From positions 126,308 through 190,307 of the forward strand of contig JBEKYR010000007.1 in the NCBI GenBank assembly GCA_049510745.1: a stretch of DNA of 64,000 bases. Direction: 5' to 3'. A model generated the notes under the pieces. The model worked only from the letters and a program-made list of their open reading frames with translations, was not told where the DNA came from and searched no databases. Positions within the stretch are counted from its first letter, which is position 1; each line of letters begins with the position of its first letter. Source of the DNA: Verrucomicrobiota bacterium. GTDB lineage: Bacteria > Verrucomicrobiota > Verrucomicrobiia > Limisphaerales > Palsa-1400. Below, piece after piece: positions 1 to 64,000 of this stretch. Both the position numbers and the translations under genes were made by a program.

Positions 1-898
1 AATCCGCAAGCTGCGCCGGCGACAGGGCGAGCCGGTTGACGACGCACTCGGCCGCATATTGGGCGAAGCCCAGGCCCGAGGCCCGCACCAGTTGCGAAAT
101 CATGATCGGCTCGGCTTCGAGTGAGCGCGCCAGGGCCAACCCCAGCCGCACGGCTTGGCACGCCCCCTCCGCATCCTTCTGGTCCGCCTGATAAACTGCG
201 GACAACTGGGCCATTTGGGCGGCTTGCTTCACTTGGCTCACGTGCTTGAGTTTCATGCTCGGGCCTTCCCTGAAATCAAGCGGGTAGCGGCTCTTGGCGC
301 AGCGCGCCCCTTGCTCGAACTTCTCCAGCGCCGGGCGGTTCCTGGCCAGGAAATCTCCGATGGCTTTTTTCGCTGCCGCGGGCAGCGGCTGTCCGGGCGG
401 CGGCAGCTTGCCTTTGCCAATTAACGGCAAGTCCGCGGAGTTGGCGTCCTGCGCCGAGATCTGAACAAGCTCGAAACCTGCCAGGAAAAAATCCGCCGCA
501 TTCTCGCCTGCGGGCGGTTGCTCGTACCAAACATTGAGTTCCGCGCCGGAGGCAGGTTCGCCGGCTTTGCGAATGGCCTCCAGTTTGGCCTGGCACTGCG
601 CGTTCACCGTTTTGGCCGCTGATTTTCCCCAAATAAGCACGCTGCCAACGGCCACCGCGGCCAGCAGGAGCAGGCTGCCGATAGCCAGAGCGGTGATGCG
701 CGCCCAGGAACGGCGGCCGCCTGGTTCGCGGGCTGGCATCCCCGGGCGCGAGGTTGGCCCGGCCGACGCAGGCGCCGGCTCGCGCGGGATGATAATTAGC
801 TGGCCACAGGCAGGGCAACTGGTTTGCGAGCCGGCGCAGGCGGCGTCCACCGCCAGGTGCCTCCCGCAGTTGGGGCAGGCGAATTTCAGATCGCTCAT
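1..898 (-). CDS. Partial membrane-anchored hypothetical protein with N-terminal double zinc-ribbon (runs off the left window edge)
   Basis: Read manually, not in the ORF track: ATG at 898 gives MSDLKFACPNCGRHLAVDAACAGSQTSCPACGQ (two CxxC), then a hydrophobic segment (ITALAIGSLLLLAAVAVGSVLIW); frame stays open to the edge. Confidence 0.8.
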   Translation of the reverse strand, partial: MSDLKFACPNCGRHLAVDAACAGSQTSCPACGQLIIIPREPAPASAGPTSRPGMPAREPGGRRSWARITALAIGSLLLLAAVAVGSVLIWGKSAAKTVNAQCQAKLEAIRKAGEPASGAELNVWYEQPPAGENAADFFLAGFELVQISAQDANSADLPLIGKGKLPPPGQPLPAAAKKAIGDFLARNRPALEKFEQGARCAKSRYPLDFREGPSMKLKHVSQVKQAAQMAQLSAVYQADQKDAEGACQAVRLGLALARSLEAEPIMISQLVRASGLGFAQYAAECVVNRLALSPAQLAD

Positions 899-1025
899 AG
901 TTCAGTCAGGGACCTGATTTCGGTTCTCTTGCGCGTCAAGCAGAACAGCAATGCGGTCGCATGTCAATGCGTTTTCCAATGCCACTGCTTGCCTTTTGGC
1001 GGGGCGCGCTTTACCCTTCTCCACC

Positions 1026-2558
1026 ATGAACACCCGCACCCGCCGAAACCTATTACTGACAATGTGCGCTCTTCTTTCATCGGGAATTCTCTCCGTCCGC
1101 TCCCAGGACGCTGCGCTGGGCGACTTTGAAGCGCAGGACGACATCGGCTCGCCCAAGCTGGCCGGCTCGGCCGGCTACGACCCCGCCCGCCAGGAATACA
1201 CCCTGGCCGGCGCGGGCACCAACCTCTGGTTCACCACCGACCAGTTCCATTTTCTGTGGAGGAAGATGAAGGGGGATTTCATTCTGCGCGCGCGGATTGA
1301 ATTCGTCGGCAAAGGCGCCGTCGCCCACAGAAAAGCCGGCTGGATGGTGCGCCCGAGCCTCGAGACGGGCGCGCCCTACGCGGACGCCGCGGAGCACGGG
1401 GACGGCCTGACCTCCCTGCAGTTCCGCCGCGCCGCGGGCAGCAACACCGAACAAATCGTGCTCAACGTCAGCAACGCGAACGTACTGCAATTCGAGCGCC
1501 GGGGAAAAACTTATATTTTCTCGGCGGCGCGTTACGGGGAGCCGTTGGTCAGCGGGCAACTCACCAATTTTGATTTGGGCGACGAAGTGTACGCCGGGCT
1601 GTTCATTTGCTCGCATACGGCGGACGCGGTGGAGAAGGCCGTTTTCCGCGACGTGCGCCTCATCCGGCCCGCCCCGGAAGGGTTTGTGCCGTACCGGGAC
1701 TACATTGGGAGCGTGCTGGAAATCCTCAATGTGCAGAGCGGGAAACTCGAGCAGATTTACAGATCGGAGCAGCCGTTCGAGGCCCCCAACTGGACGCGCG
1801 ACGGCCAGGCGCTGATCTTTAACACCAGCGGACGGGCGACGGGCTGGGGACGATTGTGCCGCTTCGATCTCGCCACCAAGACTCTGTCGGTTCTCAACAC
1901 CGACCCTTGCGTTCAGGTCAACAACGATCATGTGTTGTCCTTCGACGGGACGATGCTGGGCATCAGCGATCAGAGCGCCGATCACGGCGGCTTCTCGCGC
2001 GTGTTCACCGTGCCGGTCGAAGGCGGAAAACCCAAGGCGATCACGCCCTTGACACCCTCCTACTTTCACGGCTGGTCGCCCGACGGAAAGTTCCTCGTCT
2101 ATACAGGCGGACGGAACGAGAAGTTCGACATCTACAAAATGCCCTCCGAGGGCGGGGAAACGGAAACGCGGCTGACGGACGCGCCCGGATTAAACGACGG
2201 CCCCGAATACACGCCGGACGGGAAGCATATCTATTTCAATTCCACCCGCAGCGGCACCATGCAACTGTGGCGCATGAAGCCGGACGGGCGGGACCAGGAA
2301 CAAGTGACGAACGACGACTTCAACAATTGGTTTCCGCATATCTCTCCCGACGGAAAATGGATCGCGTTTATTTCCTTCAGCAAGGACGTGGACCCAAAGG
2401 ACCATCCCTATTACAAACACGTCTGCCTTCGCCTGCTGCCGATCGCCGGCGGCCAGCCCAAGATCATCGCCTACGTCTATGGCGGGCAAGGAACGATGAA
2501 TGTCCCTTCGTGGTCGCCGGACAGCACCCGGATCGCGTTTGTCAGCAACACGCGTTAA
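1026..2558 (+). CDS. Secreted TolB-like protein (N-terminal beta-sandwich plus PD40-repeat beta-propeller)
   Basis: Signal peptide after ATG 1026; PD40-like repeats EAPNWTRDG, HGWSPDG, DGPEYTPDG, FPHISPDG, VPSWSPDS. Track ORF starts at 951; start choice is inferred. Confidence 0.85.
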   Translation: MNTRTRRNLLLTMCALLSSGILSVRSQDAALGDFEAQDDIGSPKLAGSAGYDPARQEYTLAGAGTNLWFTTDQFHFLWRKMKGDFILRARIEFVGKGAVAHRKAGWMVRPSLETGAPYADAAEHGDGLTSLQFRRAAGSNTEQIVLNVSNANVLQFERRGKTYIFSAARYGEPLVSGQLTNFDLGDEVYAGLFICSHTADAVEKAVFRDVRLIRPAPEGFVPYRDYIGSVLEILNVQSGKLEQIYRSEQPFEAPNWTRDGQALIFNTSGRATGWGRLCRFDLATKTLSVLNTDPCVQVNNDHVLSFDGTMLGISDQSADHGGFSRVFTVPVEGGKPKAITPLTPSYFHGWSPDGKFLVYTGGRNEKFDIYKMPSEGGETETRLTDAPGLNDGPEYTPDGKHIYFNSTRSGTMQLWRMKPDGRDQEQVTNDDFNNWFPHISPDGKWIAFISFSKDVDPKDHPYYKHVCLRLLPIAGGQPKIIAYVYGGQGTMNVPSWSPDSTRIAFVSNTR

Positions 2559-2570
2559 GAGGCGGCTCTC

Positions 2571-3020
2571 TCATGTCGCCGGCGGCGTGTGCCTCATCGC
2601 CTCCGCGCAAATGACCAGGTATGCGGAGGCGAGCAACAGGAGGGGCGAAGAGCGAACGCCGGGCATCAGTCGTCTGCGGTACACTGACCCTCCAATATGC
2701 CCGAGCCCATTTGCAAACATGATGATGGCGAACGGATACGCAAGCCATATCATGAAGCGACTTCCCCGGAATGCCATCGGTGACACAGAGAGGGCCAAAA
2801 AAACGCCAAGGCACAAGCCAGTCAGCCATACCCGGAACGTGAAAACCGGCAGCGGTAAAAAAGGAAACCGCTTGCGAATGGCCTGGGCGGTTGGATTGTA
2901 CACGGACAGGAAGTCCGTCGCCGCCTCATCGGCCACGTGCAGCGCCAAGGCAACACATAAGCAAACCCAGGCGATCCCGAATCGCCGCCCCTCTTCGCTG
3001 ATTAGTTCGCTGGCTATCAT
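2571..3020 (-). CDS. HXXEE-family-like integral membrane protein
   Basis: ALHVADEA motif, second His motif NGLGH, MPG.....P tail, four hydrophobic segments; start at ATG 3020 inferred. Confidence 0.6.
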   Translation of the reverse strand: MIASELISEEGRRFGIAWVCLCVALALHVADEAATDFLSVYNPTAQAIRKRFPFLPLPVFTFRVWLTGLCLGVFLALSVSPMAFRGSRFMIWLAYPFAIIMFANGLGHIGGSVYRRRLMPGVRSSPLLLLASAYLVICAEAMRHTPPAT

Positions 3021-3314
3021 AAACGCGACCGCCGCCTGACTTTTATACAACCGCCGGTTCGTATATTGAAGGGAAAAAATCAAGCCGAGGCGACCGGCCC
3101 AAATCCTTCCTCCGTCCGCCCATTCACTGATTGACTGATTCACAATTCATTTATTCGGTATCCCCGTCCCTGTGCATCAGTGCGCCCCAAAGATGCGCCC
3201 CGCCCCGAACAGCGCGCCGAATAGTTCTTGCATGGCGCGGGGCGGTTGTTACAGTCCTCTCGCACGCAGCGCCGCCCACAGGCGGTTTTACTTTCGGCAA
3301 TTGACAAATAGTTT

Positions 3315-4259
3315 GTGAAGCTTTTTTCCGGCAACTCCAATCCGCCTCTGGCAACCAACATTGCCGCCTACATCGGCATTGAGTTGGGCCAATGCTCCGT
3401 CAAGGCGTTTCCCGACGGTGAAACGTTCGTCAAAATCGAGGAAAATGTCCGGGGCGAGGACGTTTTTATCATCCAATCCAGTTCCCCGCCCACCAACCAT
3501 CACCTGATGGAACTGTTCATCATGATGGACGCGGTGCGGCGGGCCAGCGCCTCGCGCATTACCGCCGTGCTGCCCTTTTACGGCTATGCCCGGCAGGACC
3601 GCAAAGACCAGCCGCGGGTGCCCATTACCGCCAAATTGGTCGCCAATCTCCTGGTCGCCGCCGGCGCCAACCGCATCCTCACGATGGACCTCCACGCCCA
3701 GCAGATTCAGGGCTTTTTCGACATCCCGGTCGATCACCTTTACGCCGCCCCCGTCATGTATGAGTACTTGAGAACCAAGAAGTTGCGCGATCTGGTCGTG
3801 GTCAGCCCGGATGTGGGCGGGCTGAAAATGGCCCACGCTTATTCGCAGGTCTTGGAGGCTGGGCTGGCCATCGTGGCCAAGCGCCGCAAGAGCGCCACGG
3901 AAATCGAGGCCATGGCGGTCATCGGGGAAATCCGCGGGCGCAACGTGCTCTTGGTCGATGACCTGACCGAGACGGCCGGGACGTTGGTCACGGCGGCGGC
4001 CCTTTTGAAGAAAAAGGGCGCCAAACAAATCCTGGCCTGCGTTTCCCATACCCTCCTCAACGACCTGGGCATACAAAGATTGCGAAAATCGAAGATTGAC
4101 GAATTAATCACGACTGATACCGTCCTACGCCCCGCTATTGACGGGGTGAAGATCACGACGCTCTCGGTCGCCTCGCTTCTGGGTGAAGCGATCAAGCGGA
4201 TTAACTGTAATTCGTCGGTCACGTCGCTGTTTGAGTTTAACGGCGGCCGCACCAGTTAG
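3315..4259 (+). CDS. prs: Ribose-phosphate pyrophosphokinase
   Basis: FPDGE, YGYARQDRK, MDLHAQQIQGFFDIPVDHL, VSPDVGG, LVDDLTETAGT motifs; GTG start. Confidence 0.98.
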   Translation: MKLFSGNSNPPLATNIAAYIGIELGQCSVKAFPDGETFVKIEENVRGEDVFIIQSSSPPTNHHLMELFIMMDAVRRASASRITAVLPFYGYARQDRKDQPRVPITAKLVANLLVAAGANRILTMDLHAQQIQGFFDIPVDHLYAAPVMYEYLRTKKLRDLVVVSPDVGGLKMAHAYSQVLEAGLAIVAKRRKSATEIEAMAVIGEIRGRNVLLVDDLTETAGTLVTAAALLKKKGAKQILACVSHTLLNDLGIQRLRKSKIDELITTDTVLRPAIDGVKITTLSVASLLGEAIKRINCNSSVTSLFEFNGGRTS

Positions 4260-4299
4260 GCTGGCGTTTGGGCGGGTCTTCGTATAAAAGGTAACAAAG

Positions 4300-5145
4300 A
4301 TGAAATCGATCGCTTTAACCGCGTTTCCGCGGACGTTGGGCCGCCGGGCGGGCGCCAAGAAATTGCGCGCCTCGGGACGGGTGCCCGCCATTATTTACGG
4401 CCGGCACAATCCGCCGCAAAATCTCGAAATCAACCTCCAGGACATCAAAAACGCCGTCCACGGCGCCGCTTCGGAGATCGTGCTGGTGGACCTCTCGGTC
4501 ACCGGCGACCCCAAGCCCCGGCGCCTGGCGCTGGTGCAGGAAATCCAGCACCACGTCTTGACCAATCAAGTCCTCCACGTCGATCTCCACGAAGTCGCCG
4601 AGGATGAAAAAGTCACCGTCCTGGTGCCGGTCGAAGCGGTCGGCGAAGCCATTGGCGTCAAAACCGGCGGCGGCACGCTCGAACACGTCTTGTTCAAGCT
4701 CAAGGTGCGCGCCCTGCCCAAGGATTTGCCCGAAGCGCTGGTGGCCGACGTGAGCCATTTGGAGATCGGCAAAGCCGTTCACATCGGCGAAATGAAAGCG
4801 CCGCCCGGTGTCGAAATCCTTGGCGACAAGAATATCCCGGTCCTCTCCGTCGCCGCGCCGGTCAGCGAGGCGCAGGAGGCGGCCACGCTGGAAGCGGCGA
4901 CCACCCCGACGGGCGAAGTGGAGATGATCAAGGAGAAGAAGGAAGAGGAAGCTGAGGGCGAAGCCAAACCGGCCGAAAAAGCCGTTGGCAAGGGCGCGGA
5001 AACAGCCCCGGTCAAGGGCGCCGAGAAGGCCCCGGCCAAGGGCGCGGAGAAGCTTCCAGCCAAACCCGGCGAGAAACCGGCCGCTCCCGTCGCGGAGAAA
5101 CCGGCCGAAAAGAAACCGGAGAGGAAATTCGGGAGGAAAAAGTAA
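4300..5145 (+). CDS. rplY: 50S ribosomal protein bL25 (Ctc type) with K/A/P/E-rich tail
   Basis: KLRASGRVPAIIYG, HVDL, GVKTGGGTL; position between prs and pth. Confidence 0.95.
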   Translation: MKSIALTAFPRTLGRRAGAKKLRASGRVPAIIYGRHNPPQNLEINLQDIKNAVHGAASEIVLVDLSVTGDPKPRRLALVQEIQHHVLTNQVLHVDLHEVAEDEKVTVLVPVEAVGEAIGVKTGGGTLEHVLFKLKVRALPKDLPEALVADVSHLEIGKAVHIGEMKAPPGVEILGDKNIPVLSVAAPVSEAQEAATLEAATTPTGEVEMIKEKKEEEAEGEAKPAEKAVGKGAETAPVKGAEKAPAKGAEKLPAKPGEKPAAPVAEKPAEKKPERKFGRKK

Positions 5146-5160
5146 GCGGTCGTTGATTCG

Positions 5161-5766
5161 TTGGAGAATTTGCATCTCATTGCGGGCCTGGGTAATCCCG
5201 GCCCCGAATACGCCGCCACCCGGCATAACGTCGGGTTTGTGCTCGTGGAGCGTCTGGCGGCGCGCTGGCAGGCGGCCTGGAAAACGGAGAGAAAATTCAG
5301 GGCCAGGCTGGCCCGGCTGGAGCGGGCGGGACAGAAGGTGATTTTATGCCAGCCGCAAACGTTTATGAACGAGAGCGGCGCGGCGGTCGGCGCGCTGGCG
5401 CGGTTTTATCAACTGCCCGCCGCGCGGATTTTGATCGTGGTGGACGACGCGGACCTGCCCCTGGGGCAAATCCGCTTGCGGCCCGATGGCAGCAGCGGCG
5501 GCCATCACGGCCTGGAGTCCATCGAGGGGCAACTGGGCACGCGCGGCTATCCGCGCCTGCGCCTGGGCATTGGCCGCCGGGCGGACGACGACCGGGAAAT
5601 TACGGATTACGTCCTGGGGCGGTTCTCAGCCGCGGAGCGGTCAGTCATGGCTGAGGTTTTGGACCGCGCCGGCCAGCAGGTGGAATGCTGGTTGAGCCAG
5701 GGCGTCAAGCAGGCGATGAATGAATTTAACGGCGCCGTGACGGCGCCATCAGACAAAGGAAAATAG
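5161..5766 (+). CDS. pth: Peptidyl-tRNA hydrolase
   Basis: GLGNPGPEYAATRHNVGF, QTFMNESG, GGHHGLESI, RLRLGIG; TTG start. Confidence 0.97.
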   Translation: MENLHLIAGLGNPGPEYAATRHNVGFVLVERLAARWQAAWKTERKFRARLARLERAGQKVILCQPQTFMNESGAAVGALARFYQLPAARILIVVDDADLPLGQIRLRPDGSSGGHHGLESIEGQLGTRGYPRLRLGIGRRADDDREITDYVLGRFSAAERSVMAEVLDRAGQQVECWLSQGVKQAMNEFNGAVTAPSDKGK

Positions 5767-6095
5767 TGAAACGTTACGAAGGACTGTTTATTTTAAACAC
5801 GGCCGGCAAGGAAGAGTCGATCAAGGACGCGATTGATAAAATCTCGGCCGAGATCGCCTCGGCGGGCGGCAAAGTCGAGACCGTGCAGAAAATGGAGAAG
5901 AAGACCTTTGCGCGCGTGGCCGACCGCAAGTACAGCACCGGCTTTTACGTCAATTTCGTCTTCGAAGGCGCGCCGGCGATTGTCTCGCAATTGCGCCACC
6001 GCTTCGCCAGCAACGACGAGGTGTTCCGGGCCTTGTTCACCCTGGCGCCGGCCCCCAAACCCGCTGCTCCCTTACCCGCCCATGGCCAGCTTTAA
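5766..6095 (+). CDS. rpsF: 30S ribosomal protein S6
   Basis: MKRYEGLFIL N-terminus, G.Y motif, size, synteny with ssb and rplI. Confidence 0.93.
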   Translation: MKRYEGLFILNTAGKEESIKDAIDKISAEIASAGGKVETVQKMEKKTFARVADRKYSTGFYVNFVFEGAPAIVSQLRHRFASNDEVFRALFTLAPAPKPAAPLPAHGQL

Positions 6096-6552
6096 CAAAG
6101 TCATTTTGGCGGGCAACCTGACGCGCGATCCCGAATTGCGCTACACGCCCAAGGGAACGGCGGTGGTCAAAATCGGCCTGGCCGTCAACCGCACCTGGAA
6201 AAGCGAATCGGGCGAGACCAAGGAAGAGGTCAGCTTTATTGATATCGAAGCCTGGGGCCGCCAGGCCGAGGTCATCGCCCAATACATGCGTAAAGGCCGT
6301 CCTCTCCTCATCGAGGGCCGCCTCAAACTGGACACCTGGGAGGACAAGAACACGCATCAAAAACAAAGCAAACTCAAAGTCGTGCTCGAAGGGTTCTCCT
6401 TTATTGACTCCAAAGCTCCCGAAGGGGCCGCTCCCGCAGGGGAAGCCCCGCGCCGCCCGGCCCCCGGCTCCGCCCCCGCCCCCGCCCCCAAGCCGCCGGA
6501 GCCGGCGGAAGGCGACGCGCCCGCCGCGGAAGAAGACGACGTTCCATTTTAA
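6082..6552 (+). CDS. ssb: Single-stranded DNA-binding protein
   Basis: MASFNKVILAGNLTRDPELRYTP start and C-terminal EEDDVPF; true start ATG 6082 lies inside track ORF 5833..6552. Confidence 0.97.
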   Translation: MASFNKVILAGNLTRDPELRYTPKGTAVVKIGLAVNRTWKSESGETKEEVSFIDIEAWGRQAEVIAQYMRKGRPLLIEGRLKLDTWEDKNTHQKQSKLKVVLEGFSFIDSKAPEGAAPAGEAPRRPAPGSAPAPAPKPPEPAEGDAPAAEEDDVPF

Positions 6553-6588
6553 CAGATCCGAATCCTTTCATCCTTTAGAATTCATTGT

Positions 6589-7338
6589 ATGCCAAAAACT
6601 GAAGTCATCCTGATTCAAAACATCGTGGGTTTGGGCGGCGAATCCGACCTGGTCAAAGTCGCCGCCGGTTACGCCCGCAATTACCTTCTTCCGCAGGGCC
6701 TGGCCGTGCCGCTGACGTCCTCCAACAAACGGCGCATCGAGGCGCTCAAGCAGCGCCGGGCCGAGCGCGAGGCGCATGAGTTCAACACCATGACCGAACT
6801 GGCCAAGAGCCTCTCCATGCTCATTGCCGTCTTGCAGGTCAAGACCGGCGACGATGGGAAGATGTTCGGGACCGTCACCTCCGGCATGATCGCCGACCAG
6901 TTGAAAACCCAGTTCGACATCGTGCTTGACAAGAGGAAAATCCACCTCGAACACCCCATCAAAACGCTCGGCGACCACGAAATCGAGCTTCATCTCCACT
7001 CCGACGTCAAGGCGACCTTGAAGGTGCGTGTGGAAAGCACCACGCCGGTCGCCCTGCCCGTCGAGCCGCCGAAAGCCCCCGGCGATCGCGATCGCCGCGA
7101 AGGCCCCGCCAGAACGGAATCCCGCGGCCACAAGCGCTTCGAACGCACCCGCGAGGAAGAAGCCGCCCCCGCCGCCGCCGAAAAGCCTCAGCGCCCGGAA
7201 AAAAAGCCGCGCCCGGCCCAGGCGGACAAAGCCGACAAGCCCGCCAAGCCGGAAAAGACCGACAAGCCCGTCAAAGCGGAGAAAGCCGAGAAACCCGCCA
7301 AAGCCGAAAAAACCGAAAAGGCGGAGACGCCAAAATAG
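6589..7338 (+). CDS. rplI: 50S ribosomal protein bL9 with long charged C-terminal extension
   Basis: VKVAAGYARNYLLPQG, GKMFGTVT, PIKTLG motifs. Confidence 0.96.
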   Translation: MPKTEVILIQNIVGLGGESDLVKVAAGYARNYLLPQGLAVPLTSSNKRRIEALKQRRAEREAHEFNTMTELAKSLSMLIAVLQVKTGDDGKMFGTVTSGMIADQLKTQFDIVLDKRKIHLEHPIKTLGDHEIELHLHSDVKATLKVRVESTTPVALPVEPPKAPGDRDRREGPARTESRGHKRFERTREEEAAPAAAEKPQRPEKKPRPAQADKADKPAKPEKTDKPVKAEKAEKPAKAEKTEKAETPK

Positions 7339-7375
7339 ATCGGCCCTTTGCCGGCCCGGAGCCGGCCGCCGCGCC

Positions 7376-8632
<1,257 letters not shown>

Positions 8633-8667
8633 AAAAAAAGGGCAGCGCGCCTCAAGACGGCTGCCCT
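8633..8667 (-). terminator. Intrinsic terminator-like hairpin between acpP and fabF
   Basis: Minus strand AGGGCAGC-cgtcttgaggcgc-GCTGCCCT followed by a T-run directly before the fabF ATG. Confidence 0.7.
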
Positions 8668-8685
8668 GGCAAATTGCCGCGGCAG

Positions 8686-8931
8686 TTACTTCTTCTGGGT
8701 GTCTTCAATATACTTGATGACATCGCCGACGCTTTGCAGCTTTTCGGCTTGTTCATCCGGGATTTCGTTGCCGAACTCCTCCTCCAACGCCATCACCAGC
8801 TCGACCGTGTCCAGCGAATCAGCGCCGAGGTCTTCGATAAACTTCGCCTCCGGAGTCACCTGATCCGGGTTGACGCCGAGTTGTTCGACAATGATGTCTT
8901 TGACTCTCTGCTCGATTGATTTTTCAGCCAT
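8686..8931 (-). CDS. acpP: Acyl carrier protein
   Basis: [20 protein letters not shown] phosphopantetheine motif. Confidence 0.98.
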
Positions 8932-9009
8932 CGGTTCACTCCATTATTTATTTGAATTGTGTCTATGCCCGACGCCCTGGAAAGCGTCAAGCCCTGATTC
9001 AGATTATTT

Positions 9010-9753
9010 TTACATCGCCATTCCCCCGTCCACCGCCAGCACCTGGCCGGTGATGTAGCGCGCCCCCGGCCCGGCCAGGAACAGCGCCGCTTCCGCCACG
9101 TCTTCCGCCTGCCCCAGCGAGCTTAACGGAATGCGTTTGAGCATCTCTGCCCTCAACTCCGCCGTCAACCCCGCCGTCATGTCCGTCTCGATGAATCCCG
9201 GCGCCAGCGCGTTGACCGTCACCTTGCGCGAGGCGAACTCCCGCGCCAGCGCCTTGGTCAACCCGATCAACCCCGCCTTGCTCGCCGCATAATTGGCCTG
9301 CCCGGCGTTGCCTATCAAGCCAATCACGGACGACACATTGATGATCCGTCCCGAACATTGCCTGAGAAACGCCCGGCTGAAGGCCTTGGTAAATGCATAC
9401 GCGCCCTTGAGATTGGTGTTCAGGACCGTGTCCCAATCCTCAACGCTCATCCGCATGAGCAACCCGTCGCGCGTCACCCCGGCGTTGTTGACCAGAATAT
9501 CGACTCTGCCCGTTTCCGCGAGTATTTTTTCGCCCGCCTCCGCCACCGCCTCCGCCACCGCCACATCCACGGCGTGCGCCCAGGCTTTGCGGCCGAGGGC
9601 GCGCACTTCTTGGGCCGCCTTTTCCGCGTTCCCGGCCGTGCGCGAAACGCAGACGATGTCGGCGCCCGCGGCGGCAAATTTCAGGGCGATGGCCCGCCCA
9701 ATCCCGCGACCGGCGCCCGTTATGACCGCTATCTGGCTGGCAAGTTGGGACAT
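9010..9753 (-). CDS. fabG: 3-oxoacyl-ACP reductase
   Basis: TGAGRGIG, NNAGVTRD, YAASK, VNALAPGFIETDM; fab cluster. Confidence 0.96.
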   Translation of the reverse strand: MSQLASQIAVITGAGRGIGRAIALKFAAAGADIVCVSRTAGNAEKAAQEVRALGRKAWAHAVDVAVAEAVAEAGEKILAETGRVDILVNNAGVTRDGLLMRMSVEDWDTVLNTNLKGAYAFTKAFSRAFLRQCSGRIINVSSVIGLIGNAGQANYAASKAGLIGLTKALAREFASRKVTVNALAPGFIETDMTAGLTAELRAEMLKRIPLSSLGQAEDVAEAALFLAGPGARYITGQVLAVDGGMAM

Positions 9754-9760
9754 ACGTTTT

Positions 9761-10699
9761 TCAGTGAGTTGTGGTCAGTGTCTGGACGGTCGCCTCCAGG
9801 CTGGGCACGTCGGCGACGTTCAACATTTGCGCGTTTTTGTCGATGCGCTTCATAAACCCGCTCAGGGCCGTGCCCGGCCCCAATTCGATGAATCGCGTAA
9901 ATCCTTCCCCCAGCAAATAGCGGATCGATTCCTCCCACTGCACCGGCGACACCACCTGCTCGGCCAGGCGACGGCGGATGTCTTCCGCTCCGCCATGAGG
10001 GCGCGCCGTCACATTGGAAATGACCGGCACCGACGGCGCTTGCAGCGCGAGCGCCTCCAGCATGGCGCGCACCTTCGGCTGGGCGCTGGCCATCAGCCGC
10101 GAATGGTACGCTCCCGCCACCGGCAGCCGCACCGCCCGCTTGGCCCCTTTGGCCTTGGCCAGTTCGCACGCCTTGTCGATCTTCTCCGTTTCACCCGAAA
10201 TGACGATCTGGCTCGGACAATTTAAATTTGCCATCTCAACATCCGCCGCCTCGCAGACCCCGCGCAACGTTTCCGCCTCAAGGCCTAGCACGGCCGCCAT
10301 CGCGCCCCGGGTCAATTCGCAGGCTTCCTGCATAAAACGTCCCCGCTGCCGCGCCGTCCTCAGTCCGTCGTCGAACGGCAATACCCCGGCCGCCACCAGC
10401 GCCGTCAACTCGCCCAGCGACAACCCCGCAGTGGCTTGAAACGAAAACCCCGGCACCCGCTCTTGGAGCACTTGAAACGCCGCCCAACTGGCCAGAAAAA
10501 TCGCCGGCTGGGCGTTCTCCGTGCGGGTCAACTCCTCCTCCGGCCCGGAAAAGCAAATCGCCGGCAAATCCCCTCCCAGCACCGTCCGGCTTCGCTCAAA
10601 GCAGGCCCTGGCCGTGGCGAACGATTCGGCCAAATCCCGGCCCATGCCGACGACTTGGGCCCCTTGCCCGGCGAACAGCAACGCAGTTTTGCGCATCAT
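9761..10699 (-). CDS. fabD: Malonyl-CoA:ACP transacylase
   Basis: FAGQGAQ, GLSLGE (catalytic Ser), GAYHSRLM, ELGPG. Confidence 0.96.
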   Translation of the reverse strand: MMRKTALLFAGQGAQVVGMGRDLAESFATARACFERSRTVLGGDLPAICFSGPEEELTRTENAQPAIFLASWAAFQVLQERVPGFSFQATAGLSLGELTALVAAGVLPFDDGLRTARQRGRFMQEACELTRGAMAAVLGLEAETLRGVCEAADVEMANLNCPSQIVISGETEKIDKACELAKAKGAKRAVRLPVAGAYHSRLMASAQPKVRAMLEALALQAPSVPVISNVTARPHGGAEDIRRRLAEQVVSPVQWEESIRYLLGEGFTRFIELGPGTALSGFMKRIDKNAQMLNVADVPSLEATVQTLTTTH

Positions 10700-10755
10700 G
10701 CCGCCCCACTAAACACGAAGTCCCGCCGCTGGAAAAGAGATTTTTAACCCGAATT

Positions 10756-11172
10756 TCAGTTGGCAATCACTTCGACGCTTGAGCCTTTTATGCCTGTATC
10801 CAGCGTGACCAGTCTGCTGTTGTCCCGATTCTCGGCCAGGGTGGCCAGATAGGCGTCCGTCAGTTGATTGGGGCCAGGATTGCGCTTCAGGCTCCCCGAG
10901 AGAATCGAAAAATCATCCATCCAAAACGAATGTTCGAAGTCCTTGTGATTCACCAAGCTGGAAAGAAGCGATCGCGCGCTTTCAAAATCAGCCGCGTAGC
11001 CCTTTATATTCATTGAAATGCGCAAAAATCCAAGCTGTGTGAGGGGGCACGTCGCGATGGAAAGTTTGCCGCGCGCCGTTTGGGCAAGCAGCCAACGCTT
11101 CACTCTGGCGTGATGCACGTGTTGCGGCCAGGCGATGGCCAGCAGCACGTTAATGTCCAGCAGCCGGGTCAT
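10756..11172 (-). CDS. vapC: PIN-domain toxin
   Basis: LLDINVLLA, TCPLTQLGFLRI, TDAYLATLA, LVTLD; ATG 11172 overlaps the antitoxin stop (ATGA). Confidence 0.9.
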   Translation of the reverse strand: MTRLLDINVLLAIAWPQHVHHARVKRWLLAQTARGKLSIATCPLTQLGFLRISMNIKGYAADFESARSLLSSLVNHKDFEHSFWMDDFSILSGSLKRNPGPNQLTDAYLATLAENRDNSRLVTLDTGIKGSSVEVIAN

Positions 11173-11432
11173 GGGAAGTCGGACAATTGCTGCTTGACCC
11201 ATTCATCCGTAATGGGAGGCGCGTCCTTTGGGACTGCGAAATGAGGCAGCCCCGTCGCTTTGTCAAATGTGATCTTGAGAGGCCGGCGCTCCGGCTGTCC
11301 CAGTTTCCTCAACTGGACGATTTGACCCTCCAGCGAGATTTCGATTTTGTCGCCCGGATCGATTCCGGCTCGATCTCGAATTCCCTTGGGCACCACAATT
11401 TGGCCTTTGGTGGACATGGTCGTCACGCTCAT
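11169..11432 (-). CDS. vapB: AbrB/MazE-fold antitoxin
   Basis: TTMSTKGQIVVPKGIRDRAGIDPGD; translationally coupled to the PIN toxin. Confidence 0.88.
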   Translation of the reverse strand: MSVTTMSTKGQIVVPKGIRDRAGIDPGDKIEISLEGQIVQLRKLGQPERRPLKITFDKATGLPHFAVPKDAPPITDEWVKQQLSDFP

Positions 11433-11433
11433 C

Positions 11434-11467
11434 CGGTAAGACTACTCTTACCGCGCGCTTCTGTCAA
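11434..11467 (-). promoter_or_regulatory. Sigma70-type promoter with overlapping palindromic operator for vapBC
   Basis: Minus strand TTGACA-17 nt-TAGTCT-6 nt-ATG; perfect inverted repeat CGGTAAGA-ctac-TCTTACCG (11434-11453) covers the -10. Confidence 0.8.
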
Positions 11468-11542
11468 TCCCCGCGACATCTCCGCGGCTTTGCCCTTTTC
11501 AAGCAGGGAGCGATCTCCACAAACAGGGCGCGATCTCTAAAA

Positions 11543-11564
11543 CATACTGTCATATGACAGCATG
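11543..11564. promoter_or_regulatory. 22-bp near-perfect palindrome, candidate operator
   Basis: CATACTGTCATATGACAGCATG with perfect 14-bp core CTGTCATATGACAG, in the divergent intergenic region. Confidence 0.45.
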
Positions 11565-11727
11565 GCAGATCAGCAATCGCGGTTCTTCCGGTTCTCTGTC
11601 CAATACTCTTTTCTCTGCGCTCTTTGTTCTCTGCTCTTTGCGCTAGAGTGGCGCCTGCCGGTTTTCGGATAAACCGGCTTTCATCCGCAGTGCGGGTGCG
11701 CTACGCTCGTCGGCGCACAGCGCGACC

Positions 11728-13722
11728 ATGTCTGATCGGACTCCAAAATGGCTGGCCGCCGGCCGCCCCGGATGGACGGTCGCAGTCCTGCTGCTCTGCC
11801 TCCTGTTTCTGCCGGCGCACGCGCAACCGACCAACCGCCAGATGCGCTTGCGCGTCGTGGACGCTGATACCGGACAGCCGTTGGCCGGCGTCAAAGTGCG
11901 GATGTGGGTCAGGACGAATCTGGTCACGGACGACACGGGCGCTTGCTCCTTTCCGTTGCCCAATCCCGGCGCCGGGAGCTTTTCCTATCGTATCACCCTC
12001 AGCAAGGAGGGCTGCGTGGGCAAATACATCACCTGGTCCAGCGCCCAGCATGACCGGGTCGAGGATATGCCCGCCGAATACACCGCCAATCTGGAGAAAG
12101 GCGTCATTCTCGGCGGCTTTGTCAAGAATGAAATGGGCGAGCCGGTCCCGGGTGCGCGGATCATCTTTTCCGGCCCGCCTCCCGCCACCGAGGGCGAGCG
12201 GGAACGCACCGTCGTCGCCCCCAATTACCACGCCGAACGGACCGACGCCGACGGCCACTGGCAATTCTCCGAAGTGCCAAAGGATTTCCGCAACCTGATC
12301 TTCCGCGTCATTCAAGGCGAATACGTCCCGGCCATTTTCACCTGCGAGCAGGCGGGACTGCCCGACGACGTCATCGGTTTGCCGGAGAAGGATTTTCTGG
12401 CGGGGACCGCCGCGATGATTTTGGGGCATGGGATCGAACTGGCGGGGCTGGTGGTCGATGCCTCAGCCAAACCGGTGCCCGAAGTGTCGATTACGCGCAA
12501 TCACGAATGGCGCAACCCGGCCGCCACCCTGGCCACGGATGCCGCGGGCCGTTTTAAGATCGTCAACTTGCGTCCCGGCGAGTTGATCCTCACTTTCCAG
12601 GCCAGGGGGCTGACGGCGCAAACCCAGCAACTGACCTTGAGCAATGCCATGCCCGATCTGAAAATCGCAATGAAGCCGGCCCAGCCTCTCTTGGGCAAAG
12701 TCGTGGATGACACCGGCAAACCGCTCGCCGGCGCCAGCGTGCAAATGGACCGCCTGGACCTCGGCCCGCTGGAGTACGACTGGGGCACGACCACCGACAG
12801 CGAGGGCCGTTTCCTCTGGGACGCCGCTCCCGAAGGCGGCCATCCCTACTATTTCTCCGCCGCCGGCTGCCACCCCCGCTCCGAGCCGTTCCTCATCGCC
12901 GACGGCCGCGAAAAGATCATCACCCTGCGCCGCGCGCGGGACGGGGACAAAACTATGGTTGACGGCAGGGTTGTGGAGGCCGTTTCAAAAGCGCCGCTCA
13001 AAGAGTTCACCGTCAACATTGCGGAGTTCAAGGACGGGGCCGTCTCCCGTTTTCAAAAAACGGTTTCGGACACCAACGGCAGCTACTCCGTGGCCGTCGA
13101 TCCGTCCGCCGCCGCCTTCGCCATCCAGATCGAGGCCCCGGCCTTTGTGCCCAATGCCGCCAACCGGAAATCGCCCAGGGATGGCGACGTGCGGCTCGAT
13201 TTTGAAATGGAAACCCTCTCCACCAACATCGCCGCCCCGGAAGGCGGCGCGGGCAAAACTCCGATGGAATTTGACCTTCCGCCCAAAAAGGTCCTCAAAC
13301 CGGGCGATCTGGCGCCGGCGTTCGAGGTCAAGACCGTGGATGGACAGCCCTTGCGGCTGGCGGATTTCCGGGGCAAATACGTCCTGCTCGATTTCTGGGC
13401 CACCTGGTGCGGGCCGTGCGTCGGCGAAACCCCGCATCTTAAAGCCGCCTTCGCCGCTTACGGCGCCGATCCGCGCTTCGCCATCATCGGCCTGAGCCTG
13501 GACAGCGCCGCCGCCGCGCCCAAGGATTACGCGCGCAAAAACGAAATCAAATGGACGCAAGGCTTCCTCGGCGTATGGTCGCAATCGGCTGTGACGTCCT
13601 TGTATGGTGTTGACGGCATCCCCGCGATCTTTCTGATTGGGCCGGACGGAAAAATCATCGCCTGCGACCTGCGCGGCGAAGAAATAAGCGCCGCTGTGGG
13701 CCGGGCGCTGGGGAGTCGATAA
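11728..13722 (+). CDS. Secreted protein with carboxypeptidase-regulatory-like repeats and C-terminal TlpA/redoxin domain
   Basis: Signal peptide; repeated G.VVD..GKP.AGA....TD..GRF units; LLDFWATWCGPC, IPAIFLIGPDGKI. Confidence 0.88.
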   Translation: MSDRTPKWLAAGRPGWTVAVLLLCLLFLPAHAQPTNRQMRLRVVDADTGQPLAGVKVRMWVRTNLVTDDTGACSFPLPNPGAGSFSYRITLSKEGCVGKYITWSSAQHDRVEDMPAEYTANLEKGVILGGFVKNEMGEPVPGARIIFSGPPPATEGERERTVVAPNYHAERTDADGHWQFSEVPKDFRNLIFRVIQGEYVPAIFTCEQAGLPDDVIGLPEKDFLAGTAAMILGHGIELAGLVVDASAKPVPEVSITRNHEWRNPAATLATDAAGRFKIVNLRPGELILTFQARGLTAQTQQLTLSNAMPDLKIAMKPAQPLLGKVVDDTGKPLAGASVQMDRLDLGPLEYDWGTTTDSEGRFLWDAAPEGGHPYYFSAAGCHPRSEPFLIADGREKIITLRRARDGDKTMVDGRVVEAVSKAPLKEFTVNIAEFKDGAVSRFQKTVSDTNGSYSVAVDPSAAAFAIQIEAPAFVPNAANRKSPRDGDVRLDFEMETLSTNIAAPEGGAGKTPMEFDLPPKKVLKPGDLAPAFEVKTVDGQPLRLADFRGKYVLLDFWATWCGPCVGETPHLKAAFAAYGADPRFAIIGLSLDSAAAAPKDYARKNEIKWTQGFLGVWSQSAVTSLYGVDGIPAIFLIGPDGKIIACDLRGEEISAAVGRALGSR

Positions 13723-13752
13723 ACGCGAATGCTTTAGGGACCTTGGAGCGCC

Positions 13753-13802
13753 GGAATTGAAAATTGCAAATTGAGAATTTTCAGTTGGCATTTTTCAATT
13801 CC
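13753..13802. repeat. AT-rich 22-bp inverted repeat (hairpin) downstream of the TlpA gene
   Basis: GGAATTGAAAATTGCAAATTGA ... TCAGTTGGCATTTTTCAATTCC, 3 mismatches. Confidence 0.55.
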
Positions 13803-13971
13803 CTTCCGCTTCACGCCTGGGGGCATCGGCTTCGTCATACTGGGTCAACTTCCCCTATGACCCAATGCCTGCCAAGTCAATCTACAGTTGACAAGAATTC
13901 AAGGGCGGCCCGCTCCCAAAAGAGCTTGACACGAGGCACGCCAGGCCGATAGTGAATCGGATTGGAGAACC

Positions 13972-16161
13972 ATGAACACGATCTGCGTTTCCTGGATCGG
14001 TCGGTCGCGAGCACTTCTGTTTGGCATCGCCCTATTTGGCTTGGTCGGGCCGGGCTTTCGACTCGGGATGGCGGCCGTCTTAACCCATCAGTATTCTTTT
14101 GATACTGGTGTGAATGACGGGATTGGAGGAGCCAACGGGATTCTAACGGGCAATGCAGTCCTTACCAATGGCGCCTTGAGCCTGGACGGCACGAACAGCA
14201 GCTTGCTGTTGCCAAATGACCTGTTCACAAACTACGATTCCATCAGCTTTGAGATCTGGTTCGTTGATCGGCCGCTCAACAAGACCAGCGCGTTGCTCTA
14301 TTATTTCGCCGGGCCGCAGGGCGGGATGAGTAACAACCTCGGCGGGCAAGCCTCTTTCTTCCTCGGCGCAACCACGGATTCCGTCAACTTGAAGTTTCCG
14401 GCGGTTGGTCGGACGAACCATCTGGTTTGGACACAAGACAGCAGCTCGAATACCGCGCGGCTCTACGTCAACGGCTGCCTGGCCGCCGAAAACACCAATT
14501 TCACCTTGACTCCGGCCATGATCGGCTCGACCACAACAAACCGGCTGGGAAGCATGGGCGCCGTTTCGACCTCTTCGAGTTTTAGAGGAAACATCCTGGC
14601 TTTCCGAACCTATCAAGGCGCGCTCACGCCGCTGGAGGTTGCTTTGACTGACAGCCTCGGGGCCGATCACGCTCTGACCGATCCCGGCGCCCTTCAGGAC
14701 GTGCGCCTCCTCCTCACGTCCCCGACCGGGCCGGGGGCCATCTTCCGGACCGCGGTCTTTGCCGATTTCGCGAACGCCACGAATGTGGATGTGAGCACGC
14801 AACCCGAGTTGATGCTCTCCTCGGACAACACAAATGCGGTGGCCATTGCGCCTGACCAGCGATTGCAAACCGTTGGGCTGGGAACAGCAAACGTTACGGC
14901 CAGCTACCTGGGCTTTTCCAACACCGTTGCTCTCCTGGTCAGCGCGCCCGAAGACGTGACGCTCATTCATCGATATAGTTTTGGCGAGGCGGCCAATGAT
15001 TGGATCGTCCATGATTCGGTGGGCCAGTCGCATGGCCGGCTTTTGGGATCGTTTCCTCCTCCGAAGGGCTTTACCGGCAAAGGCGAGCTATCGCTTCCCG
15101 GCACCACATTTTCTTTCCAGTCAGGCGCTTATGTGGCATTGCCCGACGGTATCATCTCCGGTTTGAGTGAAGTGTCGATCGAAGCTTGGGTGACATGGAC
15201 GCTCCGATCTCTCTGGCCGTGGCAAAGGATCTTCGACTTTGGGGATGGGCCTACTTACTTCTTCCTCACGACCGAGGCCAATACCTACCTTCCCGGCACC
15301 AACCACGTGGCGCGCGCCACCATCAGCACCTATTACGAAGGTGCTGAATCACCGCGATTGAATTGGACGAATATCCTCCCGCTCAACGTCACCTCGTACG
15401 TGGCGGTCACTTACAGCCCCGTTCGCGGAGTCGCGAAGTTTTACCTCAACGGCCAGCCGGTCGCTTCCGCCACGGCTTCGATCTTCCTGTCCGCAATCGT
15501 CGATACCAACGACTGGCTGGGAAGATCGCAATACCTGGGAGATAACTATTTTGGCGGCCGCTACGACGAATTCCGCATTTACCGCGGTCTGCTGCAGGAC
15601 TCGGACGTCGCGCAAGATTACACCGCAGGCCCGAATGGGACCGCGCTGCCCTGGCCCGGTCCCCAGGTCTCAACTTTGCCCGCCGCCGCCGTGGCCGCCA
15701 CCACCGCAACGTTGTCCGGATCGGCCAGGCCGAACGGACTTCCCACAACCGTATTCTTTCAGTACGGCACAACCACAAACTATGGCGCCACCATTCCGCC
15801 GCTCGATATTGGCGAAGGCTCCGCATTGGCTCCGGTCTCCATTTCCGTTGCAGGCTTGGCCCCACAAACGCTCTATCATTTTCGCTGTGTGGCGGCCAAT
15901 TCAGCCGCGACTAGCTACGGCGGCGATTTCTCGTTCACCACCGGCTTCAACATCACAAACTACGGACCGCAAAGCGGCGGCGGATTTTTCGTTCAATTCA
16001 GTGCCGTCGCCGGCACAACCTACACCCTCCAATCCTCGACCGATCTTGTCACCTGGTCGAACCTCGCGGCCACTAATGCCGTCGCCGCCGGCAGTTGCCA
16101 GCTTGTCGATAGTGCCGCGGCACCCTCCACCTCGCGCTACTACCGTTTGCAGGCGCCTTAG
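13972..16161 (+). CDS. Secreted protein with two LamG-like jellyroll domains, Ig/FN3-like domains and a C-terminal RYYR-type domain
   Basis: THQYSF/IHRYSF, SIEAWVTW, WQRIFDFG, KFYLNG, WLGRSQY, YDEFRIY; ends YTLQSSTDLVTW...SRYYRLQAP. Confidence 0.85.
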   Translation: MNTICVSWIGRSRALLFGIALFGLVGPGFRLGMAAVLTHQYSFDTGVNDGIGGANGILTGNAVLTNGALSLDGTNSSLLLPNDLFTNYDSISFEIWFVDRPLNKTSALLYYFAGPQGGMSNNLGGQASFFLGATTDSVNLKFPAVGRTNHLVWTQDSSSNTARLYVNGCLAAENTNFTLTPAMIGSTTTNRLGSMGAVSTSSSFRGNILAFRTYQGALTPLEVALTDSLGADHALTDPGALQDVRLLLTSPTGPGAIFRTAVFADFANATNVDVSTQPELMLSSDNTNAVAIAPDQRLQTVGLGTANVTASYLGFSNTVALLVSAPEDVTLIHRYSFGEAANDWIVHDSVGQSHGRLLGSFPPPKGFTGKGELSLPGTTFSFQSGAYVALPDGIISGLSEVSIEAWVTWTLRSLWPWQRIFDFGDGPTYFFLTTEANTYLPGTNHVARATISTYYEGAESPRLNWTNILPLNVTSYVAVTYSPVRGVAKFYLNGQPVASATASIFLSAIVDTNDWLGRSQYLGDNYFGGRYDEFRIYRGLLQDSDVAQDYTAGPNGTALPWPGPQVSTLPAAAVAATTATLSGSARPNGLPTTVFFQYGTTTNYGATIPPLDIGEGSALAPVSISVAGLAPQTLYHFRCVAANSAATSYGGDFSFTTGFNITNYGPQSGGGFFVQFSAVAGTTYTLQSSTDLVTWSNLAATNAVAAGSCQLVDSAAAPSTSRYYRLQAP

Positions 16162-16367
16162 CGCTTCTACCCTGCCGCGAACGGCCGGAAAAACCGCTTA
16201 AGCCCCCGCCAGTTTCCCGCTGAGCATCGGCCCCGTTTGCTGTTTTCTTGAGGATTGGAATTGGGACCGTATCCGCGATGAGATCTTCATCTGATTGGCC
16301 ACGGCGGCCCAATTGAAAGGCCCTCGAATTCATGACGCGCGGTTAACGGCGCACGAGAGGATTTTTT

Positions 16368-17114
16368 TTATTGCCCGGATTGACCGACCGTCGGCGACGA
16401 AATGACGTGTTTCGCTTCCCAAGACTGGAGGTTGTCATCGGATCCGACTATTTGTCCGATTCCGCCCATCATGCCATACACTCTCATCATTCTTCCGTCC
16501 GGGCCTGGCCAGGGCTGTTGCTCACGAACCACAGCCACTGATCCCCACGGAATGCCCTGTAAGTTGTCCAATGATCCAGAGTAAACAATCTCAAATTGAT
16601 TGCTTCCAGACAACGTCCTGTTTTCTTTGGCCAGGTAAGGAGCAAGTTGATCGAGGTTCGAAGGGGATTGGTTCTGATGATCCATAGCATAGTTTTGAAA
16701 TGCCCCCGCAAGATCCCGCGCTTCCGTTGGTTTACTGCCCGCCATTTGGTGCAATTGTTCGTAATATTCCGGCGTGTGTGAGGCCGGACTCGATGCGGGC
16801 TGCGATGGCCGCGACTCATGGCTCTTTCCCCATTGCCGGCCAAGGTCATTCGTTTGCTTTTTAAGCGCCTCGGCCGCACGGCGAAGTTTCGCCAGTTCAG
16901 CCGTGTGGTCCTCCGGAGGCGCGCTCTGGGCTTGGGCGACCAGATTTGAGAGACGTTGGTGTTCCGCAGTCAATGCGGCCAGTTGTTGGTCTTGCTGCCG
17001 CATCAAGGCGTCGCGCTCGCGGAATTTCACCTGGGATTTATACTGAATAACCAGCGCTGCCGCCACTCCGGCGAGGGCGATGCTGGCGAGGGAAATAATT
17101 CTCAATTTTGTCAT
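16368..17114 (-). CDS. Membrane-anchored coiled-coil hypothetical protein
   Basis: MTKLRII plus hydrophobic helix, coiled coil, C-domain YAMDHQNQSPSNLDQLAPY; start ATG 17114 inferred. Confidence 0.65.
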   Translation of the reverse strand: MTKLRIISLASIALAGVAAALVIQYKSQVKFRERDALMRQQDQQLAALTAEHQRLSNLVAQAQSAPPEDHTAELAKLRRAAEALKKQTNDLGRQWGKSHESRPSQPASSPASHTPEYYEQLHQMAGSKPTEARDLAGAFQNYAMDHQNQSPSNLDQLAPYLAKENRTLSGSNQFEIVYSGSLDNLQGIPWGSVAVVREQQPWPGPDGRMMRVYGMMGGIGQIVGSDDNLQSWEAKHVISSPTVGQSGQ

Positions 17115-17143
17115 AGGCGGAAAGGTTGGGACATTGGAAATAA

Positions 17144-17533
17144 TTAATGGGCCAACGTCCACCGGTTGGTGACTCTTTCATCGGCCAGGCGCATGTTGGT
17201 CAGGCCATAGGCCATGCGCGAATCCAGCGCTGGATTTGCCGCGGCTCTCTGGGTGATCACCCAATCGCCACCGGGCTGCAACTCGCTGACCAGGCTGCTC
17301 GCGGGCAGGATTTCGTAACGCTGCAGGATCGCACCATCAATCGGTGATGAGAAATACGGATTGAGTTGCGAAAGATCAGTGGGAAATTGCCCGTTGTTCT
17401 CCTGGACATACTTTCGCAATGCCGAAGACAAAATGTCGAACACCTGGATTTCTGCGTTCGCCCTGAGATTGCTTGCGGCTCGCGCAAAATCATCGTCCGT
17501 AGCGAGGTTTTCGACGGCGCCGAGCCAAGTCTT
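17144..17533 (-). pseudogene. 3' remnant of a paralogue of the neighbouring hypothetical gene, fused in frame to the transposase
   Basis: YVQENNGQFPTDLSQLNPY resembles YAMDHQNQSPSNLDQLAPY of 16368..17114; has no start of its own. Confidence 0.6.
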
Positions 17534-18400
17534 TTCGATGAAAGGCGACTGCCAGGGCGATCGAGGCGCAATGCGGACTTCCTCCAGGCCCAAAACTCGG
17601 GCACGGTTCTGGAATTCCAAGCCGTAAATGCCATTGCGGTCGCGCAACAGGTACTTCGGCGGCGAGGTAAATGCGAAAGCTTCTCGGAGTTGTTGGGCCG
17701 TCCAAACCGCCGAAGGACTCTCCACAACATTGAAATGCAGCACCCGTCGGCGATGATGGCAAAGGACCAGGAAAACGTAGAGCACCTTAAAGTGGATGGT
17801 GGGAACGGTGAGGAAAGCGACCGAAACCATGTTGCCACAGTGATTGCGCAGGAAAGCTTTCCAGTTGTGAGGAGAGGGACGCCGGGTGCGTGGGACCATA
17901 TAGTTGGCGACGGTTCGTTGCGCCAGGTTGATGCCGAGCTTGAGCAACTCGCCGTAAATTCTGGGAGCACCCCATAATGGATTGGCGCGATTTATTTCCC
18001 GAATCAAAGTGATGATGGCAGGGGCGACGATTTTCCGACCGGTTTTTCGCGGACGGCTTTTCCATCGCCAGAAGAGCTGAAACCCTGCTCGATGCCATCG
18101 GATGACGGTGCCGGGTTGAGCCGGGCAGAGCCGGGTTTTCCAACCATCCCAAGCCTGCGAGAGCCGCGCCCACAGGGCCCGGTCGATTGGAGTAAGCCGT
18201 GGTCGGTTGGAACTCCGGCGCAGGACCAGCAGTTGGTGGCGCAGAGCCAGGTTCTCCAGCAATAAGTTCCGGCGGGATTTCAGTCCGGCCACGCCCAGAC
18301 GGATCAGAAGAATTAGCCAACAGATCATGCGGCAGAGGATTCCGGGAAATGTCTTGGAAGCCTAGCGTTTTCAGAAGGGATGGAGTTTTTGCCAACGCCC
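17534..18400 (-). mobile_element. Truncated IS with integrase-core (rve, IS481/IS3-like) transposase
   Basis: ENLALRHQL, TVIRWHRAGF, NPLWGAPRIYGELLKLG, WTAQQLREA, LLRDRNGIYG, SPWQSPFIE, then homology stops; the first catalytic Asp position reads Ala (VSVAFLTV); candidate end at 18377-18400. Confidence 0.85.
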
Positions 18401-18437
18401 GGTAGCGAAAACCCCAAAAATCCTGCGCAAGCGCTGA

Positions 18438-20030
18438 TCAATCGACCTTCTCGAAATAGCAAAGATCGCCATAATCGACCGGCAATGAGAACTTGCCGGG
18501 GCCTGCGTAGTGCTTTCCGTCGAAAGCCTTCCATTGGCCGGCGGGAAGGATCACCTCACGCGAGCGGGCGCCTTTTTCCAAGACCGGCGCGACGAGGATC
18601 TGATCGCCCATAAAGAACTGATCGTTGACCCGTTCGTAGCCTTGATGCGGGAAAACATACTCCATCGGCCGAACCGCAGGCTCGCCGGTCGAAGCCGATT
18701 GACGCACCAGGCGGAGAATATAGTCGATGTGCGCCTGGCGGACCTGAATGGCTTTGAGGACCGCTTTGAGGTGCGGCGGGTCGAGGACGCGCCACGGGGC
18801 CACCGAGAATTGCATCATCGGCATGAGGGCGTGGCATTGGGCGGAACGCACCACCAATTCCTGGTCTATGGTAGATGCCGATTGAAACGATTGGTATTCG
18901 CCGCCGCCGATCATGTCAGGGCAGGAGAAAGGGTAGCCCATCAACCCCGCCAGGATCATGTTGGGAACGAGCTTGCGCAGATCGGTCCAGGAGTGGGCCT
19001 TGTCGCGCAGGCGCTCGGCCAGGGGCTGTCCGCCCATTTTCCACATGGCGCGATATTCGTTCAGTGGGTATTGGAGGCCAATCTTCCCATAAAGCTCGGA
19101 TTGAGTATTTGGCGAGATGAGCCTGGAAGCGATCACACCCTTGTAGAAAGAGCTGTCGCCACCATCGAATTTGAAGCCATCGACTTGATAGGCCGATTGC
19201 AGATAGTCCAGGCGCGCACAAAACCAGGCCACCGCCTGCGGGTTCGAAAAGTCGAGCAAGGCGCTGTAGCCATTCCACCACTTGATGGAGGCAGCGGCGC
19301 CGGAAGGGTCCTTCAAGAGGAGGTTGCGCCTGGCCAGGTCTGGGTAAGCGTCGGAATTGGTGGCGACGAAAGGGCAAACCCACAGCATCACCTTGAAGCC
19401 ACGCGCATGCAGGGTGTTGATCATTCCCTTGGGGTCGGGAAACTTTTCTCTTTTAAAATCCCATTGCCCGTAGTTCTGCTGCCAGTTGTCGTCAACCATC
19501 AGAACTCCGGGAGGAAACCCGTTCATCTCAAGGCCTTGGACGTATTTCAAGATGTCGGCCTGGTTTTGATTGTACATCAGTTCTATCCAGGTGTTGTATT
19601 GGGGCGCCAGAAATAACAGTTCGTCGGGCGCCTTGCCAGCCGGGGGAAAATAGGTCCGGCTGGCGTAGCGAAACGCGTCGCGCAAGGATGAGCCGGCCTT
19701 GGCTCTGTTGACCCGGCCGCCCTTGGATTGGACGACCAGCCCATTCGGGGACAACCGAATGGCTATGGCGTCTTCAGACCAGATGACGTCGCCCTCGCTG
19801 GACAAGAGCAAGGGTTGCCCTTGGTTTCCGTAGGTGTCGCCGCTCAGGTCTGCCTGGTAACCGCAGGCCAGCGGCATCTGGGAACCTTGATCAATGATCC
19901 CTGCCCACCAGCAGGCCTGCGGCGAAACGGCTACCTCGACGCAACTCGTCTGGGTGGCCGGCAAGGGATCGGCCGGGGCCGGGGACGGCAGGAGCGCCAA
20001 GGCCAGCAGTGGAGACAGCCAGTCTTTCAT
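18438..20030 (-). CDS. Secreted GH31 glycoside hydrolase (MYORG/NET37-like branch, probable alpha-galactosidase)
   Basis: Signal peptide; PQYNTWIEL, MVDDNWQ, DGFKFDGG (nucleophile), CPDMIGGG (acid/base), MMQFSVAPWRVL, LVAPVL. Confidence 0.9.
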   Translation of the reverse strand: MKDWLSPLLALALLPSPAPADPLPATQTSCVEVAVSPQACWWAGIIDQGSQMPLACGYQADLSGDTYGNQGQPLLLSSEGDVIWSEDAIAIRLSPNGLVVQSKGGRVNRAKAGSSLRDAFRYASRTYFPPAGKAPDELLFLAPQYNTWIELMYNQNQADILKYVQGLEMNGFPPGVLMVDDNWQQNYGQWDFKREKFPDPKGMINTLHARGFKVMLWVCPFVATNSDAYPDLARRNLLLKDPSGAAASIKWWNGYSALLDFSNPQAVAWFCARLDYLQSAYQVDGFKFDGGDSSFYKGVIASRLISPNTQSELYGKIGLQYPLNEYRAMWKMGGQPLAERLRDKAHSWTDLRKLVPNMILAGLMGYPFSCPDMIGGGEYQSFQSASTIDQELVVRSAQCHALMPMMQFSVAPWRVLDPPHLKAVLKAIQVRQAHIDYILRLVRQSASTGEPAVRPMEYVFPHQGYERVNDQFFMGDQILVAPVLEKGARSREVILPAGQWKAFDGKHYAGPGKFSLPVDYGDLCYFEKVD

Positions 20031-20078
20031 TTGGAATGGGGGTGGGCGCCGGCCGGGCCGGCGCCCCAGCCAACTCAA

Positions 20079-21665
20079 CTACTGATGAAACAGGGCAAAG
20101 AAACAATTCGTGGGCGCGTAACCAAAGGCCGCTTCGAGGGCGGACTGGCTGATGAGGGTCATGCGTTCGGTGCCGGCCACGCTCAACCAGCCTGTCGCGG
20201 CGGATGGCAGGCTCAACCACTGGAAGCTTCCAAGACTGTTCTTCAGATTGTCCGTCGCGTACAGATTGGTGTAGCCCGCGTCCGGCAGCGACCAGGTGAC
20301 CGAGTATTTCCCATCCGCCGGGGTGATCAAGATACCGTTGACGTCGGCCGCATTGAGCGCCCAAGTATTGGAGTCAAGCACGGTGAATTTATCGTCGATG
20401 CCACCGGCCGAGCCGGCGATGGTGACGCGGCTGAGTGTGGAAGACTGCCCGATGTTCCCATTGGCGGTCGGCTCCGATCCGAAATAGGCGTAGAGCGGGT
20501 CCGCAAAAAGCGCCGCGTCCGCGGCGGGCATGCTGAAGTTTGTGCTCGTTCCGTTCGGCGAGGTAATGGTGACGTTGGTATTGTTGTTAAAGCTCAGGCT
20601 CCACTTTCCCACGGGGCCGGAACTATTGGTTACCGTCACCACTGAAACCAAGGTTCCGTCGGAGGGATCGTTGACCTTGTATCCGAATTGGCCGATGGCC
20701 GAGTTGTTTGTCGTCACGCTGACATAGAATTCCACCACGTCCCCCGAATCCCAATCAATGCTATCGTCAATCACGGGGCCGATCATTCCCGCCTGGGGCA
20801 CAAGGTAGAATTGGGTTTGAAATCCAGCGTAATTGGCGCCGGGACAAGCCGCGATGGTCATGGAATAGGTCGTGGTGTTGGAGACGGCCGTGGCGGTGTT
20901 CCAGGAATAATTATTGCTGACGCTCGCGATCATCTGGCGCTGCCAGGTGCCGCCCGGCTGGCTGGCGATGCACGTCAAACCCGCCGGAGGCGCCGGTGAA
21001 ATGGAGAGGCTTGGCCGATTGGTGTGAACGGTGGCCGGCGCCGTGAACACAATATTATCAATCCAATAATTGACAGTATTGGTGTAGGTTCCGCTGCCGT
21101 TGGAGATAAAGCCGATGACCGCTTCGCTATAAGTGCCGGCCGGGATGCCCGAGAAGTAGCCGGTAAAGTGCTGCCAGCCGTTGGTGGCGGCCAGCGGAGC
21201 CCAGCCCACCACGTTTTGCCACGGATTGTTGACAATCAACTCGATGGCGCCGTAGCTTCCATCCAGCGCGGGGAACGAATGGGCGACATCGACCTTTATA
21301 TCCACGTCGAAAGCTATGTAATCCGAGGAGTTGAAAGTCCCGCCGGTGGAAAAGGCTAATTGAACGTCATTCCAACTCTGGTTCCAATTGGGGTCGGTCA
21401 TGAGCGGCCAGTTCACCGTCAGGTACATGGAGCCGCTGTTAGTGTTGCCTTCTGAATCCTGATTAGGATCCCAGACTTCAGCGTAGCTATAGGCGTAGCT
21501 TCTGAAGTTTTGCCAGTCGATGCCGCTGATGCCGGTGTCGAAACTGTTGACGATCAAGTCGTCGGCCACGGCGACGCGAACCGGACCGAGCAGCGCCAGG
21601 CCGGCGGCGGCGAAGAGAAGCCATTGTTGAGGAGTAGATTTGGGTCTCATATTTTGTGCTTTCAT
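20079..21665 (-). CDS. Secreted hypothetical protein with CBM-like N-terminal beta-sandwich
   Basis: Signal peptide; FDVDIKVD...GWQHF...YWIDNIVF; S/T/N-rich; ends CFFALFHQ. Confidence 0.7.
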   Translation of the reverse strand: MKAQNMRPKSTPQQWLLFAAAGLALLGPVRVAVADDLIVNSFDTGISGIDWQNFRSYAYSYAEVWDPNQDSEGNTNSGSMYLTVNWPLMTDPNWNQSWNDVQLAFSTGGTFNSSDYIAFDVDIKVDVAHSFPALDGSYGAIELIVNNPWQNVVGWAPLAATNGWQHFTGYFSGIPAGTYSEAVIGFISNGSGTYTNTVNYWIDNIVFTAPATVHTNRPSLSISPAPPAGLTCIASQPGGTWQRQMIASVSNNYSWNTATAVSNTTTYSMTIAACPGANYAGFQTQFYLVPQAGMIGPVIDDSIDWDSGDVVEFYVSVTTNNSAIGQFGYKVNDPSDGTLVSVVTVTNSSGPVGKWSLSFNNNTNVTITSPNGTSTNFSMPAADAALFADPLYAYFGSEPTANGNIGQSSTLSRVTIAGSAGGIDDKFTVLDSNTWALNAADVNGILITPADGKYSVTWSLPDAGYTNLYATDNLKNSLGSFQWLSLPSAATGWLSVAGTERMTLISQSALEAAFGYAPTNCFFALFHQ

Positions 21666-21701
21666 ACTGTGTTCATTGGGGTTTGATTCTTTGACGGGAG
21701 T

Positions 21702-23291
21702 TTACTGCGAACCGACCACTCGGTAAAATCGCGCCGCCGCGGAAGCTCCGTCGGTGACACTCCATTGCGATGTGCTGGTATTCGTTTCCAGGAAGGGAAT
21801 CCATTCCATAAAATCGGAGGATTCCTCTACGGTCCAAATGCCAGGGGTCGCGTTGTTGACGTTGAGGTCGAAACCTGTCGGGGAAATAGCTCCGTTCAGC
21901 GAGGGCCGGGCGGGAGCGGAGACAACCGAAAACCCTCCCAAAGTCAGCCAGCCGGGCAGGATGGCGTCTTGGGCGGCATTGGCGAAGCGCAATGGCACTC
22001 CGTTGGTCAGTGGATTTTGCACGGCCAACAACAATTTGTATTGGCCAGTGGCCAGGCCGTGATTGGTCTGGCTCCAAATCCAGAGCGTGCTGGTCTGTGT
22101 CGGGAGAAGAGACGAGAGCTTCCAAGTTGTCGTCCAAGTCTTGACAAGAGCGTTGCTGGAGGCCAGCGCGCCCAATTGCACGGGCCAGTCGTAGTAGAAT
22201 GGCGCCACTCCCGTGTTCCAGACTTGCACACTGACGTTGAGCGGTCCCGATACGGACGCGTCCACCACCGTGGCGTTGGAGACATAGAGGCTATAGCCCA
22301 AAAGGCAGCTTCCAGCCAGGGCCAGGGCCTGTTGCGCCCCGGAGAAACCAGGGTCGAAGACAGACTGGTTCAACATCCACGAAGCATGGGTGAGGGCGAC
22401 ACAATTGGTAAAATCCTGTCCGGTTGGCACGCAGTTCGTCTGCGTCAGGTCCCACATGCAGGGTTGGTTGGGGGGATAAACCTCGCCCCCAATGGGCTGG
22501 GTGAGCCACTTGTTCGTTTCACCCGCCGCCTTCAACAATCCCAGGAACATCCAGCCTGGCGGATCAATGGTTTGATAGGCGAACGAATCATCATGGTAGC
22601 CGATCAACCTCGCCAACGGGTTGGTGCCCGAGGGCCAGCGCACCAGAAGCTTGGTCTTGGAAAAGGCCGCACCGTACGCGTTCAGGACTTCGTCCTGGAC
22701 CGCCGTCGAGGCAAACCAGTTGGTGTGCGGATAAGTATGCCATTCGCCCCAAAAGCCGAGCAAACCAACCGTGATGAAGCCGATGCGAGGATCGCCGTCG
22801 TAACGCGCCCCTAACGCTCCGATAAAATTGGTCAACGCCTGTTGCAAAAGGGCGTTGCTATAGTCCGGGCAGACGCTCACGCCGTTATTGCCGTAGTCTG
22901 TGTAACTATATGTTGCCAGTCCGGCGTCCAGAAGGTACTGCGGTATGCCAGTCGGGAGGGTGGGATAATCCAGATAGACGCGAAAGACCGTTTGGTGTCC
23001 GCGGCCAGCGTCGCTGCCGAGCAGGGCATCCAGGCTGGCCCAGTTGAAGTTCGTTGACCCGGTCATCAACGAGCGCAGCGGCAGGTAGCTCCACTCCATG
23101 CTGTAAGGGAAGGTGCTGTAGCTGCCGGTATAAGGCATGAACCCTTTGAGCGGGTTGTTCGTCGGCGTGGCCGAGGGCGCCAGCATGTAGGAATTAGTAG
23201 TCCCCGCCGCGCCGATGGCCGCGGCCAGCGACAGGACCCCGATAAGCATCCGGGCCACGCGACGGACAATTTGTGGAGCCACGGTTTGCAT
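21702..23291 (-). CDS. Secreted DUF4832-type putative glycoside hydrolase with C-terminal RFYR domain
   Basis: NNPLKGF, VGLLGFWGEWH, YHDDSF, PIGGEV, LGY, NTGVAPFYYDWP; ends ARFYRVVGSQ. Confidence 0.8.
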   Translation of the reverse strand: MQTVAPQIVRRVARMLIGVLSLAAAIGAAGTTNSYMLAPSATPTNNPLKGFMPYTGSYSTFPYSMEWSYLPLRSLMTGSTNFNWASLDALLGSDAGRGHQTVFRVYLDYPTLPTGIPQYLLDAGLATYSYTDYGNNGVSVCPDYSNALLQQALTNFIGALGARYDGDPRIGFITVGLLGFWGEWHTYPHTNWFASTAVQDEVLNAYGAAFSKTKLLVRWPSGTNPLARLIGYHDDSFAYQTIDPPGWMFLGLLKAAGETNKWLTQPIGGEVYPPNQPCMWDLTQTNCVPTGQDFTNCVALTHASWMLNQSVFDPGFSGAQQALALAGSCLLGYSLYVSNATVVDASVSGPLNVSVQVWNTGVAPFYYDWPVQLGALASSNALVKTWTTTWKLSSLLPTQTSTLWIWSQTNHGLATGQYKLLLAVQNPLTNGVPLRFANAAQDAILPGWLTLGGFSVVSAPARPSLNGAISPTGFDLNVNNATPGIWTVEESSDFMEWIPFLETNTSTSQWSVTDGASAAARFYRVVGSQ

Positions 23292-23314
23292 TTAGGATAA
23301 GGAGAAAGGGGTTG

Positions 23315-24127
23315 TTACTGCGGCGGCGGAATCGTGGCGGGAGTCACCCAGTTCTTGTGCCAATTGATGCTCCACAGATTTTGCAATTTTTGTGGATTGG
23401 CATGGCCGTCCATGTACGCGATGTCAATTCCCCCGGTGAGTTGGGGGCTTGATGTGATGTTCCTGGGCGCCGCGCCGGGCGCAAGCCCGAGATGCCGCGC
23501 CACAGTGTATCGTCCCATAAATGTGTTATCGCTTCCGTTGTATAAGTCTTTGGCGGGGCCGTCGGTTTCCTCCGGCCAGCCATCAACCCAGACCGCGTCC
23601 GCAAAGAGCGGCGTGGTTGAGGGCAGGTTGACGCTGGCCTCCGAATCGTACTTCCAATCGTCGGACGCGCCTACAATCACATCGGCAACGGAATAATTGC
23701 CGGTATAGAGCCAGCCGTTGTAACCATAGCTGCCGGTGAAATTGGTCTTGAACGGATACCATTGCCACATTTGATCGGCGGCGCCAAAAGTGTATTGCGG
23801 GCTAAGGATGGTGCGAGTCGTGGGAGTGCTGGCCAGGGGACAGACCCGGGCGGAGTTGACTTTGGCGTAATACGTCAGCAACGTATTCATCCACAGATTC
23901 TCGTCTTCGCTGTACTGGAATGACTTGCCTCGGAAATCGCCCAGATACATGGCATGGGCCAAGCCCATTTGCCTCAGGTTGCTGACACACCGGGTATTTT
24001 GGGCCTTCAGTTTCGCGCTCGACAGAGCCGGCAAAAGCAGCGAGGCCAGGATGGCGATGATGGCGATCACCACCAACAGTTCGATGAGCGTAAACGCCCG
24101 CCACCGCAAATCTCTTTTCATTTTCAT
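23315..24127 (-). CDS. Prepilin-type N-terminal cleavage/methylation protein with H-X9-DG-type C-terminus (paralogue 1)
   Basis: [44 protein letters not shown]...YMDGH; start ATG 24127 (track ORF over-extended). Confidence 0.92.
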
Positions 24128-24304
24128 ACTCGCAAGCTGAACTGGGCGCCGCTGATTCCGAAACCGCACGCCCCGTCGCGACACCGATTTGATTTTTGTG
24201 AGAGAGAGATTGCCACAAAGGATGCGGTCTTGGCTACCTGCACAATGATGTAGCTGGAATGGACTTGCTGCCAGGGCGGGAAGAAGGCAGGATAGAGAAT
24301 CACA

Positions 24305-27300
24305 ATGAAAACTGCCGTGACACCGCCGGGATCGCAGGCGTTGGTTCCATGGCGCGCCTCGGTTCTGGCGGTCTGGATTTGTTGTTGCATGGGCGTGCGC
24401 CTTGAGGCGCAGAACGCCCTCTCGCCGACACCGTCCCAATTCATGATCAAGGCCTGGTCCATGCCCGACGGATTGCCGCACCTCTCGGTCACGGCGCTGG
24501 CGCAAACCGCCGACGGTTACATCTGGGTCGGCACTCTGGCCGGGTTGGCCCGCTTTGATGGGGTGCGCTTCAAAGTGTTTACGCCCCAGAATTGTCCGGA
24601 GCTGCCCCGCAGCCGGATTGGCGGACTGTTCCAAGGACCCGATGACACGCTGTTCATCGCCACCGAGCGCGGGGGCGGTTTAGTCGCGCTTCGGGCCGGC
24701 CGATTCGAGCAGTTGCTTGGTTCCGGGAACGAACAGGATGAGATCGTGACTTCGTTGACAGAGGCGGCGGGTGACACCTTGTTTGTGGCGCGATCCGGCG
24801 CCATCTGGCGTTGGTCCCGCGGAAACTTGACCGCCCTTTGCACCAACCGCGCCTTCTATCCGGTTTCTCCGGACCATGTGTGCCAAGATACGCGGGGCCG
24901 GATCTGGATGGTTAGCCGGGCCGACGAGGCGGGACGATTGCTCTGTTTTGATTCGGGCCGGCTGGAGCCTGTGGCGCTGCCGGAGGCCCTGAGCGGCGGG
25001 CAGATTCACGCCCTGGCCCGGGATGCGGCTGGTCAAATCTGGCTGGGCGCCTCGCGCGGGCTGGCCGTCTTGCGAGGAGATCGATTTGAACCGGTCCAAC
25101 TGCCGGAATTTGGAACCAACGTCAGTATCAAGGACCTGGCAGCCTGCCGCGACGGCGCATTGTGGGTGTGCGGCGCCAATCACTGGCAGCGGAAATTCAA
25201 GGCCGGACGCTGGATGAACGCGACCAGCCAGGTGGGCGGCGTGCAAACCTCGCTCGCACCACTGGGCGAAGACCGTTGGGGAAATCTCTGCCTGGGCCGT
25301 TTTCCCGAAGGCTACATCACCGTTTCGCAGGACGGAACGGTGACGAGGATCGACTCGGCTGAGGGACTGCCCGGCACGACGGTTTCCTGCCAGTTGACAG
25401 ACCGTGAGGGCAACCAGTGGTTGGGACTCGTTGACGGAGGGCTGGCGCAGCTTCGGCCGCGCCGCTTCAGCATGTTGGGCGGGCTGGCCTTGACCACGCC
25501 GGTCTATTCCATCTGCGAAGATCACCAGGGATGCATTTGGGTGGGCAGCAGTTTCGGCGGCGTTTACCGATTCCGGGGAACCAACATGACCCGTTATGGC
25601 GCCAGCGACCTGCCGCTGACGGACATCTGGTCGTTGTTCGAGGACAGTCAATCCAATTTATGGGTCGGCACATCCTCGCACGGCGTGTATCAGTTTCACG
25701 ACGGCCGTTTCAAGCCCATGTTTGACAGAACGCAGATTTCCGACCGGGTGGATGCGATCCACGAAGACCGGCAGGGGCGGCTCTGGTTCGGGCATTGGAG
25801 CGGCCTGGCGTGCTATGCCAATGGACAGCTGACGCGGATTGCCATGCCGTGGGCCTCGGACGATTGCGAGGTGGTAGCGATCGCTTCGGACAAGAAGGAG
25901 CGGCTCTGGCTGGGCACCAAGGGCGCGGGCCTGTTCTGCCTGAGCCAGGGGAAGTTTACCTCTTACACAACCGCCAACGGCCTGCCCAGCAACCTGGCCT
26001 GGTCCCTTTTTGTGGATCGCGACGACACGTTGTGGATCGGCACGGCGGACGGCGGATTGACGCGCTTGCGGGAGGGCCAGTTGGCCAATTTCACGGCGCG
26101 GGACGGCCTGCCTGACACCACGGTTTGTCACATTACCGAGGATGCCAGCCAGCGCCTCTGGTTGGATTCGCCCCACGGAGTTTTTTCGGTGGCAAAATCG
26201 GCCCTGGAAGCTTTCGTGCGAGGCCAGACGGAGGGCTTTTCCTGCGTCACCTATGATCAGACCGACGGGATGTTGAGCAGTTCCTGCACCTGCGCTTTTC
26301 AACCTTCAGGCTGCCAGACGCGCGATGGCCGGCTGCTCTTTCCTACGCTCAAAGGCGTTGTCGTGGTGCGCCCGGACAGGGCCGATGCCAACACCCTGCC
26401 GCCGCCGGTCCTCATTGAAGAAGTGGCCGTGGAGGACCACGATTACGACATGACACGCCGGGCCAACTTGACCGTGCCCGCGGGCAAAACCCGCCTCGCC
26501 ATACGCTACACTGCGTTGAGCTATGCGGCGCCGGAGAAAGTGCGCTTCAAGTATCGGATGCTGGGCCTGGATTCGAACTGGACGGACGCCGGCGCCAAAC
26601 GGGCTGTGGACTATCCCTACCTGCCGCACGGGCGCTACAAATTCCAGGTGCTGGCCTGCAACAACGACGGCGTCTGGAGCGCGCAAGGAGCCAGTTTTGA
26701 TCTGATCATTCCACCCCGCTTCTGGCAAACGTGGTGGTTTCTCGGTTTGGCCTTGCTCGGCAGCGGCGCCAGCATCGCGCTGACCGCGCGGGGCATGGAA
26801 AAAGCCAAGGCACAACGGAGATTGGAACGCGAGCAACAGGCGCGCATGGTTGAACTGGAACGGGCGCGCATTGCCCGGGATTTCCACGACGACGTCGGGT
26901 CCCGCCTGACCCATGTCATTGTGTTGAGCCAACTGCTCAAGGAGGACAAAGCCAGGCCCAGCGAAGTCGAGGCCCACGCCGCCATGATTGGCCATACGGC
27001 GCGCCATGCAGTTCACGAACTGGGCACCATCATTTGGGCGGCCAACCCGCGCAACGATACGCTCGACGGCCTGGTGCAATATATCAGCCAGTATTCATAC
27101 GACTTTTTCCTGGCCACACCGGTGGCGTGTCACTTGGATTTGCCGACGGAGGTCCCGGCCCTGCCTCTGACGGCCGAGGTCCGGCACAACCTATTCATGG
27201 TCGTGAAGGAGGCGTTGCACAACATTCTCAAGCACTCCGGCGCCGCCGAAGCCCGCCTGAGCTTGAAGCTGCAGGATGGAGTCCTCGAAATTCGCGTCGA

Positions 27301-27469
27301 AGATAACGGGTGCGGCTTTCAAGCCGGGCGCGCCACAGCCAGTCAGCGCAATGGTCTGGCCAACATGCGTCACCGGCTCGAAGTCATCGGCGCGTCGCTG
27401 CGCATCGAAAGCCAACCAGGCGCCGGAACTTCCATTCAAGCCCGGCTCCCATACCCGCCGGCAAAATGA
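24305..27469 (+). CDS. Sensor histidine kinase: Reg_prop beta-propellers, Y_Y_Y, TM, HisKA_3, HATPase
   Basis: GLP..V..L..D..G.LW.GT repeats, [47 protein letters not shown]. Confidence 0.93.
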
Positions 27470-27506
27470 ACCCTGACAACCAACAGCCGGCCAGATTGAC
27501 AAAGTT

Positions 27507-28133
27507 ATGAGCATTCGAGTCGCCTTGGTGGAGGACAATGATGATCTCCGGCAGAGCATGAAAAGCCTGCTCAACAGATCCTCGCGCCTCCGCGTGGTCG
27601 CCGACTACCCCGACGCCGAGTCCGCCCTGGCCGACCTCGTCCGGCATAAGCCGGAGGTCGTGCTGATGGATGTCAAACTGCCAAGGATGGACGGCGTGGA
27701 GTGTGTCCGGCTCCTCAAAGGTCTTCTGCCGACAGTGCTTATCCTCATGTTGACAATCCATGACGACAACGATTCGCTGTTCAACTCAATCCTGGCTGGG
27801 GCCGACGGCTTTTTGCTCAAGGACACCGTTCCCTCACGGCTGGTCGAAGCGATCGAGGAGGTGCGCCACGGCGGCTCGCCCATGACCCCGCAGATCGCCC
27901 GCCGCATTGTCCAGCGCTTCCGCAAGAGCGATGCCGTGCCAGCTGACGTGGAGAATCTGACCCCGCGCGAGCGCGAAGTGCTCGAACAACTGGCCCTTGG
28001 CAACCGCTACAAGGAAATCAGCGACCGGCTGGGCGTCAGTTTGGACGGCATCCGCTTCCACATTCGCGGCGTGTACAACAAATTGCACGTCCACTCCAGA
28101 ACGGAGGCGGTCGTCAAATACCTGAAGCGGTAG
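27507..28133 (+). CDS. NarL/LuxR-family response regulator
   Basis: LVEDN, VLMDVKLP, GFLLKD, LTPREREVL, YNKLHVHSRTEAV. Confidence 0.95.
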   Translation: MSIRVALVEDNDDLRQSMKSLLNRSSRLRVVADYPDAESALADLVRHKPEVVLMDVKLPRMDGVECVRLLKGLLPTVLILMLTIHDDNDSLFNSILAGADGFLLKDTVPSRLVEAIEEVRHGGSPMTPQIARRIVQRFRKSDAVPADVENLTPREREVLEQLALGNRYKEISDRLGVSLDGIRFHIRGVYNKLHVHSRTEAVVKYLKR

Positions 28134-28172
28134 CCGGCGACGGAAATTGAAACAAACGTCGGTTTCCAGCCC

Positions 28173-28196
28173 TGTGATTGGCAAGAACTCCATCCC
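28173..28196 (+). repeat. IS-end-like motif, inverted copy of 18377-18395
   Basis: TGTGA-TTGGCAAGAACTCCATCCC; 18 of 19 nt match the reverse complement of GGGATGGAGTTTTTGCCAA. Confidence 0.65.
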
Positions 28197-28440
28197 TGGG
28201 TTGGGGTTGCGGGGTTTGATCAGCCAATAAAACAGGGGTTCGGATGGGAACAGCTTTGGGTCCAGGCCAGTCCTTTCGAGGTCTTGGCGTTTGAAATCTC
28301 TGATATTTTTCATGCCTGGCAGTTTATCAGGCTGGGTTGGGCATCCGTTGTCCAAGGCGAAGATTTATTTGCAGCCCCGATCACAGGCCAAATGATGGTT
28401 TGGCCAGGGAGATGGGGTTGAATTTAATTGGAGAAAAAGT

Positions 28441-28761
28441 TTAATCATTTTGTGATTTTGTCCCGGTTTCACCGGATTCCTTTGGTTTATAATCGAGCCG
28501 AGGTTTCCACTTCGGCAATCTCATCCACAAATAATCAATTGGCTCACAAACGCTGAAGACCTCAGCCATCTCGTCAATGCTGCCCCGTTTCAAAAGCATG
28601 TTCGCCACTTTCTCGACAGCTTCCCAAACGGTTGGCAGATTCAGCATTTCAAAAGTCCACATCTCTGCCAGCAACCAAATACGGAATGCAGACATGTGTG
28701 GGTAACTCTTTCGTTTTTGACAAGTGGCCGCCACCAACCAAACTGATATTTGAGTTTTCAT
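28441..28761 (-). pseudogene. Probable 3' gene fragment cut off by the adjacent inverted repeat
   Basis: AT-rich ORF with WEAVEKVANMLLKRGSI helix; no convincing start; abuts the repeat at 28796. Confidence 0.4.
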
Positions 28762-28795
28762 GATTAGTCCGCGAGTCACTATTCATGTCAACCCG

Positions 28796-28864
28796 GTTAA
28801 GTAGCAGGAATGATGAGGGATTGGAGGTCGGGAGGCGAGTCAAAAAAAGTTTCATTTTGGGCTG
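28796..28864 (+). repeat. Left ~69-bp inverted repeat (partner at 51541-51609)
   Basis: GTTAAGTAGCAGGAATGATGAGGGATTGGAGGTCGGGAGGCGAGTCAAAAAAAGTTTCATTTTGGGCTG; 4 mismatches to the partner's reverse complement. Confidence 0.92.
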
Positions 28865-28946
28865 GACAAAAGAGGGTGAGTTTGTTGCGTCGGGGTCACT
28901 TTTGTTCTTGCAGCATTCCCGAAACCGGCGATGCTAAAGCTGGCAC

Positions 28947-30623
28947 ATGACGAAGATCGGGCTAGGTTGCAAATCCTCCCTCTGGCCGGCGCTGGCCGGG
29001 CTGCTTTGCGTGTCGCCCGGCCTGACCGCGATAAGCGCCGTCGAGACACTCAAAGAGATTGGCTTCCACGGCATCCGCGCCACCGACCCCGAGGGACTGG
29101 TTGGACTGCGAAATCCGGAACGCGGGTTTCGGATCGGGACTGTGTTTGCCGAACCGGACGGCTCGCCCTTTCCCGATGGCCGTACAGCAGATACTCGCGG
29201 GCCGGCCCATTTGCAGGGGAAGCTCCCGGCGGCCTATTCCGACCAGGGGTGGCTGTTGGATGCAAAACGCTACGAACCGTATGGGCTGACGCTCGCCCAA
29301 ACGTACTGTTACCTGGACCAATATCTGGACGGTCCGATCGCCGACGAAAAGCTCCAAGCTCTCCAGCGCAGCTTCGACCACCTGCGTCAGGCGGGCTTCA
29401 AGACGGTGTTGCGCTTCGCCTATGAAGGCGGCAGGAAAGGACTGGCCTCGGGACCGATTCTGGAAACCATCCTGAGACACCTAGACCAGTTGGCGCCGGT
29501 GATTCGCAGGAATGCCGACGTGATCGACGTCATGCAGGCGGGCTTTGTCGGGGCCTGGGGCGAATGGCACGACTCGGCCCATAAGCTGGAGGGGGACCAC
29601 GCAAACCTGGCGGCCATAGTGGCCAAGGTGCTGGCCGTCCTGCCGGCCGAACGCATGATTCAGGTTCGCGTCCCCAAGTATAAACGCTGGGTCCTGAGCG
29701 AGCCGTCGATCAACGCCTACCGCGTCGTCGATGCCTCGACCGCCTTTACGGGGGTGCCGGCAGCTCGAATCGGTTTCGATAACGACGGGTTTCTGGCGGA
29801 TAAGACGGACGGCGGGACGTGGCCCGAGCCGCCCTTGTTCTCCAATCCCGGCAATCCCGAATTCGATTACATGACAGCCGAAAGCCCCTACGTGGCCGTG
29901 GACGGGGAGTTGTTTTGGTCCGACCAGCGCACCACAGTGGACGGGTATCAGGCGGCCATCCGGATGCGGTTGCACCATTACAGCAGTTTCAGCCTTGCCC
30001 ACAGCTACTCCGGCCAGGAAGGCAAGCTCGGCTCGATCGACAGGTGGATCGAAACTCCGCTGACAATTGACCAGGTGCGGAAAGCCAAACTGCCGGTTTC
30101 GGACGGCTATTTCGAGGACAGCGCTGACAAGCCGGTCAAGCGGACGCAGTTCGAATATATCCGCGACCACCTCGGTTACCGGCTTGAGTTGCAGCAGGCG
30201 CGGTTCCCCGCTTCGGTCGGCGGGGGCGAGGTGTTCGCCGTCGAGGTGAGCCTGATCAACCGCGGCTTCAGCACCCTCTGCAACCCGCGACGGGCCTATT
30301 TCGTGCTCATCAACCTGGCGGGCGAGGTCGCCGGCGTTTACGCGACGGACGCCGACCCGCGCGCCTGGCAACCGTTCAAACCCGGCGACGACCAATGCAA
30401 GCCCCTGACTCAGACGGTAACGGCCCGTCTGTCCCTGGCTCCTGAGTTGGCTCCCGGCCCCTATTTATTGGGCTTGTGGTTGCCGGATGCAGCGGAGTCG
30501 CTCAAGAAAGACGCTCGGTACGCCGTTCGCGTCGCCAACCGCGATGTCCCCTGGTGGACAGGTGCCGGCAACGAGTACGGCGTCAACCTTCTGGGAACCA
30601 TACTGGTGAAAACTGGCCGCTGA
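28947..30623 (+). CDS. Secreted DUF4874+DUF4832 putative glycoside hydrolase
   Basis: NPERGF, VLRFAY, QAGFVGAWGEWH, GFDNDGFLA, VDGE, HLGYRL, NRGFS. Confidence 0.85.
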   Translation: MTKIGLGCKSSLWPALAGLLCVSPGLTAISAVETLKEIGFHGIRATDPEGLVGLRNPERGFRIGTVFAEPDGSPFPDGRTADTRGPAHLQGKLPAAYSDQGWLLDAKRYEPYGLTLAQTYCYLDQYLDGPIADEKLQALQRSFDHLRQAGFKTVLRFAYEGGRKGLASGPILETILRHLDQLAPVIRRNADVIDVMQAGFVGAWGEWHDSAHKLEGDHANLAAIVAKVLAVLPAERMIQVRVPKYKRWVLSEPSINAYRVVDASTAFTGVPAARIGFDNDGFLADKTDGGTWPEPPLFSNPGNPEFDYMTAESPYVAVDGELFWSDQRTTVDGYQAAIRMRLHHYSSFSLAHSYSGQEGKLGSIDRWIETPLTIDQVRKAKLPVSDGYFEDSADKPVKRTQFEYIRDHLGYRLELQQARFPASVGGGEVFAVEVSLINRGFSTLCNPRRAYFVLINLAGEVAGVYATDADPRAWQPFKPGDDQCKPLTQTVTARLSLAPELAPGPYLLGLWLPDAAESLKKDARYAVRVANRDVPWWTGAGNEYGVNLLGTILVKTGR

Positions 30624-30745
30624 TGCTCAAGGTATCGAGACTTATGCGCAGCCGCTTGCTGCGTGTCATTGATTTGGCCCAGGTAATTCATTTGAACGAC
30701 AAGCCAACCAGCGGGTTCCAGGTTAATCTGGATGACAAATTGATT

Positions 30746-32245
30746 ATGAAGCGATCCTTTGTCGGGGTATTTCTCGCCACGATGCTCACAATGTTTGCAG
30801 CACACGCCGAGGCGCTCGGCATCATGGTGCCGGCCTATTTTTACCCCTCATCGGGCGATTATTGGGATTCACTTGATTTCGCCGCTTCGCGTGCGCCGCT
30901 AATCGCCATTATGAACGTGAACAGTGGTCCGGGCACGTCAAGGGATAGTGCTTACGTCCAGGCGTTGGCCAAATTGCACCTAGCCGGCGGCAAGGTGACC
31001 GGCTACGTTTACACTTCCTACGGCACACGCCCGCTGGCGGATGTGGAGGCCGACATTGACCTTTACCTTTCGTTTTATGCGGTGGACAGATTCTTGATTG
31101 ATGAAATGGCGAGTGACGAAAACACCAATCATCTTGATTACTACGCTGCCATTTACCAGTACATCAAGGCCAAAGGCACGAATTACAGTGTCACCGGCAA
31201 TCCCGGCTCCAATACACAGGAAGATTACATTACCCGGCCAACGACCGACAGTCTCGCGCTTTTTGAGAATGATGGCACCAATTACCCCAGCTTCACCCCA
31301 TCGAGTTGGGTGGCCAAATATCCCGCGTGGCAGTTTGTTCACGTTCCGTACGACGTGGCGACCGCAACGACAATGTCCAACTATGTGGGTCTTGCCGTGA
31401 GCCGCAACGCAGGTTGGATTTACATCACCGACGCCATGTTCCCCAACCCGTATGACACACTGCCGTCCTACTGGACAAATGAAGTGAACTTGGTGCAGAC
31501 GCTCAACACGGCCAGCCTGCCAGTGAACAGCACTTTCGCGCACATCGCCATTGACGGTTCGTTCGACGATTGGACAGGCGTGCCGTTGGCATATACCTCG
31601 CCGGCGGGACCGTCCAACGCCATCCAGTATGAAAACGTCTATATCGCCAACGATCAGACTGATCTCTATATTCGGTTCACGCTTTACTCGCCTCGCGCCG
31701 CGTTCCAAAATTCCTACGATAATATATTCATCGATGCCGATGATAATTTCTCGACGGGATACCTTGTCGGAGACATCGGTTCAGAAATGCTCATCCAGAA
31801 TGGGGCCGGTTATCAGGAAAAGTCTGGCCAGTTTAACGCAGGCGGCATCAATAACTTGGCCTGGCATATCGCCGGCTCGGCCAACAGCATGGATTGGGAG
31901 CTGTCCATTTCACTCGGCGCCACCTATGCTATAGGCGGCGCGGCGGTCTTTTCCAACAGCACCATCGCCATCCTGCTCGAAGGCGACACGCCCAGCTACG
32001 CCACTGGGATACTTGTGCCACTTTCCGGCGGCCTTGTTTACACCTTCGCACCAGCGCCACCCGGCCCTCTTTCCATAAGCTACTCCGGCGGGAAGGCCAT
32101 CATTTCCTGGCCTGGGTCAGGCACGTTGCAATCGTGCGGCTTGTTGACCCATGGTGGAACTTGGACCAACGTGCCGGGGGCGGGCAGTCCCTACAGTATC
32201 CCGTCGACCAATACGCCACGGTTCTTCCGGCTCATTCAACCATGA
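30746..32245 (+). CDS. Secreted spherulin-4 (GH135-like) hydrolase plus CBM9/DOMON-like domain plus C-terminal RFFR domain
   Basis: VPAYFYP, MNVNSGPG, GYVYTSYG, FLIDEM, GNPG, FE, IYITD, NPYDTLPSYW; start ATG 30746. Confidence 0.88.
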   Translation: MKRSFVGVFLATMLTMFAAHAEALGIMVPAYFYPSSGDYWDSLDFAASRAPLIAIMNVNSGPGTSRDSAYVQALAKLHLAGGKVTGYVYTSYGTRPLADVEADIDLYLSFYAVDRFLIDEMASDENTNHLDYYAAIYQYIKAKGTNYSVTGNPGSNTQEDYITRPTTDSLALFENDGTNYPSFTPSSWVAKYPAWQFVHVPYDVATATTMSNYVGLAVSRNAGWIYITDAMFPNPYDTLPSYWTNEVNLVQTLNTASLPVNSTFAHIAIDGSFDDWTGVPLAYTSPAGPSNAIQYENVYIANDQTDLYIRFTLYSPRAAFQNSYDNIFIDADDNFSTGYLVGDIGSEMLIQNGAGYQEKSGQFNAGGINNLAWHIAGSANSMDWELSISLGATYAIGGAAVFSNSTIAILLEGDTPSYATGILVPLSGGLVYTFAPAPPGPLSISYSGGKAIISWPGSGTLQSCGLLTHGGTWTNVPGAGSPYSIPSTNTPRFFRLIQP

Positions 32246-32440
32246 TTTCAGGTCGTTTTGGGCGAAGGTGGCGCCGCAACAAGGCAATCTGGTCCACGCA
32301 GGGAAAGTCCACCGCTTCAGAACTCGCCGCCTGCGAGCGCGACACCCGAATCTCCCAATCCGCCTTTGTTGGTTTCGCGGGCGCCCGCCAGTTGCGCCGT
32401 CGCCGGTCGAGGAGGAAAAATCCGCCGGCGGGGCGGTGGC
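32246..32440 (-). pseudogene. Degenerate internal fragment of an ISAs1-like transposase
   Basis: Manual translation across frameshifts: APPADFSS / ARETNKGGL / EIR...EAVDFPCVDQIALLRR...PEI; resembles the ISAs1 E.N.GR.E.R...FP...Q region as recalled, not searched. Confidence 0.45.
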
Positions 32441-32512
32441 TAAAAATATGTATAGCTATTTTCAGGACACTACACTAGTTTGCACTTGATCTCGAAACCA
32501 TCAAGAACATTG

Positions 32513-35500
32513 ATGCGGATTTTACCTGAATCTGGTTTCTGTCCGAAGTTGCCGGGTCAAGTTCTCGTGCAACTACAGGTCAGCTTGTTTTTTTTTCTGG
32601 CATTAAACAATTCGTCTGGCCGCGATTTTTCACAGCTTTCCGAATACCAGACGACAAGCTGGCGGGTTGAAGATGGATTGCCCCAAAGCACGGTGACCTG
32701 TATTGCCCAGTCTTCGGATGGATATTTGTGGCTGGGAACGCAAAACGGTCTGGTTCGTTTTGACGGCGTGAAGTTCCGGGTGTTTGATGAAATTAACACG
32801 TCTGCAATCAAGAACAGCCGGATTGTCCGGCTGTTGAGTGACAAGGATGGAACTCTTTGGGTCGGCGCCGAGCACGGTGGATTGGTCTGTCTTCGCAAGG
32901 GCCAATTCACCTCGTATGAGGTGCCGAGCCGGGGGACGACACATGATTATGCCCGCGTCTTTTGTGACGATCGCGCAGGCACCTTGTGGCAGGTGTCCTG
33001 CGAATGGCAACTCATCAAGTTTTTGAAAGGCCAATTCACGGTGTTTTCGGACAGTTGGAATTTATCCAGCCATGCGGCTCAGGCGCTGACGTGTGATGTT
33101 GAGGGGCAAATCTGGGTTGGAACCGACAGCGAACTGGCCGTCATGCAAGGCGGCCGCTTTCAGCCGGTGTGGGGCCGTACGAACGAGGAAAACTTTCAAG
33201 TGGCCTTCCTCTCACCCAGTCGCGGGGGCGGAGTCTGGGTGGCGGCAAATGGGCGTTTGCGAAAATTTGAGGCGGGGCATTGGACGATTGATCTGGGAGC
33301 CTATAGTTGGACCAATCGGCCAATCTATGACCTGTATGAGGACAGAGAAAACCGTCTTTGGGTGGCGACTCTTGGCAGCGGATTGTTTCGATATGACCTC
33401 AACGGCGAGGGGCTTCACCTGACCTCTCAAAACGGACTGCCAACGGATTTTGTGCGCTGTGTCACGGAGGATCGGGAAGGCAATGTTTGGGTTGGAACTG
33501 AAGGAGGTGGCTTGTGCCGCTTAAAGCAATCCATATTCCAGACTTATGGAGTCAAACAGGGGTTGGCGAGCGATCAAGTCATGGCAGTGGCCGAGGCGCG
33601 AGACGGAGGTTTATGGATCAGCACCGATGGAGACGGCCTCGACCATTGGAAGGACGGCAAGGTTCGGCATTACGGATTTAACGAGGGGTTGAGAAACGGC
33701 CAAGTGTGGTCGGTGATTCAAGATCGCCACGGCATTGTGTGGGCCGGCACTTGGGACGGATTTTATGAACTGGAGGGTGGGAAGTTCAGCGGCCTCTCCG
33801 ACGGGCTGACCATTGGCTGGCAGGTGCTGGCGATGTATGAGGATGCGGAAGGCAATTTGTGGCTTGGCCAGCAGGCTTTTGGAGGGATTACACGACTGCG
33901 AAACGCGGAACGAACCGTGGTCAAAATTCCAGGAACATCCGCCAATCTGGATGTGCGAACCATCAGGGAAGATCACGACGGCAACCTCTGGGTGGGAACC
34001 AGCGAGGATGGCCTGTATCGGATCAAGGACGGAAAATCTATTCACTTTGGCCGGAAAGACGGGCTGGGCGGCAATTCGATCTGGTGTTTGTATGTGGATG
34101 ACCAGGGAGTGCTCTGGGTGGGCGCCTGTCGCGGCGGATTAAGCCGATGGCAGAATGGGCATTTTATCACCTGGACAACCAAGAATGGTTTGATCAACAA
34201 CGTGATCTGTCAGATTCTGGAGGATGATCGAGGCAATCTTTGGCTGGGATCGTATGGCGGCGTATTCCGGATCAACAAACAGGAACTCAATCAATCTGCC
34301 TCCGAACCAAACCGGGAAGTGCATTGTGTTGGATATGGCCTGGAAGATGGCTTGCCCAGTCTTGAATGTCAGGGTGGCTTCCAGCCTTCCGGCTACAGAT
34401 CGCGTGATGGACGGCTTTGGTTTCCAACCATCAAGGGTCTTGTGGTGGTGAATCCCGAGAGGGTCAGCAGGAATTCTCCGCCGCCAACAGTCGTGATCGA
34501 AGATGTCATCGTCGATGGAACACCGAATCCTGAAACGGGTGGGTCCGGCAAATCAAGCGTTGGTTTCTCGGCAAAGACGAGCATTCCGCCGGGCAACCAA
34601 CGCATCGAATTCCAATATACGGCTTTGAGTTTCTCCGCACCCAATGGAGTGCATTTCAAATACCGGCTGGAAGGGTTGGAGAAAGACTGGGAGGACGCGG
34701 GGACAAAACGCGCTGCCGTGTACAGCCATGTCCCAGCGGGGAATTATGATTTTCACGTCATTGCCTGTAACGGCGAAGGGGTGTGGAATGAGACGGGAGC
34801 AACTGTGGCCGTCGCTATATTGCCTTATTTTTGGGAGACAAAGTGGTTTCTGGCCTTGAATGTATTTGCCGGCCTTGTGGCCGTCGCCTCCATTGTTCGC
34901 TACGCCGAAAGGCGAAGGATGCACCGCCGCCTTGATCAGGCCGAACGCGGGCGAGCCATTGAGAAAGAGCGCTCCCGCATTGCCGATGACATTCACGACC
35001 AATTGGGAGCAAATTTGACTGAGATAGCGCTCTTGAGCGAATTCGCCCAGGAACCCACGGCTTCCCCAACGCAGGTTCAGGCAGACATGCAAAAGATCAC
35101 TGCCAAGGCGCGGAACCTGACGCAGATGATGGATGAGGTGGTTTGGGCTGTGAACCCCAAAAACGATATTCTGGAAAAATTTGTGACTTACACGTGCAGC
35201 TTTGCCGAGGAGTATTTGCAGACGGCCAAGATCGCCTGCCGTCTGGAAGTGCCGCAATTTCTGCCCGAAATAATTCTCACCGCTGACGTGCGGCACAATC
35301 TTTTTCTGGTGGTTAAGGAAGCCCTCAATAACATTGTCAAACATGCCGCCGCATCCGAGGCGAGGATTCAAATTGCCCTGGAACCCCAAATGTTAATCCT
35401 GACGATTCAGGACAACGGCAAGGGGTTTTTGAAAAATTCCGCGATCGCCAGCGGCCAGAACATTTCTGCAGGCTGTCAAAGAGACGGCCTGTCCAATATG

Positions 35501-35614
35501 CGCAAGAGAATCGAAAGTATCGCCGGAAGAATTGAACTGGAAAGCCTGCCCGGCAGCGGCACCCGCGTCAAACTCATGATCACACTGGACAACTCAACGC
35601 CTCTGCAAGAATAA
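32513..35614 (+). CDS. Sensor histidine kinase: Reg_prop beta-propellers, Y_Y_Y, TM, HisKA_3, HATPase (paralogue 2)
   Basis: Same architecture as 24305; RIADDIHDQLG, EALNNIVKH, DNGKGF, GLSNM; start uncertain (32480 or 32513). Confidence 0.93.
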   Translation: MRILPESGFCPKLPGQVLVQLQVSLFFFLALNNSSGRDFSQLSEYQTTSWRVEDGLPQSTVTCIAQSSDGYLWLGTQNGLVRFDGVKFRVFDEINTSAIKNSRIVRLLSDKDGTLWVGAEHGGLVCLRKGQFTSYEVPSRGTTHDYARVFCDDRAGTLWQVSCEWQLIKFLKGQFTVFSDSWNLSSHAAQALTCDVEGQIWVGTDSELAVMQGGRFQPVWGRTNEENFQVAFLSPSRGGGVWVAANGRLRKFEAGHWTIDLGAYSWTNRPIYDLYEDRENRLWVATLGSGLFRYDLNGEGLHLTSQNGLPTDFVRCVTEDREGNVWVGTEGGGLCRLKQSIFQTYGVKQGLASDQVMAVAEARDGGLWISTDGDGLDHWKDGKVRHYGFNEGLRNGQVWSVIQDRHGIVWAGTWDGFYELEGGKFSGLSDGLTIGWQVLAMYEDAEGNLWLGQQAFGGITRLRNAERTVVKIPGTSANLDVRTIREDHDGNLWVGTSEDGLYRIKDGKSIHFGRKDGLGGNSIWCLYVDDQGVLWVGACRGGLSRWQNGHFITWTTKNGLINNVICQILEDDRGNLWLGSYGGVFRINKQELNQSASEPNREVHCVGYGLEDGLPSLECQGGFQPSGYRSRDGRLWFPTIKGLVVVNPERVSRNSPPPTVVIEDVIVDGTPNPETGGSGKSSVGFSAKTSIPPGNQRIEFQYTALSFSAPNGVHFKYRLEGLEKDWEDAGTKRAAVYSHVPAGNYDFHVIACNGEGVWNETGATVAVAILPYFWETKWFLALNVFAGLVAVASIVRYAERRRMHRRLDQAERGRAIEKERSRIADDIHDQLGANLTEIALLSEFAQEPTASPTQVQADMQKITAKARNLTQMMDEVVWAVNPKNDILEKFVTYTCSFAEEYLQTAKIACRLEVPQFLPEIILTADVRHNLFLVVKEALNNIVKHAAASEARIQIALEPQMLILTIQDNGKGFLKNSAIASGQNISAGCQRDGLSNMRKRIESIAGRIELESLPGSGTRVKLMITLDNSTPLQE

Positions 35615-35681
35615 AGACACCCCTCTGCCCTTCAAAGCCCATCGCCATGAATCCTGCCCGACGCCACAATCAATGCGACGT

Positions 35682-35699
35682 GTCATTCATTTGCACGAC
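35682..35699. promoter_or_regulatory. 18-bp pseudo-palindrome, candidate response-regulator site (copies at 30683, 36413, 37529)
   Basis: GTCATTCATTTGCACGAC; other copies GTAATTCATTTGAACGAC, GTAGTTCATTTGCGCGAC, GTAGTTCATTTGCATGAC, each intergenic and upstream of a + strand gene. Confidence 0.65.
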
Positions 35700-35771
35700 T
35701 GCCATCCCCCGCTTTTGTCATTGGCTCATTCCTGCCAGCTTGATACAACATGAAGTTGACATTTTGGATTT

Positions 35772-36401
35772 GTGCCTATTGTTGTTTCCATAGTCGAGGA
35801 TGACGACGGCGTTCGCGCCGGGCTTGTGCGGCTCCTTGAAAAATCCCGGGATTTTCGCCTCCTGGCCAGTTATCCCGACGCAGAATCCGCACTGCGGGGA
35901 ATACCGCAAGCCCGTCCGGACATTCTGCTGATGGACATTCATTTGCCCACGATGAACGGAATTGAATGCGTCCAAAAACTGCACGCTTTGGACCCTTCAC
36001 TGCGGGTGATCATGCTGACGGTTTATGAGAATCCAGAACAGATTTTCGACGCCTTGCGGGCGGGAGCCATAGGTTACTTGCTGAAACAAAAGCCGTCGGA
36101 GAAACTATTGGAGGCGATTCGTGATGCGCATCAGGGCGGCTCGCCGATGAGCAGCCAGATCGCGCGCAAAGTGGTGCAATTCTTTCGCATTAGCAGGGCG
36201 ACGGAAGCAGACGGCCAACTGTCAGCCCGGGAGGTTGAAGTGCTGACGCTGTTGTCCAAAGGGCACCTGATCAAGGAGATTGCCGACCATTTGGGCATCA
36301 GCTTTGTCACCGTTCGCACCTACATCCGGCGCATCTACGAAAAGCTGCACGTCCACTCTCGATCCCAAGCCGTCGCCCATTTTTTCCAACCTCCGCGTTG
36401 A
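35772..36401 (+). CDS. NarL/LuxR-family response regulator (paralogue 2)
   Basis: IVEDD, LLMDIHLP, GYLLKQ, LSAREVEVL, YEKLHVHSRSQAV; GTG start. Confidence 0.95.
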   Translation: MPIVVSIVEDDDGVRAGLVRLLEKSRDFRLLASYPDAESALRGIPQARPDILLMDIHLPTMNGIECVQKLHALDPSLRVIMLTVYENPEQIFDALRAGAIGYLLKQKPSEKLLEAIRDAHQGGSPMSSQIARKVVQFFRISRATEADGQLSAREVEVLTLLSKGHLIKEIADHLGISFVTVRTYIRRIYEKLHVHSRSQAVAHFFQPPR

Positions 36402-36467
36402 TGACACGGGCCGTAGTTCATTTGCGCGACAAGACAAAATCCGAAAAGCGGCTATTCTACATTGCGC

Positions 36468-37331
<864 letters not shown>

Positions 37332-37336
37332 CATTC

Positions 37337-37570
37337 GTCAGTCCGGGAAGTTGAAGTGCTGACGCTGTTGTCCAAAGGGCATCTGATCAAGGAAATTGCC
37401 GGCCATTTGGGCTTCAGCTTTGTCACCGTTCGCGCCTACATCCGGCGCATCTACGAAATGCTGCACGTCCACTCCCGATCCCAAGCCGTCGCCAAATTCT
37501 TTCAACCTCCGCCTTGAAGACACAGGGTGTAGTTCATTTGCATGACAAGACAAAATCCAAAAACCGGCTA
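37337..37570 (+). repeat. 234-bp direct copy of 36221-36454 (LuxR HTH-coding 3' end plus downstream intergenic DNA)
   Basis: Colinear near-identical sequence from gtcag.ccggga.gttgaagtgctgacgctgttgtccaaagggca through gtagttcatttgc..gacaagacaaaatcc.aaaa.cggcta; no start codon or receiver domain. Confidence 0.92.
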
Positions 37571-37609
37571 ACAATCATCACTGAACCAAAAAACAGAAAT
37601 TGAATTCGC

Positions 37610-40300
37610 ATGAAAAACAAGAAAATACAGAAGTTTTTATTAGGAATCGCATTCGCTTGCGCCTGCGCCGCCAGTGCCTGGGCCCAGACGAGTGTGCCGA
37701 GCACTTTCAAACACATCACCATTGACGGTTCATTCGGCGATTGGACGGGCGTGCCGTTGGCATACACCGCGGTGGCGGGACCGACCAACGCCATCCAATA
37801 TGAGAACGTCTATATCGCCAACGATCAGACTAATCTTTATATCCGGTTCACGCTTTACTCGCCTCGTGCCGCGTTCGAAAATTCCTACGATAATATATTC
37901 ATCGATACCGACGACAACTCCGGGACGGGATTCCTCGTCGGGGGAATCGGTTCAGAAATGCTCATCCAGTGGGGTGGCGGCTATCAGGAAAAAAATGGCG
38001 GCTTTAATGAAGGCGGAGTCAATAACCTGGGCTGGAACATCGCCGGGTCGGCGGACAGCCTGGATTATGAGCTGTCCATTTCACTCGGCGCCACCTTTGC
38101 TTCGGACAGCACTCCGGTATTTGCCAACACCACCATCGCAATCCTCCTCGAAGGCGACAACACCAGCTACGCCAATGCGGAATTTGTGCCGCCCTCCGGC
38201 GGTTTGGTTTACACCTTCGCGTCCGCTCCCATACCCCCCTCCACTAATCTTTCGTTGATTACCCTCACCAATTCCTCCTGGGAAGTGAACGCATCGGAGA
38301 CGGACCTTGGCACTAATTGGCTTGGCCAAGCTTACGATGATACCGTGACGGGCTGGACTTCAGGCGACGGATTGTTTGGTTACACACCTTCTCCTGCATC
38401 CTATCCAGCGATCCATACAGCTTTGCTCAGCGGTCCCAACACCTATTATTTCCGCACCCATTTCCAGTGGACCAACGATACCGCCAATGTCGCCTTTGTC
38501 GTCACCAACTATCTTAGCGACGGAGCGGTTTATTACCTGAACGGTGTCGAAGTCAGGCGGATTCGCATGCCAGACGGCGCGGTTTCCTATGCCACAATGG
38601 CGTCGGCCACGAATTCCCCGCTTGGACACGCCGACATTTTTGGCGTTGATGGCGGAGATTTGCAATACGGTGACAACATTCTTGAAGTTGAGACGCATCA
38701 GGCTCCCGCCAGCAGCGCCGATATGGTATTTGGCCTTTCACTAACCGCTGCAATCGACTATCCCGTTCTGGTCGCTACCACCAACCTGCCTGCCGATCAA
38801 ACTGTGCTTGCGGGACTAGCTGTCACTTTCACTTCTGATGTCATTGGCAGCGGCCCGCTCGCTTATCAATGGTTTCTCAACGGCACCAACGCGATTGCCG
38901 GAGCAAATAGTTCAACCTACACAATTCCGTTGGTGTTGACCAACAATGCCGGAAGTTACTCCTTGTTGGTCAGCAACAGTTTCTCCACTGAGACCACCCG
39001 CGCCGCCCTGCTGACCGTGAGCAATACTCCTGTCATCATTATGACAGAACCGGTCAATCAGTTCGCACTTGAGGGCCAGACGGCTACCTTCAATGTCATT
39101 GCTGCAGGAACTCCGGTCATTCAATATCAGTGGTTTTTTGGTACCGATGCCATTCCCGGCGCCACCAATGCCTCCTATACCATTGCCGCCAGTGTCCCCA
39201 CCAACTCCGGCCGCTATTATGTCACTGTCAGTAATCCTGCATCCACCACCAACAGCACCGTGGCAAACTTGACGGTATTGTTGGACACCATCCCGCCTAA
39301 CATCATCAATATCCTGGCAACTGCAAACCAGATTGTCGTGACCTTTGCCAAGCCGCTTGATTCCGTGACCGCGAGTAATGCCGCGATGTATTCCGTCAGT
39401 GACGGGGTAACCGTGGTGGCCGCAACTCAAAACTCGAACAACATCGACCAAGTCATATTAACCACGGGGGTCGGTTTGAATTTTGGGACGCTCTATTCGC
39501 TGACGGTAAATGGCGTAAAGGACTTGTTTGGCAACACTGCTCATGTTACCGGCCAATTCGCTCGCGACATCACTATTGATGGCTCGTTTGACGACTGGAC
39601 CGGCCTCGCGCCGGTGTATAGTTCCAGCGCTCCCAGTGGAAATACAGACGCGGCGGATTTTGAGTACATCTATATGTATAATGACGCCAATTATTACTAT
39701 TTCCGCGTCACCCTCTGGACGGATATTTATCCGGCTGCCGGCCACTTTCCCGCCTACGTTAACATGTTTTATGACACGGATAACAATCCAGCTACAGGCT
39801 ATTCCGCCATTGGTTCCGATATGTTGGTTCAAAGCGGCTACAGCTATTCGGAGCATACGAATAATGCATTCAACGATGGGTATGGCATCAACGGCTTAAA
39901 CTGGCTTTGCCTGCCAGCGGTGCCCGGAACCAATTTTGAATTTCAAATGTCAAGAGCCGCCACCTTCGCGCAGGATGGCACGGCTGTCTTTTCTACGAAC
40001 GTGATCGACTTCCTATTCCAGGGCATGACCCCAAGCTTTGTTGTGGAAAATACAGTTCCTCCAAACGGCGGCGTCGTTTCATACACCAATGCAAGCGTCG
40101 TAAGCGTACCCTCTTTGCTTTTGGGCCTGCTTGCCATCAACCAACTCTCCGGCGGTCAGGCGGCCATTGTTTGGTTTCCGCCAGGTACGTTGCAGTATTC
40201 AACCAACTTGGACGGTCCATGGACAAACCTGCCTGCGGCAACCAGTCCGTATGTCGTTCCCGCCGCAGGTCCGGCACAATTCTTCCGTTTGTCGCAATGA
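37610..40300 (+). CDS. Secreted non-catalytic multidomain protein: two CBM9/DOMON-like domains, a beta-sandwich, Ig domains, C-terminal QFFR domain
   Basis: ITIDGSF.DW twice; TYYFRTHF...DGAVYYLNG; YQWF.....I.GA....Y Ig repeats; no recognisable catalytic motif. Confidence 0.8.
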   Translation: MKNKKIQKFLLGIAFACACAASAWAQTSVPSTFKHITIDGSFGDWTGVPLAYTAVAGPTNAIQYENVYIANDQTNLYIRFTLYSPRAAFENSYDNIFIDTDDNSGTGFLVGGIGSEMLIQWGGGYQEKNGGFNEGGVNNLGWNIAGSADSLDYELSISLGATFASDSTPVFANTTIAILLEGDNTSYANAEFVPPSGGLVYTFASAPIPPSTNLSLITLTNSSWEVNASETDLGTNWLGQAYDDTVTGWTSGDGLFGYTPSPASYPAIHTALLSGPNTYYFRTHFQWTNDTANVAFVVTNYLSDGAVYYLNGVEVRRIRMPDGAVSYATMASATNSPLGHADIFGVDGGDLQYGDNILEVETHQAPASSADMVFGLSLTAAIDYPVLVATTNLPADQTVLAGLAVTFTSDVIGSGPLAYQWFLNGTNAIAGANSSTYTIPLVLTNNAGSYSLLVSNSFSTETTRAALLTVSNTPVIIMTEPVNQFALEGQTATFNVIAAGTPVIQYQWFFGTDAIPGATNASYTIAASVPTNSGRYYVTVSNPASTTNSTVANLTVLLDTIPPNIINILATANQIVVTFAKPLDSVTASNAAMYSVSDGVTVVAATQNSNNIDQVILTTGVGLNFGTLYSLTVNGVKDLFGNTAHVTGQFARDITIDGSFDDWTGLAPVYSSSAPSGNTDAADFEYIYMYNDANYYYFRVTLWTDIYPAAGHFPAYVNMFYDTDNNPATGYSAIGSDMLVQSGYSYSEHTNNAFNDGYGINGLNWLCLPAVPGTNFEFQMSRAATFAQDGTAVFSTNVIDFLFQGMTPSFVVENTVPPNGGVVSYTNASVVSVPSLLLGLLAINQLSGGQAAIVWFPPGTLQYSTNLDGPWTNLPAATSPYVVPAAGPAQFFRLSQ

Positions 40301-40411
40301 TTGGGAAATGAGAGCTGCCAGGCATGGGGGGGCGCCGCGCTGGAGATTGCGCGGCTTCTCCGCCCATGGTGGCGAATGTTGAAAACAGGAGGGGCTAATC
40401 CTGGAAAAAAG

Positions 40412-40439
40412 TTGACGTCCAATCTGGCTGGACTATACT
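40412..40439 (+). promoter_or_regulatory. Candidate sigma70 promoter for pilin paralogue 3
   Basis: TTGACG-16 nt-TATACT, 4 nt upstream of ATG 40444. Confidence 0.45.
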
Positions 40440-40443
40440 GAGT

Positions 40444-41304
40444 ATGAATGCGAAAATGCAGAAGCAATTAACAATGAGTGACGCGATTCGGAATCGTCGT
40501 GCGTATCTCCCGTGCAGTTCCCCGAGTTGTGGTTTTACATTGATTGAATTACTGGTCGTCATCGCTATCATTGCAATTCTGGCGGCGCTGTTGCTGCCGG
40601 CGCTTGCCGCAGCGAAACTAAATTCGAAAGATATTTCTTGTATGAATAACCTGAGACAACTCGGCCTTGCCAACGCAATGTATGCCGGAGACTTTGGGCA
40701 CAACATTCAATATACAGCCAATGCAAATCTGTGGATGGCGTTGCTTCTGGAGTATGATGCGCATGTAAATGGGGTTAGGGTTTGCCCGCTGGCCAGCGAA
40801 CCCACAACGAGGACAGATGCTAGCGTCAGCTACACCTATGGCAGGGCTGATCAGACGTGGAATTGGGCGCCGTCCACCACGAAGTACGTGGGAAGTTATG
40901 CCTATAATGGCTGGCTATATAGCGGAACTTATAGTGTGATGGATTTGTTGGGCGCGCCTAATACATGGGAATACACCAGCCCAACGATTGTAAAACCCTC
41001 GAACGTGCCTCTTCTCGCGGACGCAATGTGGGTTGATGGATGGCCACAGGAAACGGAGGGTCCAGCCAAAGACCTCTACAATGGAAACGCAAACGACGAT
41101 ATGGGACGATTTACCATTGCGCGACACGGAGGGCGTGCTCCGGGAAGCGCTCCCCAGAATATTACATCCAGTGCCTATTTGATCGGTGCGATTAACATTT
41201 TGTTCTATGATGGTCATGCAATGCCGGAGAGGTTGAACTCCTTGTGGACGTTGGACTGGCATGCCAACTGGGCAACACCGGCCACAATACCCAATCCCGA
41301 GTAA
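40444..41304 (+). CDS. Prepilin-type N-terminal cleavage/methylation protein (paralogue 3, close copy of paralogue 2)
   Basis: CG|FTLIELL; long identical blocks with 36468..37331 ([51 protein letters not shown]). Confidence 0.92.
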
Positions 41305-41372
41305 CATCTTTACAGGACTGGTATCGCCCGGACTGATGATGCCTGGCGCTGGCAAGCTATTTACATGGAATT

Positions 41373-43622
41373 ATGTCACCTTTGCAAATCCAACGAATAA
41401 CAACTATTGTCGGTTTTCTCCTGGTTCGTGCGACTTGTTTGGCCATACTTTGGGCGAATGGTGCGCTGGCGGGCGGCAGTGGCCCCATGCCCGGATTGAA
41501 CACCACCACCCCGTATTTAATTTATTACGGCAATTGGAACTCCAGCCAGGTGGATTACGCACGCACAAACTACCATCTGGTGATTCTTCACCCAGCGAGC
41601 AACATTACATCCAATCAGATTGCCACCATCAAGCGAGGAAAAGACAATATTGCTGGAACGGCTGACGATGTGCTGGTCCTGGCCTATCTCTCCATTGGTG
41701 AGGACGACCGGACTGGAGTGCCGTTTGTAGGCGATGGACTTGGTCCGCGCGTGGATCCACGCGCTTCGGACAGTGCCCCGCTGTCCAGCATTACCAATGC
41801 AATCGGATTGCCGTCTTCCGGAGGCACGCATTATGCGTCCTATTACCTCAATGCGCGAAACAACCAGACCGGCATACCCGATCAAGATGCTAGTTGGGGA
41901 AGTTACTATGTCAACGCCGGCGCACCGGCTTGGTGGAATGTCATCAAAAACATGACCAAAGCCAGCAGCGGCCAAGCCGGTCTGGATGAGATATTGAGCA
42001 CTAACGTTGGCAACGCTTTCAATTGTGACGGTGTTTTTCTCGATACAATCGACACTGCCGCGCCTGACACCTGGGGAACCGAATACGAGTGGACATCTCC
42101 GGGAATGCAGGGTTTGGTGCAACGCATCAGAACAAATTATGTTGGCAAGCTGATCATGGCCAATCGCGGCCTGTTTTTTTATGATCCCAATGTGAAAACC
42201 TACCCGTACACCCTCCGGCCGTACGTGGACATGGTGATGTTTGAAAGTTACTATAGTGACTCGAGCACCAATGCTGTCTCCACTTCGTTTCTTGATAATA
42301 AGTATGATTTTGCGCCCAAGATCAATGCGGAGGCTGGCCGTCCGGATGGATTTACCGTTCTGGCGGTTGATTACGATCACACACCGCCGCAATCTTCGGC
42401 GATCGTCAATCAGGATTACGTTGAATGCATGGGTATTCAAGGCTGGCCATTGTATCGGACAAATCCGTACCTTGACGAGGCGTTGAACACTAATTCGGCC
42501 GCTTGGCTCGCCACGAATGCTGATACGCAGCCTCCGCTGTGGGATAGCACTGCCGCGCAAAGCCCGACGCCTCCGACTCCACGTGTTGGTGTGCAGGAAG
42601 TCACCGTCGGCGATCAAAGCGCAACCGTGTATTGGGATGTGGCCCATGATCAAACGGAGCCAGTGCGCTATAATGTTTACTATTCTTCGGGCGCAGCGAT
42701 GAATTTTCAGACGGCCACGAAGTTAACTCATGTATCCCCAAGTATCCCCGAAAGCTATACTCTTGCAACCGGGCCGGGTATTTATCCCTATGCTTATACC
42801 ATTACTGGTTTGACGAATGAAATGACATACTTCTTTGCTGTTCGCGCGGAAGACAGTTCGACTCCTTCCCACGAAGATGCCAACGCTGTAAACATATCCG
42901 CCGTGCCAGGAACAAGCGGGGCCGTCGGAGCGTATAGGAATATTACTATTGATGGAACATTTTCCGATTGGGCGGGTTTGGCTTGGGCCTACCAAGGGAA
43001 CATGGACACCAATCCCGTAAACTTTGCCGAAGTGCAATTCGCCAATGACACGAATTATCTTTATGGGCATGTCAAATTGTATTCGCCTTACGCTTTGTTC
43101 TCCGATTATTACACGCATCTGTTCATTGACACGGATGATAATAGCCATACTGGCTGTCAGATTACTGGGGTCCTGTTCGGGTCGGAAATGATGATAGAAA
43201 GTGGTTTCGGCTACGACGAGCGCAACGGAACTTTCAATGCCGGGAATGTCTCTGGACTTGATTGGGCCATTGATTCCGGCGCCTCTGGAACGGAATTTGA
43301 ATTTCGGGTTTCGCTTGCCTCCCTGTATTCTGACGGGACCAGGGTGTTTGGAACTAATGCCATGCGGCTGCTGATGCAGGATGATCGCGGGCATGAGTCA
43401 GCTGTCGAAACAGGCATTCCTTACATTTTGGCCGCCCCGCGGGTCGGTCCCTTGTTCATAAGCGGAATTGGAAGCCAGGTGACGATTACGTGGAGTGGGT
43501 CTGGCGCCCTGCAAGTTTCCAGTTCACTGGCGGTCGGCTCATGGACAAATGTGCCGAGTGCGACGAGTCCTTACACGATCCAGGCTGGCATGGCTCAACA
43601 ATTTTTCCGGTTGGGAGAGTGA
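41373..43622 (+). CDS. Secreted GH114/PelA(GH166)-like endo-alpha-1,4-galactosaminidase plus FN3, CBM9/DOMON-like and C-terminal QFFR domains
   Basis: YLIYYG, AYLSIGED, DGVFLDTID, MANRG, VMFES, LAVDY, the motif series of the PelA/GH114 TIM barrel. Confidence 0.82.
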   Translation: MSPLQIQRITTIVGFLLVRATCLAILWANGALAGGSGPMPGLNTTTPYLIYYGNWNSSQVDYARTNYHLVILHPASNITSNQIATIKRGKDNIAGTADDVLVLAYLSIGEDDRTGVPFVGDGLGPRVDPRASDSAPLSSITNAIGLPSSGGTHYASYYLNARNNQTGIPDQDASWGSYYVNAGAPAWWNVIKNMTKASSGQAGLDEILSTNVGNAFNCDGVFLDTIDTAAPDTWGTEYEWTSPGMQGLVQRIRTNYVGKLIMANRGLFFYDPNVKTYPYTLRPYVDMVMFESYYSDSSTNAVSTSFLDNKYDFAPKINAEAGRPDGFTVLAVDYDHTPPQSSAIVNQDYVECMGIQGWPLYRTNPYLDEALNTNSAAWLATNADTQPPLWDSTAAQSPTPPTPRVGVQEVTVGDQSATVYWDVAHDQTEPVRYNVYYSSGAAMNFQTATKLTHVSPSIPESYTLATGPGIYPYAYTITGLTNEMTYFFAVRAEDSSTPSHEDANAVNISAVPGTSGAVGAYRNITIDGTFSDWAGLAWAYQGNMDTNPVNFAEVQFANDTNYLYGHVKLYSPYALFSDYYTHLFIDTDDNSHTGCQITGVLFGSEMMIESGFGYDERNGTFNAGNVSGLDWAIDSGASGTEFEFRVSLASLYSDGTRVFGTNAMRLLMQDDRGHESAVETGIPYILAAPRVGPLFISGIGSQVTITWSGSGALQVSSSLAVGSWTNVPSATSPYTIQAGMAQQFFRLGE

Positions 43623-43696
43623 AGGAGCCACCCGGCAGGTTGAATTTGCAGTTGAAGTTTGGTAATTATAAATGAAAAGAGTAATTATAGGAATGA
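43619..43696 (+). repeat. 78-bp direct repeat with 45128-45205 (intergenic plus first codons)
   Basis: gtgaaggagcc.cccggc.ggtt.aatttgc.gttgaagttt.gt.att.taaATGaaaaga.taattataggaatga at both loci; MKRVIIGM versus MKRIIIGM. Confidence 0.9.
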
Positions 43697-45066
43697 CGTT
43701 TTGGCGTGTCATGAGAGTTGTCTGCTGGCTAAGCCTTGCAATCCAGGCCTCAATCGCCGCCACCACTGAACGCTTGTTCCAGCAGTCTGAAAGTAATTTA
43801 ACCAATCCCGAGCGCGGTTTTTATTCGCCGCAGACGACGGCACGGATGAGAGGACTGGCACAGTTGCGGGAGCAAGGCGTCAGTCTCGTTCTCGTGGAAA
43901 TGGACTTGCGCGCATTCAAAGAGCGCGAACTAACGCGGGAAAAGCTGGATGAATTGCGCGCCGCGTTTGCGGCGGCGCGGCAAGCCGGGTTGAAAGTCAT
44001 CTTTCGCGCCGCTTACGGATTCACCGACCGCGATTACCGGGCTGACCCGAGGGACCTTCATCGCATTCTCGGCCATATTGGCCAAATTGGCATAGTATTG
44101 ACTGAAAACGCGGATACGCTGTTTGCGGTCCAGGCGGGGTTTCTCGGTCCCTGGGGCGAATGGCACGGATCCAATTGGGGCGACCCTCCCAGTCTCGACG
44201 TCCGACGCGCCATGCTCTTCGGGCTTTTGGATTCTGTTCCGGCGCCGATCCCGATTCAGGTTCGGCGACCGATGTTCATCCGCGACATTTTTGCGACCGA
44301 GCCGGGAGGCCTCGACTCCACAGACGCGGCGGCCTTTGGCGGTTCCAGACTGTCCCGCGTCGGCTGGCACGACGACGCATTTCTGGCACTGCCCGACGAC
44401 ATGGGCACGTATGTCGAGCCGGCTTGGGATCGCGAACGGGAATTGCGCTGGTGCGATCAGCACGACCGTTACGTCCCTTTCGGCGGCGAAACGGTCGGTC
44501 CTTCCGGACCAACGCCTATCGAACAAGTCGTGCGCGAAATGGAATTGCTCCACCTCTCTTACTTGAACATTGCGTACCATCCGAAAACTCTGCAACGCTG
44601 GCGTGAATCGCAATTCCGCGGGCAAGACGCCTTCGGATACATCGAACGCCGCATCGGCTATCGCTTGGTCGCTCAGAAACTTCGTTATTCGACCGAGGCG
44701 CGCGCTGGCGGCCAGTTGTCTTTCGAACTCACGCTGACAAACGCAGGCTTTGCCTCGCCACAACTGCCGCGCGTTTTCACCGTCGGATTAATTCACGGCG
44801 CCCGGATAGAGCGTCTGGCGCTGCACAATGTCGATCCGCGCCAATGGGGACCGTGGTCGGGGAATATTATTGTGCGCGGCGAGATGCCAATCCCAAACAA
44901 TTTCATTGACAATGGAATGGCCGAGCTTGCCATTCAACTGGCCGATCCCTCGCCGCGATTGAGGAATGACGGACGCTACGCCATTCGTCTTGCGAACGAC
45001 GGCGTGCCGTTTCTGGAAAAGGAAGGCTGGAATATTTTGGCTGGGGACATCGCCATCCATCGCTGA
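43672..45066 (+). CDS. Secreted DUF4874+DUF4832 putative glycoside hydrolase
   Basis: NPERGFY, IFRAAY, QAGFLGPWGEWH, GWHDDAFLA, FGGET, IGYRL, NAGFA. Confidence 0.85.
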   Translation: MKRVIIGMTFWRVMRVVCWLSLAIQASIAATTERLFQQSESNLTNPERGFYSPQTTARMRGLAQLREQGVSLVLVEMDLRAFKERELTREKLDELRAAFAAARQAGLKVIFRAAYGFTDRDYRADPRDLHRILGHIGQIGIVLTENADTLFAVQAGFLGPWGEWHGSNWGDPPSLDVRRAMLFGLLDSVPAPIPIQVRRPMFIRDIFATEPGGLDSTDAAAFGGSRLSRVGWHDDAFLALPDDMGTYVEPAWDRERELRWCDQHDRYVPFGGETVGPSGPTPIEQVVREMELLHLSYLNIAYHPKTLQRWRESQFRGQDAFGYIERRIGYRLVAQKLRYSTEARAGGQLSFELTLTNAGFASPQLPRVFTVGLIHGARIERLALHNVDPRQWGPWSGNIIVRGEMPIPNNFIDNGMAELAIQLADPSPRLRNDGRYAIRLANDGVPFLEKEGWNILAGDIAIHR

Positions 45067-45180
45067 AGAGGCGGCGCTGAGCACGGGCGAAAATGCGCGC
45101 CATCGTCGTTGACCATCAACGGAGCGGGTGAAGGAGCCGCCCGGCGGGTTCAATTTGCGGTTGAAGTTTAGTCATTTTAA

Positions 45181-47205
45181 ATGAAAAGAATAATTATAGG
45201 AATGATATTTGTGGCGCACCTCTTGTCCGTTCACGCGGATGAAAACCAGGGCCGGTTGGAAAATAGCGCCCTCGCCTGGCAGTGGAATTTATCATCGGGC
45301 AAATTGGCGTCCACTCTAAATGACAAAGCCGATGGAACCTTGCTCAACATCAACAGCGAATGTTTTCAATTGGTGTTGGGGGACGGGAGAACAATTAAAG
45401 CCTCCGACTTCAAGCCGGTCAGAGCGCCGCGCACGGAAGAGTTGCCGGCAGAACCGGAGTCACTTGCTGTGGCGCGCCATTTTGCAGGCAGGCAAATGGT
45501 CTTGGAAATTTCAGATGCCCGGGATCATCTGGTTGCAAGCTGGAAGGCGAGTCTGCGCGAAGGATCAACCTACCTGCAGCAGGAACTGACACTGCGGGCG
45601 AGTGGAGGAGAGGTTTGGATCAAGGAGATTGTCTTGTTTGACCAGCGGGTGCCGGGGGCAAAAACAGTGGGGTTTGTCGATGGATCGCCGCTGGTGGCGG
45701 ACACATTTTTTTGCGGTTATGAGCATCCCATGGCGCAGAACATTGTTGCAGGGGATCATTTTGTGCGATGCTGTTTGGCGCGTAACGCGACGCTCAAGGA
45801 CGGAGAGACGCTCGTTCAGAGTTTCGTGCTGGGAGTGCTGCCCCACCACCAGGCGCGGCGCGGTTTCCTCGCTTACCTCGAGCGGGAACGCGCCCGTCCC
45901 TACCGGCCGTTTCTCCATTACAATTCCTGGTTTGACATTGCCTGGGACAAGCGCAAGTTCAACGAGGCGGAGAGTCTCAACGCCATTGAACAGTTTGGCC
46001 GCCAACTGGTGCAGGAGCGCGATGTGCAGATGGATTCTTTCCTTTTTGATGACGGCTGGGATGACAACAAATCACTTTGGAAGTTTCATGCCGGTTTCCC
46101 CAACGGCTTCACATCCTTGAAAACGGCCGCTGCCAAGTATCACGCCGGCATCGGCGTGTGGTTGTCTCCGTTCGGCGGTTATGACGAAGCGAGGAGACAA
46201 CGATTGAAGTATGCCAGTCAATTTGGTTATGAAACCAACTCCAGTGGTCTTTCACTGGCTGGCCCAAAATACTATCAACTCTTTCATAACATCTGCCTGC
46301 AAATGATTCAAAAGTATGGTGTCAACCAATTTAAATTTGACGGCCTGGCCGCCGGGGTCAAGGCAAACCAGGACGGTTTGACGCGCGATGGCGATGCCAT
46401 GCTGCGGCTGGTGGCGGATTTGCGCGCCACGGATCCCGACATTTATATCAACCAAACCACCGGCACCTGGCCTTCTCCGTTCTGGCTGCTTTATGTGGAT
46501 TCAACCTGGCGGGGCGGGGACGATCATGACTTTCAAGGCAAAGGATCCTGGTGCCAGCAGTGGATGACTTATCGTGACGCGCAAACCTATGACCACGTGG
46601 TAAAAGCAGCGCCACTATATCCGCTCAATGCCCTCATGTTGCACGGCATCATTTACGCGACGAACGCGCTTCATCTTGCCGCCATGACCGGAAAGGAATT
46701 TGCCGACCAAGTCCGCGCATTTTTTGGCAGCGGCACGCAATTGCAGGAATTATACATCACGCCCAGCCTGTTGAACCAGCAAAACTGGAACGATCTTGCC
46801 GAAGCCGCCACATGGTCGCGTCGGAACGCGGATGTGCTCGTGGACACGCATTGGATTGGCGGCGATCCCGGCAAAGGCGATGTTTACGGCTGGGCTTCAT
46901 GGGCGCCGCACAAGGGCATTTTGGTGTTGCGCAATCCCAGCGACAAACCCGCCGCGTTTGCGGCGGACCTCGAAACATTGTTCGATTTCCCGCCAGGTTC
47001 ACCCGAAGTTTTCCAGCTCAAAAGCCCGTGGAAGGACGGTGGGGAATTGGCGCCATTGGAAATATCCGCCCACCAGCCGCACACATTCAATCTTCGTCCG
47101 TTTGAAGTGATCGTCCGTGAGGCGAAACCCATTTCCGGCAGCGGCCAGTCGGCGACGGGCCTGCCGGGAGCTTCAGGCTCGCTGAAAACTTCCGCTCTCC
47201 AGTGA
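45181..47205 (+). CDS. Secreted clan GH-D-like (GH36/GH27-related) alpha-galactosidase or alpha-galactosaminidase candidate
   Basis: PFLHYNSWFD, FLFDDGWD, GVWLSPFGGY, FKFDG (nucleophile-type), DSTWRGGDD. Confidence 0.75.
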   Translation: MKRIIIGMIFVAHLLSVHADENQGRLENSALAWQWNLSSGKLASTLNDKADGTLLNINSECFQLVLGDGRTIKASDFKPVRAPRTEELPAEPESLAVARHFAGRQMVLEISDARDHLVASWKASLREGSTYLQQELTLRASGGEVWIKEIVLFDQRVPGAKTVGFVDGSPLVADTFFCGYEHPMAQNIVAGDHFVRCCLARNATLKDGETLVQSFVLGVLPHHQARRGFLAYLERERARPYRPFLHYNSWFDIAWDKRKFNEAESLNAIEQFGRQLVQERDVQMDSFLFDDGWDDNKSLWKFHAGFPNGFTSLKTAAAKYHAGIGVWLSPFGGYDEARRQRLKYASQFGYETNSSGLSLAGPKYYQLFHNICLQMIQKYGVNQFKFDGLAAGVKANQDGLTRDGDAMLRLVADLRATDPDIYINQTTGTWPSPFWLLYVDSTWRGGDDHDFQGKGSWCQQWMTYRDAQTYDHVVKAAPLYPLNALMLHGIIYATNALHLAAMTGKEFADQVRAFFGSGTQLQELYITPSLLNQQNWNDLAEAATWSRRNADVLVDTHWIGGDPGKGDVYGWASWAPHKGILVLRNPSDKPAAFAADLETLFDFPPGSPEVFQLKSPWKDGGELAPLEISAHQPHTFNLRPFEVIVREAKPISGSGQSATGLPGASGSLKTSALQ

Positions 47206-47378
47206 ACAGCCCATTGTTGCCCGCCATTCCCGCACCGCTTGATCGGCAATTTCAACCGGCGGTGTTGGTCAACCGCAACGACGCCGCTGCCGCGAGAAAG
47301 TCCGGGCGTGCTCTGCCGCTGGACGCATTACGCATCTGGGCATCGGCACGGAAGGGCACATAGAGGTTTTAGAAGACG

Positions 47379-48275
47379 ATGAAACCAACGTTGTTAGTAT
47401 TAGCCGCCGGGATGGGCAGCCGTTACGGGGGCCTTAAACAAATGGATCCCGTCGGACCGAGTGGCGAAACGATCATTGATTATTCGATTTACGACGCCTT
47501 GCGCGCCGGTTTCGGCCGACTCGTCTTTGTCATCCGCAAAGACATCGAAGAGCAGTTCAAGGAATTTGTCGGCACACGTTTTGAAAAGCACATTGCGGTG
47601 GAATATGTTTTCCAGGAACTCGACAAACTGCCGCCGGGCTTTTCCGTTCCGCCGGGCCGCGCCAAACCGTGGGGAACAGCGCACGCGGTTTTAATGGCGG
47701 CGGACGCTGTCCGCGAGCCTTTTGCCGCGATCAATGCCGACGATTTTTACGGCCCGCAATCCTACCGCCTGCTCGCGCAACACCTGCAATCCGGCAGCGC
47801 GGATCAGGCGATGGTCGGATTCACTTTACGCAACACCCTTTCGGACTTTGGCAGTGTCGCGCGCGGCATTTGCCAGCTGGATAACAGGGATTATCTTCGA
47901 ACCGTGGTTGAACTGACGAAGATCGAACGCGACGGTGCGGGCGCGAAAAACACGGATGCCGCCGGCCAAATCACCAAGCTCACCGGCGACGAGGTGGTCT
48001 CGATGAATTTCTGGGGGTTCACGCCGACAGTGTTTGTCCAGTTGAAAGCTCGGTTCGCTGAATTCCTCAAGAACAACAGCAGCCACCTCAAGTCCGAATA
48101 TTACATCCCCAGCGCAGTGAACGAATCGGTCATTGGCGGACAATGGCGCGTGAAAGTTTTGCGCACGAACGATTCGTGGTTCGGCGTGACGTATCGTGAG
48201 GACCGTCCGCGCGCGATCGAAAGCATCCGCACACGAATCGCCAGCGGTGATTATCCCGAAAAACTTTGGCCATGA
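47379..48275 (+). CDS. Sugar-1-phosphate nucleotidyltransferase
   Basis: LAAGMGSRYGGLKQ, KPWGTAHAV, INADDFYG, VSMNFWGF, WFGVTYRED. Confidence 0.9.
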   Translation: MKPTLLVLAAGMGSRYGGLKQMDPVGPSGETIIDYSIYDALRAGFGRLVFVIRKDIEEQFKEFVGTRFEKHIAVEYVFQELDKLPPGFSVPPGRAKPWGTAHAVLMAADAVREPFAAINADDFYGPQSYRLLAQHLQSGSADQAMVGFTLRNTLSDFGSVARGICQLDNRDYLRTVVELTKIERDGAGAKNTDAAGQITKLTGDEVVSMNFWGFTPTVFVQLKARFAEFLKNNSSHLKSEYYIPSAVNESVIGGQWRVKVLRTNDSWFGVTYREDRPRAIESIRTRIASGDYPEKLWP

Positions 48276-49357
48276 ACTCAAAGCATGATGTGCGCGCCGT
48301 CGCGCGCCAATTTCACATCCTTGGCGAATTTTTGACCGCCGAGCCTTACGGCAGCGGCCACATCAACGACACTTACTGTGTGGTTTTTGATCAAGGTGGC
48401 CTGCGTGTGCGCTACATTGTTCAGCGCATCAACCACGCAATCTTCAAAAATCCCGTCGCGCTCATGGAAAACATCCAGCGTGTGACAGAGCACCTCGGCC
48501 AGAAATCCGCCGGTCAATCCGATCAAAGCCGCCGCGTGCTGACCTTGATTTCGGCGTCCGACGGCAAACGCTATTATTGCGACCAGGCGGGCAATCACTG
48601 GCGCGCCTATATTTTCATCGAGAAAGCGCGGACATTCGACGCAGTCGAGTCCGCGCCACAAGCATTTCAAGCCGCAAAGGCGTTCGGACAATTTCAGAAA
48701 CTTCTCGCCGACCTGCCCGCGCCGCGACTTTACGATACAATTCCAGATTTTCATCACACGCCCAAACGGTTTGCCGCGCTGGAAAAGGCGATTGCAGCCG
48801 ACGCCTTCAACCTCGCGAAACTGGCAAAACCGGAAATTGAATTTGCCTTGAACCACAAGGCCATCACCGGCGTCCTGCTCGACGCAAAATTGCCGGAGCG
48901 CGTGACGCACAACGACACGAAATTCAACAACGTGATGATCGAGGACGCGACCGGCGAAGGAATTTGCGTGATTGATTTGGACACCGTGATGCCCGGACTG
49001 GCGCTCTACGATTTTGGCGACATGATTCGCACGGCGACCAGCCCGGCGCAGGAAGACGAGCGTGACTTGGCGAAAGTGCGCATGCAATTTCCAATGTTCG
49101 AGGCGCTGGTGCGCGGCTACCTCACAACGGCTTCCGAATTCTTAACGCGGGCAGAAAAACAATTTCTCGCTTTTTCAGGCGAACTGATCACCTTTGAAAT
49201 CGGCGTCCGCTTCCTGACGGATTTCCTTGAGGGCGACACTTATTTCAAAGTCCACCGCGAAGGACACAACCTCGACCGCTGTCGCACACAATTCAAACTG
49301 GTCGAGTCCATTGAGCAACAGGAAGCGGCCATGAACAAACTGGTGGAGACCATTTGA
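48272..49357 (+). CDS. N-acetylhexosamine 1-kinase-like phosphotransferase (APH fold)
   Basis: GSGHINDTY, QRINH, TIPDFHHTP, HNDTKFNN, VIDLDTVMPG, DFGD, RFLTDFLEGDTYFK; ATGA overlap with the upstream gene. Confidence 0.85.
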   Translation: MNSKHDVRAVARQFHILGEFLTAEPYGSGHINDTYCVVFDQGGLRVRYIVQRINHAIFKNPVALMENIQRVTEHLGQKSAGQSDQSRRVLTLISASDGKRYYCDQAGNHWRAYIFIEKARTFDAVESAPQAFQAAKAFGQFQKLLADLPAPRLYDTIPDFHHTPKRFAALEKAIAADAFNLAKLAKPEIEFALNHKAITGVLLDAKLPERVTHNDTKFNNVMIEDATGEGICVIDLDTVMPGLALYDFGDMIRTATSPAQEDERDLAKVRMQFPMFEALVRGYLTTASEFLTRAEKQFLAFSGELITFEIGVRFLTDFLEGDTYFKVHREGHNLDRCRTQFKLVESIEQQEAAMNKLVETI

Positions 49358-49358
49358 A

Positions 49359-50279
49359 ATGAAAATTTTAGTCACCGGCGGCGCCGGTTTCATCGGCAGC
49401 CATATCGTCGAACATTTTCAAGGCCGCGCTGAAGTGCGCGTATTGGACAATTTGTGTTCCGGCTTCAAGCGCAACCTCGCCTGCTTCCATCACGAGTTCA
49501 TCGAAGGCTCGATCCTCGACCGCGAACGGGTGCGCCGCGCGGTGCGGGACGTGGATTATATTTTTCATCTGGCGGCAATGATCAGCGTGCCGGAGTCCAT
49601 GCAAAAACCAATTGAATGCACGGAAATCAACACGACCGGCACGCTCGTTGTCCTGGAAGAAGCGGCGAAAGCAAAGGTGAAGAAACTTGTTTTGAGCAGT
49701 TCAGCCGCGATTTACGGCGATAATCCGATCACGCCAAAACTGGAATCGATGTTGCCGGAACCGAAAAGCCCCTACGCTGTCACGAAGCTCGACGGAGAGT
49801 TTTACTGCAAGATGTTCACCGATGAAAGTCGCATCCAGACCGTCTGCCTGCGCTACTTCAACGTGTTCGGTCCGCGTCAGGACCCGAAGAGCCAATATGC
49901 CGCCGCCGTCCCAATTTTTATTGACCGGGCGGTGAAGAACGAGGCGGTCACGATTTACGGTGACGGCGAACAGACGCGGGATTTTGTTTTCGTGAAAGAC
50001 GTTGTCGCGGCAAACATCTTTTTTGCGACACAATCCAAGGTGAGCGGCGTATTCAACGTGGCCTACGGCCAACAAATGACCATCAACCACCTGGCCAATA
50101 CGATTTGCCGCTTGACCGGCTCGCGTTCCGAAATCAAATATGCTGCCGAGCGTTTGGGCGACGTGAAACATTCCGTGGCATCCGTCCGAAAATTACGCGA
50201 TGCCGGTTTTGCCCCGCTCAGCAACTTTGAGGATGGCCTGCGGGCCACCATTGATTTTTTTGTGGGAAAGCAAGCATGA
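49359..50279 (+). CDS. UDP-HexNAc/UDP-glucose 4-epimerase (WbpP-like extended SDR)
   Basis: TGGAGFIGSH, HLAAMISVPES, SSAAIYG, YAVTK, RYFNVFGPRQDP, GDGEQTRDF. Confidence 0.88.
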   Translation: MKILVTGGAGFIGSHIVEHFQGRAEVRVLDNLCSGFKRNLACFHHEFIEGSILDRERVRRAVRDVDYIFHLAAMISVPESMQKPIECTEINTTGTLVVLEEAAKAKVKKLVLSSSAAIYGDNPITPKLESMLPEPKSPYAVTKLDGEFYCKMFTDESRIQTVCLRYFNVFGPRQDPKSQYAAAVPIFIDRAVKNEAVTIYGDGEQTRDFVFVKDVVAANIFFATQSKVSGVFNVAYGQQMTINHLANTICRLTGSRSEIKYAAERLGDVKHSVASVRKLRDAGFAPLSNFEDGLRATIDFFVGKQA

Positions 50280-51481
50280 ATGCCGTGAGCAAAGACCCGG
50301 AAAAGGCTCCGGCTTCTCAACGATTGACGTCATTGGATGCCTACCGCGGCTTGGTCATGTTGTTGATGATGGCTGAAGTGCTTCAATTTTGGAGGGTGGC
50401 GCGGGCTTGCCCTGGCAGCGGGTTCTGGCAGTTTCTTGCCCGTCAGCAAACTCACACGGAATGGATCGGTTGCACGCTCCATGATTTGATCCAGCCATCA
50501 TTTTCATTTTTGGTTGGGGTGGCGTTGCCGTTTTCACTGGCCAGTCGCGCGACGCGCGGCCAGTCTCATGGACAGATGGCCTGGCACGCCCTGTGGCGTT
50601 CACTGCTGTTGATTCTGCTGGGCGTTTTTCTGCGATCTATCGGCCGGTCCCAGACTTATTGGACTTTCGAAGATACATTGACCCAGATTGGACTGGGTTA
50701 TTTCTTTTTGTTTCTTTTGGGATTTCGATCTGTGCGCTGGCAATGGGCCGCGCTGGGATTGATTTTGGCCGGATACTGGGCTGCTTTTGCACTCTACCCG
50801 GCGCCGCCTTCAAGTTTTGACTACTCACAGGTCGCGGTGGCCAAAGATTGGCCACACCTGTTGGCTGGCTTTGAGGCCCACTGGAACAAAAACAGCAATC
50901 TGGCCTGGGCTTTCGACGCATGGTTTCTCAACCTCTTTCCCCGCGAATCGAAATTTATTTTCAACGAAGGGGGTTACGCCACCTTGAGCTTCATTCCCAC
51001 GCTTGGAACGATGGTTTTGGGTTTGATTGCCGGAGGAGTGCTTCGAAGCAACCGCAATTCATGGGATAAGGTAAAATGGCTGCTCCTCGCCGGGGGTTTG
51101 ACCCTGTTGGCGGGTGCGGCGCTGGGCTGGCTGGGAATTTGCCCCGTTGTAAAGCGCATCTGGACACCAAGCTGGGTTCTCTTTAGCGGCGGTTGGTGTT
51201 TTCTCATTCTGGCTGCATTTTATGTGCTGATTGATCTCTGGAACTACAAAAGTTGGGCATTTCCGCTGGTCATCATCGGCACGAATTCCATCGCCGCTTA
51301 CTGTATGGACCACCTCTTTGAAGATTTTCTTCAGCAAAATCTGGCAACGCATCTTGGAACGCGTTTCTTCGAACTTTTCGGCAAGGCCTATACACCGTTG
51401 TTTCAGGGCGCATTGAGCCTGCTTGTTTTGTGGCTATTGCTTTTTTGGATGTATCGGCGAAAATTGTTTTTGCGAATTTAA
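50276..51481 (+). CDS. HGSNAT/NagX (DUF5009)-like membrane acetyltransferase
   Basis: RLTSLDAYRG, HDLIQPSFSFLVG, VKRIWTPSWVL, GTNSIAAY, MYRRKLFLRI; many TM helices; ATGA overlap. Confidence 0.85.
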   Translation: MNAVSKDPEKAPASQRLTSLDAYRGLVMLLMMAEVLQFWRVARACPGSGFWQFLARQQTHTEWIGCTLHDLIQPSFSFLVGVALPFSLASRATRGQSHGQMAWHALWRSLLLILLGVFLRSIGRSQTYWTFEDTLTQIGLGYFFLFLLGFRSVRWQWAALGLILAGYWAAFALYPAPPSSFDYSQVAVAKDWPHLLAGFEAHWNKNSNLAWAFDAWFLNLFPRESKFIFNEGGYATLSFIPTLGTMVLGLIAGGVLRSNRNSWDKVKWLLLAGGLTLLAGAALGWLGICPVVKRIWTPSWVLFSGGWCFLILAAFYVLIDLWNYKSWAFPLVIIGTNSIAAYCMDHLFEDFLQQNLATHLGTRFFELFGKAYTPLFQGALSLLVLWLLLFWMYRRKLFLRI

Positions 51482-51540
51482 GCTTGTAGTAATGAATTTT
51501 GCCTCCTCAGCAGACTCTGCACACGCCGCCACGCAGAGTT

Positions 51541-51609
51541 CAGCCCGAACTGAAACTTTTTTTGACTTGCCTCCCGACCTCCAATCCCTCATCATTCCTG
51601 CTAGTTAAC
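51541..51609 (-). repeat. Right ~69-bp inverted repeat (partner at 28796-28864)
   Basis: Reverse complement GTTAACTAGCAGGAATGATGAGGGATTGGAGGTCGGGAGGCAAGTCAAAAAAAGTTTCAGTTCGGGCTG. Confidence 0.92.
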
Positions 51610-52015
51610 TGCCAGTCAATGTCCTCGGCAGTGAGCGATGCCACGTCAGACTGGGCGCCTCCGAGATGCCAGCAAAACTCATAAAACGCCCGGCGTTCTG
51701 GATTCATTTCGCTTGCAATAATGGCTTGGTGTTCTTTCCAAGTGATCACTCGCTTTTCCTTGAAGAAGATTTCCGGCCATTGGCGTTTGTGGACTATCGG
51801 CCGGGGCAGCCAACCCATTCCAATGGCAAAATTATGGAGCTTCCGCAAATGGACATTTGTTGAAACCGTGCCTGCTTTCAGTGCCGCAAAAAGATGTTCG
51901 GCTTGAGTTTCGGCAATGATTCTGTCAAGCAGGGGAAGCAAAGCTTTGTCCTTTGCCGCCCGAAGCCAACGTTCCTTTGTCGCCCCCTGTTTGGTCTCGA
52001 TCAAGTTGTCGAGAG
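51610..52015 (-). pseudogene. Internal fragment of a tyrosine recombinase, paralogous to the tRNA-adjacent integrase
   Basis: GTVSTNVHLRKLHN, ITWKEHQAIIASEMNPERRAFYE, GGAQSDVASLTAEDIDW align with 62660..63563; stops at the inverted repeat; N-terminus also missing. Confidence 0.88.
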
Positions 52016-52093
52016 CAATTTTGGTGAATTGAAAAAAGTGGACGACGACACCGTCAGCCTGCACAAGGTTTCGCAACATGTTGGGTGACGACA

Positions 52094-55000
52094 CTACGCA
52101 GGTACCAGGATGCCCCGGTTTTCGGGGGCGCTCACCGCTCTCCAGACCTTGAATTCGACGGAATGTTCACGGCGGTCATCCACCAAGGGGACTGTTTTCA
52201 CGCCAAGTTTTTTTCCATCGAGAAAGAGTTGGTCCTCGTCGGCCGCATCAGCAACCAGCCGGGTAATGGTGACGTGATAGACAGTTTGCCGGTAGCGGTA
52301 GTGAATTTTGCAGGTCGTCCAGCTTTTCGGAAGCCGGGGTGTCAGCCGCAGTTGATCGCCCGCGAGATTGAAGCCCAGCAGCGTTTCGATGAGCAGCCGA
52401 TACATCCAGCCGGCAGATCCAGTATACCAAGTCCATCCGCCCCGGCCGATGTGCGGCGCCACCGCATAAACGTCCGCAGCGATGACATAAGGCTCAACTT
52501 TGTAAGTGGCGATTTGTTGGGGCGTGCTCGCGTGATGGATAGGATTGAGCAGCGCGAACAGTTCCCATGCGCGCTCGGTTTCCCCGATGAGTGCAAAGGC
52601 CATGACGGTCCAAATCGCGCCGTGGGTGTATTGGCCGCCGTTCTCGCGCACACCAGGAATGTATCCTTTGATATATCCGGGATTGAGCGCTGAGTTGTCG
52701 AAGGGCGGATCAAATAATTGAATCAGCCCGGCGTCGCGGCGCACCAGACGCTGATCGACGGACTCCAACGCCAACCTGGAATGCTCAGGATCGCCGGCTC
52801 CGCTGATCACCGACCAACTCTGTGGCAAGGAATCAATCTGACATTCCGGATTGCTCTGGGAGCCGAGCGGTTCGCCGCTGTCGAAGTAGGCCCGGCGATA
52901 CCATTGGCCGTCCCAGGCGTGTTGCTCGATGTTTTGCTGCAATTGCCGCGCCTCGGCCAGGCAGCGTTCGGCAAAGGCGGGATCGCGGTGCGCGCGGGCC
53001 AGTGGAGCAAACTGGGTGAGCACGTCGTAAAGAAAGAAAGCCAGCCACACGCTTTCACCGCGTCCCTGGTTGCCCACCCGGTTCATGCCATCATTCCAGT
53101 CACCACATCCCATCAGAGGCAAACCGTGTTCTCCGAATCTTAGTCCGCCCTCGATGGCGCGCACGCAATGTTGGTAAAGGGTGGCCGACTCTTCGGAGCG
53201 ATTCGGCAGATCATAGTAGGATTCTTCCTCCGGTTTGACCGGGCGGGCTTCAAGGAAGGGAATCTTCTCGTCGAGCACGCCGGTGTCCGCGATACACACA
53301 ACGTAACGACACGTCACGTAAGGCAACCAGAGGAAGTCGTCGGAAATATGCGTCCGCACGCCGCGCCCAGACGGTGGGTGCCACCAATGCTGCACGTCGC
53401 CTTCGCGGAATTGGCGCGCTGCGGCGCGAAGCAGATGCTCGCGGGTCAACGCCGGTTCGGCATGAACCAACGCCATCACGTCCTGCAACTGGTCACGGAA
53501 TCCGTAAGCGCCGCCAGATTGATAAAACCCGGTCCGGCCCCAGAGACGGCAACTCAAAGTCTGATACAACAGCCAGCCATTGGCCATCACATTCACGGCG
53601 GGATCGGGCGAGTCCACGTTCACCGCGCCGAGGGTTCGATTCCAATAATTGCAAACACCTTCGAACGCTACACGGCTGGAGTCGGCCCTGCGAAAGCGAC
53701 GGATCAGATTCTGCCCATCGGCCGCATTGCGGCCGACCCCGAAACGAAAAGTCGTTTCCCGCTCCTGGCCATCCGCCAAATTGAACGCGATTTGCACCGC
53801 TCCGCACGGATCAAGCCCCGCGCCGACTTTGCCGGAAAGGCGCGTGCGCTTCAGCGCAGCCGGCTGCGACAAACTTCCGTTTCGGCCAATGAACTCCTTG
53901 CGATCTCCGGTGCATGTGCGCGCAGGATCGTTGACGTCAAGGAACACGAGGCGATCGGGGAATTCAGTATTGTAGTAATTGCGTGCCAATAATGCGCCGG
54001 TTTTGAGATCCACTTCGGTCTGGACATGCAGCAGGCTTTTCTGCCTCAAGTCGCCCAGCACCCATTCCCAGTAACCGGTGACCGACAAGCGGCGTGGACG
54101 CCCCGAGACGTTGCGTATCTTCAAGACCGTGAATTTTACCGGGGCGTCCATCGCCACATAGACCCACAACTCCGAGGCAATGCCGTTTTCGGTGTGCTCG
54201 AACACAGTGTAGCCAAAGCCATGTCGAATGACATAGGGCGTTGCGCCGCGCGCGGGCAACGGCGACGGTGACCAGAATTGTCCGGTCAGCTCATCGCGGA
54301 TATAGAAAGCCTCCCCTGTGGTGTCCTGGACAGGATCGTCGCTCCACGGTGTCAGTCGAAATTCATGTGAGTTTTCCAGCCAAGTGTAGGCCGCGCCGCT
54401 CTCGGAAACAACCGTCCCGAAACTTGGATTGGCCAGCACATTGACCCAAGGCGCCGGTGTCGTCTGGCCGGGCTGAAGCGTGATGACATACTCGTGCCCG
54501 TCGCGGGTAAAGCCGCCCAAGCCGTTCGGAAAAATCAACTCGCGTGGCGGAAGTGGCGTGGGCCGGTCCTCAGTCCCGAAACGGGTGGGCGTCAACATCG
54601 GCACCAAGGGTTCCAAAACACTTCGATGTTCCATTTGCTGCATCAAAGCACCCTTTTCATCGTCCAGAACAACTCGTGCCGCGGCTTGAAGGAGCACGCG
54701 GTCATCGTTGGGAATCTGTTCGAGGCGCCGTACGAAGATACCTCCCGGCTTGTCCAGCATTTGCGCTTCGATGCCAGAGGAAATTAGACTGGTAATTTGG
54801 TCCTGCAAAGACTGGCGGTAAACCGAAACGTCCTCGTTCAAGATGACGAGATCCACCGTCAGCCCCTTCATGCGCCAATAGGAGTGCGCCTGGATCAACT
54901 GCCGCACGATTTCGATCTTTTCCGAGTCGCTGATTCGGAGCAAGACAATCGGGGCGTCACCCGAAATGCCGTAGCTCCAAAGCCCGCTTTGACCGCGCCG

Positions 55001-58000
55001 GTTGTTGAGCAATACACCGGGGTTGGCCCGGCGGGCGGGGTCGGCGTAAATCAATGCGCCGGCCAAACGGCCATAGAGTTGAGCTTCCGCCTCCGAGGAG
55101 TTGAGTTGGCGCAAAGTCACCTGGCTGTGGGTCCAGGCCAGATCAAAGGCGCGCTCGGCCATGCGGGAGCTTTGATATTTTTCGACATGCGCCAGTGCGG
55201 CTTCCCGGTTTTCGGTCACTCCAAGAACAAGAACAACGATGGCGGTTTCATCGGGCGCCAAGGTGACCGTTCGCCGCAGCGAAATGATGGGGTCCAGCAC
55301 GGAACCGACGGTGTTGGACAAAGGCGACACACTCCGCATCGCGGCCGGGTTGGCCAAGCTCCCGCCGCGTCCGACAAATCGGAGGCGATCCGTTTCACAG
55401 GAAATCTCCCCCGATTCACCACCTTGGCTCACCATGAGATGCAGCAACCACGGCGGCTTCTCTTCCTGGGAACGCGCGCGGCGGGTGCAGAGAATGGAGG
55501 AAGATTCCCGCGCGAACTCAGTTTGCACAAAGAGATTGCTGAAAGCGGGATGCGCCGCGTCCGCGTCCGGCGTGGCGAGCACCACCTCGGCGTAACTGGT
55601 CAATTCAATGACTCGCGTGGCGCGCGAACGATTGGTGATCGTGATGCGCCGCAACTCCACGTCGTCTTCCGGCGACACGCTGATCTCCGTGTGGATTTCG
55701 AGGTCGGACTGTCGCTGCCGAAACTCTGCGCGGGACTGCGAGAAGATGGCTTCGTAGCCTTTGATAGTCCGCAAGGCCGGTTGATACGCGGTGGACCAAA
55801 ATTCTCCTGTCGCCAGATCGCGCAGATAAACAAACGTGCCCCAGCAATCGCGCGTGGCGTCCTCCCGCCAGCGGGTGACCGCCAGATCGCGCCAGCGACT
55901 GTAGCCGCCGCCGGCGCTGCTGATGACAACATGATAGCGGCCGTTGGACAAAAGGTGAACCTCCGGCGCCGGCGTGGTGGGATTGGTGAATACGCGCATG
56001 ACGGCTTCAGCGCTTGCGGCCTGCGTCCGCGATTCCGCAAATTCCAAATCTTCCGTGCGCACGCTCGGGGAGGCCTTGGGCACGCGCTCCTGCAAGAGCA
56101 AATCCGCCGCCTTGAGCAGCGGACAGGCCATGAACCGGCGTTGCATGGGGTAGTCCTTCAACACATTCACGAGAGACAGCAAGCTCATCCCCTGGTGGTG
56201 CGCCATGAAGGAGCGGATGGTGGCGCTCTTTTCGTCCGGCGGCAAACGAGACGGCGTGTAATCCACCGCTTCGTAGAAGCCGTAAGCGCCTTCCCGGCCT
56301 TCGCCCGCCATGCGTTGCAGGTTTTCACATGCGGCCCGGGGCGTGATCATCAGGGCCAGGGCCGTGGCGTACGGAGCGATGACCAAGTCCCCGGCCAACC
56401 CTCTTTTCAAGCCCAAGCCCGGCACGCCGAAGGCGCGATATTGGTAGTTCAGTTGGACATCGGTCCGGTTGTAGCCCGATTCGGAAACGCCCCAAGGCAC
56501 GCCACGCAAATGGCCGTACGCGATTTGTTGCCGCACCGCCGCTTGGCAGGTGCGGTCGAGCAAAGTGTTTTCATAGTTGGGCATGACCAGCAGCGGCATC
56601 AGATACTCGAACATCGAGCCGCTCCACGAAATCAGGATCGGTCCACCTCGGACTGCGACGAGCAGACGGCCCATGGAGAACCAGTGGTCCTGCGGAACTT
56701 GCCCTAAAGCGATAGCGACGTAGCTGCATAAGCGCGCCTCCGAGGCCAGCAGATCATAGAAGCTGGTGTCGCAGCGGCGTTCGGTAACGTTGAAGCCGAT
56801 GGAGAATAAATCCCTCGCCGGGTCGAACAGAAAAGTAAAATCCATCCCCGCCAGTTCGTCGCATTGCGCGGCTAATGATTCCAAGGCCAGAAGGCGTTGC
56901 CGGGCATGTTCGCTGGCTTCACGCAGGCAGCGCGCCAGTTCGGTCAGATGCTTCGTCTCCTCCGGTCGGGGTTGGGATGGTTCGGTGGGGATGGCTTTCA
57001 AGGCCGCTTCGATCAACGGACAGAGCGTCAGTTCATATTTCGTGAGCTCACGCAAGTTTGGCACTTGATCAAGCAGGGCGATTTTCTCAGCAAGTTTTGC
57101 CGCCGCTGACGCAGCCTCCGCAGGTCGGCAGCCGCGAGTCAAGGTTGGCAATGCCAGCCACGGTGCCAGAAAAAGAATGTCTGCCAAATGCGCCTCGCAA
57201 TTTTGCTTTAGAGCCACGGACCACCCCTTGATTTCTTCTGATTCGCCTGCCAGTGATGCAGCAATTTCCGTCGCCTGGCCCGTCGTTTCTTCCAACACGG
57301 CCATCGCCGCGCGCAGATCGGAAGGAAATTGTCTCAGCGATTCGCCGAGTCTGGTGAGCGCGGCTTTTTCAAGGACCAAATCCCTGAGGATCCCCACTGT
57401 GTCGCGCAGACCTGCAAAAATCTCGGGCCGGAAAATCTTTTCTTCGGCCTGTTCCCTGAGTCCGGAGCCAAGGGTCAGTAAATGTCCCGCCAGATTGCCG
57501 CTGTCCACACTGGAAACATAGAGCGGGCGCAGTGGTTGGAGCGTGCGGGTTTCGTACCAATTGTAGAAGTGCCCACGATACCGCTCCAGTCGTTGCATGG
57601 TGGCGAGAGTGTCTTTGGTGCGCCGCATCAAACCGCCTGTCGAAAGATGCCCCAAATCCCACGCGGCCAGATTGGCCAGCAGCGCCAAGCCCATATTGGT
57701 GGGTGAGGTCCGCGAAGCGATCGTTGGGACGGGCACTTCCTGAAAATTGTCCGGTGGCAGCCAGTTCTCTTGGGCAGTCACAAGCGTTTCGAAAAAATGC
57801 CACGTCTTGCGGGCCGTGCGTTTCAGAAAGGCCAATTGCTCGTCCGTCAACGTCGGCTCCGCAGATTCAATAGGCTGGCTGATCCACCAGGCGACCCAAG
57901 GGGCGGCCAGCCAGAGCCCAAGGATCGGGAGGGCCAAAGACAGTTGAGCCGGCTGCAAGGCGGCCAGGAAAAATCCGGTCGCCAGCGCGGTCACGGGCGC

Positions 58001-60859
58001 GATCCACATCGTGGCGTAGAAGCCGGCGAGGTCGGCGCGCGTTGTCCGTTCGGAATCGCTCGATGTCTGCCATTCAAGGAGTCGCTTGTGTGTTAAAAGC
58101 AAGCGGAGCAGCGTCCTTCCGATGGCGTCCAGGCTGATAAAAGCGTCGTAGGGTAGAAAAGCCAGGGTAAGAACGATCTGTCCGATCTGCCGGCCATAAG
58201 ACCCGCCCACGGCCCGCAGATGCATCGCCCACGGCAAATCAGCCGGTTTGCGAAACACATCGACCAACGCCGACAATGATCCTGGGAGAATGATAATTCC
58301 AAGAACCAACAGCGATCCCAGGCCCTCAAGTTCGGGCAGGAGCAGCCAGGCGCCCAGCATGAGAAACACCAGGGCAGCGGGGACCAGACTGCGCCTCAGG
58401 TTGTCGAGAATCTTCCACTGGGACAGGACGGAAAGCGGGTTGGCAATGCGCCGGGCGTCAGAACCGGGCACCCGCGGCAGGAGCCAATGCGTAATTTGCC
58501 AGTCGCCGCGAATCCAGCGGTGACGCCGGTCAATGTCCACGTTGTAGCGGGAAGGATATTCCTCGTAGAGTTCCACATCGCTCACGAGGGCGGAGCGGGC
58601 ATGGCACGCTTCCAACAAGTCATGGCTGAGAACAGTATTCTCCGGGAAGCGCCCGTTCATGGCTCGCTGAAAGGCATCCACATCGTAAATGCCCTTGCCG
58701 ATAAACGAGCCTTCCTGGAAAAGATCCTGATACACGTCCGACACTTCCCGCGTATAGGGATCAATGCCCGCGTCGCCGGCAAAAAGCCGGACAAACCACG
58801 ACCTCCGGGCGCCGGGCAGACTCACACCGACGCGCGGTTGCAGAATGCTGTAACCTTCGGCGACGATCCCGCGCGCGGCGTCGAACACCGGACGGTTCAA
58901 CGGATGGGCCATGGTGCCGACAAGCTGCCGGGCGGCATCGCGCGGCAATTGGGTGTCTGTGTCAAGAGTAATGACATATTTGATGGAGGGCAGGATGGCC
59001 GTTTCCCCCACGATCTCGGAAAAGCACGCGCGGGAACCGCCGCGGAGGAGAGCGTTGAATTCCATGAGCTTTCCACGCTTGCGCTCGTATCCCATCCACA
59101 AGCCTTCTCCGGCGTTCCAACGGCGTGGCCGATGAAACAAGAAGAACAGGGTGGAATTCCCGGAAGGATACTTCTGGTTCAACATTTCGATTCCGGTTCG
59201 CGCCCGTTGAAGAAGTGCTTGATCTCCAGGCAGAATCTCCTCCGGTGCGTCACGGAAATCCGTCAGCAGAGCGAAGTGAAGGCGCTGATCCCGATTCGCG
59301 AGATGATGAATCTCCAATGTCTCGATAAGACGATCAACCCCCGCCAGGCTCGTCAGCATCGTGGGAACGGCCACCATCGTGCCGCAATCCGCAGCAATGC
59401 CAGCGGAAAAATCCAAGCGCGGGAGCAGGCTGGGTTTGACCAGCAATGTGGACAGCCAGTTCATCAGCGCCACGGCCAATTGGCTGGAACAAAGGAGAAA
59501 AACAGGTATGAAGAAAGCGAGTTTCCATGCTGGCGCTTCGAGCAGCCGGGTCTGCTGCATCAGCCCGCACGCGGACAGTAACGTGATTACCCCGATTCCG
59601 CCCGCATAAAACGTCAGCGGGTAACGGTGGATGCTTCGTTCGATGATGGTTCGCCAGGGCCACCTCACCTTCGTCATGCGACCAAGCATCGTTTGGCCTT
59701 TGTCGATCAAGTGGAAGCCGACGTGGCCGGTCCGGTCTTCGCTCCCTTTTTGCCGGGCACTGTCTTCGGCCAGTTGGATGGCGCGCCGCGCAACGTCCGC
59801 TTCCGAAAGTTGACTGTGCCGGGCAAGGAACTCGACCGAGTGGCGATAGCGATCTCGGGTCGAAAAATCCATCTCGGCGTAAACACCGGCCGGGTCCAAG
59901 CGCAAAACTTCCTCGACCAGGCTCAGCTTCTCCACAAACTCCTTCCAGTCCATGGCACTCAACAAACGAAGACTGGCAATACTGTGGCTGACGGAAACCT
60001 GGTCGGCCGCCTGATTTTGGCTCTCCAATTGGACGAGTTGTTCGATGGACAACCCTTGTTCAACAAGCTTCTGTTCGAGCCAACTGCGCGCGAGGTGCAA
60101 GACCGGAGTGTGGAGCGCCAAACGCTGACAGAATTCCGCCACAAAGGAACTGGAAAGGGGGAGATCGGATTTCGCCATGTCCGCCACCACCACCACGAGT
60201 TGGGACGGGGCCTTCTCCGCCATGTCCTGCAATCGATCCACCCATAGGTCCGCCAGATCGCGATCCTTCCGTCCGATCGTCAGTCTGGCGGTAATGCGCT
60301 GCAGGTTTTCAACCAGCCCCAGGCGTAACATGATGGGAATGGCCCACAACTCGCCCAGTTTCAAGGAACTTACTGTTTGGTAGGCGGCGACGAAGGCACT
60401 CAGAGGTTCGGCATCAATTTGTGCGTCCACGTGCGAGATAAATTCGAGCACGATGTCGTAAACGCGAGGAAGTCCGGACGAAGGGCCGTTCAAGAGGCGG
60501 GGCAACTCCCGACTGTAGCCCCGGGGCAGATGCCGCCGGGCCATTTGAATCTGCTCTTCGATCAGGTAAAAGTTGTCGAGAAACCATTCGGCGGCGGGAG
60601 TGATGCGCCGGCTTGGATCAACGGCAAGGCTCGCGCGATTAAATGCCCTAAGGATGTCCTCGTTTTGGTCCAACCGGGCCAGCAGACGGTTGGACCCCGG
60701 CCGGGTGACGGTTTGATGATGGGCCGCGAGAGCTTTGGCATGGCGCGCCAATTGTTCGATGCTGAACAACTCGGCCCGCAAGGGCGCTTCGCTCGCGCTT
60801 GGGCGCAAGCGCTCATATCCGGCCTTCCGGCCTTGAAAGCGCAATGGCATAGTCTGCAT
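52094..60859 (-). CDS. ndvB: Cyclic beta-1,2-glucan synthase (GT84, transglycosylase/glucoamylase-like domain, GH94 phosphorylase)
   Basis: About 2920 aa; WMGYERKRGK, ITLDTDT, SHDLLE, RHRWIRGDWQ, TM block, PPDNFQE, SWSGSMFEYLMP, WGVSES, YQSGGAYGFRDQLQD, GDWNDG, RENGGQYTH; start 60859 inferred. Confidence 0.95.
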   Translation of the reverse strand: MQTMPLRFQGRKAGYERLRPSASEAPLRAELFSIEQLARHAKALAAHHQTVTRPGSNRLLARLDQNEDILRAFNRASLAVDPSRRITPAAEWFLDNFYLIEEQIQMARRHLPRGYSRELPRLLNGPSSGLPRVYDIVLEFISHVDAQIDAEPLSAFVAAYQTVSSLKLGELWAIPIMLRLGLVENLQRITARLTIGRKDRDLADLWVDRLQDMAEKAPSQLVVVVADMAKSDLPLSSSFVAEFCQRLALHTPVLHLARSWLEQKLVEQGLSIEQLVQLESQNQAADQVSVSHSIASLRLLSAMDWKEFVEKLSLVEEVLRLDPAGVYAEMDFSTRDRYRHSVEFLARHSQLSEADVARRAIQLAEDSARQKGSEDRTGHVGFHLIDKGQTMLGRMTKVRWPWRTIIERSIHRYPLTFYAGGIGVITLLSACGLMQQTRLLEAPAWKLAFFIPVFLLCSSQLAVALMNWLSTLLVKPSLLPRLDFSAGIAADCGTMVAVPTMLTSLAGVDRLIETLEIHHLANRDQRLHFALLTDFRDAPEEILPGDQALLQRARTGIEMLNQKYPSGNSTLFFLFHRPRRWNAGEGLWMGYERKRGKLMEFNALLRGGSRACFSEIVGETAILPSIKYVITLDTDTQLPRDAARQLVGTMAHPLNRPVFDAARGIVAEGYSILQPRVGVSLPGARRSWFVRLFAGDAGIDPYTREVSDVYQDLFQEGSFIGKGIYDVDAFQRAMNGRFPENTVLSHDLLEACHARSALVSDVELYEEYPSRYNVDIDRRHRWIRGDWQITHWLLPRVPGSDARRIANPLSVLSQWKILDNLRRSLVPAALVFLMLGAWLLLPELEGLGSLLVLGIIILPGSLSALVDVFRKPADLPWAMHLRAVGGSYGRQIGQIVLTLAFLPYDAFISLDAIGRTLLRLLLTHKRLLEWQTSSDSERTTRADLAGFYATMWIAPVTALATGFFLAALQPAQLSLALPILGLWLAAPWVAWWISQPIESAEPTLTDEQLAFLKRTARKTWHFFETLVTAQENWLPPDNFQEVPVPTIASRTSPTNMGLALLANLAAWDLGHLSTGGLMRRTKDTLATMQRLERYRGHFYNWYETRTLQPLRPLYVSSVDSGNLAGHLLTLGSGLREQAEEKIFRPEIFAGLRDTVGILRDLVLEKAALTRLGESLRQFPSDLRAAMAVLEETTGQATEIAASLAGESEEIKGWSVALKQNCEAHLADILFLAPWLALPTLTRGCRPAEAASAAAKLAEKIALLDQVPNLRELTKYELTLCPLIEAALKAIPTEPSQPRPEETKHLTELARCLREASEHARQRLLALESLAAQCDELAGMDFTFLFDPARDLFSIGFNVTERRCDTSFYDLLASEARLCSYVAIALGQVPQDHWFSMGRLLVAVRGGPILISWSGSMFEYLMPLLVMPNYENTLLDRTCQAAVRQQIAYGHLRGVPWGVSESGYNRTDVQLNYQYRAFGVPGLGLKRGLAGDLVIAPYATALALMITPRAACENLQRMAGEGREGAYGFYEAVDYTPSRLPPDEKSATIRSFMAHHQGMSLLSLVNVLKDYPMQRRFMACPLLKAADLLLQERVPKASPSVRTEDLEFAESRTQAASAEAVMRVFTNPTTPAPEVHLLSNGRYHVVISSAGGGYSRWRDLAVTRWREDATRDCWGTFVYLRDLATGEFWSTAYQPALRTIKGYEAIFSQSRAEFRQRQSDLEIHTEISVSPEDDVELRRITITNRSRATRVIELTSYAEVVLATPDADAAHPAFSNLFVQTEFARESSSILCTRRARSQEEKPPWLLHLMVSQGGESGEISCETDRLRFVGRGGSLANPAAMRSVSPLSNTVGSVLDPIISLRRTVTLAPDETAIVVLVLGVTENREAALAHVEKYQSSRMAERAFDLAWTHSQVTLRQLNSSEAEAQLYGRLAGALIYADPARRANPGVLLNNRRGQSGLWSYGISGDAPIVLLRISDSEKIEIVRQLIQAHSYWRMKGLTVDLVILNEDVSVYRQSLQDQITSLISSGIEAQMLDKPGGIFVRRLEQIPNDDRVLLQAAARVVLDDEKGALMQQMEHRSVLEPLVPMLTPTRFGTEDRPTPLPPRELIFPNGLGGFTRDGHEYVITLQPGQTTPAPWVNVLANPSFGTVVSESGAAYTWLENSHEFRLTPWSDDPVQDTTGEAFYIRDELTGQFWSPSPLPARGATPYVIRHGFGYTVFEHTENGIASELWVYVAMDAPVKFTVLKIRNVSGRPRRLSVTGYWEWVLGDLRQKSLLHVQTEVDLKTGALLARNYYNTEFPDRLVFLDVNDPARTCTGDRKEFIGRNGSLSQPAALKRTRLSGKVGAGLDPCGAVQIAFNLADGQERETTFRFGVGRNAADGQNLIRRFRRADSSRVAFEGVCNYWNRTLGAVNVDSPDPAVNVMANGWLLYQTLSCRLWGRTGFYQSGGAYGFRDQLQDVMALVHAEPALTREHLLRAAARQFREGDVQHWWHPPSGRGVRTHISDDFLWLPYVTCRYVVCIADTGVLDEKIPFLEARPVKPEEESYYDLPNRSEESATLYQHCVRAIEGGLRFGEHGLPLMGCGDWNDGMNRVGNQGRGESVWLAFFLYDVLTQFAPLARAHRDPAFAERCLAEARQLQQNIEQHAWDGQWYRRAYFDSGEPLGSQSNPECQIDSLPQSWSVISGAGDPEHSRLALESVDQRLVRRDAGLIQLFDPPFDNSALNPGYIKGYIPGVRENGGQYTHGAIWTVMAFALIGETERAWELFALLNPIHHASTPQQIATYKVEPYVIAADVYAVAPHIGRGGWTWYTGSAGWMYRLLIETLLGFNLAGDQLRLTPRLPKSWTTCKIHYRYRQTVYHVTITRLVADAADEDQLFLDGKKLGVKTVPLVDDRREHSVEFKVWRAVSAPENRGILVPA

Positions 60860-61195
60860 GTTCTTCTGACTATTGAAGGTGATTCCTGCAACCAACCTCA
60901 CCGCAGGAATTCATCCTTTTTGGCCCCTCCAGCACGCCCGTCGGCCTTGGGGCAGGCCGAATAACGTCCAGTTCCGGCGCGGGCACTTGCTTCAGCCCAA
61001 CGAAATGACGTTGCCGAGTTCACGACGATGACCCTTAGGAAGATGCGCTTGCGCCCGGTTAAAGGATATGGGGTGTTCCCCCCATCTACGTCCTGGCTCC
61101 AAGCCGAGGGGCCGGTGTTCACAAGCCGATACCCGAAATTCGTTGCGCACGCCGCAACTCCGCAGCCCATCGGTCAATCAGGATTTATTAGGGAT

Positions 61196-61212
61196 AGGGT
61201 TACACCCCATAG
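61196..61212. promoter_or_regulatory. Repeated upstream motif (exact 17-bp copy at 62276-62292, inverted variant at 61067-61085)
   Basis: AGGGTTACACCCCATAG at both sites; TATGGGGTGTTCCCCCCAT toward ndvB. Confidence 0.7.
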
Positions 61213-61403
61213 GAGAGGGCGAGCCTTTGCCGTAATTTAGGTTGATCGAGCGACTGCAGGAAGGCTTTTACCATCACATTGGCGGCAAACAGCATCGAAA
61301 AACAAAACGATCAGATGTGTTTAATAAAGCAGATGGTGGAACCGATTCTGAAGAACTTGGTGGAAGAGACCTCCAACCCTCAAACATCAAAGAAAGGAAC
61401 ATT

Positions 61404-61913
61404 ATGAGAAGTTTTTTCAATGGACTGCTCCTGGGCGTCATTTTGGGCGCCGCGGGGTACTGGTTTATCCAACACAAAGCGCGGGAACATCCCGAGGCGG
61501 AGCAGCGCGCCGAGGCCGCCGCCGCCCAGGCCCGATCCTCCGCCGGCGAGGCGGGGCAACATTTGTCGGATGCGTTGAAGGCCAAGCTGGAAACGCTCGA
61601 CCTGCGCTCCGACCAAATCAAGGACGAACTGGCGCGGAGCGGTAAAATCGTGCGGCGCAAGGCGCACGACCTCGGCGAGCAGGTGGCCGATGCGGCGGCG
61701 GACGCGCGCATCGTCACCGACATCAAGGCCAAGTACGCGGCTGATCCGGACCTGTCCGTTTGGAAAATCTCCGTCTCCTCCGACCAGGGTCACGTGATGC
61801 TTGCGGGGACCGTTTCCGCCGAGGGGAACATCGGCAAGGCGGTAGCCCTGGCGCTGGAAGCGGACGGGGTGCGCGATGTCACTTCCACCCTCGCAGTCAA
61901 GCCTAACTCATAA
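61404..61913 (+). CDS. Membrane-anchored BON-domain protein
   Basis: GAAAGGA RBS; MRSFFNGLLLGVILGAAGYWF; ADARIVTDIKAK...ISVSS..GHVMLAGTV...DGVRDVTSTL. Confidence 0.88.
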   Translation: MRSFFNGLLLGVILGAAGYWFIQHKAREHPEAEQRAEAAAAQARSSAGEAGQHLSDALKAKLETLDLRSDQIKDELARSGKIVRRKAHDLGEQVADAAADARIVTDIKAKYAADPDLSVWKISVSSDQGHVMLAGTVSAEGNIGKAVALALEADGVRDVTSTLAVKPNS

Positions 61914-61933
61914 AAAGGAAAACTTTCCCGAAA

Positions 61934-62080
61934 ATGCCTGGCTGAACTGCAAATCCCTGAGATAGGCGAGTCCATCTCCGAAGTGCAAATCGGCGACTGG
62001 CGCAAGGCAGAGAAGGATTCCGTGGCGAGCGATGGAGACACTGTCACGACCGAGTCGGTAAAAACCAGCCACGATCTCGC
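61934..62080 (+). pseudogene. Frameshifted, decayed lipoyl-domain remnant (SucB/E2-type N-terminus)
   Basis: ATG, +1 shift, then LAELQIPEIGESISEVQIGDWRKAEKDSVASDGDTVTTESVKT; the lipoyl motif normally ESDKA/ETDK is degenerate. Confidence 0.65.
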
Positions 62081-62457
62081 ACTGTGCGCAATGCTGATCT
62101 CGGCATTACCAAGCGGTACGGGTGTGGGGGCTTACACCGCGGCCAGGAAAAGGCTCCGATTTGCGAGGGCGCTTACCGGACGCGAGATGGAGTTTCACCT
62201 CTTTAACTGCATTCGGGCAAGGTTGGGCAATTGGATTCCGTCGCCTGGTTGCCCCGGGGAGATCCCTTGCACGGGAGGGTTACACCCCATAGCAATGAGT
62301 CGGCCCCTCACTTAGAGTGAATGCGTGACCGACGAGATCGGCAACATGATGCTCGATGTCGCGGCAGCGACGCAATAACGGCGCTGACAGATTGCTGTTG
62401 GAGGGCGCAAAAGCGCGCCGGTCGGCAGTGAATCATGCAAATTGAAAGGAAAATTAT

Positions 62458-62610
62458 ATGTTATACACAATTGCGGTAGTATTGCTCGTTCTATGGTTGC
62501 TCGGTCTGGTGACCAGTTACACGATGGGCGGGTTTATTCACATCCTCCTGGCACTGGCCATAATCATGGTGCTCATCAATCTCTTTTCCGGGCGCAAACG
62601 CTCGGTTTAA
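62458..62610 (+). CDS. lmo0937 (DUF5670)-family small membrane protein, 50 aa
   Basis: Manual translation MLYTIAVVLLVLWLLGLVTSYTMGGFIHILLALAIIMVLINLFSGRKRSV; GAAAGGA RBS; below the ORF-track cutoff. Confidence 0.9.
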   Translation: MLYTIAVVLLVLWLLGLVTSYTMGGFIHILLALAIIMVLINLFSGRKRSV

Positions 62611-62618
62611 ATGGCTGT

Positions 62619-63563
62619 TCAACGAAGCAGGAGAATTGGAGATTCAATATGAACACAAAAACGATAACCGCACTTCAAAGCCCGTTCCGCCCACGCGTAG
62701 CGATACGAGTGCAGCGACACGCCCGAAATCCGCAACCCCTCGCACCGTTGCTTGAATTCGGTGGCCCGGTCGCCAGCGCGAACCGTGCGCAGGTAAGGAA
62801 AGAGTGGCCCACCCGCCGGACGCCGCCTCAAAATGGCTTCGATTTCCGCCCCGAAGCGAATCAACGCCGGCTTGATGCCAATCCCACCGCGCGACTTCAA
62901 TTTTGCCCGCGAGTAACTAATCGTGCGGCTGTTCCAGTCCACATCCTCCGCCAGCAGACAGGCCGCGTCCGTTTGCGACGCTCCGGTATGCCATAGCAAT
63001 TCGTAAAAATCCCGCCGCTCCGCGTTCAATTCCCGCGCCACAATCGCGGCGTGTTCCTCCGCCGTGATGGCCCGTTTGGCCTTGAACACCGGCTTGGGCC
63101 ATTGCAGGCGCGGAATGACCGATTTAAGCAGCCATTCCATGCCCAACGCGTGATTGTGTATGCGCCGCAGATAAACATTGGTGGACACCTTGCCATCCGC
63201 CAACGCACGGTCGAAATGCTCCGGGCGCGTTTCCGCGACGGGCAGATTGCGGATGCAGTCAAAATTCCTGTCCTTGATCGCCACGTCCCAGCGCCGCCGC
63301 GTCTCATCCGTTTTCTTGGCAACGATGTTTTCCATTACCTCCTGCCATGTCCGCGTTGCCAACTTGGGATCAGCCCCGTTGAGATACACCCGCGCCAGCG
63401 ACAGATTGAAGTGCGGTTGAACCTTGGTTTCGTTGTGTGCCTGGAGTATGCGTTGCGCCTCAAACTTGTCGCTTGTCTTGAGGCTCTTTTGTTCGCCGGT
63501 GCTTTTGTTTTTCAGGTAGAAGACGCCCCAGGGACGCCGAATCAAACCGAATGCTTGTTTCAT
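62619..63563 (-). pseudogene. tRNA-associated tyrosine integrase, C-terminally truncated
   Basis: LLWHTGASQTD, LFPYL, SLHSYRYAWAERA present; after CGY the sequence ends RFCVHIESPILLLR* with no LGH box or catalytic Tyr; start ATG 63563 (or 63575). Confidence 0.82.
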
Positions 63564-63708
63564 TGCTTCACTCATGTTTATGAGTGTGAGGCAATCGGCG
63601 ACTGTCGCGTTAGCGAGCAGTGGGCAAGCGGTATCCGAGCAGAGACAAATTTCTGAACGGGCAGCCAAACAGGTGAAGATTCCGGTGAAACTCTGACTCC
63701 CGGCTCCC

Positions 63709-63735
63709 AAAAAACCCTTGTCAATCAAGGGCTTT
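63709..63735 (-). terminator. Hairpin plus T-run just 3' of tRNA-Cys
   Basis: Minus strand AAAGCCCTTG-ATTGA-CAAGGGTTTTTT. Confidence 0.65.
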
Positions 63736-63739
63736 GAAC

Positions 63740-63814
63740 TGGAGGCGAGGGTCGGAATCGAACCGACGAATGCAGCTTTTGCAGAGCCGTGCCTTACCAC
63801 TTGGCTACCCCGCC
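63740..63814 (-). tRNA. tRNA-Cys (GCA)
   Basis: GGCGGGGTAGCCAAGTGGTAAGGCACGGCTCTGCAAAAGCTGCATTCGTCGGTTCGATTCCGACCCTCGCCTCCA folds as a cloverleaf; GCA anticodon; encoded CCA. Confidence 0.97.
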
Positions 63815-64000
63815 TTCCTCCAAGAGCTTATCCAAAACTGTCCTCAACGCAAGTTCAGTTTTTCGCCTTCGGCGATTCCAAATCAGTTGTGTTCGGCCAG
63901 TTAGGTGCTTGTAGCGGCATGAGCGGGCTGGTTAGGCCGAGAGGAGGCGAAATCTCAGGATTTTTTGCGCGCGTCCCGTGGAACGGCGCCATGTGTACAG

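Follow-up and report, generated by a model that had tools for sequence, protein, structure and literature searches.

The window analysed here is a stretch of 64,000 nucleotides from the genome of a Verrucomicrobiota bacterium from peat, and it carries a 33-kb cluster (18438..51481) that consists of two modules (Table 1; genes are named by their first position). From its sequence, the left module is predicted to be a galactose arm and the right module a galactosamine arm. The genes named in a first-pass annotation of this DNA are all present as intact open reading frames. The GH31 and GH135 enzymes, three DUF4832 proteins (each above the Pfam cut-off), two two-component systems (Reg_prop/Y_Y_Y kinase and LuxR pairs by Pfam) and a four-gene amino-sugar operon that it proposed were recovered; the division into two modules, the pilin-like genes, the binding-type domain shared by several proteins and the inverted-repeat boundary had been overlooked. 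The sole GH135 match of the genome, its only 41373-type and only 45181-type genes, and both of its DUF4874+DUF4832 genes fall within these 33 kb; given that genome-unique enzyme genes converge here and that the gene set is found again in relatives, including other genera and families in the neighbourhood comparison, the cluster is more than a chance assemblage. The assembly of positions 16500-36400 is backed by the run of a separate study, whose X3 contigs cover the region end to end with 0 differences across six tiling pieces. The right module has a lower GC content and is flanked by its own inverted repeat, of which a third copy is absent from the rest of the genome (94% complete). The integrase-like remnant at the right arm was labelled from its translation and has no Pfam match, and a partial duplicate of the 3' end of RR2 lies at 37337-37570, after prepilin-type protein B (repeats D2 and D3).

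Table 1. Genes and repeats of the cluster, with positions in the window
Feature	Position	Strand	Basis or remark
GH31 alpha-galactosidase (predicted), N-terminal signal-like sequence	18438..20030	-	PF01055, E 4e-33
Secreted non-catalytic beta-rich protein, left module	20079..21665	-	weak CBM_6, 19.7 bits, under cut-off
DUF4832 TIM-barrel hydrolase a, FYRV C-terminal tail	21702..23291	-	PF16116
Prepilin-type (N-methyl) protein A	23315..24127	-	PF07963
Two-component system 1: sensor kinase 24305-27469, LuxR regulator 27507-28133	24305..28133	+	Pfam, propeller/Y_Y_Y
Inverted repeat, left arm, 72 nt	28796..28867		93% complementary to 51538-51609; brackets right module
DUF4874+DUF4832 hydrolase b	28947..30623	+	PF16173 and PF16116 above cut-off
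GH135 (Sph3-like), shared IxIDG domain, FFRL tail	30746..32245	+	PF12138
Two-component system 2: sensor kinase 32480-35614, LuxR regulator 35772-36401	32480..36401	+	Pfam
Prepilin-type protein B	36462..37331	+	PF07963; weak SBP_bac_10/DUF1559
Secreted non-catalytic protein with two IxIDG domains, Ig domains and an FFRL tail	37610..40300	+	domain comparison
Prepilin-type protein C, gene immediately upstream of 41373	40444..41304	+	PF07963
PelA/GH191-like TIM barrel, FN3, IxIDG domain, FFRL tail	41373..43622	+	model and profile
DUF4874+DUF4832 hydrolase c	43672..45066	+	Pfam
Clan-D-like glycosidase, family labelled 'enterotoxin'/Ast	45181..47205	+	Atlas, motifs, weak profile match
Nucleotidyltransferase, predicted UDP-HexNAc pyrophosphorylase	47379..48275	+	PF00483; single copy in genome
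N-acetylhexosamine 1-kinase (NahK)	48272..49357	+	PDB 4ocu, E 1.1e-79, full-length homology
UDP-Hex(NAc) C4-epimerase	49359..50279	+	PF01370
NagX/HGSNAT-like membrane amino-sugar N-acetyltransferase	50276..51481	+	NF046061, 143 bits
Inverted repeat, right arm	51538..51609		overlaps end of integrase-like remnant ORF 51540-52094

In the left module, 18438 shows full-length homology to PDB entry 8j50, annotated as 'GH31 alpha-galactosidase' (E 5.4e-176; 8j53, E 8e-147), and both catalytic Asp motifs, FKFD and CPDM, align to 8j50. We take 8j50 and 8j53 to be alpha-1,4-galactobiose-specific enzymes, and 18438 is the predicted exo-alpha-1,4-galactosidase of this module; DUF4832a, with the motifs WGEWH and GGE, is its predicted endo-enzyme. 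The product of 20079 is a predicted glycan-binding protein, homologues of which (50-62%) stay between the GH31 and DUF4832a genes in three other loci (L116, L118, L119), where two-component system 1 also accompanies the left module. An N-terminal barrel followed by DUF4832 with WGE/GE motifs is common to the proteins of the locus and to members of pel clusters, in a comparison made without SIR_1591 itself; this DUF4832 relative disrupts Pel, according to the available text of PMC12345266. DUF4832b shows 21-24% to DUF4832 proteins from two Bacillota pel loci. DUF4832c shows 23-28% to six Bacillota DUF4832 proteins (E 1e-17 to 1e-28), five of which come from loci with pelF/pelG, and among the 17 loci of L037-L054 there are 7 in which its homologues adjoin those of 41373.

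Two putatively secreted enzymes of the right module are candidates for the endo-cleavage of galactosamine polymers. The protein encoded by 30746 matches PF12138 (Spherulin4) with E 3.7e-41 and 141.7 bits against a cut-off of 30.2. In its alignment with PDB 5c5g (E 7e-9), D119, E120 and E174 correspond to Sph3 D166, E167 and E222, for which roles are given in the available text of PMC10485009; it is a predicted endo-alpha-1,4-N-acetylgalactosaminidase. The structure model of 41373 (pLDDT 96.3) contains an Ega3-type modified TIM barrel at residues ~39-386 with a putative catalytic pair, D224/E291; across 92 family rows D224 is invariant and E291 is conserved in at least 90%. The barrel matches GH191 with Z 24.1 (rmsd 3.0, 257 aligned) and 23.1, PelAh with Z 22.5 (rmsd 3.1, 248 aligned) and GH168 with Z 19.8; Ega3 (6oj1; Z 19.0, rmsd 2.9, 230 aligned) lies below GH191 and PelA. 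Profiles of the family match PelA with E 1e-5 to 7e-5, and the FLDTxD and ES motifs align to 5tcb (PelA D160/E218) with a spacing of 58 residues. Of the GH114/PelA-like assignment made earlier, the PelA side is thus retained and extended to GH191 by profile and fold. Membership of GH114 was rejected by HMM: the whole protein has no Pfam GH114 match, and its domain scores 18 bits with PF03537 against a cut-off of 27, this model matching 22 of the 92 family rows at E<=0.01. The fused deacetylase and pel operon context of GH166/PelA are absent, the C-terminus being FN3, IxIDG and tail. Identity to characterised enzymes is only 16-22% (17-22% for GH191, which the family profile did not retrieve among PDB sequences), and one GH191 enzyme was inactive on GAG (PMC12054363). 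On the basis of the model, 41373 probably belongs to an unclassified family within the structural group GH191/GH166/GH114, and it is a predicted endo-alpha-1,4-galactosaminidase.

For 45181, described earlier as GH-D-like, the Atlas places the protein at 0.96 to GH36/melibiase clusters, the motifs DDGW and FKFD are present, and a weak profile match to TtGalA (6lcj; E 0.19) aligns DDGW and K.D; neither Pfam, including the Melibiase HMM, nor PDB sequences gave a match. Enterobacterial homologues are located at the aga locus, and that of Klebsiella aerogenes (36%) closes the GalNAc (aga) operon, behind agaR-kbaZ-PTS-nagA-agaS-kbaY; a Paraburkholderia homologue has no aga context. The product is a predicted exo-alpha-galactosaminidase or N-acetylgalactosaminidase. 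In the adjoining amino-sugar operon, the epimerase resembles WbgU (E 8e-54), WbpP (E 1e-50) and UDP-Glc 4-epimerase (E 2e-62). The NagX-like protein has six hydrophobic segments and three paralogues in the genome; its match to NF046061 is full-length (E 1e-41) and below the cut-off of 480 bits, and in L023, L024, L025 and L027 its gene directly follows that of the 45181 type. KbaZ and AgaS (with the K. aerogenes query for AgaS) were not found in the genome, therefore a salvage route would be needed, and the four genes likely encode one of the Leloir type. The epimerase and nucleotidyltransferase could also make UDP-GalNAc for synthesis.

The IxIDG domain is a locus-specific binding-type domain common to 30746, 37610 and 41373. 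In the Atlas, 37610, a predicted polymer-binding protein, falls near unnamed clusters (0.92-0.93) and Glucodextran_C (0.91); a homologue is present in 16 of the 18 closest loci, and this type also adjoins GH135 in L111, L114 and L115, where BLAST labels include no 41373 homologue. Homologues of prepilin C and of the kinase of two-component system 2 occur in 15/18 and 10/18 of the closest loci, respectively. Prepilin A shows 62-65% to the other two of the locus; with the remaining paralogues, long alignments reach no more than 39%.

GH135 was found in 3/18 closest loci and in three of the seven genomes with a strong 41373-type gene among 301 genomes of the order, and the NahK gene in 2/18 closest loci, many of which are interrupted by contig ends. 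A top-scoring 45181-type gene occurs in 7/7 of these strong-41373 genomes against 11/301 overall, a co-occurrence that is biased because alignment A3 was partly built from cluster-linked genes. The cassette of L102/L103 holds GH135, 41373, 45181, NagX, NahK, nucleotidyltransferase and epimerase in rearranged order, and those of relatives add an MFS or SSF transporter, GH27, GH109, a PIG-L deacetylase, a glucosamine-isomerase family member or LacI. The 41373 family is tied to Pel because Bacillota relatives adjoin pelF/pelG, in 9 of 30 loci; of all 79 loci with 41373-type homologues, only these nine have pel genes alongside, so that the homologues are not consistently accompanied by them, and pelF/pelG is absent from the 35 Verrucomicrobiota-type loci (L020-L054).

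We consider it probable that this Verrucomicrobiota cluster senses, cuts and assimilates alpha-1,4-linked GalN/GalNAc/Gal biofilm polymers made by others, namely fungal GAG and bacterial Pel. The direct results are which genes are present, how their domains and folds are assigned, which catalytic residues are conserved and what the neighbourhoods contain; activities, localisation and direction of flux are all what we infer from them. The same sugars are indicated by four unrelated families (GH135, the PelA/GH191 fold, DUF4832 and 45181). The catabolic reading of the first-pass annotation is strengthened since two families left unplaced there point to these sugars, DUF4832 through SIR_1591 and 45181 through the aga operon, and attempts to refute it mostly failed; 'complete' was an overstatement, as the cluster has no transporter gene. 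In the proposed scheme, the tail-bearing secreted endo-enzymes GH135 and 41373 would cleave GalNAc stretches and GalN-rich stretches of the polymer, respectively, and the IxIDG domain that they share, together with the product of 37610, would hold them on the substrate; DUF4832 enzymes would trim the chains further, and from oligomer ends 45181 would free GalN/GalNAc and GH31 galactose. The two sensor kinases may detect oligomers, one per module (galactose-rich on the left, GalN/GalNAc on the right). NagX would likely acetylate GalN at the membrane, and NahK, nucleotidyltransferase and epimerase could turn GalNAc into GalNAc-1-P, UDP-GalNAc and UDP-GlcNAc. Import would likely proceed through an MFS transporter, of which a close orthologue is encoded elsewhere in the genome, unlinked to the cluster, and the pilin-like proteins may capture substrate.

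A catabolic locus for another alpha-Gal/GalNAc glycan (bacterial EPS, O-antigen, alpha-1,4-galactan or glycoprotein glycans), with modules that may differ in substrate, seems unlikely. It would agree with the unclassified standing of 41373, which has GH168 fucanases as next fold neighbours, with the DUF4832a type being far commoner than the cassette (131 of 301 genomes with any match), with the separate repeat and GC content of the right module, and with G234, where the left module stands alone without any 41373-type match; in G300 the left module is on a separate contig. Nevertheless, the catalytic residues of GH135 are intact, the 41373 and DUF4832c families are both pel-linked in Bacillota, and the two modules lie side by side in this genome and apparently in G006 too, where residues 1-959 and 999-1051 of HK1 are found at the ends of two contigs. 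We regard as quite improbable that the enzymes break biofilms or fungal surfaces of others for invasion, dispersal or competition, with sugar uptake being secondary: endo-enzymes of these families disperse biofilms (available text of PMC10485009), the cluster lacks a transporter and several Verrucomicrobiales loci consist of 41373, DUF4832 and regulators only, but exo-type enzymes, NahK, nucleotidyltransferase and epimerase are retained in the same operons here, and relatives add transporters and deacetylases.

Least credible, and very improbable, is that the locus trims or recycles an own GalNAc polymer from an unrecognised synthase, with the sugar operon supplying UDP-GalNAc. Homologues of 41373 and DUF4832c do lie inside Bacillota pel clusters, the epimerase is WbpP/WbgU-like, GT4 genes are present elsewhere in the genome, and PelG is carried by 22/301 genomes of the order. 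Against this, as the first-pass annotation had stated for synthase, export and deacetylase, the 20 cluster proteins scanned have no Pfam match to a GT, to a Pel export family or to a deacetylase; the genome (94% complete) has no match to PelF or PelG models, no DUF2194 deacetylase and no over-threshold GH114/PelA; the closest loci that were examined show no GT beside the cassette; and a 1-kinase acts on free sugar. Full-length PelG is found in 18/19 genomes with only weak PelA-like matches and in 0/7 with a strong 41373-type gene (PelF is absent in 6/6 tested); 0/7 is the chance expectation at the base rate of 22/301 and thus indicates independence from pel, not exclusion.

A more ambitious form of the GAG/Pel reading, which taken jointly we hold as possible rather than probable, is that of SusC/D-free, pilin-associated digestion of these polymers from end to end. 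Here 41373 would be a new endo-alpha-1,4-galactosaminidase family and IxIDG a new GalN/GalNAc-binding module, the 'enterotoxin'/Ast-labelled family would be an exo-alpha-galactosaminidase, and the amino sugar might follow, by analogy, a lysosome-like acetylate-then-salvage route; the locus would then recycle, in peat, fungal matrix and Pel produced within the bacterium's own order. Neither a comparable locus nor the natural recycling of GAG and Pel was found described in the literature searched, and why bacteria hold so many endo-galactosaminidase families is a question left by PMC12054363. The cluster provides a concrete, clonable enzyme set for asking how these polymers are recycled, with candidates for a new glycoside hydrolase family, for a new binding module and for anti-biofilm enzymes. 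It suggests that the large 'enterotoxin'-annotated family may be an amino-sugar glycosidase, and offers a case in which a part of pilin-like proteins in glycan uptake by Verrucomicrobiota can be tested.

Compared with GAG/Pel biosynthesis clusters (Sph3 GH135, Ega3 GH114, PelA GH166, SIR_1591 DUF4832), the locus has the same hydrolase folds and catalytic residues; it lacks synthase, exporter and deacetylase, and has in addition exo-glycosidases, sensors, binding proteins and a kinase-based salvage route. Gram-positive pel clusters also carry DUF4832 and 41373-type genes (available text of PMC7112168 and our neighbourhood data). The GH191 alpha-galactosaminidases (Env-GH191, 9ep5; TmGH191, 2aam/9eux; PMC12054363) are the best structural match to the 41373 domain (Z 23-24), which in contrast has longer insertions and the FN3, IxIDG and tail architecture. 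The 45181 family is shared with the enterobacterial aga pathway, from which the locus differs in having no PTS and in the added NagX-like acetyltransferase; the genome searches for KbaZ and AgaS were negative.

Bacteroidota PULs, in the Sus paradigm, cluster endo- and exo-glycosidases, binding proteins, propeller/Y_Y_Y sensors and sugar catabolism genes. The locus likewise co-localises CAZymes, sensors and catabolic genes that are kept across genomes, whereas no SusC/SusD pair is found among its proteins by Pfam, kinase and LuxR regulator are split pairs, three prepilin-type genes and a Verrucomicrobiota C-terminal tail are present, and the predicted substrate is a microbial cationic matrix. 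The bifidobacterial lnp (NahK) pathway is a Leloir-type GalNAc route with a GalT-type enzyme; the locus has a NahK orthologue and a C4-epimerase too, but the place of the GalT-type enzyme is taken by a nucleotidyltransferase of PF00483. In the lysosomal heparan sulfate route HGSNAT acts before NAGLU, and the locus similarly places a membrane acetyltransferase beside a candidate exo-alpha-hexosaminidase for a free-amine sugar, in a bacterial and galacto-configured version.

The locus lies on contig C7 of a 5.6-Mb genome that is 94% complete, and consists of two modules whose proteins are all encoded by intact ORFs (table; five-digit gene names are start coordinates). DNA of the window was found in peat and wetland metagenomes, and the holders listed included no RNA data set. 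A 72-nt inverted repeat, with no further copy in the genome, has one arm on either side of the right module. The GC content of this module is 54.5% versus 60.3%, an equally low value being found in 2 of 210 genome windows; the module may have arrived as one unit. No inversion joint at the left repeat arm was seen in the contigs of four runs, and promoter and terminator scans yielded nothing informative.

Coordinates of the two modules and of other features in the window and in homologous loci (L-numbers)
Feature	Position	Content or remark
Left module	18438-28133	GH31, CBM-like protein, DUF4832a, prepilin-type gene; divergent from sensor kinase/regulator 1
Right module, first half	28947-51481 (whole module)	DUF4832b, GH135, kinase/regulator 2, pilin B, 896-aa binding-type protein, pilin C
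Right module, second half	28947-51481 (whole module)	41373, DUF4832c, 45181, nucleotidyltransferase, kinase, epimerase, NagX
ORF bordering left module	17144-18328	Resembles a transposase at its N-terminus (weak HTH_21/HTH_32), followed by a fused, unrelated tail
20-nt inverted pair	18376-18395 / 28178-28197	Brackets left module
Recent internal duplication	36221-37570	Partial copy of regulator 2 gene, 3' of pilin B; 91%
Recent internal duplication		Starts of pilins B and C; 82%
Recent internal duplication	43619-43701 / 45128-45210	Upstream region and start of 43672 (DUF4832c) and 45181; 88%
2935-aa protein	52094-60901	GH94/glucoamylase domains, presumably a cyclic beta-1,2-glucan synthase; outside the cluster in relatives examined
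tRNA gene	63743-63814	Sole Rfam match
Family labelled 'enterotoxin'/'ast'	Window 45181-47205; L100 8962-10851; L099 9001-10791
Divergent ROK-like protein	L024 15520-16893; L125 15050-16432; L129 7051-8856	Recurs in relatives' amino-sugar operons, often adjoining a PIG-L deacetylase; 53% homologue on contig C6 of source genome
~800-aa protein of Bacillota pel clusters (example)	L082 7330-9768	No Pfam match; recurs in L067, L072, L081, L082, L086, L090 and L093, which also carry a 41373-type hydrolase and in some cases Stealth and nucleotidyltransferase genes

The first-pass annotation described 41373 as GH114/PelA-like; the GH114 label was rejected on its HMM score, while the likeness to PelA was upheld by profile, catalytic pair and model fold. 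No catalytic-domain match was found in the PDB by phmmer or by a shallow profile; a 92-row profile of the N-terminal domain matched PelA structures (E 1e-5 to 7e-5) and aligned D224 and E291 with PelA D160 and E218. The domain was modelled with a pLDDT of 96.3, and its fold ranked closest to GH191 (Z 24.1 and 23.1), followed by PelAh (22.5), GH168 fucanases (19.8) and Ega3 (19.0), an order with GH191 first that Foldseek was consistent with. Since its identity to characterised members of the group is 16-22%, 41373 probably represents an unclassified family within the GH191/PelA/GH114-type group; PMC7922503 places GH114 among fungal cell-wall degraders. The family has 335 matching representatives, and the closest named relatives are for the most part Verrucomicrobiota records. 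The initial full-length model was poor (pLDDT 56.6), and fold searches with it were dominated by FN3 and returned no clear fold for the IxIDG domain, a predicted binding-type domain, a result that has no bearing on its novelty. Four copies of this 180-aa domain are spread over three of the locus proteins, and the rest of the genome has none; 20079 and 37610 show no similarity to each other. Genome-wide, a C-terminal [FY][FY]R[LVIA] tail ends 103 of 4211 long ORFs (a raw count, with no shuffled control), including 13972, 21702, 30746, 37610 and 41373 in the window, and is likely a secretion or anchoring module.

The assignment of 30746 to GH135 was borne out, its D119, E120 and E174 aligning with the catalytic D166, E167 and E222 of Sph3. 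The GH31 protein 18438 matches solved GH31 alpha-galactosidases (E 5e-176), which we take to be specific for alpha-1,4-galactobiose. For 45181, the Pfam search gave no match, and neither this protein nor DUF4832c had a useful match in a PDB sequence search; Atlas features relate 45181 to GH36. It belongs to a large family with clan-D glycosidase motifs, whose database name, 'enterotoxin' or 'ast', may hide a glycosidase. In K. aerogenes, its homologue closes the aga (GalNAc) operon; an E. coli homologue is situated within a few kb of agaR and of remnants of kbaZ/kbaY, and a Paraburkholderia homologue has no aga context. A table row in PMC11653725 gives bacterial GH135 as acting against fungal galactosaminogalactan (GAG). 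As for DUF4832, Gram-positive pel operons are described as including it (PMC7112168), and SIR_1591, a barrel plus DUF4832 protein of a pel operon, was shown to break up Pel aggregates (PMC12345266).

All enzyme activities of the locus are predicted ones. The kinase 48272 is NahK and the epimerase is close to WbgU/WbpP; searches of the genome yielded neither KbaZ nor AgaS, so GalNAc would enter via NahK, nucleotidylation and then C4 epimerisation, with UDP-GlcNAc as the expected product. NagX lies immediately after 45181 in 4 of the 11 loci having 45181, an arrangement which suggests that GalN acetylation could be coupled to exo-cleavage, either before or after it. An unlinked MFS gene of the genome, on contig C11, shows 73% identity to a cluster-linked MFS. 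With the queries used, neither GH109 nor a PIG-L of the L025 type was found in the genome; the PIG-L on contig C6, considered as the missing deacetylase, is 25% like that of L025 and was not counted.

Among the 18 closest loci (L020-L036 and L043), homologues were found of 37610 (16/18), a pilin-like gene (15/18), 45181 (11/18), a sensor kinase (10/18), NagX (6/18), GH135 and the nucleotidyltransferase (3/18 each), and NahK and DUF4832c (2/18 each). DUF4832c accompanies 41373 in 7 of 17 further loci (L037-L054 minus L043), and a related locus, L038, is carried by a cultured Luteolibacter. Relatives' loci carry in addition MFS or SSF transporters, GH27, GH109, PIG-L, glucosamine-isomerase and LacI genes. 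Nearly the full right-module set is present, in a different order, in L102/L103, which represent the same stretch of DNA as L024; GH135 is paired with the 37610 protein in L111, L114 and L115, and in L125 the cassette includes GH109 and shows no gene labelled as 41373. Left-module genes accompany DUF4832a in three of eight fetched loci (L116, L118, L119), in part in one and not at all in four; in L116, GH31 spans two frames and the ORF call contains no pilin gene. In genome G006 the gene of the system 1 kinase is split across the ends of two contigs, each carrying one module, which suggests that both modules adjoin there as in the window.

The first-pass annotation had proposed a catabolic locus, a reading that consistent association of homologues with Pel genes would contradict. 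No such association was observed: among the best 79 distinct of 155 genome loci matching 41373, PelF and/or PelG occur in the fetched flank of nine, all within the 30 Bacillota loci, and five of these nine also carry a DUF4832c homologue. Neither gene appears in the flanks of L020-L054 (0/35 loci); many loci span less than 20 kb. Judged from these neighbourhoods, the 41373 and DUF4832c families are tied to Pel chemistry, in two uses. A quick tree was built from 72 of the 92 alignment rows, namely those of the loci and of the window (20 protein-id rows omitted, L072 absent from the alignment). In it, one long supported branch sets all pel-linked rows apart from the window's clade; the tree is not used to order events.

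PelG and PelF had no match in the source genome at its 94% completeness, nor PelG in five relatives. The 41373 profile matched 27 of 301 genomes of the order: seven gave strong matches (E<1e-150), 19 gave weak ones, and G317, where PelA and PelG are also present, fell in between. PelG, full-length or split, was found in 22 of the 301, including 18 of the 19 weak-match genomes and none of the seven strong-match ones, the latter not being a significant exclusion. The carriers of PelG, most of them with a PelA-like gene, include G039, G068, G099, G133 and G317. The sole weak-type match inspected, in G317, is a PelA adjoining PelB. From the distribution of PelG and this gene pair, the order seems to include Pel producers, and the strong 41373-type enzyme does not depend on them.

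No utilisation locus for GAG or Pel was found in the literature searched. A marine Pontibacter reportedly degrades GAG, on which the search returned nothing, and this could lower the novelty of the locus. Set against the systems described, the substrate, architecture and enzyme families of this predicted glycan utilisation locus are undescribed.
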